Of a DNA stretch of 64,000 nucleotides, positions 1-64,000 are shown in pieces. Each line of letters starts with the position of its first letter. Position 1 is the stretch's first letter. A program made the position numbers and the translations under genes. The notes under the pieces are model-generated. The model saw only the letters and a list, made by a program, of their open reading frames with translations. It searched no databases and had not been told where the DNA came from. Source of the DNA: Monocercomonoides exilis PA203 (Eukaryota > Protista > Preaxostyla); the NCBI GenBank assembly GCA_001643675.2, contig LSRY02000064.1, positions 310,001-374,000 on the forward strand, in the 5' to 3' direction.

Positions 1-1026
1 AGAATTCTCCTTTGTGTCTCCACATCCTTGTTGTCGACGAACCCCAAAGTAGAACTGTTCAAAATGCTGCTGTCTTCAAAGTCATATTCCTCCCACTTTT
101 CTGCTTCTTCGCTTGCTTTTATCTGGCCATACAACACCCGCCGTCCGTAAGCAGAACGTTCCTGGGGCAGCACACCGCTAGATATAATTCTGCTTTTCGG
201 CTTTGGATTGTTCCCAATCGAGCGTGTGCTTGTTGTTGCACCTCCACTAGAAGCAGATCCTGCTGGCTTTGGAGTAAGTGGAGGCGGAGATACAAATTCC
301 TGCCCCTCTCCAATGATATTCTTTCCATCCTCTTCATCAAAATGTTTAAAAGAAGGGAAGAACTGCAAAAACGTTGGGATTTGCGTGATGTACAACTATT
401 TGAAAAATTAACCATTAAAAGAAGTAAATTTATTGCAAATACAACAATGTTATTCAAAATTCATTCAAAAATTTCTCATCTTCACTTTCACAAAAAAAAT
501 GAGCGGTCCTCAAAAAGGGGGGATAATAAAATAAATATCAATAATTTACATATCATTCAAACATATTCTTGTTCATGCGAGAAGTATTCAAATTTTTTGT
601 GATATCACAAACCTTTCCTCCAGATAAGTATCCAACCATCTGATTTGCATGTTGCGTCACAACTTGAGAAGCCAAAGTCAGAGTTTTCTTTCCTCGTGCT
701 TCACTTGCATCTACGGATTCTATTGAAATTCAATAACATTGAAGCTTCATTTCAAAAAAAGAAAAAAAATTCAAAATTTTCATACGACTGTCATAACATC
801 CAAGCTGTGAATTGTGATAAAATTCCATCTCCATAAGTTGTTGGTGACGTTTAATTCGACATTCTTTTAATCTTTCAAATTCATATGGAATGTGTGCTGG
901 TCGCAAAGGATACAAAAACATGCATAAATCTTCAAAATTCTCATTTAAAACAATGTCATATTCAGCAACAATTTCATCTTCATCATCTATAGTCTCCTCT
1001 ATTTTAATTTCTGGGTCAATATCCAT
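1..1026 (-). CDS. RPC5: RNA polymerase III subunit RPC5/C37 (Sin-like), 3'-partial, spliced
   Basis: N-terminus DEIVAEYDIVL...LCMFLYPLRP matches the RPC5 motif (DPVVxExxVxL...LxQYPxRP). Predicted introns 720-785 (GTATGA..ATAG) and 396-612 (GTTTGT..ATAG) join in frame to ...QMVGYLSGGK|LYITQIPTFLQFFPSFKHFD (family: YxVG...LHLTP...QxRPSFxYxD) and EEAEKW. The gene runs off the window edge. Confidence 0.8.
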
Positions 1027-1737
1027 TTTCGGTGTGCTGAAAGTGGTTTAAAACTTAATTCTATTTTTCACACCGATTTTTTCAACTGATGGTATTGATC
1101 AAAAAATAAATATTTATGAAATTCTTAAGAGTCCGAAGCAGAAAATGAAATATGCGAATGAATTCTACAATTTTCCTATAATTCATCATTTTTTAACATT
1201 TTTTCAACACTTGATTTATTGTTATTTTGAAAAGATGAATTGCAATTTCACATTTAGTCAAAATCGAATTCAATTCATATATTTCACGTGTTCAAAATTA
1301 GAGTCAATTTTGCCAATATTTCTTTAAAGATCAACACTGAAATCAGGTTGTTTTTATGTAAAAATAAACAAAAAAGACCAAATCATATTACAAAAATATT
1401 TTCTTTAAAAATGGAAAAAATTCAAGAAATGACAATAGCAAAAAAAGAATCGCAAAAGAAAGTATTTTGAGTTTGATAAACTTCACAAAAAAAGCAACCA
1501 AAGTGATTTCCAAAATCAGATCCCAGAATGCAAAGCGATATCAAGATAATTGTTCTAATCAAATTATTCCAACTGATAATCTTTGAATGCGTATGTTGAA
1601 TTTATATGGTTGTTCAGTAATTATCGTTATTTGATTGGATATATTAATGTTATAAAATTCTCCTTTATTTCAAAAAACCATTTCACTGTTTGGCGTTAAT
1701 CGCAAATGCAAATCAATTCATCCATTTTCTCTTGCTT

Positions 1738-3323
1738 TCATTCGATCAACAGAGCTATTGCTGTTTCCAGGTCTCTCTCTGCAACAAGATATGTCTGTAT
1801 CGCTCTTTCCCTGTCAATTCCTGTGCATTCTATTATTGCTCGAACATCGTTTTCTCCGTCTTCTCCCAAGTCAATCGCTTCTCCTCCTTCTTCCTCTGCT
1901 TCTCTTGTCCTCTCAGCTTCTTCTTCCCCCTCCACTCTAATGCGTTCGTCGTTTTCTTCTTGTTCTTTCTTTTCTTTCTCCTCTTTCTCCTCTTTTTTTC
2001 CCTCTTCTGCTTCCGCCCTTTCTTCTTCTCTTTGAGTTGCTTCACAACTGCTTTTGGTTTCTTCGTTCTTTTTTTCGTTGAAAGTGATATCGCTTTTTTT
2101 TCCTGCTTCACTCAAATTCTCAATCTCATCATCCTTATTTGTCTTCTTCTTGCTCTTATCCTTCTTGCTCTTCTTCTTTCTTGTCGATTCGCGTTCTCTT
2201 TTCCTTTTGCTTGTTGTTTTCTGAATTTCGAAGCTTTCTCTTTTTCCTTCTTTGCCATTTTCGTCTTCTTCATTATCATCAATTGATACAATAGTCCCCA
2301 TCTTTTTCAATTCAACGCTCCTATCTTTTGCAGCCGATGCAGCTTTCCTTATTCCTTCGATTAGCCGTCTTAATTCTTCTTCATCTCTTTCTTTCTCGCT
2401 AATTCCTTCTCTTTCTGAAATCCCATTTAAATTTCTGTGATCGACAAGTCCTTCTTCTCCTTTCTCCATTCTTTCTGCTTGTGCATTTATGGTTTCTTCT
2501 ATTTCTTTTGTCTTTTTAATTTCGCTTATTTCTCTCAAACGCGACAGAACATCAAATATCACTCTTGCATTTCCTTCATCTTGATTTTGATCATTCTCAT
2601 CTTCTTCCTTTTCTTCTTTGAATAAATTGTATGAAACATAACCTTTTTGCGTATTCTTTCTATATTTATTCCAAAGCTCTTTTTCCTCTCTTCTGAAGCC
2701 CTTCCACACTTTCCATTTCCTTGATTCTTCTTCTTCAAAGCATTCTTCAAATGGTTGATCTTGACTGTCTTCGGTAACTTTTTCCTCACAAACATCGATT
2801 TCATTTTCCATACTAAGTTTTGACGTTTCATGCATACTGTTCTTTTCTGTGCTGTTTAGTTTTATTTGTTCATCATTTATTTCGTCATCTTCATCATCAC
2901 TGTTTGATGAATCATCCGAAAAAGATGACGAGCCAGATTCTGAATAAAGTTTCTTTGCTGTTTCGATTTTTGATTCTTCCTTAATATAAAAGCATTTTGA
3001 AAATGTGCCAAAAATTTAAAAAATAAAATATTAAAGTTTGCAAACAAAATCTTCAAATGCAACAATAACTCCATAATCTTTCTATAATTACAATAGTTTG
3101 TTTATGACAATGTCGATGCTATTAATTTTAAAAAGCAAACGATATGTATATCTTGAAACGTTTCATTAACGCCGACAGTTTTTCCGTTAAAATAATATTT
3201 CAAATTCTCGCAAGCATCGCCTGTTTCTTCTCTCAAGACCAATGAAAGTCCATATACTTTTTCCTCTTCTCGTATATTTGCGCAAATGCTGCCTCCTCCG
3301 AATTGTCGAACTATAATTTTCAT
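1738..3323 (-). CDS. UBL-UBA protein (Rad23/Dsk2-like ubiquitin shuttle architecture), ~486 aa
   Basis: Exon 1 (3141-3323) MKIIVRQFGGGSICANIREEEKV...LKYYFNGKTVGVNETFQDIHI aligns to the ubiquitin fold. Introns 3082-3140 and 2980-3045 (both GTTTGC..AG) join in frame to ORF 1738-2835. The C-terminus DVRAIIECTGIDRERAIQTYLVAERDLETAIALL is a UBA domain resembling Rad23 UBA2. The middle is E/K-rich. Confidence 0.7.
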
Positions 3324-3636
3324 CAAGTTATTCAAGAAATATACCCAATATATTATTATTCGAAATTTTTTCAGTTTTTGATTTCAAAAAAACAAAATCT
3401 ATTCAAGTGTCTCTTTATGATAATTCAAAAAAAGAAAATATAATTGAGTGCAATGTATTCGTATAACATACTGTTAACTGTTTTTTAATAGTCCTATAAT
3501 TCTTTTATCTTTTTTATTGCCTCTTTCAGATACTGATTTTTTCTGTCAAAAAACTTCGATAAAGACATGTAATTGTTGCCGAAAAACAAATATTCCATCA
3601 ATGTGAATTTTCAACTCTTTTCTGATGAATTCATAT

Positions 3637-3891
3637 GGGTCATTATTTTTGAAATCATAACTTTTTTCGGGTTGCAGATTTTTCAAACTTTGTTTATCAT
3701 TGTGAAGAGCTTTTGAAATAAGATGCTCAATTTATCACAACTGTTTTAAAAATTTATGATTTATCTGAAAAAAAGAAAAAATTTCTTTATAGTGCTTTTT
3801 TACTTTTCAGTGATCATTAATCCATATTTTTTGGGAAATTTTTGAACCGAAAATTTTTAATGAAAAAAAATGATTTCATAAATAATTACCC
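3637..3891. mobile_element. MITE family A copy 1 (~255 bp)
   Basis: Left end AT|GGGTCATTATTTTTGAAATCA, right end TGATTTCATAAATAATTACCC|AT. A diverged homologue lies at 41381-41846. Confidence 0.75.
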
Positions 3892-3898
3892 ATATTAT

Positions 3899-4137
3899 GG
3901 GTGATTCTTTTTGAAAAGTCACAAATGTTTAATTCTCAATAAAATCAAAATTTCAAATTTTACTTAATATTTTGTTTACAAATGTCAAACTTCACTTAAA
4001 TGGAATCCATAACTTGATAATGCTATTTCAAACATTCTTAAGGAGATTAGTGAGCTGAAACAGAGATTTGAGCAAAACATGAAATTTGAGATTTATTTGA
4101 AATTTAAACATTTGTGACTTTTTAGAAAGAATCACCC
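3899..4137. mobile_element. MITE with related TIRs (~239 bp), 7 bp from the previous element
   Basis: Left AT|GGGTGATTCTTTTTGAAAAGTCACAAATGTTTAA, right TTAAACATTTGTGACTTTTTAGAAAGAATCACCC|AT: ~34-bp TIRs with 2 mismatches. Confidence 0.8.
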
Positions 4138-4831
4138 ATATTCAAATGTGTGATTTTTTTTATTCTGTATTTTCTCTTTCAAAATTTTCTGTTACAGAAT
4201 TCACTTTAAATTTTAACAAATGAATTTAAAAAAATTATCTCTCCTTTGAAAGATAATTTTTTATGAATAAAATATCAAATATCGAGATTTTAAAAAATTA
4301 TTACACTTTTTTCCTTCATTAAATTTTAATTTCTTTCTTAAAAAACAAAATCTAAGAAGAATCAAAGCTCCGGAAAAAATAATAATTTCAAAAATTTCCA
4401 CCCAAATAATATTTTATTTATCAAAAATATCGGTAAAAAAATATCGGTTGAATGTGTTTCTATTAATACTTGAAAGAAATAAACATTTATCGAAAAGGTG
4501 TTGACTTTCTTGTATATCAAACACTGTATTTTAAAGTTCTCGCATCGGAGTCAACTTTTAGTAACAAAATTTCTTGTTAAAAAAATAAAGAATCCTTCTT
4601 ATTATCAAAACCAGGAATATTTTTGATAAAAAAATGTCAAACATATCATTTGTCAAAGAAAATTTCATTGTTGATAAATGTATGTTGCTATACGGTTATT
4701 TCAAAAACCAACAATTCAAAAAAAAAAAAAAAAGGGAACAAATTGAAAAATGTTTTAAAAGTTAAAAATTTTGATTCATTTTTAAAATTTCTGACCTTTT
4801 TTCAAATGTTATTTTCTTTCTGAAAGAACAT

Positions 4832-5038
4832 GGCTGATCCTTTTTGAAATCAGGTTAATGTTCGAATTTTGATTGAAAAGAATATTTTTCATTGGGATAA
4901 TGAAAAATTGAACGAAAACAGTTAAAAAATACAGCTCATTATGATGTTGAAAAAATGAAAATATTTGTCAAAAATTCCATTGAGATCAAAAATTTGATCA
5001 AATCTCGAACGAAAGAATGATTGCATAAAGGATGACCC
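4832..5038. mobile_element. MITE family B copy 1 (~207 bp)
   Basis: AT|GGCTGATCCTTTTTGAAATCA...TGATTGCATAAAGGATGACCC|AT. Its reverse complement aligns along the full length with 41574-41779. Confidence 0.75.
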
Positions 5039-5076
5039 ATATTTTGCTTTTGATTTTTCCTCCGAATTCAACACAT

Positions 5077-5343
5077 GGGACAAAATATTTGACTGCAGGC
5101 ATTTTCATTGAAAAATTTTGAATCTGAGATGATCTTTTTGTGATCAAAAATATGAAAAAAAAGGGTTTATTTACAGAAATACATGTGATGTCACACAACA
5201 TAATGTCATTATATCAATGACGTTTGCTTTCAGAGCGGAAAATAAAATTTTTTTGGGAATCTGGTTTTGTTAAAAAATGTAATAAGTTATACAATTTTTT
5301 CATGCTTTGTGCCTTAAAAGCTTGAAAGTCCGTTTTTTCCCCC
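5077..5343. mobile_element. MITE family C copy 1 (~267 bp)
   Basis: Starts AT|GGGACAAAATATTTGAC and ends GCTTGAAAGTCCGTTTTTTCCCCC. Colinear with 42098-42364 and inverted relative to 5462-5729. Confidence 0.7.
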
Positions 5344-5461
5344 ACATTTGCTGCTGTCATTGGATTTTTCAAATTTCTCACTTTGGAAGCTCCAAATTCA
5401 ACAGGTTAGATCTGGTTAAACGAACGATAGGGTGGAACAACTTTTGTGGGTATCAATAAAT

Positions 5462-5729
5462 GGGGGAAAATACGGACTTTCAAGCTTTTTTTGCACATGG
5501 AATAGAAAAATAACTTCGTTCATATCTTTATTTCGCTTTCTCAGATTTCAAAATAAATTAGATTTTCATAACTGTAAACAAACATTATTGATGAAATAAC
5601 AAAATGTTTTGTGACCTCACATGCATTTCAAAAAATAAACCAATTTCTGTTGTGTTTTTTAATCTCAAAAAATCAATGAAAAGTGCATAATTTTTCAATG
5701 GAAATGCATGAAGTCAAATATTTTAACCC
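5462..5729. mobile_element. MITE family C copy 2 (opposite orientation to copy 1)
   Basis: AT|GGGGGAAAATACGGACTTTCAAGC...GAAGTCAAATATTTTAACCC. Its reverse complement aligns with 5077-5343 and 42098-42364. Confidence 0.75.
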
Positions 5730-6055
5730 AAATGTTATATTGCAAGTTTCTTCATCGATCAACTTATTTTCTGTTTTCAAAGAAAGTGGACTTGTGAATG
5801 ATATTCGTAAAACTCCTTCAACAGCGCAGTGTTTTGAATGAAAGCTTCGAAAAAAGAATCGAAATTGTGAAATTGTATAACAAATCATTGCCACTTTCAT
5901 ATATTAGATAAATAAGACAGACGAAGGGAGGGGAATGGGGAATAATGAACATCGATAGAATGTCAGCTTATTTTGGACTTCCGAAATAGATTTTTGTTTT
6001 TGAACAATTGATATGTCGAAGAGTTTTTTTTTCATTCGTATTAAATCACTCATTT

Positions 6056-6233
6056 GTGGCAAAATATTTTCTTTAATGAGTAAAACAAAAATTTGTTCCA
6101 AATTTTTTCTCCAACCTTATCATTGTAAGTCTTCCATTCCCATGTCAAAAATTTACAGAAAAATTCCAAAATTGAGACAAATATTTGTTTGAGCAGAATG
6201 GAACAAAATTCATAAAGCAAAATTTTTCGTCCC
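6056..6233. mobile_element. MITE family D copy 1 (~178 bp)
   Basis: Inverted homologue of 6801-6979 (e.g. AGAATGGAACAAAATTCATAAAGCAAA vs TTTGCTTTATGAATTTTGTTCCATTCT). Ends GTCCC|AT. Confidence 0.6.
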
Positions 6234-6403
6234 ATTTCAAAACAATATGACAAAATTAACAAAATATTCACAAATCTTTTCCGAGAATTGTATGTTTCAA
6301 AAAGAATTAACATTTTGCAAGAACAGTGAATATCCGAATATATTTGCACCATATAATTTAAAAATCTTTTGAAATTGATTGTGGAATGATCAAAAAACAA
6401 ATA

Positions 6404-6799
6404 CAGATATCGCATGAAATACCGGACATCGCACAAAATACCGGACAAGATTGATTTCACAAAAACCGCAAGAGGAATAACTCTGACAATTTTCCTCAGA
6501 ATATCTCTCATTAATGCAAACTCAATTGATATACAAAACTTTCAAAGCAGCTTCATTTGTGCTCAGAGAAAATTATTTTTAAAATCTCGGAGAATCTCAA
6601 TAACCTATATTTCCGAGATTTCGATATTAGTTTTTTCAAAGCACAAATGAAGCTATTTTGAAAGTTTTGCATATCAAATGAGTTTGTATTGATGAGATAT
6701 ATTTTGAGGAAAATTATCAGAATTTTTCTTCTTGCAGTTATTGTGAAATCGATCTTGTCCTGTATTTTGTGCGATGTCCGGCATTTCATGCGATATCTG
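6404..6799. mobile_element. Foldback/palindromic MITE (396 bp), Tc1/mariner-like termini
   Basis: Almost the whole element is an imperfect palindrome centred near 6601: TA|CAGATATCGCATGAAATACCGGACATCGCACAAAATACCGGACAAG...CTTGTCCTGTATTTTGTGCGATGTCCGGCATTTCATGCGATATCTG. It carries a subterminal direct repeat AAATACCGGACA x2. The right flank is TG rather than TA. Confidence 0.8.
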
Positions 6800-6800
6800 T

Positions 6801-6979
6801 GTGGCAGGATATTCTTTGCTTTATGAATTTTGTTCCATTCTTCACTTTCAAATATTTTCTCATTTTTCTAAATTTTTTTTCTTTTTTCGAAATGAGAATG
6901 AAAGACATATCATGATAAGGTTGTGGAAAAAGTTTGGAACAAATTGTTATTTTTTTTATAAATAAAAGAATTATGCCCC
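6801..6979. mobile_element. MITE family D copy 2 (inverted relative to copy 1)
   Basis: Ends AAAAGAATTATGCCCC|AT, aligns in reverse with 6056-6233, and abuts the foldback element. Confidence 0.6.
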
Positions 6980-7185
6980 ATATCAACATTTTTATTAAGA
7001 TACAACAAAGATCGTCAATTTCGTTATTGTTTTTATTTACAAGATTGATTTTGAAAATATTTGCAATTAACATTGAAAAGATATCATTTTCATTTCGAAG
7101 ATAAAGAAAGAAGTTTAGATTTTTCAATTGTATCGAAAATGAATTTCAATCAATTTTAATATTACCTAAACAATTTATTAACAGA

Positions 7186-8640
7186 ATGAACGTTTATGAT
7201 GATGGAATACAAGAAGAAAACCTTGTTGATAAGTTTTGGGGTTTGTTCATTTCTATCTGTTTTCAGAAAAAAAAATTTGCCCATTTTTTTCTTGCTTTTT
7301 TTTTAAGAATTATTCTCTGAACTAGAATATAGCAATAAAATTGAACAGAAACAGAAAATCGAAGAAATGAATAAAGTGATTTGTGAAATTGGAAGAGATG
7401 AATTATTTTATATTTTCACAAAAGAATTGTTCTGCAAAATCGAGGGATTTATCGAAGAAGAGAAACTGACGATGGAGAATGCTATTTTATTGTTGAAGCA
7501 TGTGGGATATTACAATGTACTGAAAACTATATGGATTGATGGTTTTGAAACGTCTTCTTTGGACAAGAGAATTGAAAAGATGATAGTTGCAGAAGAGAAG
7601 AAAAAAGAAGGAAAGAATGAAAATCTTTTGGTTGATCTTTGCGAGTGCTATCTTTTGCTTAACAACAGACTTTCTTCAAAATTAATATCGATTTGCGTGT
7701 CTTGCATTGTGAAAGTTGGATTGAAGAAAGAGGAAAAAGAGAGAACCCAAAAAGAAGAAGAAATTGCGTTTTTAGCTTTGAATCATTATGCATTTCCGGG
7801 AGTTTGAGAATTTCGATCAGTTTCGTTGTATTTGTTTATTTCCAATTTTTTTTTATAAATTAGTCTATCGAACAAGAATTGCTTCTGAATGCAATTAAGA
7901 AGATAATCCAATGTCATCAGGAGCATCATGACCTAACTCAATTTGTGTACCAGTCTGCTTGGGATCTTTTGATTGGACGATTGAATCCCAATAAATCTTT
8001 GGAAGGTATCATTGTAGATGAACTGCATTTTCCTCGGGAAGCAAAAAGAGAATTGGAAGTGCTGTCAAAATGTGTTGAATGGAAGAGAACTGAAGAAGAG
8101 AAAGGAGGAAAAGAAACAAAAGAAGAGCAAATTTTATTGAGATGGCTGCGGACTTTGAACCGTTTCTTGGACTCGACCTTATTGTGGAGCGAAGAACATT
8201 CAGAGCTTATCAGATGCGTTGTCCAGATATTTAGAGTTTCAAGGGATAATCACAGAGAAATTAGCAAGCTATGCATTCATTCATTAAGAGAAGTTGCTGC
8301 GAGCAAAGCTGTAAAAGCTGAAACTTTGTTGGAATGTGAAGCTATTGATGTGATTTTGGAGGAGATTCTCCAGTCAACATTAAGCAATTCCATGAAATGT
8401 GATTATTTGAGAATATTTTTGGAGCTAACAGGAAAATTGAGAGAGGAGCAGGATGATGAAATCAAAGAAGCGAAAAGAAAGGCAACCAAAAGAAAAGTGT
8501 TTGAAAAGATGGAAAAAGAAGGATATGAAGATATCATTACAAGCTTTCAATTTATGCTTGAAATATTATCGACGGATTTTGATTTGGTAAGAGGGAACAT
8601 AGCGACCGGTATTTTTTTGTTATTTTGCGAAATTAAATAA
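7186..8640 (+). CDS. Helical E/K/L-rich protein of a lineage-expanded family; C-terminus disrupted by the Merlin insertion
   Basis: ATG at 7186. Introns 7241-7307 (GTTTGT..TAAG) and 7802-7863 (GTTTGA..TTAG) join ORFs 7367-7807 and 7879-8640 in frame. Motifs ENAILLLKHVGY, LLVDLCECYLLL, EEEIAFLAL and KVFEKMEKEGYEDII recall a multicopy oxymonad family (recognition from memory, unverified). The last 18 aa come from the transposon; the original end resumes at 10079-10121. Confidence 0.7.
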
Positions 8641-10070
8641 TTTATTTGAACACAATATGATATAATGATTTCGTTCGATGAGTTTTTTTTGATATTTAAT
8701 TGTTGAAAATAAATGATAAAAATCAATAAAAACTCAATTTTCCCATTACAAAAATAATAAATTTGTGCACAAATTGTTAACAATTAAATTTGATATAATA
8801 TATAACAAAATTAAATAAATGATTAATTGATTGATTTCTGTTCAATGTCAACAAGCATCAACGATTCGAAAAAGGATATTGCAGATTTGAATGATAAATT
8901 TTCTTGTGTTTCATGTTCATTTGATTGGCTCATCAAGAATGTGCTGAACGTCGTCAAAAAAAAATGCCCGAGATGTTTTAATAAAATGTACATTTATTCA
9001 AGATCAGAAACAAGAAAACAATACAGATGTGCAAAATGCGATAAATCGATCAGTTTATTTGAAAATACGTCATTCTTTAACACGAAAATACCATTGAACA
9101 AACTGCTCAGAATCATTTTGTATTATTGTTTGAAATTGAATATCACTCAAACAAGTATTCTCCTTGACACCAACAGAAAAACCGTCAGTTTCTGGTATTC
9201 TCAATGTCGTTCTATTTCTTCGACAATCACATTTCAGAATTTTCAACCAATTGGAGGTGATGGTGAAATTGTAGAAATTGACGAGGCTATCCTGAGAAGG
9301 AGAAAATTCCACAAGGGTCGAAAAAAATCAAAAATATGGCTTTTCGGAGGTATTGAAAGAAAAAGCGAAAAATGTGGAGGAAGATTCTTTATTGTTAGGG
9401 TCAAAAATAGAAAAAAAGACACCTTGCTTCCCATCATCCAAGCAAATATAAAACCCAAGACAATGATTTACAGTGACGAATGGCGTGCTTATAATTGCTT
9501 ATCAGAATTCAATTATTCACATTTATCGGTTTGCCATAAATATAATTTCAAGAATCCTCTTTCAGGGGTCTGCACGAACGGAATAGAGGGATTATGGTCC
9601 AGATTTCGCCAATATTTACCAAAAACAGGAGTTAACAATAAGTTTATTGATGACTACATTGCAAGTTACATGTTCCATTCCTCACGAAAATACTCCTTCA
9701 TTGATTTTGTCAAAAAAATTATATTTACTGTACCAAAAGAAGAAGAAAGCGATGATAGTGACTCAAATGAATCAGAAAGTGAAGACGAATCATTGACTCC
9801 ATTAGTTGATGATCTTGTTTCATCAACTGAAAGTGACATATATGGAGCTGGCGATGGTGAACCTGCATCGGAATATGCAGAATTTTCATGAAAAATAACA
9901 GATCTTGACAATAATTTTTTTTTGAAACATTGAATTCAATCAATTTTTTTTGCACTTTATTTTCAAAAAAACAAAGTATAATCATGTTCTTCATTTGTCT
10001 GTGTTTCTTATCCATGAAAAAATAAACGAAAAACACTCACTTTTTACCGGTCGCTATCTGCCCACTTACC
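8586..10070 (+). mobile_element. Complete Merlin (IS1016/IS1595-family) DNA transposon, 1485 bp
   Basis: Left TIR GGTAAGAGGGAACATAGCGACCGGTA (8586-8611) vs right TIR reverse complement GGTAAGTGGGCAGATAGCGACCGGTA (10045-10070), 23/26 identical. Perfect 8-bp TSD TTTGATTT at 8578-8585 and 10071-10078. GG termini and 8-9-bp TSDs are typical of Merlin. Confidence 0.95.
8845..9891 (+). CDS. Merlin/ISXO2-like DDE transposase (348 aa from the ATG at 8845)
   Basis: Zn ribbon CPRC...CAKC, an HTH-like region, and catalytic motifs IGGDGEIVEIDE, WLFGGIER, IYSDEWRAY, HLSVCH...TNGIEGLW. Uninterrupted and intronless, with an acidic C-terminal tail. Confidence 0.95.
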   Translation: MSTSINDSKKDIADLNDKFSCVSCSFDWLIKNVLNVVKKKCPRCFNKMYIYSRSETRKQYRCAKCDKSISLFENTSFFNTKIPLNKLLRIILYYCLKLNITQTSILLDTNRKTVSFWYSQCRSISSTITFQNFQPIGGDGEIVEIDEAILRRRKFHKGRKKSKIWLFGGIERKSEKCGGRFFIVRVKNRKKDTLLPIIQANIKPKTMIYSDEWRAYNCLSEFNYSHLSVCHKYNFKNPLSGVCTNGIEGLWSRFRQYLPKTGVNNKFIDDYIASYMFHSSRKYSFIDFVKKIIFTVPKEEESDDSDSNESESEDESLTPLVDDLVSSTESDIYGAGDGEPASEYAEFS

Positions 10071-10686
10071 TTTGATTTTCGTCTATCTGATTATTACGAA
10101 GATTGTTTTGTGAACATTTGATTCAAAATTCTTTTTCTGAACGTTGATAAATTTGAGGGAATTTTTGAAAAGAAAATTGGTTGAAAATTCATTTCTTTTC
10201 TTGTCTTAACTTCAGGAATACAAAAATCATATTGAAGAGATAACTATTTAAATTTTTTTATTTCAAATGATTTGCGTTTGTAAAAAAAAAAAAAGATAAA
10301 TATATTGAAGAACAATGAAATAATTTTGTTAATGTGGAAATTATTCATTTCTCATCATGAAACTGTTGTCAACATATTTTTTAAAAAAACATTTATTTTT
10401 CAACAAAGTATTTTTTTATTGTTGATAAAGTTAAAGTATTTTCAATGGTGTATTTTTCACCATTGAATCACTCCAAAACTCAACCATTATCTTCCATTTC
10501 TTTTTTTCCATCTAGCTTGGTGATCTTTTTTTATGTTTTAATTTGAATAAAAAAGCAATTTAGAAAAATTTGATTATCCATAATAAAAATTGTTACCAAT
10601 CGTTGGAATAGTTTATTTTTTGAATTTTGATATATTCAGGATTTTTCAACGTAACTTTATTTGAGCAATAAAATAAATTTGCATGT

Positions 10687-13600
10687 ATGGGCAATGAGCA
10701 AGGAAAGATTCACCCAGAAGATAATAACGAAGATACTATTCAAGGATCAACTTTGCAACAATCTCGCCCTGAACAAAATGGAAATCTTGACTCTGATAAC
10801 ATCCAACCAACAAATATAAGCGATGGGTCATTAGAAACAACAGAAATTAGATCTCAAGATGCTGTACCTTCTGTTAGCCAACAAAATTTATTTCTTCAAC
10901 AAAATTATCCCCCAAATCCGCAACTACAATCATTGCAATCACCTCCTTCTCAGGAAGGTTTTGGTCAAAAAGCTGTTTATGATACATATCAACAAACACC
11001 TCAAGCTTTTCCAATACCTTTTGTCAAATCAGATACTCAAAAATTTCCTTCCAATGGAACATCCAACGTTCAACCTCTTCAACAAGGAGGCTTTCCTTCT
11101 TCTGTTGTACAGAAAAATTCTTTTGATTTACTCGAATCAAATAAAGGTAATATTCTTACGAAAGAATCAGTTATATCTAGTTCAATAAATAAAAGTTCTT
11201 CCGTTCCTTCATTAGTAAAGTCAAAGAAATTAAAACCAATGCTCCGTCCTTCTCCTTCTTTTTTAGAACAAACAAAGTCTTATGTGTTATCTCAAGAACA
11301 AGCGTTATATTTGTCAACTACACCATTTACTATTAAATCACTAAATGAACCTGTTTTATGTACAGCACCATTTAGAATTACTACATCTTCAAAAAAGTGG
11401 TTGGTTCCAAGTCTTTCACTTTTTCATTATTTGCACAGCGAACGTGCAGCAGTTAGTGATGCTGTAGAATGGCTGTGTGAATGGAATAAAGTTCGTTCTG
11501 AAAATCATCCAGAAATCAAAAAGAAGCGAATGATGGAAAGAATGGCGCGCGATTTGCTAAGAGAGAAAGCAAAAGAGAAAAGAAGAAGGAAACAAGAGCG
11601 AAAAAGGCGCAGAGAGATGAAAAAGCGCCGAGCGATGGAGGCTTCCGCAGATGGAGCAAGCGAACTGGAATTGCAAGAAAAAGAATCAAAGGAAAAAGAA
11701 GAACTCGAGACAAGCGAGGAGACTAGTACCGATTGGAGCCTTGAATCAAGCACAGATCCGTTCGATGAAGATGACAAAGCTTTTGAATCAGCAGCAGAAG
11801 AACTGCCAGACGATGGGCGTATTGAGTGGGATGAGTGGTGCGACAAAGAAGAGGAAGTGCAAAGCCACAACTCCCCATCTTCAAGTGATGCGGTGAGCAC
11901 ACTAGAAAATGCCCCTTCGTCCCAGTTTCTGAAGTCAGTGGCTGAGCACAAGACGAAGCTGATTACGTCCATTCCACACTTTGCACATCAACTTCTCAGC
12001 GGCATTTGCTACATCCTGGCAAAGCTGTGGAAAATAGAAGAGGTTGGATCGATTGCAGAAATCGCATCAACGCGCGTACCGCCGCCTTCGCCCGATTCAG
12101 AAAAGCTTCTGCTGATGTTTTGCCTGCGCCTGTCTCCTCACACAATCTTTCTGGATCTTCACGGAAACGTCATCATCGACTGCGCTGCGATATTTCGCCC
12201 GGTGCTCGGGAGGCTGATGGAGATCAGCACGACGTTCCAGCCAAAGGCAAGCATTGTGCAAAAAAAGGTGATGGCGCAGGTAGCTATTGCACCGTCACAT
12301 CTCAGTCAGTCGGCTGCTGCTTCTGTTCAGAATGAATTTAAACCCCAAACTACAAGCGAGGTTTCGCTGTCTTCTTCTTCTTCTTCTTCTCAAAAAGTGG
12401 TGTCTACGTCTCCGCTTCGCAATTCGACCACATCTTCACAAGCAACACTTGAGAGTGCCAGAACCAAAGAGATCAACAAAGCGATTGTGTCTGATGTCAT
12501 GGAGCTTTCGCTCAGCAGCGGGGTTTCCAGGCATCCGGCGTTCGCATTCTGCACAGATGTGGATGTTGGATTCGAGGCATTCCGCTATTCTGCGCCAGAA
12601 ACGAAGCATCCGCGCTTTTCACCTTCGGACATCACTCACAGCTCAGGTGCGTATCTGTTTGGGGAAGAATTTGACAAGAAGAAATGGGTGAAAGAGAAAA
12701 GGAAGGAGCTGCGTGAAAAGCGGAAATTGAAAGAGATGAAAGAGAGGAAGAAAGCAGGGCAGCCAGTTGTTGATGAATCTGATGATGAATCAGATGAGAG
12801 CAGCGACTATACAAGGAAAGGGAAAGGGAGGAAGGAAAAGGACAAGAACGCCAAACGAACAGCATTTGATTTTGTGTTGGACGAGCAGATGGAGTTGGCT
12901 GCAAGTGCGCTGATGCGAAAAGAGACGGCGGAATACAAGCTGAAGCACAACACCGACGACTTCCACCAGTATGTCAAAGGGAAGGCTGCTTTTGGAGATA
13001 AAATGAAGAAACCTGCTCTGAATGGAAAAAACAGTTCAAGCCAGGATTCTGGCGACTCCAGCGACGACTCAGAAGAGGAGCAAGAAGGAGAAGTTTTCCT
13101 TGTTCCTCTGACTGACACTTCTGTCGCTTCCTCTTTGTCTTTCACGTTTGGTATGATTCTTTGGGAAACACTGACTCGGCAGGTGCCCTTCTTCAGTGCA
13201 TCGCCCACACAAGCAGCACAGCAGCTGATCAGAGGCAAGCAGCCACAACTTGAAGCAATACCGCCGTCGCCCACACAGGCAGTGTGGAAGCGCATTATCT
13301 CGCGTTGCTGCACAGTCGATGCGACAGAGCGAATGAAGCTGGAGGAGATTGAGAGAGAGATCATTCCGCTTCTGGCGAGCGGCGACGAGGCGAGGCGGGT
13401 GAAGCAGCAGAACGCTGCGATCAATCGTATGAAGGAGACAGTGAAAGAGGCTGCTGCTTCTCCTGTGATTAAGCAGTATGCTCGGTTTGCAGAGAACGTA
13501 GCAAAGGCACAAGTTTTGTACCAAAAAGAGCAAGAAAAAGAAATGGAAAGGGAAATGCTGATGAGAGAAATGGAAGAAGAAGAAGATGATGATGAAAAAG

Positions 13601-13935
13601 AAGACGAAGTTGGTAGAACAAATGATTTGGATCGGAGTTCATCAAAATCTGCGAACGAAATGAGGAGATCAACACCAAATAAGACAAAAGGATTAGAAAA
13701 AGATGCGTCGATGATCCAACAGGAAATCTCAACGCAAGAACAAAATCCGAAACTGGAGTCATCTTCATTTCGCAAAAGTGAAACATTGTCGTCTGCCCAG
13801 CAAAGCTTATTCTTTCCTTCAACTTCTTCCACGGCTTCTGCTAAGCCATCAACACCAACTCCCGTCAAAGCTGTGGACGTTCCTTTAGATTTTCTAAAAT
13901 CGCTTGGCGGCAAATACAAACTTGCGCAGACTTGA
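10687..13935 (+). CDS. Putative N-myristoylated cytoplasmic pseudokinase (C-lobe only, with low-complexity insertions), 1082 aa
   Basis: Starts MGNEQGK (Gly2, Lys7). Kinase C-lobe motifs appear in order: SLFHYLH, HQLLSGICYI (alphaE), CLRLSPHTIFLDLHGNV (degenerate HRDLxxxN), RYSAPE, FTFGMILWETLTRQVPF, RCCTVDATER. No GxGxxG, VAIK, HRD or DFG, and no TM segment. Confidence 0.7.
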   Translation: MGNEQGKIHPEDNNEDTIQGSTLQQSRPEQNGNLDSDNIQPTNISDGSLETTEIRSQDAVPSVSQQNLFLQQNYPPNPQLQSLQSPPSQEGFGQKAVYDTYQQTPQAFPIPFVKSDTQKFPSNGTSNVQPLQQGGFPSSVVQKNSFDLLESNKGNILTKESVISSSINKSSSVPSLVKSKKLKPMLRPSPSFLEQTKSYVLSQEQALYLSTTPFTIKSLNEPVLCTAPFRITTSSKKWLVPSLSLFHYLHSERAAVSDAVEWLCEWNKVRSENHPEIKKKRMMERMARDLLREKAKEKRRRKQERKRRREMKKRRAMEASADGASELELQEKESKEKEELETSEETSTDWSLESSTDPFDEDDKAFESAAEELPDDGRIEWDEWCDKEEEVQSHNSPSSSDAVSTLENAPSSQFLKSVAEHKTKLITSIPHFAHQLLSGICYILAKLWKIEEVGSIAEIASTRVPPPSPDSEKLLLMFCLRLSPHTIFLDLHGNVIIDCAAIFRPVLGRLMEISTTFQPKASIVQKKVMAQVAIAPSHLSQSAAASVQNEFKPQTTSEVSLSSSSSSSQKVVSTSPLRNSTTSSQATLESARTKEINKAIVSDVMELSLSSGVSRHPAFAFCTDVDVGFEAFRYSAPETKHPRFSPSDITHSSGAYLFGEEFDKKKWVKEKRKELREKRKLKEMKERKKAGQPVVDESDDESDESSDYTRKGKGRKEKDKNAKRTAFDFVLDEQMELAASALMRKETAEYKLKHNTDDFHQYVKGKAAFGDKMKKPALNGKNSSSQDSGDSSDDSEEEQEGEVFLVPLTDTSVASSLSFTFGMILWETLTRQVPFFSASPTQAAQQLIRGKQPQLEAIPPSPTQAVWKRIISRCCTVDATERMKLEEIEREIIPLLASGDEARRVKQQNAAINRMKETVKEAAASPVIKQYARFAENVAKAQVLYQKEQEKEMEREMLMREMEEEEDDDEKEDEVGRTNDLDRSSSKSANEMRRSTPNKTKGLEKDASMIQQEISTQEQNPKLESSSFRKSETLSSAQQSLFFPSTSSTASAKPSTPTPVKAVDVPLDFLKSLGGKYKLAQT

Positions 13936-14592
13936 AGATTGATTTTGATAGCCTGTTTATATACTCATAATGTTTTATAGCTAGAAGAATGCGAACGGAG
14001 TCTGCTGATGTTTGTGCAGTCATTAAGCGATTTATCCTGAAAACATTATCATTTCATGTTGAATTTTGTAACTATTTATCTTTGTCAACATTTTCATAGA
14101 TTTTTATTTGTAAAATCCAGTTTTCCGAGCAAAGGAAATGATATTTTGTTTTTTTTTTTTTTATGTTTGTTTGAATAAAATTTCATTTTTTCCCCCCATT
14201 TCGTGGAATAGCATTTTTTTCCAATTGTTTTAGTAACTTAGAAAAATTGAGAATTCATTTTTATAATTTGAGTACTGCTTGTTTTGCAATTTACATGTTG
14301 ATTTCAAAAATGAAAACTCTTCAAAATTATAACAATAAAAATGAACAAAATATTGTAAAAAACGTAAAAGAATTTTTGATGAAGCACAAAGTGCACAACG
14401 AAATTCAAAAACAGGAATATAATTATGAACAAAAATTAATCTATCAAAAACACAACTGAGGTGCTATTAGAGAAAGAAGAAAAAATAATAGAAATCGGAG
14501 TTATAATTAGACCAATATTCTTATAAATAGAAATTCTTATTCAAGATAAATATATAATTCTTTAAAAAAGGTCGTATCAATATTCGAAGTTT

Positions 14593-17500
14593 TTATGTTG
14601 GCTTACGTCTGCGAGGACGCGAGGCAATGAGAGCAACAGCTGAAGACTGCCTCGCAAGAGGGGGCACAGGCTTCGGTGGCTCCACAGCAGCTGCACTTTT
14701 TGCTTCAGCTTTGTGATAAAACGAAGGTGCAATCACACTTGATGAGTTTGGTGATAGAGGGGGCAATTGAGTCGTGTATTCCTCTTCTGCAGGATTAAAA
14801 GAATGTGAAACAGAGGCTCGAGGAGACAATGCAAAACCTGGTGAAACTGGCTGCGGAGGAGGCTTTGCATAAACAGGCTGAATAACTGGCGTTGATAATT
14901 GAGATGAGCACTTGTACTCTCGCACAGGTGTTTTGGGAACTGGGGCAAAATCTCCAAATTCAGAAAGATCATCCAGCCGAGATTGCTTTTTCCTGGGCCG
15001 TTTTTGTGGCTGTTGACTTGAAGACTGAGCTTTATTCTTTTCAGCATTTTGTTTTTGCATTGACATTGGGTTGGTTCTTTTTCCTAATTTTTGTTCATCT
15101 TCTGTTGAAACATTACTATTATCTGTTTGTATTTGTTCTAAATTTCCATCATGTGAAACTTCCATTTGCTCGTTTGAAGTTTGAGGAATAACCAAAGGCG
15201 GGATTTGTTTTCCTCTTCCACGTACTGGAGGTCCCTGTTCAACGAGATTTGAAGCAGATATTGGGGCCTGAATAGGCTTTATTGGAGTTGCTTGGGAAGC
15301 AATGCTTGTACGAGGTGTAACAGGTGTGAAATGGCTTGTATCAGAAAAACGAAGAGCAGAGGCATTAGCCGGTGATGAAGTGGAAGAAGGAATCTGAGAT
15401 GAAAGTTGAGAGTTATATGGTGAGTCGATCATTGTTTGTCGAGAATCTTGTGGGTTGCATTGAGAGAGCGTTGATTGGGAGAGCTGAGATTGCTGTCCAA
15501 TGCGTCCAAAAACAGTTGGCATTGGGCTCTGTATTGTTGAAGAAGTTGACAATGAAGAAGCTTGAGGAGTTTGCAATGACTGCATTGGAGTTGAGGGATT
15601 TGACGTAACAATAGTTGAAAATGGTTGTGGGTATGGGGTTTGAGGTGATGGACAGGCAGAACCGATAACACTATCAGCTAGCATGGAAGCTGATATTGGT
15701 GATGAAAAAGTAGATTGCATCGGAGAAGAGAGAGCAGATGTTATTATCGAACTTGATCTACTATGACTACCGTTGTGGTGTGATATGTCTACAATATTTT
15801 GTTGATTGTTATCAACATCATTCATGAATTGGTCAAGAAATTGACTTATTTCCACTGGTTGTTCGGCTTTGGGTTTAATTTCAAAATGGGGAACATTTGG
15901 ACTCTGCTGAGGAGACTCCCGAGATGCTGGTTTAATATGTCGATTAGAAGGCCGACAAACCACAAGTGGAGATGTTTGTGGCGAAGAAAAAGTAGAAGAT
16001 TGGCGTATTCGCTCCATTTTTTGTGACAGAGGAGAATGGCTTGCTGAAGAGGATGAAGAGCTCATCGATGAACCACAAATAGGTGAAGAAATAAAATCAG
16101 TTCCTGTGGATTCCATTTTTGAAAATCCTCGCTTTCCATGAATTGGAGACTTTTTCAAAGAAGCTGGTGAAAGAGAATGCGATTTATTTGAACTTATGCT
16201 ATCGGCAAGACTCATGATTTTCTCATTTTCTGTTCCTAAAGGAATTGGTGTCATTTCAATATTCTTTTCTCCATTTCTCATGATAGATGGAGAAGCGGAA
16301 CTTCCAGAACTTGAAGATGGCGAATCTTCAAAGCTGTTGCTGCTCGCTGAAGAAGGATAAAGATCAGCTGATGAAGGTGATTCAGGGCCCAATGGTATAA
16401 TATGCACAGATGTCACATCATCGCCTTCATTTTCTCTGTCATTTATTGCAGCTTCCAGTTCTTCTTCTTCATCATCAACCAGTAGTGCCTGCTGCACGGC
16501 TGTTTTATCTTCTTCAGTCCAAGTTGCAATGCTCATGCTTTTCGTCTTACTATTTCGCTTTCTCATAACAATCACTACTACTACAAGTATTAATAATAGT
16601 ACGCACAACGCAATGAGATATGGAAGAATTGTTGATATGTTGAAAGGCTCTTTTGTTTCAGATAATTTCTCCATCTTATCTCTCACAATAAGATCGTTCG
16701 TTTTTTTCCATTCACCTTTATGATCCAAAAACAGAAGTCGACCTCTCCATTGCACTGACGAATCTCCAAGCTTTGATGTTTCAATTGTTGCAGTTGCATA
16801 ACTTTCATTAACGACATTCATTGATTCAAAAATTATATTGCTTATTTCACCGTTACTTGACTGTCCATTTGAACTTGCTTGAGATGTTGCATTTGCAGCA
16901 AGAAACAATTCAAAATGCATTGTACATGGCATCAGCATCGATCCAGTAAATGCAATGTCTGATTCTGCTCCATATGAAGTAAATTGGATGCTTTCCAATC
17001 TAGGTACAAATAATGGTGACGGAAAATCTTCAAGAATTCCCGTCAAAGTACAGTTTTTGCTATCAATCCAAAGTGATGGTAGTTCAGATGATGCAGCCTG
17101 CTTGTTTATCACAACGTTTTTCAAGCTTTCTACATTCAATCGTCCTTCATTTTCGCAATGAATATTTCGACGAGCTGATGGAAAGAGTGGAATCTCTGGA
17201 TTATTTCCTGTAAAGAAAATATCAGATAATTGAACATCTCCTCCAGAAATGGACAAAGCCCCTTGTGCAGAATATGATATTTCTGTACTCTTCAAAAGTG
17301 CAATACACTCCTTTAAATGGATTTGAGAAGATGACCATCCGCAAGGTACATCCATTTCTTCATTTGATAATGAAAGAGAATTCACTGGAAGCTGTTTTCC
17401 ATTAAAAGTGCAAAGATTGATAGAAATATCAAATAGAGTAAAAGAAGCGATCATTCCATATGAAACAGGCTGAAGAAGGGATCTGCAATCTTCAAATGAA

Positions 17501-20500
17501 CACTCTTCGAGAATAAATTGTGGCAGAAGGGTTTCTTCTTCATTTGATTGTTCAGACTTTTTACCCCCAACCAAATCAAATACACTTGATGACGATAATT
17601 TTGACATTGTTTGACAGGTAATAAATGAGCATTTTTTAAATGTAATTGACGACTGTGAATCAAAATTTGTATCAGAAGAGGCTGATGAAGCAATCTGAGA
17701 CATAACTGAAGGTCCTCTTCCATTTGCTCTTTCGATTGCAGAAAACTTTGTGTTTAATACTGTTATTGTAGTTATTTCGTTAGCCCGAAGATTTTGCTTT
17801 TGATCCGAAGAATTTGAACTAGTATCATTATTGCTCAAGTTTTGAGAGTTGCTTGAAACAATCTGTATCACTGGTGAATCAATTGATACTAGATTTTCAA
17901 AGGACGAATCATTCACTTTTATTGTTGTTCCAAGGGATAGTTGAATTATTCCAAATAGAGTCTCTGCTGATATGAAAGAAACACAAACAGATTGCATAGT
18001 CATTGCACCTTTCGAGGCAGATATTAGGGCGCACTTGATCGGAGAAGTTGCTTTAATGAATGAAAGATGGTTAAGTGTGAGTCTTTCACCTGATGATCCG
18101 ATAACTGAAGGCATTTGAGGTAATGAACTTGACGACTCCGATGAGAGGCTGAATTTAATGTATGCAATAAAGCAAACTCCTTCATTTGATATCAAAGGCT
18201 GTAACAAAGTTTTATTTGATGGAGCAGCAATTACAATAGACGCCGTATCAACAAATTCGTTACTCATAATTGAATCATCATAATTTTGCTCTTCATTTGA
18301 TGCACGTAAAGGCTCAGATAGTTGAGAAGGTTTGAACGTTATTCCAGTTGCATTAATCGATGTGGAAACAGAAACACTATTATTTATGGCGATCGTTGAA
18401 AATGAACCAGAAAGATGGGTAACACCAAATTCAAGTGTCTTGCAAGGTGACGCTGGCCTTCCGCACATGAACGAATCTCGGCGATTTTCAGTTTTCACGT
18501 ATACAATTTCATTGTGGTATTCTAAAAGAAACAAGAATAAGTCTGTGTTAGAGGGATATTCATTTTCATCAATTCCGTACAGAGAATTGTTTCTTTCGAA
18601 AGGAGAATCAAAAGAGAAGTTGAAAGCTGATTGATGAATAGTCGCTTCCAAATTAAATGAATGCACAAATACATCTCTTCCACAAAAGGCTGTGTTACCA
18701 GAAAAAATTGTGCCATGGAAGAGGTAATCACATGATGATTCGCTATTTAGTTGAAGGAAGATTGCTCCACCTCTTCCTTTTGTTGAAGGTGCTGAACAAT
18801 CAGACAAAGTCCCATTATTCAAATAAAAAGACCCAGAACCAGAAACAGTTGCATGAAGTGCACCTCCATCGCCGTCTTGTGTAGAAATTGTACTAAAATC
18901 AGATTCATTGACAATGACTGAGCATCCAGTATCAACACATAAATGAATTATTGCTCCATTGCCATTTGCGGAAGCAATTTGTGAAAATGTTGAAGAACGA
19001 ATTTCAACTTTGCTTGCATTGCTTGTTTCAATAAGATGTTTCGAAAGAGAAATGAATGATGATGATGAACACCTCATCATTTCGAGAGTGCAACCAGAAT
19101 TAACATGAATTAAATTTCCGCCAATTCGCAACGCCGAAAAACTGACCGCTGTGAAGGTAGAAGTGGACATATCATTCAATTTGAGTAGAAAATCATTTTC
19201 AGCAAAAGATATTTGCTCGAATGAAACATCTGAAAGAGTAAGAGTACCAATTCTAACGTCAAACAAAGAAGGTGATGTTGAAGACACTCCGACTTGCAAC
19301 GGAGAAAAATTCGAAGTCGTAAAAGATAAAAGTGCACCCCGAGAAACAAATAGAGAGGAAAGATAAGTTAGTGAAGATGGAAGTGTGAAATTTAAACGAG
19401 AAAATGCTAATGATCCATCATTTGTTATCAATCCATAAACATCTGCCTCAACATTCGTGCTATCTCGAAGGTGCAGAATAGCCTCCTTTGATTCTTCTTC
19501 ATTTCGACTCGAATATTGTGATAGTAATTGATTATTGTACGTGCTTATACTCATTGTTCCGGTTATATGAATTGTCTCACTAATAAACGATTCAGTAACA
19601 ACGGCAACATTTGTAAGCAATCGAGAAACAGCCTGGGTGAAGCCATGATGCAATGAGAAGCAAGGCACAGAAGCTGAGCCACATAAAGGTGCATCTCTTC
19701 CAGTGATTGAAGATGAGTAAATTGTTGTTCCAATCTTTGTGAAATAATCAATAACAGAACATGAAACATTAGTTACGCGATCAAATGACCATAGACGCTC
19801 CGAATTCTCCAGTGAAAAAGAATCAGTAAATCGAACTTCTTCAATATGCGATGCTAAATTAGGTCCATCTAAATACAAGTCTGCTCCAAATTCGGCGTTT
19901 CCCATTCTGAACGTTACAGACCTCAATGAATATGTGTAATTCGACTGTTCTCCCAAAAGTGATAAATAAATTGCTCCACCTTTCCCTTTAGTAGAATAAC
20001 AACTCGAAAATGTTATGTCGCTTAATGAAAAACTACCGTTATTTTCGACTGAAATATGTATACACCCTCCATTTGATTCTGTACTTCCACAAGATGTAAA
20101 TTCACATCCGCCATCAACGCTCAAATTACACGATTTTCCAATAATTGCCGAAAGCACACTTCCTTCTCCTTTGCTCTCAATTTGATTGAATGTTGAATGA
20201 GAATAAATTGTAATTGACGCAGCATAATCTGTCTTGATAAGCGAGCCATTTTCCATTTTGCATTCCTTAAATGATGATTCCAATACGGATAATTCACATT
20301 CGGGCCCAAGTGAAATGGCACTGGAAGTTTTTTTGAATGAAAGAGACGAAAGAGATGCTTGATTTATCGTTATGCTGGACTCTTCTACTAAGCTGATAAT
20401 GTTTCTGCTTTCTTCGACGTTCATCAAAGAAATAATCACTTTCTCTATATTCAGATTTCCTTTTGAAACAGAAATTAAACTAAATGGGCAAATATTCTGT

Positions 20501-23500
20501 GGAGAACTTGCACTGAAATCGCAAGAATTCAACGAAGCGTTTCCTCCGTCTATTGCAAGCAAGACTTTCCTTGTTGATATCTCCGGAACAGAAAACGACA
20601 ATTTCTCGAAAAATATTGAACTTTCTTTTTGAGGAGTTGTAAGAAGGCTAATTCCTGCAAGTGAAGAAATTATTACAGTTGAAAGTTGATTGTCAGAGGA
20701 TTTAACAGTAGTTGTTGTATCAGTTAAAATTGCCAACTCATCTAAATGACCGCTTCCTCGTAACAAAACTGTTCGGTGTTCATTTGTCAATCGATTGAAA
20801 GAATATGAAATCGATTTGCATGCAAGAAGAATGTGCCCACACATGATGTGGTTGTCTTCTTCGCTGTTCACATAGATCACATCTTGCGCCCGAAACAGAT
20901 AGTACAAAAGCGAACTGGACGAGTTCTCGCTTTCGCTCCGCAGCTCATCAACACCCCAGAGCGAGTTTCGCCCTGTTGCTATCGAGAAAGACCCGCTCCA
21001 TTTCGTTTCCTCAATCGTATCTTCAAATGACCCGCCTTTCACAAACACATCTGCTCCCAGCAAAGCCTTGTTGCCTAAAAACACCAAGTTCTTCAGTGAA
21101 TAATCCACATCCTTCTCGCTCTTGTCAAACTCCAGGTATATCCCTCCTCCGTTTCCTTCTCTTGCTTCACACTCTTCTAATGCGCATTCAATAACAGATA
21201 GTGATCCATTCCCAACTATTGTTGAAGAAATTGATCCACCATTCCCATGTTGATTTATGCACTTTGTAAATGTAACATTATCTTCAATGGTTACAGAATC
21301 AGAATTTCCAATAGAGCAGCAAATAGTAGCATTAAGGGTGCTGGAAATATTTGCAAACTTTGTAACTGTCTTTATTGTGATGTTTCTTGCTTTTTCTGAC
21401 CCAATAACGCAACTGTTGCTTAAAGTGATGTTCTTAAATGTTGATTCTATCACAGAAAGTGTTGTTCCCATAGAAAATACAATGACTCCCTTTGCAGAAG
21501 AAGAAGACACATTTTCGACAGTCAACTGAGCGCACTCCGCAATTGACGAACCAGTTGCATCAATAAAGGGACTATTTTGTCCAAGAGATATTGTTATTAA
21601 CGATGTTGATTTCAGTAACAATTTTCCTGCTCCAGAAAGCGTAATGATAGTTGCTGAAAATGGTAAGTCCAATGAATTTTGTTCAAAAATGCTTGATGTT
21701 ACTGATAACGTACCAGCATTTGAAGATATTATAGATGATACACTGGAAGTGGAAGGAAGAAGAAATTCTATTTCTGAGAATGCGATCGATTGTTCGTCTG
21801 AAGAACCCAAAACATAATTTGTAATACAACCTTTATCAGAAATGTTCAATCTTGCTGTGCTAGATAACCCTGATACAGCACAAGAAGCTCCATTTATAGC
21901 AGCAATATCTTGAAGTGATCCTTGATCTTGAATCTTTATTGTTTGTTTGGAAGGAAGCGAATGTTTCAGAGAATACTCTAGCGACTTGCATGGAAGTTGT
22001 AAATGACCGCATCTTATGTGATTTTCAAAAAGTGAACTCATGTAAATGACTTCAGAAGGCTTGTACAAATAATATAATAATGATGTCGAAGCATTCTGTT
22101 CTGGTGTGAGTGTTCTATCAATTCCCCACAAATTATCAATCTGATGAAGCGAATAAGACCCAATCCAGCTTGATTCAACAACTGTGCTATCAAAGTAGGC
22201 TCCGTCCAAATAAACATCGCTTCCAAGTGTTGCTTGATTATTTGAAAATGCTACTGATTGGAAAAGATAAGAAGCTATTCTTTCGCTTTGATCAAGTTGA
22301 AGAAATACACCTCCTCCAACTCCATTTAACGCTTTGCATTCAATTATTTGGCATCCAACCATATTTAAAATTCCTCCTTTATAAAGATTGAAGCTCAACG
22401 CGCCTCCATCCCCATCTGACGATGAACAATTTTGAAATGCAACAGATCCATTTATCATAACTTTGTTTTCATTTCCAATATTGCTTCTGATTGCACAGCT
22501 TCCCTTACTGCTAATAATATTGAAAAATGTAACAGGTGCCGAAATATTCAAATCGTTTGCCCGATCTGTACGGATGATTGAATTTTCATCCAAAATTATT
22601 TGGTCAAATGCTGTCTCCGTTATGCTCGTCGATGAGCTAATTCCACTTTCAATAAAAGATGCCGAGCCTGATAAATCAATTTGTGATACAATCAAATGAT
22701 CAAGCAAAATACTTGACGATCCTTTTGATAAAATGAAAGAATTCAGCAAAGTTAATCTTAGAGATTGAATCGATGAATAGTAAAACTCAAATGATCCACC
22801 AGTTATTAAAATCAACGAAAAATCTGTTGAAGCATCCACTTCATTCTGGATAATTGAACTCGAAGTGATGGATATAATTCCTCCATTGGATTCTATCATT
22901 GCTTTTGGTGTTTCATCAGTTGAAAGCATTTGATCGTATTTGTTTGAAAGTTGAGAGGAAGAAAATGTTGGTAAAATAAACTGAACAGAAGATATGTTCA
23001 CGAGTTGGCTGTCTCTTACTGTTGCAATATTTGTGATCTTTCCATTGTTAGTCACTGTTATCGTAGAACTATCAGACTCTGAAGTAATTGTCAGATTCCG
23101 TCCTGCAATTTCGGCAAAATCATTTATTAGTCCATTTTCTTTCACAATAATGGTTTGCCTTTGAACCGCCAATCGTGTCAAAGAAAATGGAATAGATTTG
23201 CATGGCAAAATGAAATGCCCACACATCGCATGATTCGTATCATTTGAAGAAGAATACACTTTGTCAGAAGGGCGGAATAAATAATAAAGCAATGAAGCGG
23301 ACGAATTATCGTCCTCTGTTATCGATAAATCGATTCCACAAAAAGCTTCGCGAGGAGTTAATAAAGAATATGAGCCTGTCCATCTAGAATCTACAATCAC
23401 TTCATCAAATGAACTTCCTTTAATATATACATCATTTCCAAAAACTCCTGTGTTAGTAGAAAATGTTAAGTAGTGAAGCGAATAGATCACTTCTGCTCCA

Positions 23501-26500
23501 TTTAATTCCAGATATATTGCTCCACCATTTCCTTTTGGAGATGAACAGCTTGTAAATGAACAGCGACTTAACAATAAAGAAGCTGTACCGCTTAATGAGC
23601 AAGATATTGCCCCACCATTGCCATTTTCACACGAACACTTTGTGAATTGTACTCTTCCTTCGATGGTGATGCTTTGATCGCTCTCAATGTTTGCTCTTAG
23701 AACTGCTCCTCCATTCTTTCCATTTATATCTGTAAATGAAGATGGTTCAACAATCCTTATTGACGATGATCTTTCAGAACTTATCATCGATGCATTTTCG
23801 CCTCCACATCGGCTGAATGATGAGCCAGCCATTATGAAAGTTGCACCATCTGAGCATCTGACAACACAACAACTTTGCGTTATTGAGATATCTTCAATTG
23901 TAACTTGATTCATTGTGAATGAGGCGGTGCTTGAGATGTCAAACAAAGGATTTGTTGAAGTAATTTGAAGATTAACAAAAGTGCATTGGGTAATTTGTAT
24001 CTCTCCACCTGAAATTGAACAGAATGAAATTGGTATTGAACTTTGAAAAGTCGGACTACCTATTTGGCAAGAAATCAGTTTCATAACATTGGAGTTTTGC
24101 AAAAGAATTGGGTTTTCGCGTTCTTCCAACTCAAAATCAAACAAAAGTGATTGAAACATCACAACATTATTACTTGGAGTTACTGCCATATTTGAAATAG
24201 CACCATTATATCTGACGTTAACTGTTGAAAGTCTGTAAGAATATGAATTAATTGTTAATTCTTCTCCATTAACTGAAGCAACCTCGTCCAAAAGTCCTTT
24301 ATCTTTAATTGTTATTGTTCGGTGTTCATTTGTCAATCGATTGAAAGAATATGAAATCGATTTGCATGCAAGAAGAATGTGCCCACACATGATGTGGTTG
24401 TCTTCTTCGCTGTTCACATAGATCACATCTTGCGCCCGAAACAGATAGTACAAAAGCGAACTGGACGAGTTCTCGCTTTCGCTCCGCAGCTCATCAACAC
24501 CCCAGAGCGAGTTTCGCCCTGTTGCTATCGAGAAAGACCCGCTCCATTTCGTTTCCTCAATCGTATCTTCAAATGACCCGCCTTTCACAAACACATCTGC
24601 TCCCAGCAAAGCCTTGTTGCCTAAAAACACCAAGTTCTTCAGTGAATAATCCACATCCTTCTCGCTCTTGTCAAACTCCAGGTATATCCCTCCTCCGTTT
24701 CCTTCTCTTGCTTCACATTCTTTTTGCTCACATCTGTTTAAAGATAAAGTTCCGCTTCCTCCTAAACGAACATATATGGCACCTCCATTTCCATTGCTGT
24801 TTATACAATTTGTAAATGTTACATTTCCTTCCACATATAAACATTGCCCTGATTCAATTGCAGCAAAAATTGCAACTCCATTGTTTTCTCCGCTTATCCC
24901 GACGAATGATGTTGGTTCGCTGATGTTAACTTTTTGCGCTTTGTTTGCTTTAACTATGCATCCTTCATGTACGTTGCACTGAGCAAAAGTTGATGAAATT
25001 ATTGAAAGTGTAGACTCCACGCCAATTTCGATCAACCCACAATTACCCTGAATACTATTTCCATAAACTGAGATTCTGGTCAATGTAATTGTTGCGTTAC
25101 CAGATGCTTGAATAATGTTTGCTGAGTTAATAAAAGATATTGAATCAACCGAGCAAGAAGTCATTTGGACTTCTCCTCCAGTTGCCTGAATGAGTTTAAG
25201 GTTTGTCTCAGATTCTTCTGCCGAGTAAAAGCAGTTCTTTATCACAATTTTACTACCAGATGAAAGCATCAATTCAGTATTTGGCTCTGTAGTTTCGTTT
25301 GGTAATAAAAATTTTATGATACTAAATGTAATTGAATTTCTATTTGAAGTGGCAGCTTCATTTATGAAGCATCCACCGTTTCTGACCTTTATTGTTCCAT
25401 ATGCATTCGATGAAGACACAAATGAAGTAGTTAGTCCGTTTAACTGAATTGGTTCACTAAGTTCACTTTCTCCAACAATTGTCACAGAATTAATATATGA
25501 TGTCATTCGCGAATGTGCATATTGCACTGTTTTGCAGTGAAGAACTCTGTAACCGCAAAGGATGTGATTGTCGTCACTACTATTTGCAAATATTGTTGTG
25601 GATGGACGTAAAAGATAATAAAGAAGCGAAGTCGATGAGTTTGTCTCTTCTGTTAAGGAACGATCGATTCCCCAAAAACTTATCCTTTTCGTTGTTTCGG
25701 AATAAGAGTTTCTCCATCTTGTAGTTGTAATGACTGTGGAAAAATAAATTCCATCAACGAACACATCAGTACCCTGGATCGCATGGTTGTTCAAAAAAGT
25801 AACTGATTTCACATTGACATCATAATCTCTTTCGTCACCAAATAAAAATACGTACATTCCACCCCCATTTCCTTCCAATGCAGAACATCCTCTTATTTGA
25901 ACCCCGTCCAAAGCAAGCAAACCTGTTCCACTAACTGATATATACATGGCACCTCCGTTCCCCTTTTCAGATTGACAATCTGAAAAGACAACGCTATTGT
26001 TTATAAAAATTTGATCTCTGCTTTCAACTGTTGCGTGCAAAGCACCACCATTTCCCTCTGTTTTTATAGATGAGAATGAGGTTGTTGATTTGATAGCGGT
26101 TGATAATACTTTATTACAACGCACAACTGAACCGGTACTAACATTACAAGAAGTAAATGTTGTTTCCGTCAATTCCATTGTTGCGCCATCTTCCGCTTCG
26201 ATTATTGAGGCCCCTCCAGAAACGCTCACTTCCGACGCTGTAAATTGTTCCATCTTTACAATTGATGAGTCAGAAGCCTTTATAAAACTTGAAGATTCTG
26301 CAAATTGAGCATTGTGAAGAGATCCACGACTTATTTTAACTTCTGCTGAAGATATCTGGAAAACATTCAAAGGAATGGGAACTTCCAAAGAATCTCCAAA
26401 CCGGCAAGACTCAAACTGCATTTTACCTCCATCAACAAGGAATAAAGAAGTAATTACTGTTGAAGCTTCAGCAGAAATTTTGAAAAATATATTTGTGAAA

Positions 26501-29500
26501 GAGATAATTGAATCGCTCCAATTCGGTGGATGATTTATTATTTGTGCATCAGTTTGTACTTCCAAAGAAGATAGTTCGCCATCTGCCAAAATAGCAGTTG
26601 CAACACCAGCAAAGTCAATTGACTTTCCAAGTGAAGTGGTTTCCACAATCCGAATTGTTCGCCGTGTATCGCTTAGTCTTGCGAAAGCATATTGCGCAGT
26701 TTTGCATGGTAAGCATTGGTGGCCGCACGTTCGATGATTATCTTTGCTGGAATCAACATACACAGCATCTTCTGGCTGTAAAAGAAAGTATTTCAAAGAC
26801 GTAGAACTATTTACAGTTGCATCTATATCCACTCCCCACAAAGTTCCATCTGGTGTAGTTGTGGAAAATGTGCCTTCCCACGCATTTGGATCGATGATAG
26901 AAGCAAAGAATGCTCCTTCAATGAATACATCGGGCCCAAGCGTTGCTTCGTTCAATGAAAATGATACTCTCAAAAAAGAAAACGAATAACTTTCTTTTTC
27001 TCCTTGGAGCGTAAGATAAATTGCTCCTCCATTTCCTCCTTCTGCATTTTGATCGTTATCAGAGCTGCTATTCAAATCTATCTTTGGTACAGAGCACTTT
27101 TCAAACAAGGAATTGGAAACAGCAAAATGATCATTCATGCTCAAGACAGCATAAATTGCACCGCCTTTGAGAGAGGTGGATGAAATGGAATTGAAAGATG
27201 CTTTATCGATCTTTACAGATTTAGCATTAATTGTCTGAATTGCAGGGCAATGAGCAAATGAAAGACTTTGAAAGTGGGAGCTTTGAGTAATCTCCAAAGT
27301 TCCTCTTGCATAAATAATAATAAAAGGTGTAGATAAGGCATGTGACTGTTTTTGCGTAAAAAAGCACTTTTGAAATAGTAAAGATCCGCCTTCTGTGACA
27401 GCAAAGAAAGAGGAATCATCTCCATTATATTTTTGCATTTTATTATTCGAAGTGTAACTTGGAGTAGTGTGTATAAACGTAAATTTAACCGCAAGCATTT
27501 TTCCAGAAGTTATAAGAAATACGATATCACAGTCACCAGAATTGTTTGAAGAATTATCATAAGTAGCTTCTCCTGTTGTTGTTTCTCGAGAAATACCATA
27601 GAAAGCAAAATCATTGCAGCCAACAACAACTGCCCCGGCTGAAGTTGGATTTTCAGTTTTTGCATTATTTATATTATGTGTTCCCGGATAGCATATAACA
27701 CTTGCTAGCGCCCCTGCATTCTTCACTGCATATGGGATTGTTTTGCACGGTTTCTCAACACTTCCGCAAGCACTTTCATCCTTTCCTAAAATTGGCCGAA
27801 CAAACACAATAGAAGAAGTTCCACAAGCCTCATTCAACAGACAATCAAGGATGTCCCAGGAAGCACTGGCAAACATGATAGGATTGCTTTGAGATGAGGA
27901 TTCGATCACATTTGCAGATGTCCAAAACTTGCCTCCATTCGTTGAAAGATCGAAGATGTCATTTCCTCCCGCTCCATCAACACTATTCCCACGGAATGTG
28001 CATTGATTGATGTATGTTTCAGAAGTCGATGTATCAGAATTAATTGTTATTGAACCGCCATTCACTTGCGATGAACATGAGATGAATGATAAAGATGTCA
28101 ATTGTGAAGTCCGTGGTGTTAATAAATAAAAGGCTCCTCCATCTGATGCAGAGCATGAAGTGAAATTGCATTGATTGCAAATGAATGTTGAACCTTGTGT
28201 CGCAGTCAAATATACTGCCCCTCCTTTGTCAGTCGCAGAACAGAGTGTAATTGTGAAGTTGTTAATCGTCACTGAAGTTGAGTGAATATCAACAAAAATT
28301 ACACCTCCTTTCCGAGCAGAGCAAGAAGAAGCAGAACAATCATCAATTTTTGCCGTACATCTTCCGCTAATGTGAAGCGCACTTCCATCAAAGGAAGATA
28401 TTATGTTGTTAAAATAGCAACGATTCAGTGTAAATGTTTCTGAAGATGTCCATATTGCACCTCCTCCAGTTTCTGAAATATTCTCCGAATTTGCATAAGT
28501 TTTTGATGCAAGAATCATCTTTTCTTCGATTTCTTCCGAAGAAATTGATCTTTGAATGTAACAAGATGAAATGTTACACCCCAAGATTGAAACATTTGTT
28601 CCATGCAATGAACTTACAGCTGCTCCTGCTCCAGTTGAAGAACAATCAGCAAATGAACAATCAGAAATGCGAATATCTTCAACAGCTTCAGTCGCAATTG
28701 CTCCTCCTCTTGTGCCAAATGCAGTGAATGACGTAAGTGCTGACCCTTCTTCTGCACAACACTGGCTGAAAACAGATCTTGAGATAGTTATGCTTTTTGC
28801 AAAGCCAATCCAGACAGCTCCACCACATCCCATCTCTGCAACATCTATCATGCGAGTTACAATACATTTAATAAAAGTGCACTCGTCAATTGAAACGGTA
28901 CATCCTCTTTCATTGTTTTCGTGTTGAGATGAATCTAATTGTGTACAAGATGCTCCAAATGAGGTAGCAATTCGGATTGCACAACCGTTGCTTGATCCTT
29001 TAAGGCTAGAAAACGAAGTTTTTGAGATCGTGACAGCAGAATTGTCAGAGATGGAAATTGCGTGAGATGGATTAGCTCCAACGAGAAACCGAAATGAGCA
29101 GTCTGTCACTGTAACATCATTTCTGTTGACAATTCGAAGGAGATCACCTGAAAATGAAGTGGAATAATTCGCACTGCCCAAAAAGCGCACAGACGAAAAT
29201 TGGGCTGTTGAAAATTGATCAGATGGAGAAGAAGGAGAAGCAACCATCAAAATGCAACTGTCTTCCGTTGCTCCTGATAGAAGAGTAAAATTCGTGTTGC
29301 AGACAATTATATTTGATGAAGTGTTGAGCTCAATAAAAATAGATGGCTCTTCATCAGCAATTGTGATGGAATCTATTCCGCAATTTGAAGCACTAAATGC
29401 TGCATCGCCAGTCAAAGAGATAAAAGAATCCCCTGTATGAACAATACCAGCAATTATAACATTCGTAAACGAAACGCTGCCATGCGAAGCTTCCAAAAAC

Positions 29501-32500
29501 GATCGCGAAGCCGGATTTGCAACGCTGAGTTGTTTAACTGAGCATTCAGTAAGTGTTACATTTCCATTTCCGTTAAGCACAATAAAAGCGCCAGCTGAAT
29601 CAAAAGGACCAGATTCCACGATAAATGAAAGGTTTGTTGCAGAAAGTGTTCCTTCACCAACAGAAAAAATGCTTTGTCCACATAGCTCGTCTGAAACAAT
29701 GTGTGATAGTATTTGTGACTGACCAATGAGATTTACTGAATTGGATTCATTCACGACAGCGTTGCCTTCTTTAAATGTCTGCGAGTCAAGAGACACATTA
29801 ACAGAAATAAAGTTAAGCGATGCTACGAATTGTATCGAGCGGCAAGGGAAAAAGTAATGCCCACAAACAGGAATATCTTCTCCCCTTTCATTATCAACGA
29901 ACAGCAAATCGGGAGATGCATGAAAGAAGTAGTAAATCAAAGAAAAATCTTCATTTGAAGATTCATCAAATCCCCAAAGCTCTGCTTTATTCGAATTTAT
30001 TGTAAACAAATTTTTAAATTTTGTCTCATCAATGGATTTGTTCAGCATATGTGCTCGAACAAAGATATTTGTTCCTTTTAATGCACTGCACGATATAAAA
30101 GATACTGTACTGAATGAATAATCAAATGTTTCTGATTCTCCTTTCAAATGAAGATTAATTCCTCCTCCGCATCCATTTGGAGCTTGGCATTCGCTGAACG
30201 TTGATTGCTTGATTTCAAAATGCGATGAACTTGAAGACAATGTAACTTTGAGCGCTCCACCACCGCCAGAACTTGAGCTATCTGGTTGTTCAGCTTGAGA
30301 CAAAGATGAACATCTCAAAAACTTGCAACTGCTGTTCACATTTACACAGCTCCCGGCTAAAACTGTGCTTTGAAGAATACTTCCGCAACTGTTCTTTGTA
30401 GATGCATCGCTAAAGTTTGAAAAAGTAAATTCAATAGAAAATGCTCCCGTTGAACTATCAATAAATGATCCTTCAGGAAAATTAACAAAAGAAGCTGATG
30501 AATAGTATGCAGAGACGGAAGCGCTTTGAGTTGTTTTCACAAAGGAACCGCTACTAACCGAAATGTTGCGAATATAAGACAAATCAAATCTGCAAACTCC
30601 ATCACCATTTATGGAAAAGACAGATTGGCAGTCTCGAAATGTTAGCAGAGAGATTGTTGTTGATATTATGTTTAGACTTCCTTTACTTACAGCGGCAATA
30701 GGAAGTGATGTGACAAATGGATTGGCAGAAGGTGAAGTGAAGAGGCAACTGCTAAGTGTTGTGTTTCCTGATGAAATGACAAAAAGAGATGTCACTGAAG
30801 AGGAATGTGAAGAAGGTAAGGAGAATGAGAAAGAAGTTAATGTGAATTGATACTGAAGTGAAAGAGTTGAAGGAATGATAAAAGTTCCATTTGGATGCAC
30901 TATTATCATTGGGAGGCTTGTTTGTTGATTGGCTTTTGAGTGATGTGATGATGAAGAAGATGAAGTTGATAATGATGACATACTTGAAGTGAATGAAACG
31001 GGTTGTGACGTGAACGATACAGCATCATCGACAACGCAACTGCGAACAATGTGAATCGTTGAAATGTTTTGTGACAATCGAGAGTGAGCAAAATTCAAAG
31101 TGGCACAAGGAAGACTTTCATGGCCGCACAATGGATGATCATTTGGAGTATGCACAGTTAGTAAAGACGAAGACGGATTGTTTAAAAGTTGTGTAGTAAC
31201 AACTATTTTATTAAAAGGTCTCAGAAGATAATATAGCAAAGATGTCCCGTGCTCTTGATCATCGCTATCTGCACGATCAACTCCCCAAAAGGAGGTCAAA
31301 GGAGTGCTTTCAGAAAAAGATCTTAGCCATTTATCGCTTTGAATTGTTTGTTCAAAAAGCACTCCATCCACAAACAGATCTATTCCGTATGCTGCCTTGT
31401 TGCTCTCAAAGGAAACGTTGGTAATGGAATAATCAAAACTCGAGCCAGTTCCGGTGAGACATAAATAGACAGCCCCTCCTTTCCCATTTGAAGAGTTTAG
31501 TTCGCAATGCTCAAACAGGCAATCTCGGAGGCTGAACTTTTCGTTCTGCTGGATAGAAACAGAAATTGCTGCACCATTCGTTGCAGAAGAGTGAATATTG
31601 GAAAATGAAGCATTATTGAATATTGCAGATGACGGATGTGTTATGTCCAAAAGTGAATACGATGTTGAAGATGATGAAGAAGACGATGATGACGAAAGTG
31701 TAAATGAAGAAAATACACTGTTTTTGCATAGAAACGATGCTCCATTCAAATGAGATAAAAATGAAAATGAATGATGTGTTTCACTATTTGAAAGAGTGGT
31801 AATATTCTCCATTGAACAGTTGGTGATAGAAAAAGATGAAGATGATGAAGCAAAAGTAATCCAACCAGCAAAATTTGTTGATGTTGCTTCTGAATTCGGG
31901 ACAATTGCTATTGAATTCAATGACAGTTCATCAAAATTTAAAGAGCCTCCCTCGACAAGCACAAAACGGCGATTCAAAGTTGGTCCGTTTTGCGTTACGT
32001 AGCAGCAATGCAATGTCAGCGAAGATGTATCGCTCACAATGAAATAAGAGAGCGTTGACTCGTCGCTATTGCTTGTTGTTTGGAACGATGTTGTATCATT
32101 CATTTCAATTGTCAAATCTGTCAATTGAACAATTCCATTTTGAGTTATTTCCATGACATTCTTCTTCAGAGTTTCTTCATTTCTCAAAATGCATCTCTGT
32201 TGCTGTCCAGAGATGCCGCAAATTGTCATATTGATTTTATTGACTTTAATGGTTTCTGATTCTCTAACTATTCCAGCAACTAAATGTACTTCAATTTTCG
32301 GTGAATCTCCACTTGTACTAAATTGCACAGAACTAAGAGCACTTTTAATGCTGATACAAGGTGTAACTGCGCTTCCGCAACACAGATGATCATAACCCTG
32401 TGTGCCATCAACGTTAACATTCCATGTTTCATCTGCTGAAGCATTCAAACGAAATAAGAAGGGAAGAAGAGAATGCACTTCCTCTTCTTCTTCTTCTTTA

Positions 32501-33784
32501 CCGCAAAACGAGGATTTTGTTGTATTAGATGAAAATGAGCCTGTCCATTTGTCTGCAATAATTTGCGAATGCAAATCTACTCCATTAACAAATACTGAGT
32601 CACCAAATCCTTCTGTCCCTTGCAATCCATCACCATTTGCCTTATTTCCTGTGAATGTTACATCCTTAATTAAATAGTCCGATTGTTGTTCATCGGATGG
32701 TAATTCAATAAAAACAGCTCCTCCACTTTTGATTGCCTTGCAATTTGTAAAATAAACTTTTTCGAATTTAACCGAGCTTTTTCTTTCCAAATGAATCCAG
32801 ACTGCTCCTCCATATATTGCAGAGCAGTTTATAAACGAGCATTCAGCCTGAATTATAAATTTCTTTCCTTTTTGCTGCAGATCTCCTTTCCAAGAGACAA
32901 CTGATCCAGAACCACTTCGACTGGTTATTGTGTTGAATCTCGAAGAATTTTCAAGCGTAACCGTAGAACAGATATCACAGTTAAGCATGCTCCCTGTTTC
33001 GATAGTGACATTGCTAAACGATGAAGAATTGATTTTGAGAAGTGATTCATCATTTATCATTATAAGTGCTTCATTTCCTGTGACTGAAGAAATTGAACTA
33101 TTCGTGATGATTATTTCAGATCCTGAGGATACGTTTGCAAACAAAAATGATCCAAATGAAATGTTAGAAATGTTTGAAGATTGAATTTGTAATATTCCTC
33201 CTGAAGCAATGACAAAGTCCTTTGTTATTTGTTGAGTTCCTGTTGAATCTACGATGCAAGAAGAAAGTTGCATAGTTCCTTTAATAATAATGACGCATGA
33301 AGATTTCGATGAAACTTCTTCATTTATAACGATATGAAGATTGCTAAAGGACAACAAAAGTGATTCTTCGGTTGGTGTAAATGTAATGCAACCATTCTGA
33401 TGGAATTTCAATAGTTCGACAATGCCATTAGATTTAATGGTTAAAGGTCCTTTATTAATAGAAATATCTTCAACAATCGATGCAGATTGAACAATCGCTA
33501 TTGAATGAATCGAATTCTGAGAAGCTAAATCTGCTGCATGTTTCATTGTTTTGCATGATTCGCTTGCGACATAGCAATTATTTTCATCTTGTCCTGAAGT
33601 TTCGTCAACATATATTTCTAAATGAAAAATAATACGAAAATGATGTTATTCTGTTTGATAACAATAAAAAAGAAAATGCGATCACACCATTATCCCCTTG
33701 AGAACGATGGAATTCGGTAAATGAAAGAGTGCTTTGCGAAAATATTTGACATATTGCTAAGATTAGCAAAGAAAATCCAAACAT
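14593..33784 (-). CDS. Giant single-pass surface protein (~6373 aa) with beta-helix (Pmp/pectin-lyase-like) modules and a disordered cytosolic tail
   Basis: Exon 1 (33688-33784) encodes signal peptide MFGFSLLILAICQIFSQS. Intron 33618-33687 (GTGTGA..TTAG) joins in frame to the 6317-aa ORF. There are 13 modules, mostly ~390-420 aa, each opened by YV...D...CG...PC(K/R)(T/S) and containing GGA(I/V) and FxxNxA..G.D motifs. TM ILPYLIALCVLLLILVVVVIVM|RKR lies at ~16565-16630, followed by a ~650-aa S/P/Q-rich tail. Confidence 0.85.
20770..21171. repeat. 402-bp exact intragenic duplication, copy 1 (straddles the start of module 11)
   Basis: Read base for base as identical to 24316-24717. Offset 3546 bp = 1182 codons, about 3 modules. 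The ORF track shows identical shadow ORFs at 20833 and 24379. Confidence 0.95.
24316..24717. repeat. 402-bp exact intragenic duplication, copy 2 (straddles the start of module 8)
   Basis: Identical to 20770-21171; encodes CEAREGNGGGIYLEFD...CGHILLACKSISYSFNRLTNEHRT. Confidence 0.95.
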
Positions 33785-33960
33785 TGTCAAAAAAAATTGA
33801 AAAATGAATTCCAAATAACATTTCTTTTGATCATAACAAATTGAATAATTAAACAAAAGACTTCTAAAGTTGATTTAAATTATGTCCATTGTTTTATTGA
33901 AAATAAATTGTGTGTTATGCTTGAACAAAAATAACAAATTTTGTTTTATTAAAAAAAGTC

Positions 33961-36900
33961 TTATTGTTTCATTTGACCAAAAAGAAGATTTCTTTCTCTT
34001 TGGATTGGGTGATAATAACCTTGAAATGTTGAGCAATGCTGATGAGTATGTACCCTTTGCTCATCCTCCGAATGCTCAGTCACCAGATCGCAAAACGCTT
34101 TTTCATCGTTTGTTCTTCTGACTTGTGATGTTCTCAACATACTGACAAAGTAGAAGAAGAGAGCGCCAAAGCCGCACAAAATGCCAAACAGCACATCGCC
34201 AGTAGCTGTTATGTATCCGCAGAACACGAGCGAGGAGAAGAGGATGATGAAAGAAAACACCGAGAGGATAGTGTAGAAAAAGGAGTAATTTGCTGTTTTG
34301 AGTGTGGTTGGGGAAGAGCGGGCGGAGTAGCTGTATGGAGACACGAAAGGATCAGACACGATGGGAATGGTGAGAGTGCTGTGCATCGGAGGAGACACAA
34401 ACAGACTGGACGAGGTGGATGCGGTAGTAGTGGTGGTGGTAGCGGTGGTTGATAGCGCTGTGCAGGATGAATCGGGTGAGGGAGAGTGACGAGGGTGATC
34501 TGGGAATGATGAAGCACTTGAATGAATGAGATTCGATGAATCAACAGAAGGAGGAATAGAAGACGTTGTTGTTGTCGATGATGATGATGAAAATGTACCA
34601 TTCTTATTGTTATTATGATTATCATCATCATCATCATTGTTATTATCATTGCTTTTGTCTCTTTTATGAGTGTTTTTGCACCAAAGTTCTCTCGCCTTTT
34701 CTGTTCTCTTCTCCTTTTCGACCTGCGCCTGGAGCAGATGGAACAGAATGTATCTGTCCACAAAAAAGCGGACAATACAGAAAAACAGAGAGAGAAAGGA
34801 CAAAATCGGTGCGTGTGACACAAGAATGAGAGATACACTCAGCATAAGCACAATGTCAGCCACTGAGCGCTCGATTGGAATGGCAGACGAGGGCTGAGGA
34901 GAAGGAAGAGAATAAAGTGGAGGAGGAGAAGAAGAGTTTGGTGAAGTGGTGGAATGAAGATTGGTGGAATTAATAGAAGAAGGTGATGATGGTGGAACAG
35001 ATGCTGAAGTGGTTGAAGAAGAAGAAGATGAAGAAGAAAAGACCAAATGAGGAGAAGTTTCAGATGCAGGAACAGCTGCCAACACAGGCGAGCATTCACC
35101 TTCTGTCTGCATTTCAAATCTTTTGATGGTTGCTGAATGGGCGTTGCTGCATTTGTTTGCCTGTTTCTCTATTGAACTTTCTGAAGAATCTTCATTTTTC
35201 ATCATTTCACCACAACTGCTATCTTTTTCTATCACTTCAAAGCCATCGCTGTCATCATCCTTCCTCGTTTTGATCTTCCTGTCCTCTTCTTCCTGCTGCT
35301 CCCTCCACACCTTCAGCGCCTCTCTCCTTTCCTCCTCCCTCTCCCTCTCCTGCTCCTTCCTCAGCCTCCTCGCCCACTTCCCCATCTTCGTCCACCACAG
35401 CATCTTCTTCCAGTTCATAAAGCACACCAGAAACATCTGCGCCGCCTGCGACAGCCTCACCCCGTTCGTCACCAGCGACGCCGCAATCACCAACGAGCAC
35501 ATTTGCACCCTGTTTGCGCTCACCACGGCCAGCGCTATCTGCTTCCAGCCGTCTAATACAGACGATGCCAGCGTCACCACCCCAAACAACGACACCCCCG
35601 CCGGCACAAACAGAGTGTTCAGCACGACAAACAGGCATAAGAAGAGAGTGGTTGTTTTTTGCTCTTTTTGCTTGTCGGAGAAGCCGAGGCGCCCAACAAA
35701 CAGACGCAAAATGGGGAGAAGCAGAGCATTCAGGGCGAGTGTGAGGAGAGAGGAGACAACAGAGGCGATGGTTTCGCCGATGCGGTAGAGAAAAGAGGTT
35801 GTTGGTTGGAGGCGGGTGGGAAGAGAAGGAGAAGAGGAAGAAGAAGAAGAAGAAGAAAGAGAAGAAGAAAAAGAATGTTCGGTTTGTGCTGTTTGAGATG
35901 AAGGCGAAGGCGGTGGTGAATAAATAGAAGACAAAGACTGAGGAAATGGCGGGATGGCTGGGGATGAGTCGTGTGTGTGTGTTGGCTGTCTAATCTTCCC
36001 TTTTCGATTGACAACAAGAATGTTGTGTTTTTGCCTTGCTGCTGTGGAAGTTGGGTAATTCTTTCTTCTGTTTGAAGAAAGACGATAGAAGTAGTTTTTA
36101 GAGCCCTTAAAATAATGTAACGATAAATATTTTAACAAAGAAGGGTTTCAAAAAAAATAATATTTTTCTCTATTTTGTTCAAATAACTAGAAAACCTTGT
36201 TAAATCTCTCGCTTTCTCTCCCCCTGCGCAGACTGTCTGCTTCTCCGCCTCCCGCCCCATTTGTATGCGAACTGTGCTCCAAATAACCACCCGAAAAGTT
36301 TTCTTCATACAAATCAGCAGCAGCGTATGTGGCTTCGGCGATTGAGTCGATCAGCTTCAGAACAGAAGACGAGCCCAGCTGCGACAAAGCTACGACAGGA
36401 ATGTTCCACACGAAGCACAGAACAAACACAGCCACACTCAGAATAAGCAGACGCAGTGTTAATGTTGTCGGGTCGATGGGCTTCTGAGTGAGAGAAGATG
36501 AAGACGAAGATGAAGATGAAAGCGTGTGGTTGCGTGAATGTGAATGATTCGGTTCGATGTGAATTAAAACAAGTATAATTTCGCATAAAGAAGATTGTGG
36601 TTTCATAAAGTTAAAATAGATTGGGAAATATAAGCAATAAAAAAGCATACGGTTCATAAAAAAATGTATAAATAGCTTCAAAAAACACTCTAACAACACA
36701 TCCAAACCTGTGACCATTTAATCATTGATGCTTCAGGCGGACAGCTCAGCTCACACTGCTTAGCTTTGTGTTTTTCTGTTGTAAGAGACAAACGAGTGTA
36801 TGGAACAGAAGAAGAAGAAGACTCATAACCAGGGGCCGATGTTGGGATGTGTGAAGATGATGAGATATTTGTGGATGAAGATATTGCTGTTGAGGAAAGA

Positions 36901-39443
36901 GACTGGGACTGATAAGTGATGAAAATGTGCTGTTTTGACGAATTCGATGTGAAGGGGGCTCTTAACTAAAAATAAAAGTGAATAAAAAATGTCATAAAAT
37001 TTTTCATCTTTTCTAATTTAAAAACGTGCAAACGAATTTGAAAAGCTCAGCTTTTGAAGTGAAGTGAATGAAGGCAACGCCATTGTTCTTCTTCTTCTTC
37101 TTCGCAGAATGAGTCTTATTTTGCGTTGAACGATAGGAAAGAATGTTGTTCTCTTTTGAGTTGAATCCTTCGCTTTCTTCGCTTTCTTCGTTGTTTTCAT
37201 TATCTTCTTCTTCTCCTCCTCCTTCCTCTTCAAACATTTTGTTACTAAAAGAGATATCACTTGGATAGAATGCTTTTCTTCTCCTTTCTCTCTCCTCATC
37301 ATTCTTTTGAGCATATCTTTCGTTATAACCTCTTCTCGTTGAATTAATCGCTTCCTCGTATTTTTGTACAATTTCTTCTTCTTCCTCTTCTTCCTCTTCT
37401 TTTCCTTTTCCTTCTTCTTCTTTCTCGTTTTCTCTTCTCCCCTTCGCCATCTTCCTCTCTTCTTCTTTCCTTCTCCTCTCTTCTTCCTCCACAAGCCCTG
37501 CAAATATCCCTCTTCCATTCTTCAGCAGCTTCTTCACTTCGCTTCTGAGCCTGCGCAGAGGGTGAAGGGGATTCAGATGGTGTGCTGCCGGCAGAAGAAC
37601 AGAAATGTCACACGGAAGAAGAGGAGAAGACGAAGAAAGGGGAATAAACACGATGGCAGTGAGCGGGAAGTCTTTGGAGGTTGAGGTGGAATTGGAGGGA
37701 TAAAAAGTTGAGGAGGAGGAGGAGGAAGGAGAAAAAGAAAGAGAAGGAGAAGAAGAAGAAGCAATAGATGGAGTATGGAGAGGAGAAGGATGCAAAGAAG
37801 AAGACAGAAATTTTGCGTTGTGTGGAAGAAGTGACGATTTCAACGAAGCAGTTGGAGAAGAAAAAATTGAAGATGAAGTTGTAAAAGCAGGGAATATTGT
37901 GTTTGACGAAAAACGAGATGAAGATAAAGGAAGAGAAGAAGAAGAAGAAGACAAAGGGAGGAATGAAGAATCACCAGTTGTTATTGAAGAAGGAGCATCA
38001 AAAGATGAATTAGAAATTGATGGATGAGACGTACAATGTTCGCAAATACGAATTTGATTCGAAGCAACAGAAGATGAAGGCGTTTCCAATGAAGTGATAT
38101 CATCCGAATGTGAAAGCGAATTATTAGCAAAATTCCCTCCCTTTCCAGGAATCTCTGTGTTTTCTAGTTGACTGCCTGCAGAAGAGCACGAAGTGACGAC
38201 AGCCGAAGAAACATCAGAAAAAGGCGCATGGAGCGACGCCAAAGTCGGCTTCAGCTGCTCGCTGCACTCGGCAAACACGGCCAACTGCGGAAATTCGGCG
38301 TCTTCGGTTTGTGGGACAACCATAACGGCCACTCTGTCCTTCGTTTTCCGGCAGTCGCTCGGCAAAAACCGGATTCCCTCCTGTTTTTGGCTTCGGTCCC
38401 ACCATTTTCCGGCTTTCTTCTTCGTCTGCCGAATAAATGACGGGTCGAAGTATTCCTTCGGCTTGTTGTGGCTGCTGTTTCCGCTTTTGATTTCTGTCAG
38501 TTTCATCATAATCAGCAGCAATGTCTGCAGTTCATGAACAATCTCTTCGATTTGCCCTCGCGCCTTTTCTCTTTCAACCCACTCTTTCCACTCTTTGTCT
38601 CCGACGCGAGGTGTCACAATCACACGCACATCGCTTGGCAGGTTCAGTGCCTGTCTCACTCCTTTGCTTGTCAAATTCTTCGGTATTTGACTCAGCTCGA
38701 GAACACAATTTCCAGATCTTTCATTTGAAATCTCGTTTTCGCATTCTTTCTCGATTGTCCGAGACTTATCGACAAGCTGGTGAGTTGCTTCGCTCATGGT
38801 GAAGTGTAACATTGCCCAAAGAAATAAAAGTGAAAGTGTTAAGCCTCTTGTCAGTGATCGTTCATTAATGTTTGATATTGTTGTTTTGTCTAATCCTTTC
38901 AAATCATTTCCTCCATTCATGCAAAATGGAATAACAAATACCAAACACCAAAAGCATGTTACAGCCTTTTGAAGACATTTGAATCAATGAAGATAATAAA
39001 AGAATTTATAAATACATTACCAATAAGCATATTGCAACTTTCAATAGCTCAAAATACAAAATATAGTTCATTCCAAATACTTTGTAAATTGTCGCTTCAT
39101 CAAACTGAAAAAACGCCTTTAGAGTTGCGTAAATTGAATTTTGAGGAATCAACTTTGTTGGATGAAATCTAAAATTTCGAAAGAGATAAAGTGATTTTAT
39201 AAACAATGCAGTGATGCTAATTCCAGCAAAAATAGATAAATCTTTTGAATTTTTTATTTGGAACATTGTGATAACATGTCATTTCTATTTTGATTGTTAC
39301 GAAAGAAAAAGCCTAAATTCATACTCAAAACAACGTTTGAAATAATAGACCAGTCACCCGACACATATTGAGACAAAAAGGATTTTCCATCTGTCATTAA
39401 ACTCAAAATAATCTAAGCTTGCTGCAAATGCTGTAAACTCCAT
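33961..39443 (-). CDS. OSCA/TMEM63 (CSC1-like) mechanosensitive channel homologue, multi-exon, with large low-complexity insertions
   Basis: Family motifs occur in order across ORF pieces: VFGMNYILYFELLK (GxDAxxFLRFL region), VIPFCMNGGNDLKGLDKTTISNI, VLELSQIP, GVAFIHFTS, CPPEASMIKWSQ (APEPxDIxWxN, ~36710-36745), FVLCFVWNIPVVALSQL, HAPILSFLSLFFCIVRFFVDRYILF. The start ATG at 39443 and several exon boundaries are tentative. Confidence 0.7.
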
Positions 39444-39594
39444 TTACTAAATTATTAATATTATTCATAATGTTGGTTTTAGAGTTGATCGTATTTATTT
39501 TTTTCCAGAAAAAATACGAGCAATAATACTCAAAGTTTGTTCTTTAAAAAAGTCATGCATATAAAAATAGAAAAATGTCAAATTGCTAAAAACT

Positions 39595-40131
39595 TTAAAT
39601 TTCTTTGAATGACATAATTTGTTCAATTCCCATAGCTTTGATTGTGCTAACAAGAAGGTCCTTTCCATCATCAAATGCTTGTTTAAGGTTTTCTCCAACT
39701 TCTCCTTCTGGAAGTTTAAGATCTTCTCTGGTTGCTCCTGATTCAAGCATGAGGGAAACGAATCCATCATCTTGAACATCAACCAACGAATATTCAGCTC
39801 TTTCAATGTCTGGAACTGGAACATTGTGGGAAGTTGGATGAAGTTCTTCGTATTTCTTTCCATTGAAGATATCAATGGCAACAATATGCATTTTAGCATG
39901 ACCATGCTTTCCAGTTTTTGAGGTGCTTGTTTCAACAACTTTTGCTGGGCGACCTATAAGCAATTGTTAACAACAAAAATGTGAGGTTAATCATCTTACG
40001 AATAGAGCAAAGTTAATACCTTTCATTGCAATATATCCACCCTTTTTGATATCACCAGCAGCCATTGGATGGCAATGGGAAGCTTCTGCATCTCCTGCAT
40101 CGAAATCATCATCTTCATAATCATCTGCCAT
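39595..40131 (-). CDS. EIF5A: Translation factor eIF5A (156 aa)
   Basis: Exon 1 (40020-40131) MADDYEDDDFDAGDAEASHCHPMAAGDIKKGGYIAMK, intron 39954-40019, then exon 2 with the hypusination motif STSKTGKHGHAK. Confidence 0.97.
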
Positions 40132-41380
40132 TGTAGCGTATCGCTTGATAATTTAAATGTTAAAAATTAATTACAATAACTGTACATACTGGTTCTTTTC
40201 TCCTTTACAAACCAACTTCAGATCAACAAGTATCGGAAATTCATTATATACTATTTTTAGATTTTTTGATCAAAGAATTTTTTTGGAAATAATCTCATTC
40301 TTTGAATATAATTTCATGCAAATCTTATGAAACTTATTTCAAGTTCGTTTCTTTTTATATGAGAATCTCACATTTTTGGATTTTTTTTTGTTTGAAATTT
40401 TAATCTGTTCTATTCATTTAATCAAAGATTCATGAAACAAGATTGAAAATATTGATACAAATATTTTTAAGATAAAAAATAAAACTATTAATATTTTGTT
40501 TTTACTCAAAAAAACAACAAAGTTAAAAATTGAAAAATAAAAAACTATTTTCTTTTAAATTTTACAAAAAATCTTCAAATTAAAACAAGTAAAATAAGTT
40601 TAATCTTTGAAAAATAAATATCATACAACGAAAATAAGTGTCACATTTATTTTTATTTAATTGCAAAAATACAATTTTTCATTTTTAACTTGTCAGAAAA
40701 TTCAACATCTATTTTTCGAAATTGTTCAACTTTCAATTCGATACTAGAAAAATTGAGTTTTAATAAACAAATATTTTTTCCTGAATAATTGGTTTTTGGC
40801 TGCGTGTTAAAAAGTGATGAAAATATTTCATCAACTCAATGTTTGTAAAGGAAAAGAAAAATTGAACCTCTGTTTTAATTATTTGTGAAATTTCATGAAC
40901 ATTTTTGATTATTTTTTTAAAAAAAATCATCACAGAAAACATAAGAATTTTCAAATGAATTCACCTCCCATTGTTAAAATAATGCATTGGTATATTAACA
41001 AAAATTGTTAATATTGTTATTAATTAAGATAAGCAATGTTGAACAAATAAAGAATTCCGAAAGTGCATTTATTCATTTTTTCAATTGAGAAAATCGTTTG
41101 TTTTCAACATCTTGAATAAATATAATTCATTTTTCTTGATTGAATAATGCAATATGAAACAATGTGAAACAATTTTATTTGAATATTATCAGATTTCAAT
41201 CATGATAATATTATTAAAGCGGAAATTCTAATGATAATTCCAAATAGTTTTAATATGAATTCACTTTTCCATCATTTTCACGTATAATTGCATAATATGT
41301 TATTTTCAATAATTTCTGACATTCAGCTGAAGGCAAATTTTTCACAAAAATTTTGTAAAATTATTCTGTTTTATTCACTT

Positions 41381-41846
41381 GGGTGATTATTTTTGTAATC
41401 ATAACTATTTTCGGGATGTCATATTTTCATTTTCATTTGTCGTTGGGAAGAGATTATGTATTCTGTTTGAGAATTTTTTTATCAACTGTTTAAAAACAAA
41501 TGTTAAAGATGAAATAAATATTTTGATAATGTTTTTTTAGCCTTTTCTCTTTTAAATGTTCTTTTGTTTGTATGGCTGATCCTTTTTGAAATCAAACTTT
41601 CGTTCGAGTTTTGATCGAAAATTTCTTCTCAACGGGATTTGTGTCAAAATTTGTTTTTGGAATAGCAATTTCATAAGCAATAAGTGTTCCCTGTTTCAAC
41701 TCATTTTTTTCAAAATCCCATTGAAAGCAAAATTTTGTTCAAAACTTAAACGAAATTGTGATTTCAAAAAGAATCAGCCATGTCAAGGAGAAATATTCAA
41801 ACTGAAAATTTAATTAGAAATAAAATGACATCAAAAATAATCTCCT
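41381..41846. mobile_element. MITE family A copy 2, interrupted by a nested family B element
   Basis: The start GGGTGATTATTTTTGTAATCATAACTATTTTCGGG aligns with 3637. After removing 41574-41781, the remainder (~258 bp) aligns with the end of 3637-3891. Confidence 0.65.
41574..41779. mobile_element. MITE family B copy 2 (nested)
   Basis: AT|GGCTGATCCTTTTTGAAATCA...TGATTTCAAAAAGAATCAGCC|AT; homologous to 4832-5038. Confidence 0.8.
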
Positions 41847-42097
41847 ATTTCGAATAATAAGTTATTCAATTTTCATAAATTTGTTTTCCAAAATTGAATA
41901 ATAAATTGTGAATGGTGAATTGGAGCAGAATGACATCAACAAATACAATTTTAATTTTCATCTGAGTACTTTACATATCTGTGTATTCAGAAAATAATTG
42001 ACATTGATCCCATCTTCTGATGAAAAATTGGAATCAACCAAAAATCATCACAATAAGTTTTAAAATTTCCCGTTAAATAACGAAACAAACAAAATAT

Positions 42098-42364
42098 GGG
42101 GGAAAATATTTCACTTCATGCATTTTCATAGAAATATTATGCACTTTTCATTGACTTTTTGAGATCAAAAAACACAATAAAAATAAGTTCGTTTTTGACA
42201 CTCGTTAAATATCACAATTCTTTATGTTTTGACTTCAATGACACCTATTTACGGATATGAAAATCAAATTTGTATTGAAATCTGAGAAAGTGAAATAAAG
42301 TTATGAGTTAAGCAATTTTTTTGTGCTTTGTGCAAAAAAAGCTTGAAAGTTCGTATTTTCCCCC
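42098..42364. mobile_element. MITE family C copy 3
   Basis: AT|GGGGGAAAATA...TATTTTCCCCC|AT, a perfect 11-bp TIR. The interior is homologous to 5077-5343 and 5462-5729. Confidence 0.8.
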
Positions 42365-42654
42365 ATATGATCAAAATATTATCAAAACTATTTCTTCAAA
42401 ATCATGTGAAATTTTTTTTTTTATTTTATCTTTTAAAGTCTAATGTTTACCAAGGGAAAAAATTATTTATTTTTCAATCAGACTATTTTATTCATACCTC
42501 AAAAGTCATCAAGTGCCTTAAGACTTTCAAACAAATCAACAATAAATCAAAAAAAAATCAAAAATCATTCGAAGACTTTTCCTCCTGAAATAAAAATTAT
42601 AATCAATAATCCAAATAAATACAAAAAGACTATTTCAAACAAGAAATAAATTAG

Positions 42655-42662
42655 AAAAAAAA
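42655..42662 (-). terminator. RNA Pol III oligo-T terminator of the 5S gene
   Basis: T8 on the minus strand at the 5S 3' end. Confidence 0.8.
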
Positions 42663-42778
42663 GCTACAGCACTGGGTTTTTCCAGGCGGTCACCCATCCA
42701 AGTACTAACCCAGCGTTGGCCGCTTAACTTCGGAGGTCTGAAGGGATCCGGTGCGTATGACCAACTATGGCCGTAGCT
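42660..42778 (-). rRNA. 5S ribosomal RNA
   Basis: Minus strand reads AGCTACGGCCATAGTTGG...CCGAAGTTAAGC...GGTTAGTACTTGGATGGGTGACCGCCTGGAAAAACCCAGTGCTGTAGCTT. Terminal stem AGCTACGGC/GCTGTAGCT, box A (AGTTAAGC) and box C (TGGATGGGTGACCG) are present; ~119 nt. Confidence 0.97.
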
Positions 42779-42802
42779 CACGCACACTTCCTCAACCATC
42801 CC

Positions 42803-42809
42803 TTTTATA
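42803..42809 (-). promoter_or_regulatory. TATA box upstream of the 5S gene
   Basis: TATAAAA at -31 to -25 relative to the predicted 5S start, in an otherwise purine-rich leader. Confidence 0.6.
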
Positions 42810-43049
42810 ATCTTTCCCAATTATCCTTCTTTTTCTATTCTTTTCAATTCTTTTCCCATCATCACAATAACTTTCCCAATCATCATCTTTTTCTTTTCTT
42901 CTTTCTCTTCATTTTCAACTTTAGCTTTCTTCCTCACTTTCAAAAATTCATTCATTCATGCACTTCCTCTTTCTGACTTTTTGACTTTCTTTCTATCTCA
43001 ACCTCAACCTCAATCTCTCTCTTTCTCTAACTCTGCATTAAAAGACAGT

Positions 43050-45800
43050 GCAGAAAAGGAAAGCAGCTGATCGATAACCAACAGAAAATGCAGCTGAAGA
43101 ATTTGAAGAAAAAGTGCCAGACACTTCGCACATCTCTTATCTCATTCGGTGAATGATGCATACATCAGCAAGCAGATAGATAAATAGATGCTTTCCATCG
43201 TCTCTTTCTGCACACATGCCTGGCTCTGACCAGGCGCCCTCAACGTATTGCATCAGAGACATCATCTTCATTTATTTTTTGTTAAAAGCAAAAACAGCCA
43301 TGCTTTGAGAATCTTGTTCGTTTCAACCTGCTTCATCCTTCTTTTGCTTTTGACTGAATGAATTTCTTTGAATGCTGCTCATCTTGCTTGATATTGCAAT
43401 TATATCCACACTTTCAATCGTATGCGCCACAGGAACGAAGGCAGCAGTTTAATGCTAACACGTTATTCATTGTTCTCTTTCCTTGTTGAAAGAAACAGAG
43501 ATGCACATAACTGCAAGTATTCCATTTTCTACTGCTTTTTGAAGTCTGTCTGAAATGGTCAATGCCAAGATTGATTGAAAAAGAAAAACAGATAAACAGA
43601 AAGACAGACCTGCAAACAACATGATAAGAGGCACAGAAGAGAAGTAGATGGAGAAATAAATTCTTCATCTCTCTTTTCCACATTCAAATGACTTTAAATT
43701 ATAATGTTCAATGCTCAATAAAATGCTGATAGAGTCGCCATATCAGGAATCTGTTTGAAGAAGGTTCGCAGACAATCATATTTTCCTTCTCATCAACCAA
43801 TAAAAATCTGAGTGTTCTGAAATCGCCAAAGGGAGCGAAAAGAAACAAGGCAGTCAGCAAATACTGATACTGAAGAAGAAAAATAATCGACAACGATTGT
43901 AGAATAGTAACAATAAATAAGATAAATATCTTTCATTCACTTTGGAAGAATAAATGTTGATGAAATCGGAATTATGATAATCTCATGCTTCAATATCCTT
44001 TGTTCATTCAAATATTCGTTTCTATTCATTCCTAATGTTCCCCTTGATGTATTACGGCAGAGCCCTTACCACTGTCTTGCTTATCGATATTCCTTCCTCT
44101 TTGCACATGTTATATGCATGTCCAAAACTCTGAGACAAGCTATGTGAGCAATCTTTCTCTTCAACATGAACATAAATTTCATCATTTTTGCTTTGGAAGG
44201 TTTCCTTTCAAAACATGCATCTCACTGCATTCTCGTTTGTAACAAAATGTCTTCCTTGTCCAGATTAATTTTTTTGAGCGTCAATTGCTATTAGCTCATT
44301 GGAGCCGTTCATCCATCTAAAGATAGACTAACTGGCCCATCTGTCTGCTCTTCTCCATCGGCGCCAACAGTATAAGTATTGAAACTGTATTTGATGATGA
44401 AGGCGATCAAAAGATTGAAGCATCTTCCGTTGAAAAAACTCAGTTGCCATCCAATCCCTGACTGAAGAATCTGAAATAAGACTGTCAAATGGAAACATCC
44501 CTGCCAAAGCAATCGCTCAATAGCAAAATGCTCTCCAATTCAAAGAAATAAACTTATTCATAGAAAATCAATAAACAAATCAGTCAAACTGCATTTTCCT
44601 TCAGTTATTGAAACAAATTGTTTTTGCCTTCGGCAACTGATTCATATCACAAAGAATGGAATTGACCTTTAAAAAATATTCAATTTGCTCACATTTGTCT
44701 GTTTAATTGGAAAACATTGCTTTCATGAGTATCTTCTTTTGTTGAACATCAAACATGCAATGTTTAATGCTCATTTCTGAAAGCAGATTTTCTTTCAAAA
44801 ATAAAGAAAAAGAAAGAAAAATATATAAAGATAGATACTCTTCAGAAAATATTCCATACATATGCTTGTTCATTTTTGTCCAGTCTCAATTTCCCGAATT
44901 CCCCTTTCTTTCGTGCAGAACAACAAACAAACAAAAATGGCTTTTGTTTTCCAATAGCTTCCAATTCCACAAGCAGAACCTTCCACAAGTACCTCAAAAT
45001 ACACAATAAATGCAACATAACAAAAGCGGAGCTTGTTTCCTTGGCAGATTCAGATACATGAAAAATCGTTTGAGATGCAATTCCTGGTGAAGCAGGGGAT
45101 GTGCCAGAAATACAGAAACAAGGACATTGATAGAAAGAATGGCTTGAAATTGTCACAAAACACTAGAACATCTGCAAGTGTATGTTAGCCTCAGAAACTC
45201 ATATTTATGTGATTGAGGAAATAATTAAGGGCCAAATATTGAAAACAAAAATTCTTGTTTTTGCTTCAGAAAAGCAGAGACACTGGAATTTTCCTCATGT
45301 TGCATTTTATAAATGCTTTGTTCTTTGCATGAAGAAGCAAAGGAATCGACTCATCGAAAAGCGTCACTCTTTCTTGCATATTTCATTTATTCTGCTATTC
45401 TTCCATCCTCCGATAATTTCACTGCATCAGGATCATCTCCCAAAATTCTATCCACATTTGATGAACGCATATTTTCGGATGTCATGCAGTATTTCAACTG
45501 AAAGAGACGTGTGTGAAAAACAAAATGCCAATTGATTTTAAAGATAATATTTCAATTCGTTCGTTTCAGTTGAAGAACCCCACCCAAAACAGCAAGTGCG
45601 CGAATTCAAGACAATATTCCACAAAGTCTTGCATATATGTTTCTTTTCAACCTTTTTTTCTGTTTCTTTTTGAACTGTGTTGTTGAAATGAGAAACTGAT
45701 AATGCAAAGAATTGGGAGATCTGCTTATCTCTTCAGTCCGCTCTGCGATCATTTGTGAAAAATGGAATACCCAATTTATTGTGCTATTTGGCATGAAGTC
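43050..45800. pseudogene. Probable decayed gene remnants (unidentified)
   Basis: Composition is coding-like and less AT-rich than the MITE islands, but only short broken ORFs are present and I recognise no domain. Confidence 0.25.
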
Positions 45801-45914
45801 TATTTTGAGATCATGTTTCTTTCAAAAAAAGAATCATGAATAGATCAAAAACTCCCATATGGACGAGAAAAAAGGATTCCTGAGGGAAAAGAAGACGTTT
45901 TATCCCTTTGCAGA

Positions 45915-48900
45915 ATGGGCCCACATCCACAAAAAATATTGACGTTTGTCCTTTTGATTTCTTCGATTGTGAGTTGCAGTGCAGCGGGTGATCAGGAGCA
46001 GTTTGTGGGATACAAACATGAAAAAGCAGAAACAAGAGCAGAAAAAGGAAAAGTGAGGAGATCCAAGAACCAGCCATGTTTGCTCAGAAATGAAATTGTG
46101 AGTGATTGGCACACAAAATATAAGGAAGGAGGAGAGGAGAAGAAGAAGATGCACTCGAGCGTTTCTGAATGGATTAATGGATTTGGCAACAGCAAAGAGG
46201 CAAAAGGACAGAGCCAAAGAAATGAAAAGCAAAAAGAAGGAAATTCGCAACAAAGTGGAAATTTATATTCACTTTGCACAATAGGTTGTTTTCAGAGCCA
46301 TTTTCTTCTTCTGAATTCCACACTTCTTCTGTTGTCTATTCAGCTGAATTCTCCAGGAGAAGAGGCAATGGTCTCAATTGGAGGAAAATCAGTTTTATTT
46401 TTTGAAGACTGCGAGATACGTTATGAGGACGAGTCAAAGAGATCTCCGATCGAACTGCACACTGGCTCAGCAAGCTTTGTGAACATATCGCTTATTATTG
46501 AAGGGCAAACGCCACTCTTCCATTCTCTTGCCTTTTCACCAAACGATATTTCTGTTGGCAGGACCAGAGCTGTGTCAATGATCCACTCAACATTTTCATC
46601 TGTGTTGCTTTCACCAACCCCATTTTTGTGCAACGGGCCTTTATCGAGCATCTCGCTATTCAAGTGCACTTTCTCAAACATCACCAAAGCTACACCAGCA
46701 AAATCATCAAGAGGATCTGAGAATGATTGTTTCACAAAAATTGATAGCTGCTCATTTGTTTCCGTGGAGGATGCGATTTATGGGGGAGTTGTGGATTCGA
46801 TGTATTGCCCTCTGTCTTCGCTTCTTTCTGTGAATAATTCATATATCAGGTGCAATCGTCTGAGATTCACAGAAAACGAAGGAAGGAGGCAGATGGGAAG
46901 GCAAGTGCTCGGAAATGGGACACACACATTTGAGAGCTGCGAGTGGAGTGGATGCAATGCCACAAACGGAGCAGCAATATATTTGTATGATCAGCCTCAA
47001 GCATCTCTGAACATTTCGAATTGTATTTTCGACAAATGCACAGGAAACGAATCATTCGGTGGAGCTATTTCTACATGCAATATCTTAGGTTTAGTAATTG
47101 TGAAAAGCAATTTCACAGAATGCAAAATAGAAAAAGAAGGGGGAGGTGCAATTTATGCTGTTGTTGTGTCAACATTTTCGAGATTATTTTCTTTGCATTT
47201 CTTGAAATGCATTTGTGAAGGACATGGAGCAGGATTCTTTTTTGACAAGTTCAACATCAGTAGGGGAAATGATACAACCTCTGGAGCAATAGTGGAATGC
47301 ACTTTTGACAGTAATGATGCAGGAAGAGGGTGGGGTGGAGCCTTTCGAATTGATTATTCACCAAAAGGTTTCTCTGTAAGATCCTGCAATTATTTGAGAT
47401 GTGTTGGAGGAAAGGCTGGAGGAGCAATAACAATGGAACAACTTGAGTTTCATGATCAGAATCCAAGTTTGATATGGTTCTGTATGCTTCATGAATGCTT
47501 CACAAGAGATGCTGAACTTGATGATTATAAGGGTCATGATGCTTATTTTTTTGATCCTTTATCCAAACGACTTTTTCAGACACCATTTGTTGAGTCATAC
47601 ACAACAAATTTAAAACAGTATCGAGTCACTTACAACAATAATAGCTGGAATTATCCTGATGAATGGATACCAATTGGGATTCATATCAACCCATGCTTCA
47701 TTGGAGTCACAGGCAATGATAATGAAGATCTTTGTGGATTAGAGGAAAGTCTGCCATGTAAGACACTTTTTCACTCAGTTGAGAAAAGCAACAGACAATG
47801 TTCATACGGAATTGTATTATTGGAAGGGAATCACATTTCTGAAAGAGAAAGTCTAAACATTAGGGAAAAAGAGATATTGCTCAGGGGAACAAGCAGAAAT
47901 CGCACTGTTCTTCACTCTTCTGGAATTGCATCTCCGGATTCTTTGCTGTTTTCTGTGTCAACAGGCTCACTTTTGTTGGAGTCATTCACCATCCTGCACA
48001 ACCATCAGTCGCCATCGATGCGAATACTGGTGATGATCTCGTCAGAGGGGGAGTGTGGGTTGGATGATATGTGTGTGTATTCTCCTGAGTCGCAAACTCA
48101 AGTCGAGTTTGAGTGCTCGATGTTTGAGGTTGATCTGGGGCGTTTCTGGGTGAGAAACAGCCGGATTGAGAGATTCAAACTGTCTTCGGTGCTAATTGCT
48201 GATACGCTGCGCTCAGCATCAACAATGGTGCTATTTGGGAATGTGACATTTGGTTGGATTGAGAGGGTATCAGGAGGAGGGAGTGTTGTGAACATGAAGA
48301 TTGGTGATGGGGAAGGGGTTCGTGTGGAGAATGTGAGTGTGAATAACTGTTCGAGCGTGGGAGGAGATGGAGGTGGGATGAGGATAGAGATAGGAGATGG
48401 AGGATGGATGAGGCTTGGGGAAGAGAGGAGTGGAACAGAGATTTGTGGGTGTCTGGCAGAGGATGGGAGAGGCGGGGGGATAGCAGTGGTGATGGAGAAT
48501 GCATTCTCATCGATGGTGCTGGAGAATGTTGTGTTCAGAGAGAACAGAGCCGTTTCAGGGAGAAATGTGTTTGTGATATCCCCGGATCTGGGGGTGAGTG
48601 TGTCGAGGGAATCATTCAAGTTCTTTTCAGGAGAAGCGCCATTTGGGGCAGAAGATGCAGCTGGGGTGGAAGTGGAGGCTCCTTTGGTGGTAATTCCGCT
48701 GGTATATTATCTGATGGAGAGGGAGGGGAATGTGAGTGTTGGAAGTGGTGGTGTGGATGTGGATGTGTGTGGGTTTGGAGCGTATCCATGCCGGACAGTG
48801 GGATATGGGGTGAGGCATCGGCAGCAAGAAGGAGGAGTGAGGCAGGTTGTGGTGCTTTCACCGTTCAAGCTGGAGGAGAGCATTGTAATGGGAGAGGATG

Positions 48901-51900
48901 CAGGGTGCATTGTCGGCGGGGTGGAGGAGAAAACTGTTGTGGAGGTTGTTGGAGATGGGAGAGGGAGGGGAGGAGTGATTGAGCTGAGGCGAATAGCGAT
49001 TGTGAAGGAGATGAAGTTTGCAGTGGGAGGAGAGCTCCAGGGAAATGAAAGGTGTGTGGTGTACGTGAACAGCATCGGAGCGAATGTTTCTGTTCAAGAT
49101 TGCATGTTTGTTGGGAAAGAGGTGGGGAATGAGATTGGATATCGGATAATGTGTTTGGAGAATGGGGAATGTTCAATCACTCGAGTGAGCGTTGAGGATG
49201 TGAGGTTCAGTGGGGTGGAAATTGTGGAGTGTTTTGGGGGGCAATCTGTTTTGAGCATTGTGAATATGAAAACGAGGAATGTTGGAGGAGCTTTTGGAAA
49301 GGGGCTGATCTCAGGAGAAAGGATGCTGGGGGTGGAGATGAACAGCTCAGATTTTGTGTGTGGGGATGAATGCTTTGGAGGGATGGTGAGCGTGGTGCAT
49401 GTGAAGAGAGCAGAAATGAAGAACTGCACAGGAGTTGGGATTGGGAAGGGAGAAGGGGATGGGGCAGTGGTGAGAGGAGTTGTATCCAATGGGGAAGTGC
49501 TGATGATTGAGGGAGGTGAGATGAGCGGAGAGTGTGGAAGAGGGAATGGAGGAGGTGTTGGAGCTGTTTTGGAGGATGGAGGGAGGATGGAGTTGGGGAT
49601 GGATTGGGGAGTTCGGATGAGGAACTGCAAAGCGCTTGGAAGAGAAGAAGGGAAAGGGTTTGGTGGAGGTGTGTATATTGATGTGAGAGAAGGGGCAAGT
49701 TGGTTTGTGTTGAAAGGGATTGAGTTTGAGGGATGTGTTGCAGAAGCATCAGGAGGAGAAGTGTTTGTGAAGGCAATGGAGCTGAAGGGTGTTATTACAA
49801 GGGATTCAGTGGGATTAGCAGTCGAAATGATAGGGGAGACGAAGTGGACTGGTGTGGAGGAGGCCGACAGCATGTTGTTCATTCCTCTGTGCATCTATCT
49901 CCTCCCCACCCCAGAAGAAATATATGTGAGCAACGTCGAGGCATCCAATCACTCACATTGTGGAATAGTCGAGTTTCCTTGTTTGACAATGAAGCACTCC
50001 CTCACAAGACAAACAGGAGAAAAGAAAATTGTTGTGAATGGAATGATATTGATGAGTGATGAATTGGCATTTGCTGGACAGAAACATGAAATCAGAGGAA
50101 ATGATGATCAGAGTGGTTGGACAGTTTCTGATACAACCACAGAAACAAACACAGCAATGGTGACAGTTGGAGTGGAAACAGTGCTTTCAGCACTTATCTT
50201 CTCTCTTCCATCTTCTCTTCCTCTTCACCAGACTTTCGTTTCATCTTCGTCACATTTGACTCTGTCTCATTGCTCTATATCTCTTCAAGATCCTTCGTCT
50301 GAATTGGCATGTCTATTCTTATCTGTTGATTCTGGTTCGTTGGTTATTGATTTCTTCTCTGCTTCGTCAATCACCTTGAGCACAACTCCATTGATTTCAT
50401 TGTCTGGAAGCGGAACAAATGCGGAGTTAATGATCACCACGTGGTTGAACATGACGAACTGCACTTTCACAGAAATCGAAAGAGCAGCTGGAAGTGGAGG
50501 GTGTGTGAGCATTGGCAACAGCCATGATGATAATGCAAACACACAAATAAATATTGAAGAGTGTGTTTTTGATGGATGCTCTGTGCTGGATGATGGAAGC
50601 AGAGGAGGGGCTATCGATGTGCAGATGAAAGGAAACATTCAAATGAATATTATTTCATGCACATTCACAGGATGTTCAGCACCAGCTGGAGAAGAAGGGA
50701 AAAGTGGGTTTGGCGGAGGAATGGCGCTGAAGTTGATTGATGGCGATTCTTCATTTGTGATTTCATCTCCTGTTTTTGATACAGACAAGCCAAATGCTGC
50801 GAGATATGGAAATAATCTGTTTGTTGAATCATCCAACTTGACAAAGAGCATCACAAATGACTCGCTCCCATTTGTGTCTGAGCATCTGGCTGATATTTCG
50901 TTGGATTCATTGAGCGGCTTTGATGGAAGTGATAAAACGAATGCCATCCCGCTGGTCTATTTCTGGCGAAGATTTGGCTCAGAGATCGTTGTTGGGGGTG
51001 ATGGAAAAGATGTGTGCATTTGTGGACTTTCAGATTATCCTTGCCTGTCAATCGACCATTCATTCACGAGATTGCCTGAAGGAAACGAAAGGAATATCAA
51101 GATCAATGGAAAAGGAATTCTTCAAAAGAGTGTTGATATCAGTGGGGTGACGATAAAATCGGAAGATAACGATGTGTGCTCACTGGAGTGTCTCTCATCG
51201 CTTGAAGGATCAGAAGGAGCAGCAATGAAGATTTGTGGAATAACCAATTTTGAATTGATCAAGTTTGTGATTCCTTCTTCATTCATGAGTGGAGTGAATT
51301 ATTTGATGCATGTTGAATCAAGCGAGGGATTGTTGACTGTGAAGGACTGCTCATTCACAAAAAATGAAGAAAATGATGTGGAAGAGATTATGAATTATGG
51401 GCTGATCAAAGCAGATGGAGGGACAGTGGTGTTGGAATTGGTGTCAATTCAATCACTCGGCTTTTCACATGATGTTGTTTCTGTGTTATCAACAACGATT
51501 TTGAACATTTATAATCTAACGATGAAGAGCATTGAGCTGGAAGGAGCAAGCGGATTGAAAATATCAAAGAGTTCAAGAAGAGAGAAAAATGAAGAGGAAC
51601 AAGATGTTCTCATTGAATGGAGTTCATTCGAAGAAGTCACTCAGAACACAACAGATGATATTCCCATCATTCGAAATGACAATGATGTTGAGCCTTTGAA
51701 AATAGTGATGCGAAACACAACGATGAAGAAGTGTGGAGGAACGAGGTGTGGAAAGGGAGGAGGGATGTTTTGCATGTTGAATGAGGGAGGAAGCTTTGTT
51801 TGCTCGTTTTGCACGATTTCTGAGTGTTTCTGCTCCACCACAGGAAGAGGTGGGTGGCTGTTTCTGGAGTGTTCCTCAGTGGCTGAGCATCCTCTGAGCT

Positions 51901-54900
51901 TTGTGCTGTCGAATCTCACCTTCAAAGACAACACTGCATTGAGAGGGAGAGATGCGTATGTTCGATGCCACTCAATCGAAACACAGATAGTTGATGAGCA
52001 GTTCTTGCTGGATTTCAGAGCACCTTTTGTGAAGGAGCTGGCGATGTGGGGCTGTTCAACAGACTCGTTTGAGGGGGAAGAGGATCTTCTTCTAAGGGTT
52101 GTGAAATACCAGAGCGAGACGATATTTGTGTCGGCTTGTGCAGAGAATCACTCTGATTTCAATTCCTGTGGAGAATTGCATGGGCCGTGTGAGTCATTGA
52201 ATGTGGGAGTGAAGCACATCATCCCGTCGTCGTACTCGCAGCTGTTGATATCAAAGGAAACAGCGATGAGAGGGAAATGCAGCATTCACAATGTTGTTGT
52301 CCATCCTCTGGAATCTCCTCCAGCTGCTTTGGTGCATCTGAGCTTTGCAATTGTTAATGATGCAGGAGGTGTTATCACAACATCAGGGAAAGTTCGGGTT
52401 GAGAGTGTGAAATTCGACTTTGGCCAGTCGTTTTCATTTTCAGGCAGTTCTGTTGTTCATGAAACAAGTGGCCAACTTTCCCTTTCATTTGTTGATTTTT
52501 CATCAGTTGGAGGGTCAAACAGCATTCAACCTGTTGTTCTCAACTCATCGTTGCTGAGCATTGAAAGTGGAATTGTTCATGTTGACAACTGCTCAGTGTC
52601 ACTCCTTTCATTCAAGAAGCCTTCATTTCTGTTGAGTGGAGATGAGATTTCGTTGACGAATGTGAAACTGGAAGAGATTGAATCAACAGCAGATGTGTTT
52701 GAGATTGGCAGTTGTGGAATAATGTCCATTAATGGAGTATCTGCAGATGGAGTGAAGCTGTCAGATGGTTGCATCCTTGCAATTGGCAGTTCATCTTCAG
52801 GAACAATATCTGTTGGAAGCTCGTCATTCGACAACTGCTCAAGGAATTCAGAAGGAGCATCTGTTCTTTCGGCTTCTTCAACCTCTGCTCATTTTGAATT
52901 TTCAAACTGTTCCTGCACAAAATGTTATTCTCTGTCTGACAAAGGAAGGGTCATGGAAGTGATCAACATGAAAGATGCTTATTTGAATATGTGTGAGTTT
53001 GAAGGTTTGTTAACGAGCAAAGCGTTATTGGAGCATGAAAATGACATGAAAGAAATATGTGAATGGAATGGATCGGTTGTCCATTCAACGAATTCAACGA
53101 TGGTGATGAAATACACAACTATTTCAAATGCTTCATCAGGTGGATTTTCGGTGTCGGCTGGCGATGTGACAATCGAGAAAGGAGAGTTTTTGAACAACAA
53201 TCCTTTCATCGAAAAATACCCTTCTCTTCGTCGAAACATCATCTGTTCAGATTCTGCCTCACTGACCATTTCGAGCTTGAAAGGTGGAGATGGACTGATG
53301 CCCAATTCTTCGTTTTGGATTTTGAATGATGGATGCACACTTGGAGGAATAGCAGGAGAAAGACCATCGTCTTTCTTCATTCCCAGACTGGAAGAGGTTT
53401 CTGTGAATGAAAGTGGAAGCAAGATTTTTATCCAATTCAAGGGATCTCTTTTTGTGCCATGTGACTTGTCTTTCAGACTTGTGTATAAAACAGGGGATGT
53501 GGAGTTGGTTGAGACATATCGTTTTGAGGAAGACAGTTTTGTATCAGAAAATGAAGTGATTGGAAGAGTTCCATCAGAAAATATTTCATTGGCTTCAGAT
53601 GAAACAGAGGTGTCAGTGACGATTCTGTTTGGAAAGCAATCGGCAGAGACATTTCCGCTGATTCTGAAAAACAGAAGTGAACCCAAAGGAAATGGAGATG
53701 AAAGGATTGTTGAAGGAAGAAAAGAGGGGAAATCGATATGGCCTATTATTGTGATTATCCTTGTTGTGATATTATTGATTGTTCTCATCGGATTTATTTT
53801 GTTTGCTATCCGATGGAAGAAGGCAAAGAACGAGAACAAAGATTTGAGAGAGATTGTGAATGAAACAGTGAAGAAGGATCCAAAAGCATTTGAGATGGTG
53901 ACGATGGAGATGTCACCAGAGGAGCAGTGGAGGAGAGCAGAGAGGGAAGCTGAAAAGAAGAACGAAGAGAGGATGAAGAAGAGGGTGTACGAGAAAAGCT
54001 TGGGACACTCCGAGTCATCGGAGCATTTGTTGAGTGAGAGTGGATCGACTGAATACATCCTTGGAAGAGATTCAGACAAGATTCCAGAATGGATGTTGGA
54101 AAAGGTTGAAGAAGAGGAAATTAGAAAGCAGGCTCCATCACCATCCATTTCATCCACCTCAACCACAGACACTTCAGACACAGATTCAACATTTGTTCGT
54201 GGAGAGGATCTATGCCCAACCACCTCATCAATGTCAAATCTGGTGGATGCAATGGCATGTTCTTCGCCTCATGAGAAGCTGATTGTGGATCTTCGAGACT
54301 CGTTGTTCATGTTGCTTCATGGAAAGAATAAGACAAAGGAGATGGCAATTGGCACGCTTCAGGAGAGAGAATATACAGCTGTCCAAATCCTGTTCTGGGT
54401 GGCGAATGGAGCTCTCCACTCGTTTGATGAATGTGAGGTTCCACTTCAGTCGCTGACAAATCTGAGTCCACACATTGTGTTGTTCTCAGAACACATGGTC
54501 ATTTGTGTTGCAATGCATTCTGATTGTTCTTCTTCAGATTCAGACTCATCCTCGATATCTTCATCTACTGTTGTGACATCTACCAGTGATGATGGTGATG
54601 AAAGAGATTCTCTGCCCTCATCAGCTTTTGAGGATGAGGATGCCTTCAGAAAGGAGTGCCTGAGATGGAAGGCACCTGAATTGCTGAATGGCACAAAGAA
54701 GCGTGCGACGAAGAAGACAGTTGTGTTCTCGATTGGGATGATGTTGTGGGAGTGCCTGACACTCAAAGTTCCATTTGGGGAGTATGAGGCAGAGGTGGCA
54801 GGGCAGAAGATAGTAAATGGGGAAAGGCCGTGTGGAGGGGAGAGTGAGGCAAGTGGGATGCATGAGATGGTGAAGGGATGCTGGAGGGCAGAACGAGGGG

Positions 54901-55046
54901 AAAGGGTGACGTTGATGTGGGTGAAGCGGGAATTGTTTGGGCATTTCCCAGGAGAAGCAGCGGCGATGACGATGACGGATGCAATTTTATATGAGGAGAG
55001 CAAAGACAACATCTCGAGCTGCGAGAGTCTTGTGGAATATTTTTAA
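45915..55046 (+). CDS. Receptor-like pseudokinase: signal peptide, beta-helix modules, TM, C-lobe-only TKL-like domain (3043 aa)
   Basis: Signal-like KILTFVLLISSIVSCSA. Five CG...PC module starts plus GGAI/FxxN motifs. The juxtamembrane block NNP..PSLRRNIIC...SFWI...CTL...FIPRLE is shared with the 6373-aa protein. TM IWPIIVIILVVILLIVLIGFILFAI|RWKK (~53735-53810). Tail motifs: SLFMLLH, LTNLSPHIVLF, RWKAPE, VFSIGMMLWECLT..VPF, GCW....ER. Confidence 0.85.
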   Translation: MGPHPQKILTFVLLISSIVSCSAAGDQEQFVGYKHEKAETRAEKGKVRRSKNQPCLLRNEIVSDWHTKYKEGGEEKKKMHSSVSEWINGFGNSKEAKGQSQRNEKQKEGNSQQSGNLYSLCTIGCFQSHFLLLNSTLLLLSIQLNSPGEEAMVSIGGKSVLFFEDCEIRYEDESKRSPIELHTGSASFVNISLIIEGQTPLFHSLAFSPNDISVGRTRAVSMIHSTFSSVLLSPTPFLCNGPLSSISLFKCTFSNITKATPAKSSRGSENDCFTKIDSCSFVSVEDAIYGGVVDSMYCPLSSLLSVNNSYIRCNRLRFTENEGRRQMGRQVLGNGTHTFESCEWSGCNATNGAAIYLYDQPQASLNISNCIFDKCTGNESFGGAISTCNILGLVIVKSNFTECKIEKEGGGAIYAVVVSTFSRLFSLHFLKCICEGHGAGFFFDKFNISRGNDTTSGAIVECTFDSNDAGRGWGGAFRIDYSPKGFSVRSCNYLRCVGGKAGGAITMEQLEFHDQNPSLIWFCMLHECFTRDAELDDYKGHDAYFFDPLSKRLFQTPFVESYTTNLKQYRVTYNNNSWNYPDEWIPIGIHINPCFIGVTGNDNEDLCGLEESLPCKTLFHSVEKSNRQCSYGIVLLEGNHISERESLNIREKEILLRGTSRNRTVLHSSGIASPDSLLFSVSTGSLLLESFTILHNHQSPSMRILVMISSEGECGLDDMCVYSPESQTQVEFECSMFEVDLGRFWVRNSRIERFKLSSVLIADTLRSASTMVLFGNVTFGWIERVSGGGSVVNMKIGDGEGVRVENVSVNNCSSVGGDGGGMRIEIGDGGWMRLGEERSGTEICGCLAEDGRGGGIAVVMENAFSSMVLENVVFRENRAVSGRNVFVISPDLGVSVSRESFKFFSGEAPFGAEDAAGVEVEAPLVVIPLVYYLMEREGNVSVGSGGVDVDVCGFGAYPCRTVGYGVRHRQQEGGVRQVVVLSPFKLEESIVMGEDAGCIVGGVEEKTVVEVVGDGRGRGGVIELRRIAIVKEMKFAVGGELQGNERCVVYVNSIGANVSVQDCMFVGKEVGNEIGYRIMCLENGECSITRVSVEDVRFSGVEIVECFGGQSVLSIVNMKTRNVGGAFGKGLISGERMLGVEMNSSDFVCGDECFGGMVSVVHVKRAEMKNCTGVGIGKGEGDGAVVRGVVSNGEVLMIEGGEMSGECGRGNGGGVGAVLEDGGRMELGMDWGVRMRNCKALGREEGKGFGGGVYIDVREGASWFVLKGIEFEGCVAEASGGEVFVKAMELKGVITRDSVGLAVEMIGETKWTGVEEADSMLFIPLCIYLLPTPEEIYVSNVEASNHSHCGIVEFPCLTMKHSLTRQTGEKKIVVNGMILMSDELAFAGQKHEIRGNDDQSGWTVSDTTTETNTAMVTVGVETVLSALIFSLPSSLPLHQTFVSSSSHLTLSHCSISLQDPSSELACLFLSVDSGSLVIDFFSASSITLSTTPLISLSGSGTNAELMITTWLNMTNCTFTEIERAAGSGGCVSIGNSHDDNANTQINIEECVFDGCSVLDDGSRGGAIDVQMKGNIQMNIISCTFTGCSAPAGEEGKSGFGGGMALKLIDGDSSFVISSPVFDTDKPNAARYGNNLFVESSNLTKSITNDSLPFVSEHLADISLDSLSGFDGSDKTNAIPLVYFWRRFGSEIVVGGDGKDVCICGLSDYPCLSIDHSFTRLPEGNERNIKINGKGILQKSVDISGVTIKSEDNDVCSLECLSSLEGSEGAAMKICGITNFELIKFVIPSSFMSGVNYLMHVESSEGLLTVKDCSFTKNEENDVEEIMNYGLIKADGGTVVLELVSIQSLGFSHDVVSVLSTTILNIYNLTMKSIELEGASGLKISKSSRREKNEEEQDVLIEWSSFEEVTQNTTDDIPIIRNDNDVEPLKIVMRNTTMKKCGGTRCGKGGGMFCMLNEGGSFVCSFCTISECFCSTTGRGGWLFLECSSVAEHPLSFVLSNLTFKDNTALRGRDAYVRCHSIETQIVDEQFLLDFRAPFVKELAMWGCSTDSFEGEEDLLLRVVKYQSETIFVSACAENHSDFNSCGELHGPCESLNVGVKHIIPSSYSQLLISKETAMRGKCSIHNVVVHPLESPPAALVHLSFAIVNDAGGVITTSGKVRVESVKFDFGQSFSFSGSSVVHETSGQLSLSFVDFSSVGGSNSIQPVVLNSSLLSIESGIVHVDNCSVSLLSFKKPSFLLSGDEISLTNVKLEEIESTADVFEIGSCGIMSINGVSADGVKLSDGCILAIGSSSSGTISVGSSSFDNCSRNSEGASVLSASSTSAHFEFSNCSCTKCYSLSDKGRVMEVINMKDAYLNMCEFEGLLTSKALLEHENDMKEICEWNGSVVHSTNSTMVMKYTTISNASSGGFSVSAGDVTIEKGEFLNNNPFIEKYPSLRRNIICSDSASLTISSLKGGDGLMPNSSFWILNDGCTLGGIAGERPSSFFIPRLEEVSVNESGSKIFIQFKGSLFVPCDLSFRLVYKTGDVELVETYRFEEDSFVSENEVIGRVPSENISLASDETEVSVTILFGKQSAETFPLILKNRSEPKGNGDERIVEGRKEGKSIWPIIVIILVVILLIVLIGFILFAIRWKKAKNENKDLREIVNETVKKDPKAFEMVTMEMSPEEQWRRAEREAEKKNEERMKKRVYEKSLGHSESSEHLLSESGSTEYILGRDSDKIPEWMLEKVEEEEIRKQAPSPSISSTSTTDTSDTDSTFVRGEDLCPTTSSMSNLVDAMACSSPHEKLIVDLRDSLFMLLHGKNKTKEMAIGTLQEREYTAVQILFWVANGALHSFDECEVPLQSLTNLSPHIVLFSEHMVICVAMHSDCSSSDSDSSSISSSTVVTSTSDDGDERDSLPSSAFEDEDAFRKECLRWKAPELLNGTKKRATKKTVVFSIGMMLWECLTLKVPFGEYEAEVAGQKIVNGERPCGGESEASGMHEMVKGCWRAERGERVTLMWVKRELFGHFPGEAAAMTMTDAILYEESKDNISSCESLVEYF

Positions 55047-56431
55047 AGAAGCAGATGAGGAAATATCCAGAAAAGGAATTCAAAACAAATTGTGAATCTG
55101 CTTCTGAAAGATTGAAAATTCGAAAACAATGCAAGGGAAAGAAAATTAAAAGGGAACAATCTTTTTTCTTTGGAGATAATGGACAGCATGAGAATGGATT
55201 GAAATGTGCACTTATGTTCACTGGGAAAAATAATTGAAAAATTTGTCTTTTTCTGTTTTGTTTGTTAAAAATTTGAGGCAGTTAATTTTAATAAAATGGT
55301 GATGGATTTTGAAAAGGATCATTGGATTCAATGAAGAGTTTGATGAAATTGCGAAATGATTGAATTTTCTTTTTCAAGTAATGTTTGCATTTTTTTAGTG
55401 AAAATACTCTTTCAATGAGAGAGTGTTGTGTTGATGGATGCAATGAACGATTTAAAAGAATATATTTTTAAGTGGTTTTGACAAAAGGATCGTTTGAGTG
55501 AAATGTGGAGCTTTTTGCTTTGTTGAACAAGGTTTTCGCACGTATTCAAAATACCAATTGATTTCACATGTTTATTTCGCATTTCAATACGTTTATGAAC
55601 TTAGCATTTTGCTATTTAGAAATTAACTGGAGCTTTGCTTTTTCTTTATGCTTTTGAATATGTATTTATATTTATGCTTATATTTATGTTTATATTTATT
55701 CAGAAATTGAAATTGATATTTGAATTAGAATTTATTTTAATCTGAAATGACATCCATTTTTTCGCATAAATTTCGCATCTAACTATTTATAATGTTTGTT
55801 GAGTCTGACACATATTTTGCTTAAAAGCAATTTTACAATAATCACAATATTTTTTAGAAAAACTTCAAAAAAATTAACTAATTAATGAGTGAAAGTATTG
55901 AATATGGGACAGAATTCTTGCATTTATGAAAAAATCAATGATTTGTTCCAAACTTTTCTGCAATTGAATAATTATAATTCTAACAATCTCGTGCAAAATA
56001 AAATACAGAAATATAAAAAAGTTGAGAAAAATCTTTAAGAGCATTGTGTGGAACAAAATTCATAAAGGAAAAAATATCGTCCCATATCTCTTTGAAATAA
56101 GTTTTTGACCACCATTTCTTTTTCGGGCGTTATAAAATACTCGTTCTGAACGTTTTACCAACAAATTTCCATTTAACAAAAAACAAATAAATGTCTTCAT
56201 TATCGCGAAATATTTATAAAAAAAAAAATAAATCCACAAGATAAATAATAAAAATATGAAATGCGCAATAACAAAAAGAGCGAAAAAAATGAATAAAAAT
56301 CGATTTTTCAACAAAACTACAAAACGAAAAGTATAATTTATTAAAAATAATTTAACTTAAACAAAGTGAAAAAAATATTTGCTTTGAGTGAAAAATTTCC
56401 TATAAATATGAAAAAGTTCCATTTACCTTGA

Positions 56432-57970
56432 TTATCCGTTCATCTTTGCCAACTCATCCAACATTTGGCAATATTTATCAAAATTTTTTGTTGTTAATTT
56501 TTTCGTTGAAACAGCTTCTGCAATAATTGAAGGAATAATCCAAAACCCAGAATCACAAAGAAAACCATTTTTTTCTTCGTACATTTCAATTGCAGATTTG
56601 TACATTCTAAAATCGAATAATGCAAATGAAACATCAACTTTATGACCATTCAAAAGTGCTTTTCCTTCATTATGGTTGATGTCTGAATTGTCAATTGTAC
56701 TTTCATCCAATTCTTCAATCAAAGATGTGAAAGCAGATTTTGTTTTCGGCTCTAGTTTTTTTTGATCGATCATATTGTTGCTCTTTTCGCTTTCATTATC
56801 AAAAACTGACTCAAAAAATTTCTTCATTTTCTTGCCTTTCTCTTTCTCAATATGTAATTGTACAATTCTTTCATGGTAGCTCAAAGCTTCGTTCCCAAAT
56901 GGCGAATGCTCTGCAGCTGTCTTCAAATAATTCTCTTCAGCTTCACATTGAGGGATTTCACCGTGTTGCTCATTCTCACTTTTTTCTTGCTCCTCTCCTT
57001 TGATCGTTGGATAAACTTCTTCATTTTTTTTATCTAAAGGAAACATTACAGAAGAAGATGAAGAAGAATGAGGTGAAATGACTTGATAAGCTTCTTCCTT
57101 CGAATATCTGCTCGTAACTCCTTCGCCCAATGTATTTTTATTTTTGTAAATATCCTTTTTGCAGTTTAAGCTTTTCTCTTTATCGCAAGACCCAAACCAT
57201 CGCAAGGAAGAAAAAATAGTTTGCTTTTTTAAATTATTCAAAGTACAATCCAAGTTAGTGTTTCTAATTCCAACAGAGTCAAAAGAATTCATCATGTGAT
57301 GAATTATTGTTGATGTTAAGCAAGCTTTATATTTGGGATTATTACAGTAATATGCGGTGCTGGAGTTTTGATCTGTAGCTGTTGTTATGGCCATAACATT
57401 TATATCTTCAGGTAATAAACCATCAAATAGACTTGATGAATAGGCTGAATCAACAAGAATAACAAGTTTTCTGAACATTTTCTTTTCATGCATTTTCTTG
57501 AGTATTGAAATAAGTTCATCTGCATATAAATGAGGCCCATTTGGAAAAGATAGAAATCCAGGAGCACCTCTGTCGGAAAAGAAAATAAAAACATCGTCTT
57601 CCTGATTGCTTTTAAGAACTTTTTGTCCGTGCAATGAATCTCCCAGTAAAACAGACTTAAAAATTTGTGCATTAACGTTGTTTTCTCGATATGATATAAC
57701 ATCGCTTCCGAGAGAAACGTCTGGGCCATCTGGTTCATTAAATATTTTCCCTGGAAATGGATTTTGCCTGTTAAATGCAATATCATCGTGCACCATACAA
57801 ATGATATTTTCATTTTTTATTCCATTTTTTAACAATAATGAATACATTCTGCCAACATCAGATTGATGCCTGTAATTAGAAAATCCTTTTGAACCCGAAA
57901 CTAAAACAGCCCAATTTATTCCATAATTTACAGAAACAAATATGCACAACAGTGGCACCCATGTAATCAT
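56432..57970 (-). CDS. Legumain (peptidase C13, asparaginyl endopeptidase) homologue, predicted catalytically inactive, 512 aa
   Basis: Signal peptide MITWVPLLCIFVSVNYG, followed by NWAVLVSGSKGFSNYRHQSDV, DDIAFNRQNPFPGKIFNEPDGPDV and KVLKSNQEDDVFIFFSD. The catalytic DHG motif reads DRG and the EACES motif reads DSAYS. Confidence 0.9.
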   Translation of the reverse strand: MITWVPLLCIFVSVNYGINWAVLVSGSKGFSNYRHQSDVGRMYSLLLKNGIKNENIICMVHDDIAFNRQNPFPGKIFNEPDGPDVSLGSDVISYRENNVNAQIFKSVLLGDSLHGQKVLKSNQEDDVFIFFSDRGAPGFLSFPNGPHLYADELISILKKMHEKKMFRKLVILVDSAYSSSLFDGLLPEDINVMAITTATDQNSSTAYYCNNPKYKACLTSTIIHHMMNSFDSVGIRNTNLDCTLNNLKKQTIFSSLRWFGSCDKEKSLNCKKDIYKNKNTLGEGVTSRYSKEEAYQVISPHSSSSSSVMFPLDKKNEEVYPTIKGEEQEKSENEQHGEIPQCEAEENYLKTAAEHSPFGNEALSYHERIVQLHIEKEKGKKMKKFFESVFDNESEKSNNMIDQKKLEPKTKSAFTSLIEELDESTIDNSDINHNEGKALLNGHKVDVSFALFDFRMYKSAIEMYEEKNGFLCDSGFWIIPSIIAEAVSTKKLTTKNFDKYCQMLDELAKMNG

Positions 57971-58199
57971 GTTCAATTTCTTTCTTTATAATTTTCAAAA
58001 ATTCACCAATATTTTGATCTGCAGTTATAATTATTTTCTGAAATTGATAATTATTAAAAACAATCCCATACGGTTATAAATTGAATTTGTTAACCAGCAA
58101 TAGACTCTTTATCATTTCATGTGGATTTTTCATTTTCGAAGTATATGCAAGATCTATTAAGATCGAAAACAGAGACTTTTGCCTTAATCCATTTGAAAC
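57971..58199. promoter_or_regulatory. Short divergent intergenic region (probable bidirectional promoter)
   Basis: 229 bp separate the head-to-head ATGs of the legumain homologue (57970, -) and STT3 (58200, +). Confidence 0.45.
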
Positions 58200-60633
58200 A
58201 TGGAAACGCAAGCATCTGTTACTAATTATATCTCTCGAAGAATTGAAGTCCTTGTGTTGATTGTTGCTTCAATACTGGCATTTCTTCCTCGTCTGCTGTC
58301 AGTTTTGAGATACGAAGCAGGTTTGATATTTTTTCATTTAACAAAACATTAAATGAAAAATGTTGATTTTCTATTCCAAAATTACATTGCATCAAATGAC
58401 TTGATGATTTTTATTTGCGTAATATCGCTGATTAGTTATTCATGAATTTGATCCATATTTTAACTATCGTTCGTCTCAATATCTTGTTGACGAAGGTATC
58501 TACAAGTTCCACAACTGGTTTGATGAGCGTGCATGGTATCCTCTCGGTCGTATTGTCGGAGGAACAGTTTATCCAGGACTTATGTGGAGTGCTGCTCTTG
58601 TGTACAAATTTATGGAATGGATTGGGTTTCCAGTTGATGTAAGAATTTCTTGCATTTTAGTTTCCCCAATATGGGCCTCGATGACTGTTCTTGTTACGTA
58701 TGCCCTCACGAAAGCTGTGTGGAATAGGCATGCTGCACTTATAGCAGCAATGCTTGTTTCAATTGTTCCCGGATATATGTCACGTTCAGTTTCTGGTTCA
58801 TTTGATAATGAATGCATTTCTATTTTTGCATTGCTTTGGGTATTTTATTATTGGATTCGATCAGTCCAAACTGGTTCTATGTGGATGGCACTTTTATGTG
58901 CAGGCGCTTATTTTTATATGGCTTCGGCTTGGGGAGGATATGTGTTTATTATTAACCTTATTCCTTTGTATGTTCTTGTGATGTTGATTTTTGGCCGTTA
59001 TTCACGACGTCTTCATATTGCATACACATCGTTTTATGTGATGGGAATTCTTTCATCAATGCAGATCCAATTTGTTTCATTTATGCCCGTGCAATCAGGA
59101 GAGCATCTTGCATCATTTGGCATATTTGGACTGATGACGTTGATCGCTTTTCTTTTATTCTTGTACCGCTCTATGAGCAGAGAAGACTTCATGAAAACTT
59201 TGAAAGTTGGAGCATCTATCCTTGGAGGAGTAGCCTTTGTTGCAATGATTGGTTTGTATTACACTGGATATATCACTCCTTGGACAGGAAGATTTTACAA
59301 TTTGTTGCATCCAACGTATGCTAAATCTCATATTCCCATTATTGCATCTGTCTCCGAACATCAGCCAACAGCATGGCCTCACTTCTTTTTCGATCTGCAC
59401 TTGAACTCGCTTTTGTTTATCGCAGGAATTTACTTTATCTTCAAAAAAGTTAAGGAAGAGAAGTCAGTTGCCACAGCAGAACACGATCACGATGCTGCGG
59501 AGGTTGAGGCGAGAAAGGAGCAAGCAGCAAAGAATGATGGATTAATGTTTGTTGCTGTGTACAGTTGTGCTTCGCTTTATTTCTCAGGCGTGATGGTTCG
59601 TCTTATGCTTGTTTTGGCACCTGCCGCTTGCATCGTGGGTGCTATTGCAATTTCTGAGATTCTTTCCGTTATTGCTCGTAGAGCAATGAGATTTGCCAAT
59701 GGTTCACGCGTTGGTTTGAAAAATTCAACAGATACTGCAACAATCAACAGCACCATTACTAAGAACGAAGCAAATTCTGTGACAAAGAGCATCAATTCGA
59801 CCGAGTCATCTTCAGCGTCTCGAAGCTCATCAGATTCGAATCGTCTTCCTATTAGAAGAACAACTTCAAAGCCAAAAAGCTTGATTTCTCTTCAGACAGT
59901 TCTTCCGTTCGTATCCTTAGGAATTGTGAGCGTATTTTTGATGATTTATGGCCTGCATTGCATATGGGTGACATCAAATGCATACTCATCACCTTCAATT
60001 GTGTTTGCGTGGTATACAAATGATGGAACTCGCGTGATGATTGATGATTTCAGAGAGGCATACTCATGGCTGCGTCACAACACAGACGTGAACGCTAAAG
60101 TGATGTCATGGTGGGATTACGGGTATCAGATTACTGCGGTTGCCAACAGGACCGTCATTGTGGATAACAACACCTGGAACAACTCACACATTGCTACCGT
60201 TGGTACAGCTATGTCATCAACAGAAGAAGACGCATGGCCAATTTTGCAATATCTTGATGTTGATTATATTCTTGTGCTGTTCGGTGGAATGAGCGGTTAT
60301 TCTGGCGATGATGTGAACAAATTCCTGTGGATGGTTCGTATTGGTGGCGGAGTGTTCCCAAGAATTGTAGAGGCAGACTATTTGAGCAAGCGGGGCGAGT
60401 ACCGTGTTGACAGCGAGGCTGGTCCAGCGTTCTTGAATTGCATTTTGTACAAAATGTGCTACTACAACTTCGGACAGATTACCACACGTGCTGATAAGCC
60501 AGCCGGGTTCGATCTTGCAAGAAACCAAGTCATCGGAAACAAGGATATCTCATTTGAACATCTGGAAGAAGCATACACAACTCAGAGATGGATTGTGAGA
60601 ATTTTCAAAGTGAAGAAGGAAGAAACTTTCTAA
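58200..60633 (+). CDS. STT3: Oligosaccharyltransferase catalytic subunit STT3 (~772 aa)
   Basis: Exon 1 (58200-58320) and intron 58321-58435 (GTTTGA..TTAG) give RLLSVLRYEA|VIHEFDPYFNYR. Also SGSFDNE, IIASVSEHQP, WWDYG, DNNTWN, DVNKFLWM and multiple TM helices. Confidence 0.98.
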
Positions 60634-61034
60634 TATCGTTAAACACATTCTTGAATCAAATCTCTCCATATTTTTTTTATCTCTTTTTGATCACATTATT
60701 TGCCTTGCGTATCATGTCAACAATATTTGAACTTATTCTATTTTTCTTTGATGATTTAAAATAGTGAGCCTTCTATTTCCAGTCATTATGTTTATTTTTA
60801 TTTCTTCAATTTGGAAAAAAATTATTTTTTTTAATAAATATAATGTAAGTTACAAAAAGGTGAAAACAAACTGCTTCAACAGTTTGCTGTAATTGCTTGC
60901 CATTTGAAATTTTTGGCTTTTTATGTTCCTATTCACAATCACATAAAAATTAAAAAAAAGTTATAATTTTTGCTTTCTCAGTTTTCATAGGTTAGCATTT
61001 AGCACGTTCCACCTTTTTGACAAACTTTGACAAT

Positions 61035-62733
61035 TCATAATTCAGGAGAAGAAGGAAGCGAGGGTGGCTGTGAATGAGGTGGTGAAGGAAAATCTTCAGA
61101 TGCTTCATCCTCAAATTCAGCATCAATCTGATTTTGCATTTGCTGGACTGGCTGATATCCTGCAAATATTCCTGAAAAAGGAGCACTGACGTTTGAATCT
61201 GAATTTTTGTGTTGATTTAACAGTGAAGGAATTACAAAAGCAGGAGGAGCGCTTCTATTTTGATTATAAGGACAAAAATCAGAAAACTTTGGTCTGAACA
61301 TTTTTGGATCAAATTCGGATGAAACAGATAATGAAAGACCATTCGATAAAGCAGAAGAAGCAGAATCATTATGAAATGATGCAAAATCGAGAGAAAAATC
61401 AGACTGATTCAGTGAGGATGATGACGAAGATGATAAAATTGAAGATTTTGATGATTCATTCGCTTCTGTTTCAGACGGCAAAGAGGAAGAAGCAGCAGAC
61501 TTTCGTGGAGCAAGCAGATTTACTCTTTTGAGGAATTCCTTTGAATGTTTGTATTTCTGGTAAAGCGCTGATGAAGGTGTTGGAGGCAGCGGAAACCTGG
61601 GCTTCCTGAGGATAACCAGTGCTGAAAATGGTGATGATAGAATAGACTCGCCGTTTGCTGGTTGTGTGTTGTGCTTTTGTGTTCCTTCAGGCAAAGGCAG
61701 TAAAGATGTTTGTGCATAATTTGATGTTATAGAAGCACTGCTGTTTTCTTTACTGCTGTCGAGCAAAAAAGCTGGAGGGATTTCTGGATACACAAGCAGC
61801 GGCGATGAAGGCTGCTCCAAATAAGGCTCGTCGTCTCTCATTCGGCGCTCGGCTGCTCTTTCCAACTCGGCAAAAAGAGGAGATAGAGTATTTGATGAAT
61901 GGTTTGGTGGAAGAAAAAAATGACTGCTAAAGGAAGATGGTTGTGCTGTGCTTTGGTAAGGGGGTGCGTTTAATGGCAAGGAAGATTGAAGATTTAATGA
62001 AGGAAATTGAGATGGGCAAGGGTGATGTTGAGATGCGAAAGTTGGATGTGGAAAAGGTTGGACGTCTGAAATAATTGGGGGTGGAACAAGAAAAGGATAA
62101 GGCATTTGAAACGGAAATGAGTCATTCAAAGGCGCATTCACCGGAAAAGTATTGACCGGTAAGAAATATGAAGGAGAATCACTAGGAGGTGCAGAAGCGA
62201 GAGGAAGAGGATTAAAGGCACCAGAAGGAATAGGTGGAGGAAGAGGCTGGAAGGAGATTTCAGAGAAGGAAGGTGGGCGTGATTGTTCGGCTTGTGGTAA
62301 AACAAATGGTTGTATAACATGAGACGAGGAAGAATTAAGTGTATTTTCTTGGATGGAATCTAAATGTAACATAGCTTCATTGCCTGTTGTATACTCTGTG
62401 CTTATTTTATTCATAGTCGAATTATTAGTGCAATTTTCGAGAATAGGTACTCGAGATGCATCAGAATCCGTTTGCATGAGATTCGCATCAGTAGAAGAAA
62501 TTAATTCCGGGTTAGGAACAGAAAGTGGAGGGAAGAAAGAAAGTGGAGGAGACAACGGATAACTCATTGAAGAAAAAGAAGACGAAGAATAGAAAGGATC
62601 TGCACCAGTAGGAAAATTATCGTTTTCCGTTGGATGATACAACAGCTCATTTTGACTGTTTGAAGGATCAATCTCTTTGGGATCTGCACTTTCGTCAAAA
62701 GAAAAGGAAAAAGAGGAAGAGGAAGAGGAGGAG

Positions 62734-62768
<35 letters not shown>

Positions 62769-63900
62769 GGATAATGAAGAGAATAATGATGAAGACAGCG
62801 TGTCTGCCAGATAGCCCTTTTCTATCAGTTTCTTCAGTTGTTGCTGCTGCTGCATCTCTCGTCTCTCTTCGTCTTTCTTCAGAATAAGCTCCCCTCTCTC
62901 ACGCGGAGTCAAAAGTCTCCTCTCCTCTCTGCGCTGCGCCTTCGCCAGCTGCTTCAGAAGTTTCCTTCTCCTCGCCTCTTTCTCCTTTGCTGCAAGTTCT
63001 GCATGTTCCAAGTCGTGCAGTTCGCACTGCAGCTCTTCCACAGTTTTTGGTTCAGTTGCCTTTTTCTCACATTCCTTGCTGTGTTCTCCTCCTCTCTTTC
63101 TTTTTCTGTCTGTTTCGTTGTCTTTTTCTTGACTCTCCTTTTTTGTGGTGTTTTCGTTTCGTAGATGTTCCTCTTCAGCGTCGTCCCACATTTTCGCTTC
63201 CTCCTCGTCTTTAATGTGCCACTTGCGAAGCCAAATTCCAAATTCCTTGTAAAAATTGACCGAGCTGATAATTTCGTTTCTAATGATAAGGCGGCTCTCC
63301 CGTTTCATCTTCCTTTCCTTCCATTCCATTTCTTTGGCCAATTTTGACAGTTCAATATCTGGATCAAATGAATCATCAGATTCTGTGCATTCTCCAGCAA
63401 GGCAACCAGATTTCTGTACCGATGCTTCTAATAAAAGCTTCTTCCTCTCCTCAAACCGCGCCCAATCGATTTCCAATTCTTTTTCCGCTTCTCTTCTAGT
63501 CATGTCGTCTTTGCGCCATTTTTCTGTTACTCTGGACGCAGCATTTCTAACGTCCATGGAACTATCTGCATACCTGTATGATCTATTATGCATTGCAGAA
63601 GATTTTTCAAAAAGAGTGATATGAGAAGGGCCAAATTTAAAAGGATCTTGTAATTTGGATTTTGTTGTTGAAGAAATAAGAGTGGAAAATGATTCTGTTG
63701 AAAGCTTATCAGAAGAATCAGAGTCTTCAGAATAGTCATTATCCAAACCACTTACAGAAATTGAAAAAGGAACTTTCGAGGACTCTGTAAATGAAGATGA
63801 GCAATCAAGAGAATTTAAAGGCTTTTCATGAATGGATTGTGGTTCAAAACGAAAAATTGAGGATGTTAACTTGCTATATTCGTTTGACTTTTCATTCTCT
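61035..63900 (-). CDS. Hypothetical low-complexity protein (coiled-coil N-half, S/P-rich C-half); 5' end uncertain
   Basis: 903-aa ORF starting at a non-ATG codon, with the frame open upstream to ~63930, so it is probably spliced to exons at or beyond the window edge. Poly-Ser at ~62700-62790. No recognisable domain. Confidence 0.55.
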
Positions 63901-64000
63901 AAAAAGAATAAAGAGCTAAAAATGCGAAAGAATTACTTATTTTGCACACCACCACACAAAGAAAATGGCTTTGAATAAGAAGAAGATGAATTTCTTTTCA

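Follow-up and report, generated by a model that had tools for sequence, protein, structure and literature searches.

Does a cluster of three related genes in Monocercomonoides exilis PA203 encode one signalling system? The genes lie in a 64,000-nucleotide stretch of contig LSRY02000064.1 (positions 310,001 to 374,000; hereafter the window, whose own numbering is used throughout). They specify a 1082-residue kinase-like protein (gene A), a 6373-residue giant receptor (gene G) and a 3043-residue receptor with a kinase-like tail (gene R). An earlier note had proposed that they form a plant-like system in which A supplies the signalling domain that G lacks. M. exilis was the first eukaryote in which mitochondria were found to be missing. 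Its largest gene family has been filed only as 'tyrosine kinases', and the existence of about 1,200 near-identical tails makes gene-by-gene study hard.

All three genes are real, and a single oxymonad superfamily unites them. The coordinates claimed for the three open reading frames were borne out (A, 10687-13935(+); G, 14593-33784(-); R, 45915-55046(+)), as was the tail-to-tail arrangement of A and G, which are convergent with 657 nt between their stops. G and R do share CG..PC and GGAI modules (BLASTP identity of 21-25%, E down to 7e-52) as well as a juxtamembrane domain (family HMM, E=2e-14), and a kinase-like tail is present in R and absent from G, whose tail gave no kinase match. The superfamily takes three architectures: a receptor with a dead kinase (R), a kinase-less receptor (G) and an ectodomain-less dead kinase (A and the two copies of MONOS_6830). 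The analysis establishes these architectures, the kinship, the loss of catalytic motifs and the copy numbers.

The features of gene G are as follows.

14593..33784, minus strand: gene G, with a signal peptide, about 12 beta-helix-type modules, juxtamembrane domain, transmembrane (TM) helix and disordered tail
33687-33618, minus strand: intron of 70 nt, GT-AG
16666..17448, minus strand: juxtamembrane ectodomain common to the receptor family, 31% identical in the best paralogue
16561..16629, minus strand: transmembrane helix (hydropathy 3.49)
14596..16560, minus strand: cytoplasmic tail of about 650 residues, Ser/Pro/Gln-rich, unique in the genome, with no Pfam or kinase match

G consists of a 6350-codon frame (33645-14593, minus strand) preceded by a 97-nt first exon starting at 33784, and the same intron appears in the public model. 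That model, MONOS_5695 (7885 aa), goes further and joins G to an upstream OSCA/TMEM63-like channel through a predicted intron (34018-33757), which would make G the extension of a mechanosensitive channel. Weak Pfam matches to RSN1_7TM and RSN1_TM do lie upstream of G. However, the channel frame stops on its own at 33961 and is followed by an AT-rich gap, while G has its own ATG and a signal peptide that the predicted splice would delete. We therefore rejected MONOS_5695 as one gene and regard the fusion as highly improbable. Instead, G is a single-copy, divergent, kinase-less member of the superfamily that carries the CG..PC/GGAI modules, the juxtamembrane domain, one TM helix and a disordered tail.

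Gene R is a different case.

45915..55046, plus strand: gene R, a typical receptor pseudokinase of 3043 residues, in a 90% cluster represented by MONOS_5693
53739..53810, plus strand: transmembrane helix (residues 2609-2632; hydropathy 3.91)
54228..54950, plus strand: dead kinase domain, beta4-beta5 through C-lobe (AlphaFold pLDDT 82)

R is laid out as signal peptide, modules, TM helix and kinase-like tail, and it is an ordinary member of a set of about 1,200 beta-helix receptors bearing a dead, TKL-derived kinase tail. AlphaFold returned a pLDDT of 43 for the whole tail when the alignment rows were near-identical, and of 82 when Blattamonas rows were added. The latter model begins at residue 2765, so by itself it is no proof that beta1-alphaC is missing; that absence is indicated by the missing motifs together with a low-confidence, strand-free prediction upstream. 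The best structural matches of the tail were CTR1 (Z 18.6) and ILK (Z 18.1). We counted about 1,230 candidate receptor tails in 82.3 Mb, or one per 67 kb. A window of this size is therefore expected to hold one by chance (P about 0.6), and R was rejected as part of a local module.

The M. exilis 'protein tyrosine kinase'/TKL family has been described as 332 genes, 320 of them TKL (PMC6759080), and as overlapping unclassified repeats (PMC8767320). R is typical of this family, while A is kin to it by its kinase remnant and G by its ectodomain. In contrast to the 332 genes given in PMC6759080, our count is nearer 1,200 loci, and the passages that we consulted in the two reports make no mention of dead kinases, beta-helix ectodomains, or ectodomain-less or kinase-less members.

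We then considered gene A; the genome holds three loci of this type in all.

10687..13935, plus strand: gene A, encoding the 1082-residue ectodomain-less pseudokinase
10687..10707, plus strand: MGNEQGK, candidate N-myristoylation site (Gly2, Asn3 and Lys7 in the sequence)
11326..11439, plus strand: beta4-beta5-hinge-alphaD block (residues 214-251), conserved in MONOS_6830
11515..11637, plus strand: strongly basic stretch in the sequence (residues 277-317), within the insert between alphaD and alphaE
11959..12195, plus strand: alphaE and degenerate catalytic loop (LSPH replaces HRDLK; no DFG)
12562..13377, plus strand: APE segment and charged insert, then C-lobe alphaF-alphaI
13867..13932, plus strand: C-terminal motif AVDVPL.FL, common to MONOS_6830 and weakly WH2-like

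The protein is identical to the public model. As the earlier note had it, A starts with MGNEQGK and has no ectodomain: no membrane helix was detected (best 19-residue hydropathy 1.41) and no GGAI modules were found. The kinase remnant has an LSPH-type catalytic loop but neither DFG nor the alphaF Asp. GxGxxG, VAIK, HRD and DFG are absent from A and R alike and APE alone remains, so that by motif content neither is likely to be an active protein kinase. The half-kinase motifs said to link A and R are indeed present in both, but SLFxxLH, APE and GMxLWE..VPF failed as derived signatures, since they are generic TKL motifs that also occur in fly and amoeba kinases. The only family-specific marks are an Arg before the APE segment, the LSPH of the catalytic loop and the missing alphaF Asp.

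Profile and tree comparisons place A with the receptor pseudokinases rather than with generic TKLs, as had been claimed. The oxymonad receptor-tail HMM gave the core of A, divided into blocks by eye, a score of 80.7 bits, versus 54.6 for generic TKLs; for its N-half the scores were 16.1 versus -0.8. In trees whose outgroup left out the active TKLs of M. exilis itself, A and MONOS_6830 joined the M. exilis and Blattamonas tails with support of 99/99 and 100/99. The AU test rejected two placements of A among TKLs (p=0.04 and p=0.01); A branches outside those M. exilis and Blattamonas expansions that were sampled, and its placement inside the receptor-tail group was not fixed (p=0.45). Dead kinases can attract one another on trees. 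Elsewhere in the genome we found about a dozen near-complete TKL-type domains.

These comparisons, together with the clear predicted membrane anchor of the paralogue MONOS_6830, count against the idea that A-type proteins are functionally unrelated to the receptors, being independently decayed TKLs or cytosolic or nuclear kin in which the initial MG is incidental. That idea draws on the family HMM, which alone picks up only alphaF-alphaI of A, on the top database matches of A, which are generic TKLs, and on the long basic stretches, which could be nuclear signals. We consider it unlikely, while granting it more room than any other alternative discussed here. Among PDB entries, the profile matches of A were ZAK, TAK1, ILK and CTR1.

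The sole paralogue of A that we detected is MONOS_6830, present in two copies on contig C19 and 38-39% identical to A. Among 1.8 billion representative sequences, only MONOS_6830 matched the specific blocks of A along its length, and three profiles returned the same three A-type loci. HMMER detected no orthologue of A outside M. exilis at E<0.001 among representatives, a search that divergent orthologues could escape. A word search with A returned only A itself; it missed MONOS_6830, a true paralogue, and is therefore insensitive here. MONOS_6830 is predicted to have a TM helix (residues 4-30), a CCC motif and a basic run, with no ectodomain, and its N-terminal helix and three cysteines sit where A has its myristoylation-like start. 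This paralogue, with its different predicted anchor and shared C-terminal motif, is new here.

A membrane anchor for A is plausible, given that the genome encodes an N-myristoyltransferase and that MONOS_6830 has a predicted TM helix and CCC in its stead. The candidate site has the Lys7 for which a contact has been described (PMC7048800). It has no Ser/Thr at position 6, and neither a Cys nor a basic second signal lies near it; the basic stretch at residues 277-317 is a candidate for that second membrane signal or for a nuclear signal. At the other end, the MONOS_6830 C-terminus gave a Pfam WH2 match (E=0.06, 13.5 bits against a cut-off of 23.1), its only Pfam match. The corresponding end of A had no Pfam match to WH2, and the shared motif had no WH2 matches in the PDB. 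The literature that we searched held nothing relevant on WH2 pseudokinases, N-lobe-less receptor pseudokinases or oxymonad receptor kinases. Two predicted anchor types and a shared, weakly WH2-like C-terminal motif favour the view that the A-type genes form a small branch of membrane-tethered scaffolds.

We likewise questioned whether A and G are dedicated partners, with myristoylated A binding the G tail and supplying a pseudokinase docking domain, much as a plant RLP works with an RLCK. The two genes are single-copy, complementary neighbours, and neither falls within the M. exilis and Blattamonas expansions that were sampled. Chance adjacency has a low prior, about 0.2-3% if kinase-less receptors number 10-150, before correction for the window having been picked post hoc from 1,344. 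However, the pairing is a single case, the convergent genes have no promoter in common, and any member that avoided homogenisation of its tail would be expected to branch deep. G, moreover, possesses a 650-residue tail of its own, and the A/G/R family has no catalytic member. A query with the G juxtamembrane domain for other giants found just G itself and a single Blattamonas receptor; the nearest paralogues of G lie on two other contigs (C11 and C36), none of the three A-type loci is on either, and no A-type neighbour was found beside other giants. We therefore find no support for A supplying a signalling domain missing from G, all the kinase-like domains being dead, and a dedicated pair appears doubtful.

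Adjacency could instead be historical, if an inversion of the kinase part split one ancient receptor-pseudokinase gene into G and A. Such an inversion yields tail-to-tail geometry, and the two halves branch equally deep. In contrast, the G tail shows no similarity to A or MONOS_6830 and contains no pseudokinase, at most a weak 20-residue trace; G may retain a remnant of the linker between alphaD and alphaE, which is also present in A. The ectodomain loss must also be old, since A and MONOS_6830 both lack an ectodomain at their low mutual identity. Fission is accordingly improbable, less probable than pairing.

Taken together, these findings do not support reading the three genes as one system, R being expected by chance and the A-G adjacency occurring once. 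On balance, we judge it somewhat more probable than not that, within this superfamily of three architectures, A-type proteins are membrane scaffolds, A and G adjoin without dedicated pairing and R is in the window by chance. A-type proteins would be held at the membrane by their N-termini, through myristate in A and through the helix and palmitoylated cysteines in MONOS_6830. As scaffolds, they may offer the kinase C-lobe for docking, as the receptor tails would, and the shared C-terminal motif may bind a partner, possibly actin. G would be an adhesin or sensor whose own long tail might recruit partners through linear motifs and phosphosites.

A bolder proposal, which we hold to be a long shot, is that the three ectodomain-less pseudokinases are shared membrane-tethered adaptors of a wholly non-catalytic receptor system, docking on the ~1,200 receptor tails and on kinase-less giants such as G and coupling surface binding to actin through the WH2-like end. 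If true, an RLK/RLP/RLCK-like organisation would have arisen here by convergence and would work without phosphotransfer. With only three genes, the same dead domain, two predicted anchors and a common C-terminal motif, the A-type branch is a tractable source of baits with which to find what that domain binds. Were the branch linked to actin, the family would be connected with capture of bacteria or attachment in the gut.

Cytoplasmic tails of plant RLPs are short. G resembles an RLP in having an ectodomain and a TM helix without a kinase, but differs by its 650-residue tail. The plant RLK/RLP/RLCK families (including BSK and the pseudokinases ZED1 and RKS1) likewise represent one superfamily in three architectures (PMC12170986, PMC10868138). 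Plant RLCKs are ectodomain-less, and their anchor is myristate, palmitate or, in some cases, a TM helix; the candidate anchors here are the motif of A and the predicted TM helix and CCC of MONOS_6830. In contrast, RLP/RLCK signalling in plants requires active receptor kinases (PMC10868138) such as BAK1, SOBIR1 and BRI1, whereas every domain in the M. exilis family is dead, and plants have about 150 RLCKs per genome versus the three A-type loci found here. BSK has a C-terminal TPR domain, whereas a Pfam scan found none in A. As for RLK/Pelle, A groups with oxymonad tails in a tree that held no identified RLK/Pelle sequence.

ILK resembles the R tail in being a dead TKL-type domain, and its match to that tail reflects the general TKL fold. 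ILK scaffolds adhesion receptors to actin via its C-lobe. It differs in its retained N-lobe, its binding of ATP, its ankyrin repeats and its lack of a lipid or helix anchor. The Entamoeba EhTMKB1 transmembrane kinases are likewise an expanded receptor-kinase family of a gut protist, in which some members lack the ectodomain or the kinase, but their ectodomains are Cys-rich and their kinases active (PMC2880585). Truncated EhTMKB1 copies match the full ones at 95% identity or more (PMC2880585); A and G, in contrast, are both ancient and divergent.

Searching the 82.3-Mb assembly (101 contigs, with the window at C63:310001-374000), we recovered the three genes described in the earlier note: A, encoding an ectodomain-less pseudokinase; R, a receptor pseudokinase; and G, a kinase-less giant. 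These genes and their neighbors are as follows.

10687-13935, forward strand: A, 1082 aa, exact match to a public protein
Reverse strand: G, 6373 aa, a 6350-codon frame plus a 97-nt first exon, with a 70-nt intron between
33961-39020, reverse strand: OSCA/TMEM63-like gene directly upstream of G, weak RSN1_TM and RSN1_7TM matches
39598-39966, reverse strand: eIF5A, housekeeping, recognized from sequence
45915-55046, forward strand: R, 3043 aa, exact match to a public protein
56432-57985, reverse strand: legumain-type peptidase C13, housekeeping
58582-60633, forward strand: STT3, housekeeping

The two-exon model reproduces the length previously given for G, and its intron is the same as that in MONOS_5695, the 7885-aa public model over G. 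MONOS_5695 additionally joins G to the OSCA/TMEM63-like gene, which together with eIF5A lies between G and R. Since the predicted splice would delete the signal peptide of G, this fusion is probably an annotation artefact, and a genuine fusion of G to a channel is highly improbable. An IS1595/Merlin-type transposase (8827-9891, forward strand) lies ~800 nt upstream of the A start, and a four-codon upstream ORF (10683-10697, forward strand) begins 4 nt ahead of the A ATG and overlaps A out of frame. The stretches 3896-4140, 5082-5736, 6082-6953 and 42091-42366 contain several imperfect palindromes and an inverted repeat element common to the 5-kb and 42-kb regions.

R is an ordinary gene for this genome. 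Its cytoplasmic tail has 1,230-1,235 candidates, the best 150 of which share at least 74% identity; at one family tail per 67 kb, the probability that a 64-kb window contains one is ~0.6. The R kinase domain lacks all of GxGxxG, VAIK, HRD and DFG. An AlphaFold model of R residues 2765-3020, built with Blattamonas rows added, is confident (pLDDT 82) and shows a hairpin of two strands along with an intact kinase C-lobe, with CTR1 (Z 18.6), ILK (18.1) and TAK1 (17.3) as the closest structures. At least 74 proteins of the related oxymonad Blattamonas have R-like architecture. A protein on a JGI metagenome fragment (P0028; L061:183-908, forward strand) clusters with the tails of M. exilis, although its catalytic loop is divergent, which places the family in an environmental relative as well. 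One published account puts the family at 332 tyrosine kinases, of which 320 are TKL (PMC6759080); another remarks on its overlap with unclassified repeats (PMC8767320).

A is a single-copy dead kinase interrupted by long charged inserts. The M. exilis tail HMM matched its alphaF-alphaI part only (E=7e-18), and the top matches among 1.8 billion representatives were mostly generic TKLs across that same stretch, indicating that most "derived signatures" said to unite A and R are generic; LSPH held up better, being the consensus in Blattamonas too. With inserts excluded by eye, the A core scored 80.7 bits on a joint oxymonad profile versus 54.6 on generic TKLs, and its N-half 16.1 versus -0.8. A grouped with the receptor tails, outside the sampled expansions, under both LG+G4 (99/99) and a mixture model (100/99), in trees that may be subject to long-branch pull between dead kinases and with oxymonad TKLs missing from the outgroup. 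AU tests rejected two placements of A among TKLs (p=0.04 and 0.01) and did not separate A as sister to all receptors from sister to the M. exilis branch (p=0.45). By these trees and rejections A is kin of the receptor pseudokinases, and one refuting outcome named in the earlier note, a 1082-aa protein whose domain lies outside their clade, did not occur; that A is functionally unrelated to them seems unlikely.

Our main new result is a paralogue of A, MONOS_6830 (1259 aa), whose blocks match those of A one after another in conserved order, down to a brief motif ending both proteins, and which likewise has no ectodomain. Three separate profiles found the identical three loci: A and two near-identical, convergent MONOS_6830 copies at C19:486 kb (forward) and 534 kb (reverse), about 42 kb apart, an arrangement that reflects either inverted duplication or a fold-back in the assembly. 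At its N-terminus, MONOS_6830 bears a TM helix together with three cysteines and a basic stretch. Two unlike predicted anchors within one small branch suggest that membrane position matters, and provide the best support for reading MGNEQGK of A as a myristoylation site. The genome encodes NMT, and A has Lys7, a known contact (PMC7048800); the site stays a prediction because it has neither Ser/Thr6 nor a second signal nearby. The sole Pfam match of the last 25 residues of MONOS_6830 was WH2 (E=0.06; 13.5 bits versus a cut-off of 23.1). Pfam gave none for A, and no WH2 match came from the PDB; the WH2 likeness is a lead, not a finding.

G is a divergent kinase-less member of the receptor family. 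Its nine CG..PC and 27 GGAI-type motifs form about 12 clusters, and its modules are 21-25% identical to those of R; for one module the nearest Atlas cluster was from Preaxostyla (0.97), followed by DUF1565, Chlam_PMP and Beta_helix proteins. The juxtamembrane domain matched the family profile (E=2e-14), had its best paralogue at just 31% identity, and on a tree branched between the M. exilis expansion and that of Blattamonas. The tail beyond the TM runs to 650 residues, of which 20% are Ser and 11% Pro; it has no Pfam or kinase match and no second example in the genome. Twenty residues just past the TM (16492-16551, reverse strand) resemble the family alphaD-alphaE linker (11/19 identities, with 10 reached by 0/300 shuffles; E=0.11 on a profile made without R, matched by 1/1000 shuffles); the likeness is significant against shuffles, weak in absolute score, and could be left over from a kinase since lost. 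A 407-bp direct repeat (20770-21176 and 24316-24722), 99.75% identical and lying within two G modules that are otherwise diverged, looks like recent gene conversion. Modules of G recur in its nearest paralogues, very long open frames on C36 (~150-176 kb, forward; 16,665 codons) and C11 (~370-376 kb, reverse; 5,904 codons); further very long frames occur at C23 ~377 kb (7,757 codons) and C35 ~819 kb (6,510 codons).

We consider a dedicated A-G pair improbable. The prior for chance adjacency is low (0.2-3%, assuming 10-150 kinase-less receptors), but must be read knowing that the pair was chosen post hoc out of 1,344 windows. Both genes branch deeply, although this is expected of any member escaping the copying that keeps tails alike. 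Moreover, the C11 and C36 contigs carry no A-type match, the genes are convergent and share no promoter, G already has a long tail, and a dead domain cannot supply the catalysis that plant RLPs obtain from active RLKs. Derivation of both from an ancient fission by inversion is less probable still.

The architectures, the family relationship, the missing catalytic motifs and the gene numbers are observed; for the mechanism, we lean towards a reading in which A-type proteins would be tethered at the membrane as scaffolds, their C-lobe docking partners that may be shared with the receptor tails, their C-terminal motif possibly binding actin; G would be an adhesin or sensor signaling through its own tail, with the adjacency incidental. 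That the whole receptor system is non-catalytic, with common adaptors linked to actin, is a long shot. Roughly a dozen near-complete TKL-type domains in the genome are candidates for any phosphorylation. Two such domains (C52:244 kb and C23:936 kb, both forward) sit in frames of 6,905 and 5,951 codons, possibly giant proteins with a predicted active kinase.

In plants, RLPs require active RLKs, and BSKs serve as substrates of BRI1 (PMC10868138, PMC12170986). What the earlier note observed is borne out, and its interpretation in part. Its plant comparison stands for domain layout, in which RLP/RLK/RLCK and G/R/A are alike, but not for mechanism: whereas the RLP/RLK/BSK system employs active kinases, the domains of A and R are dead.
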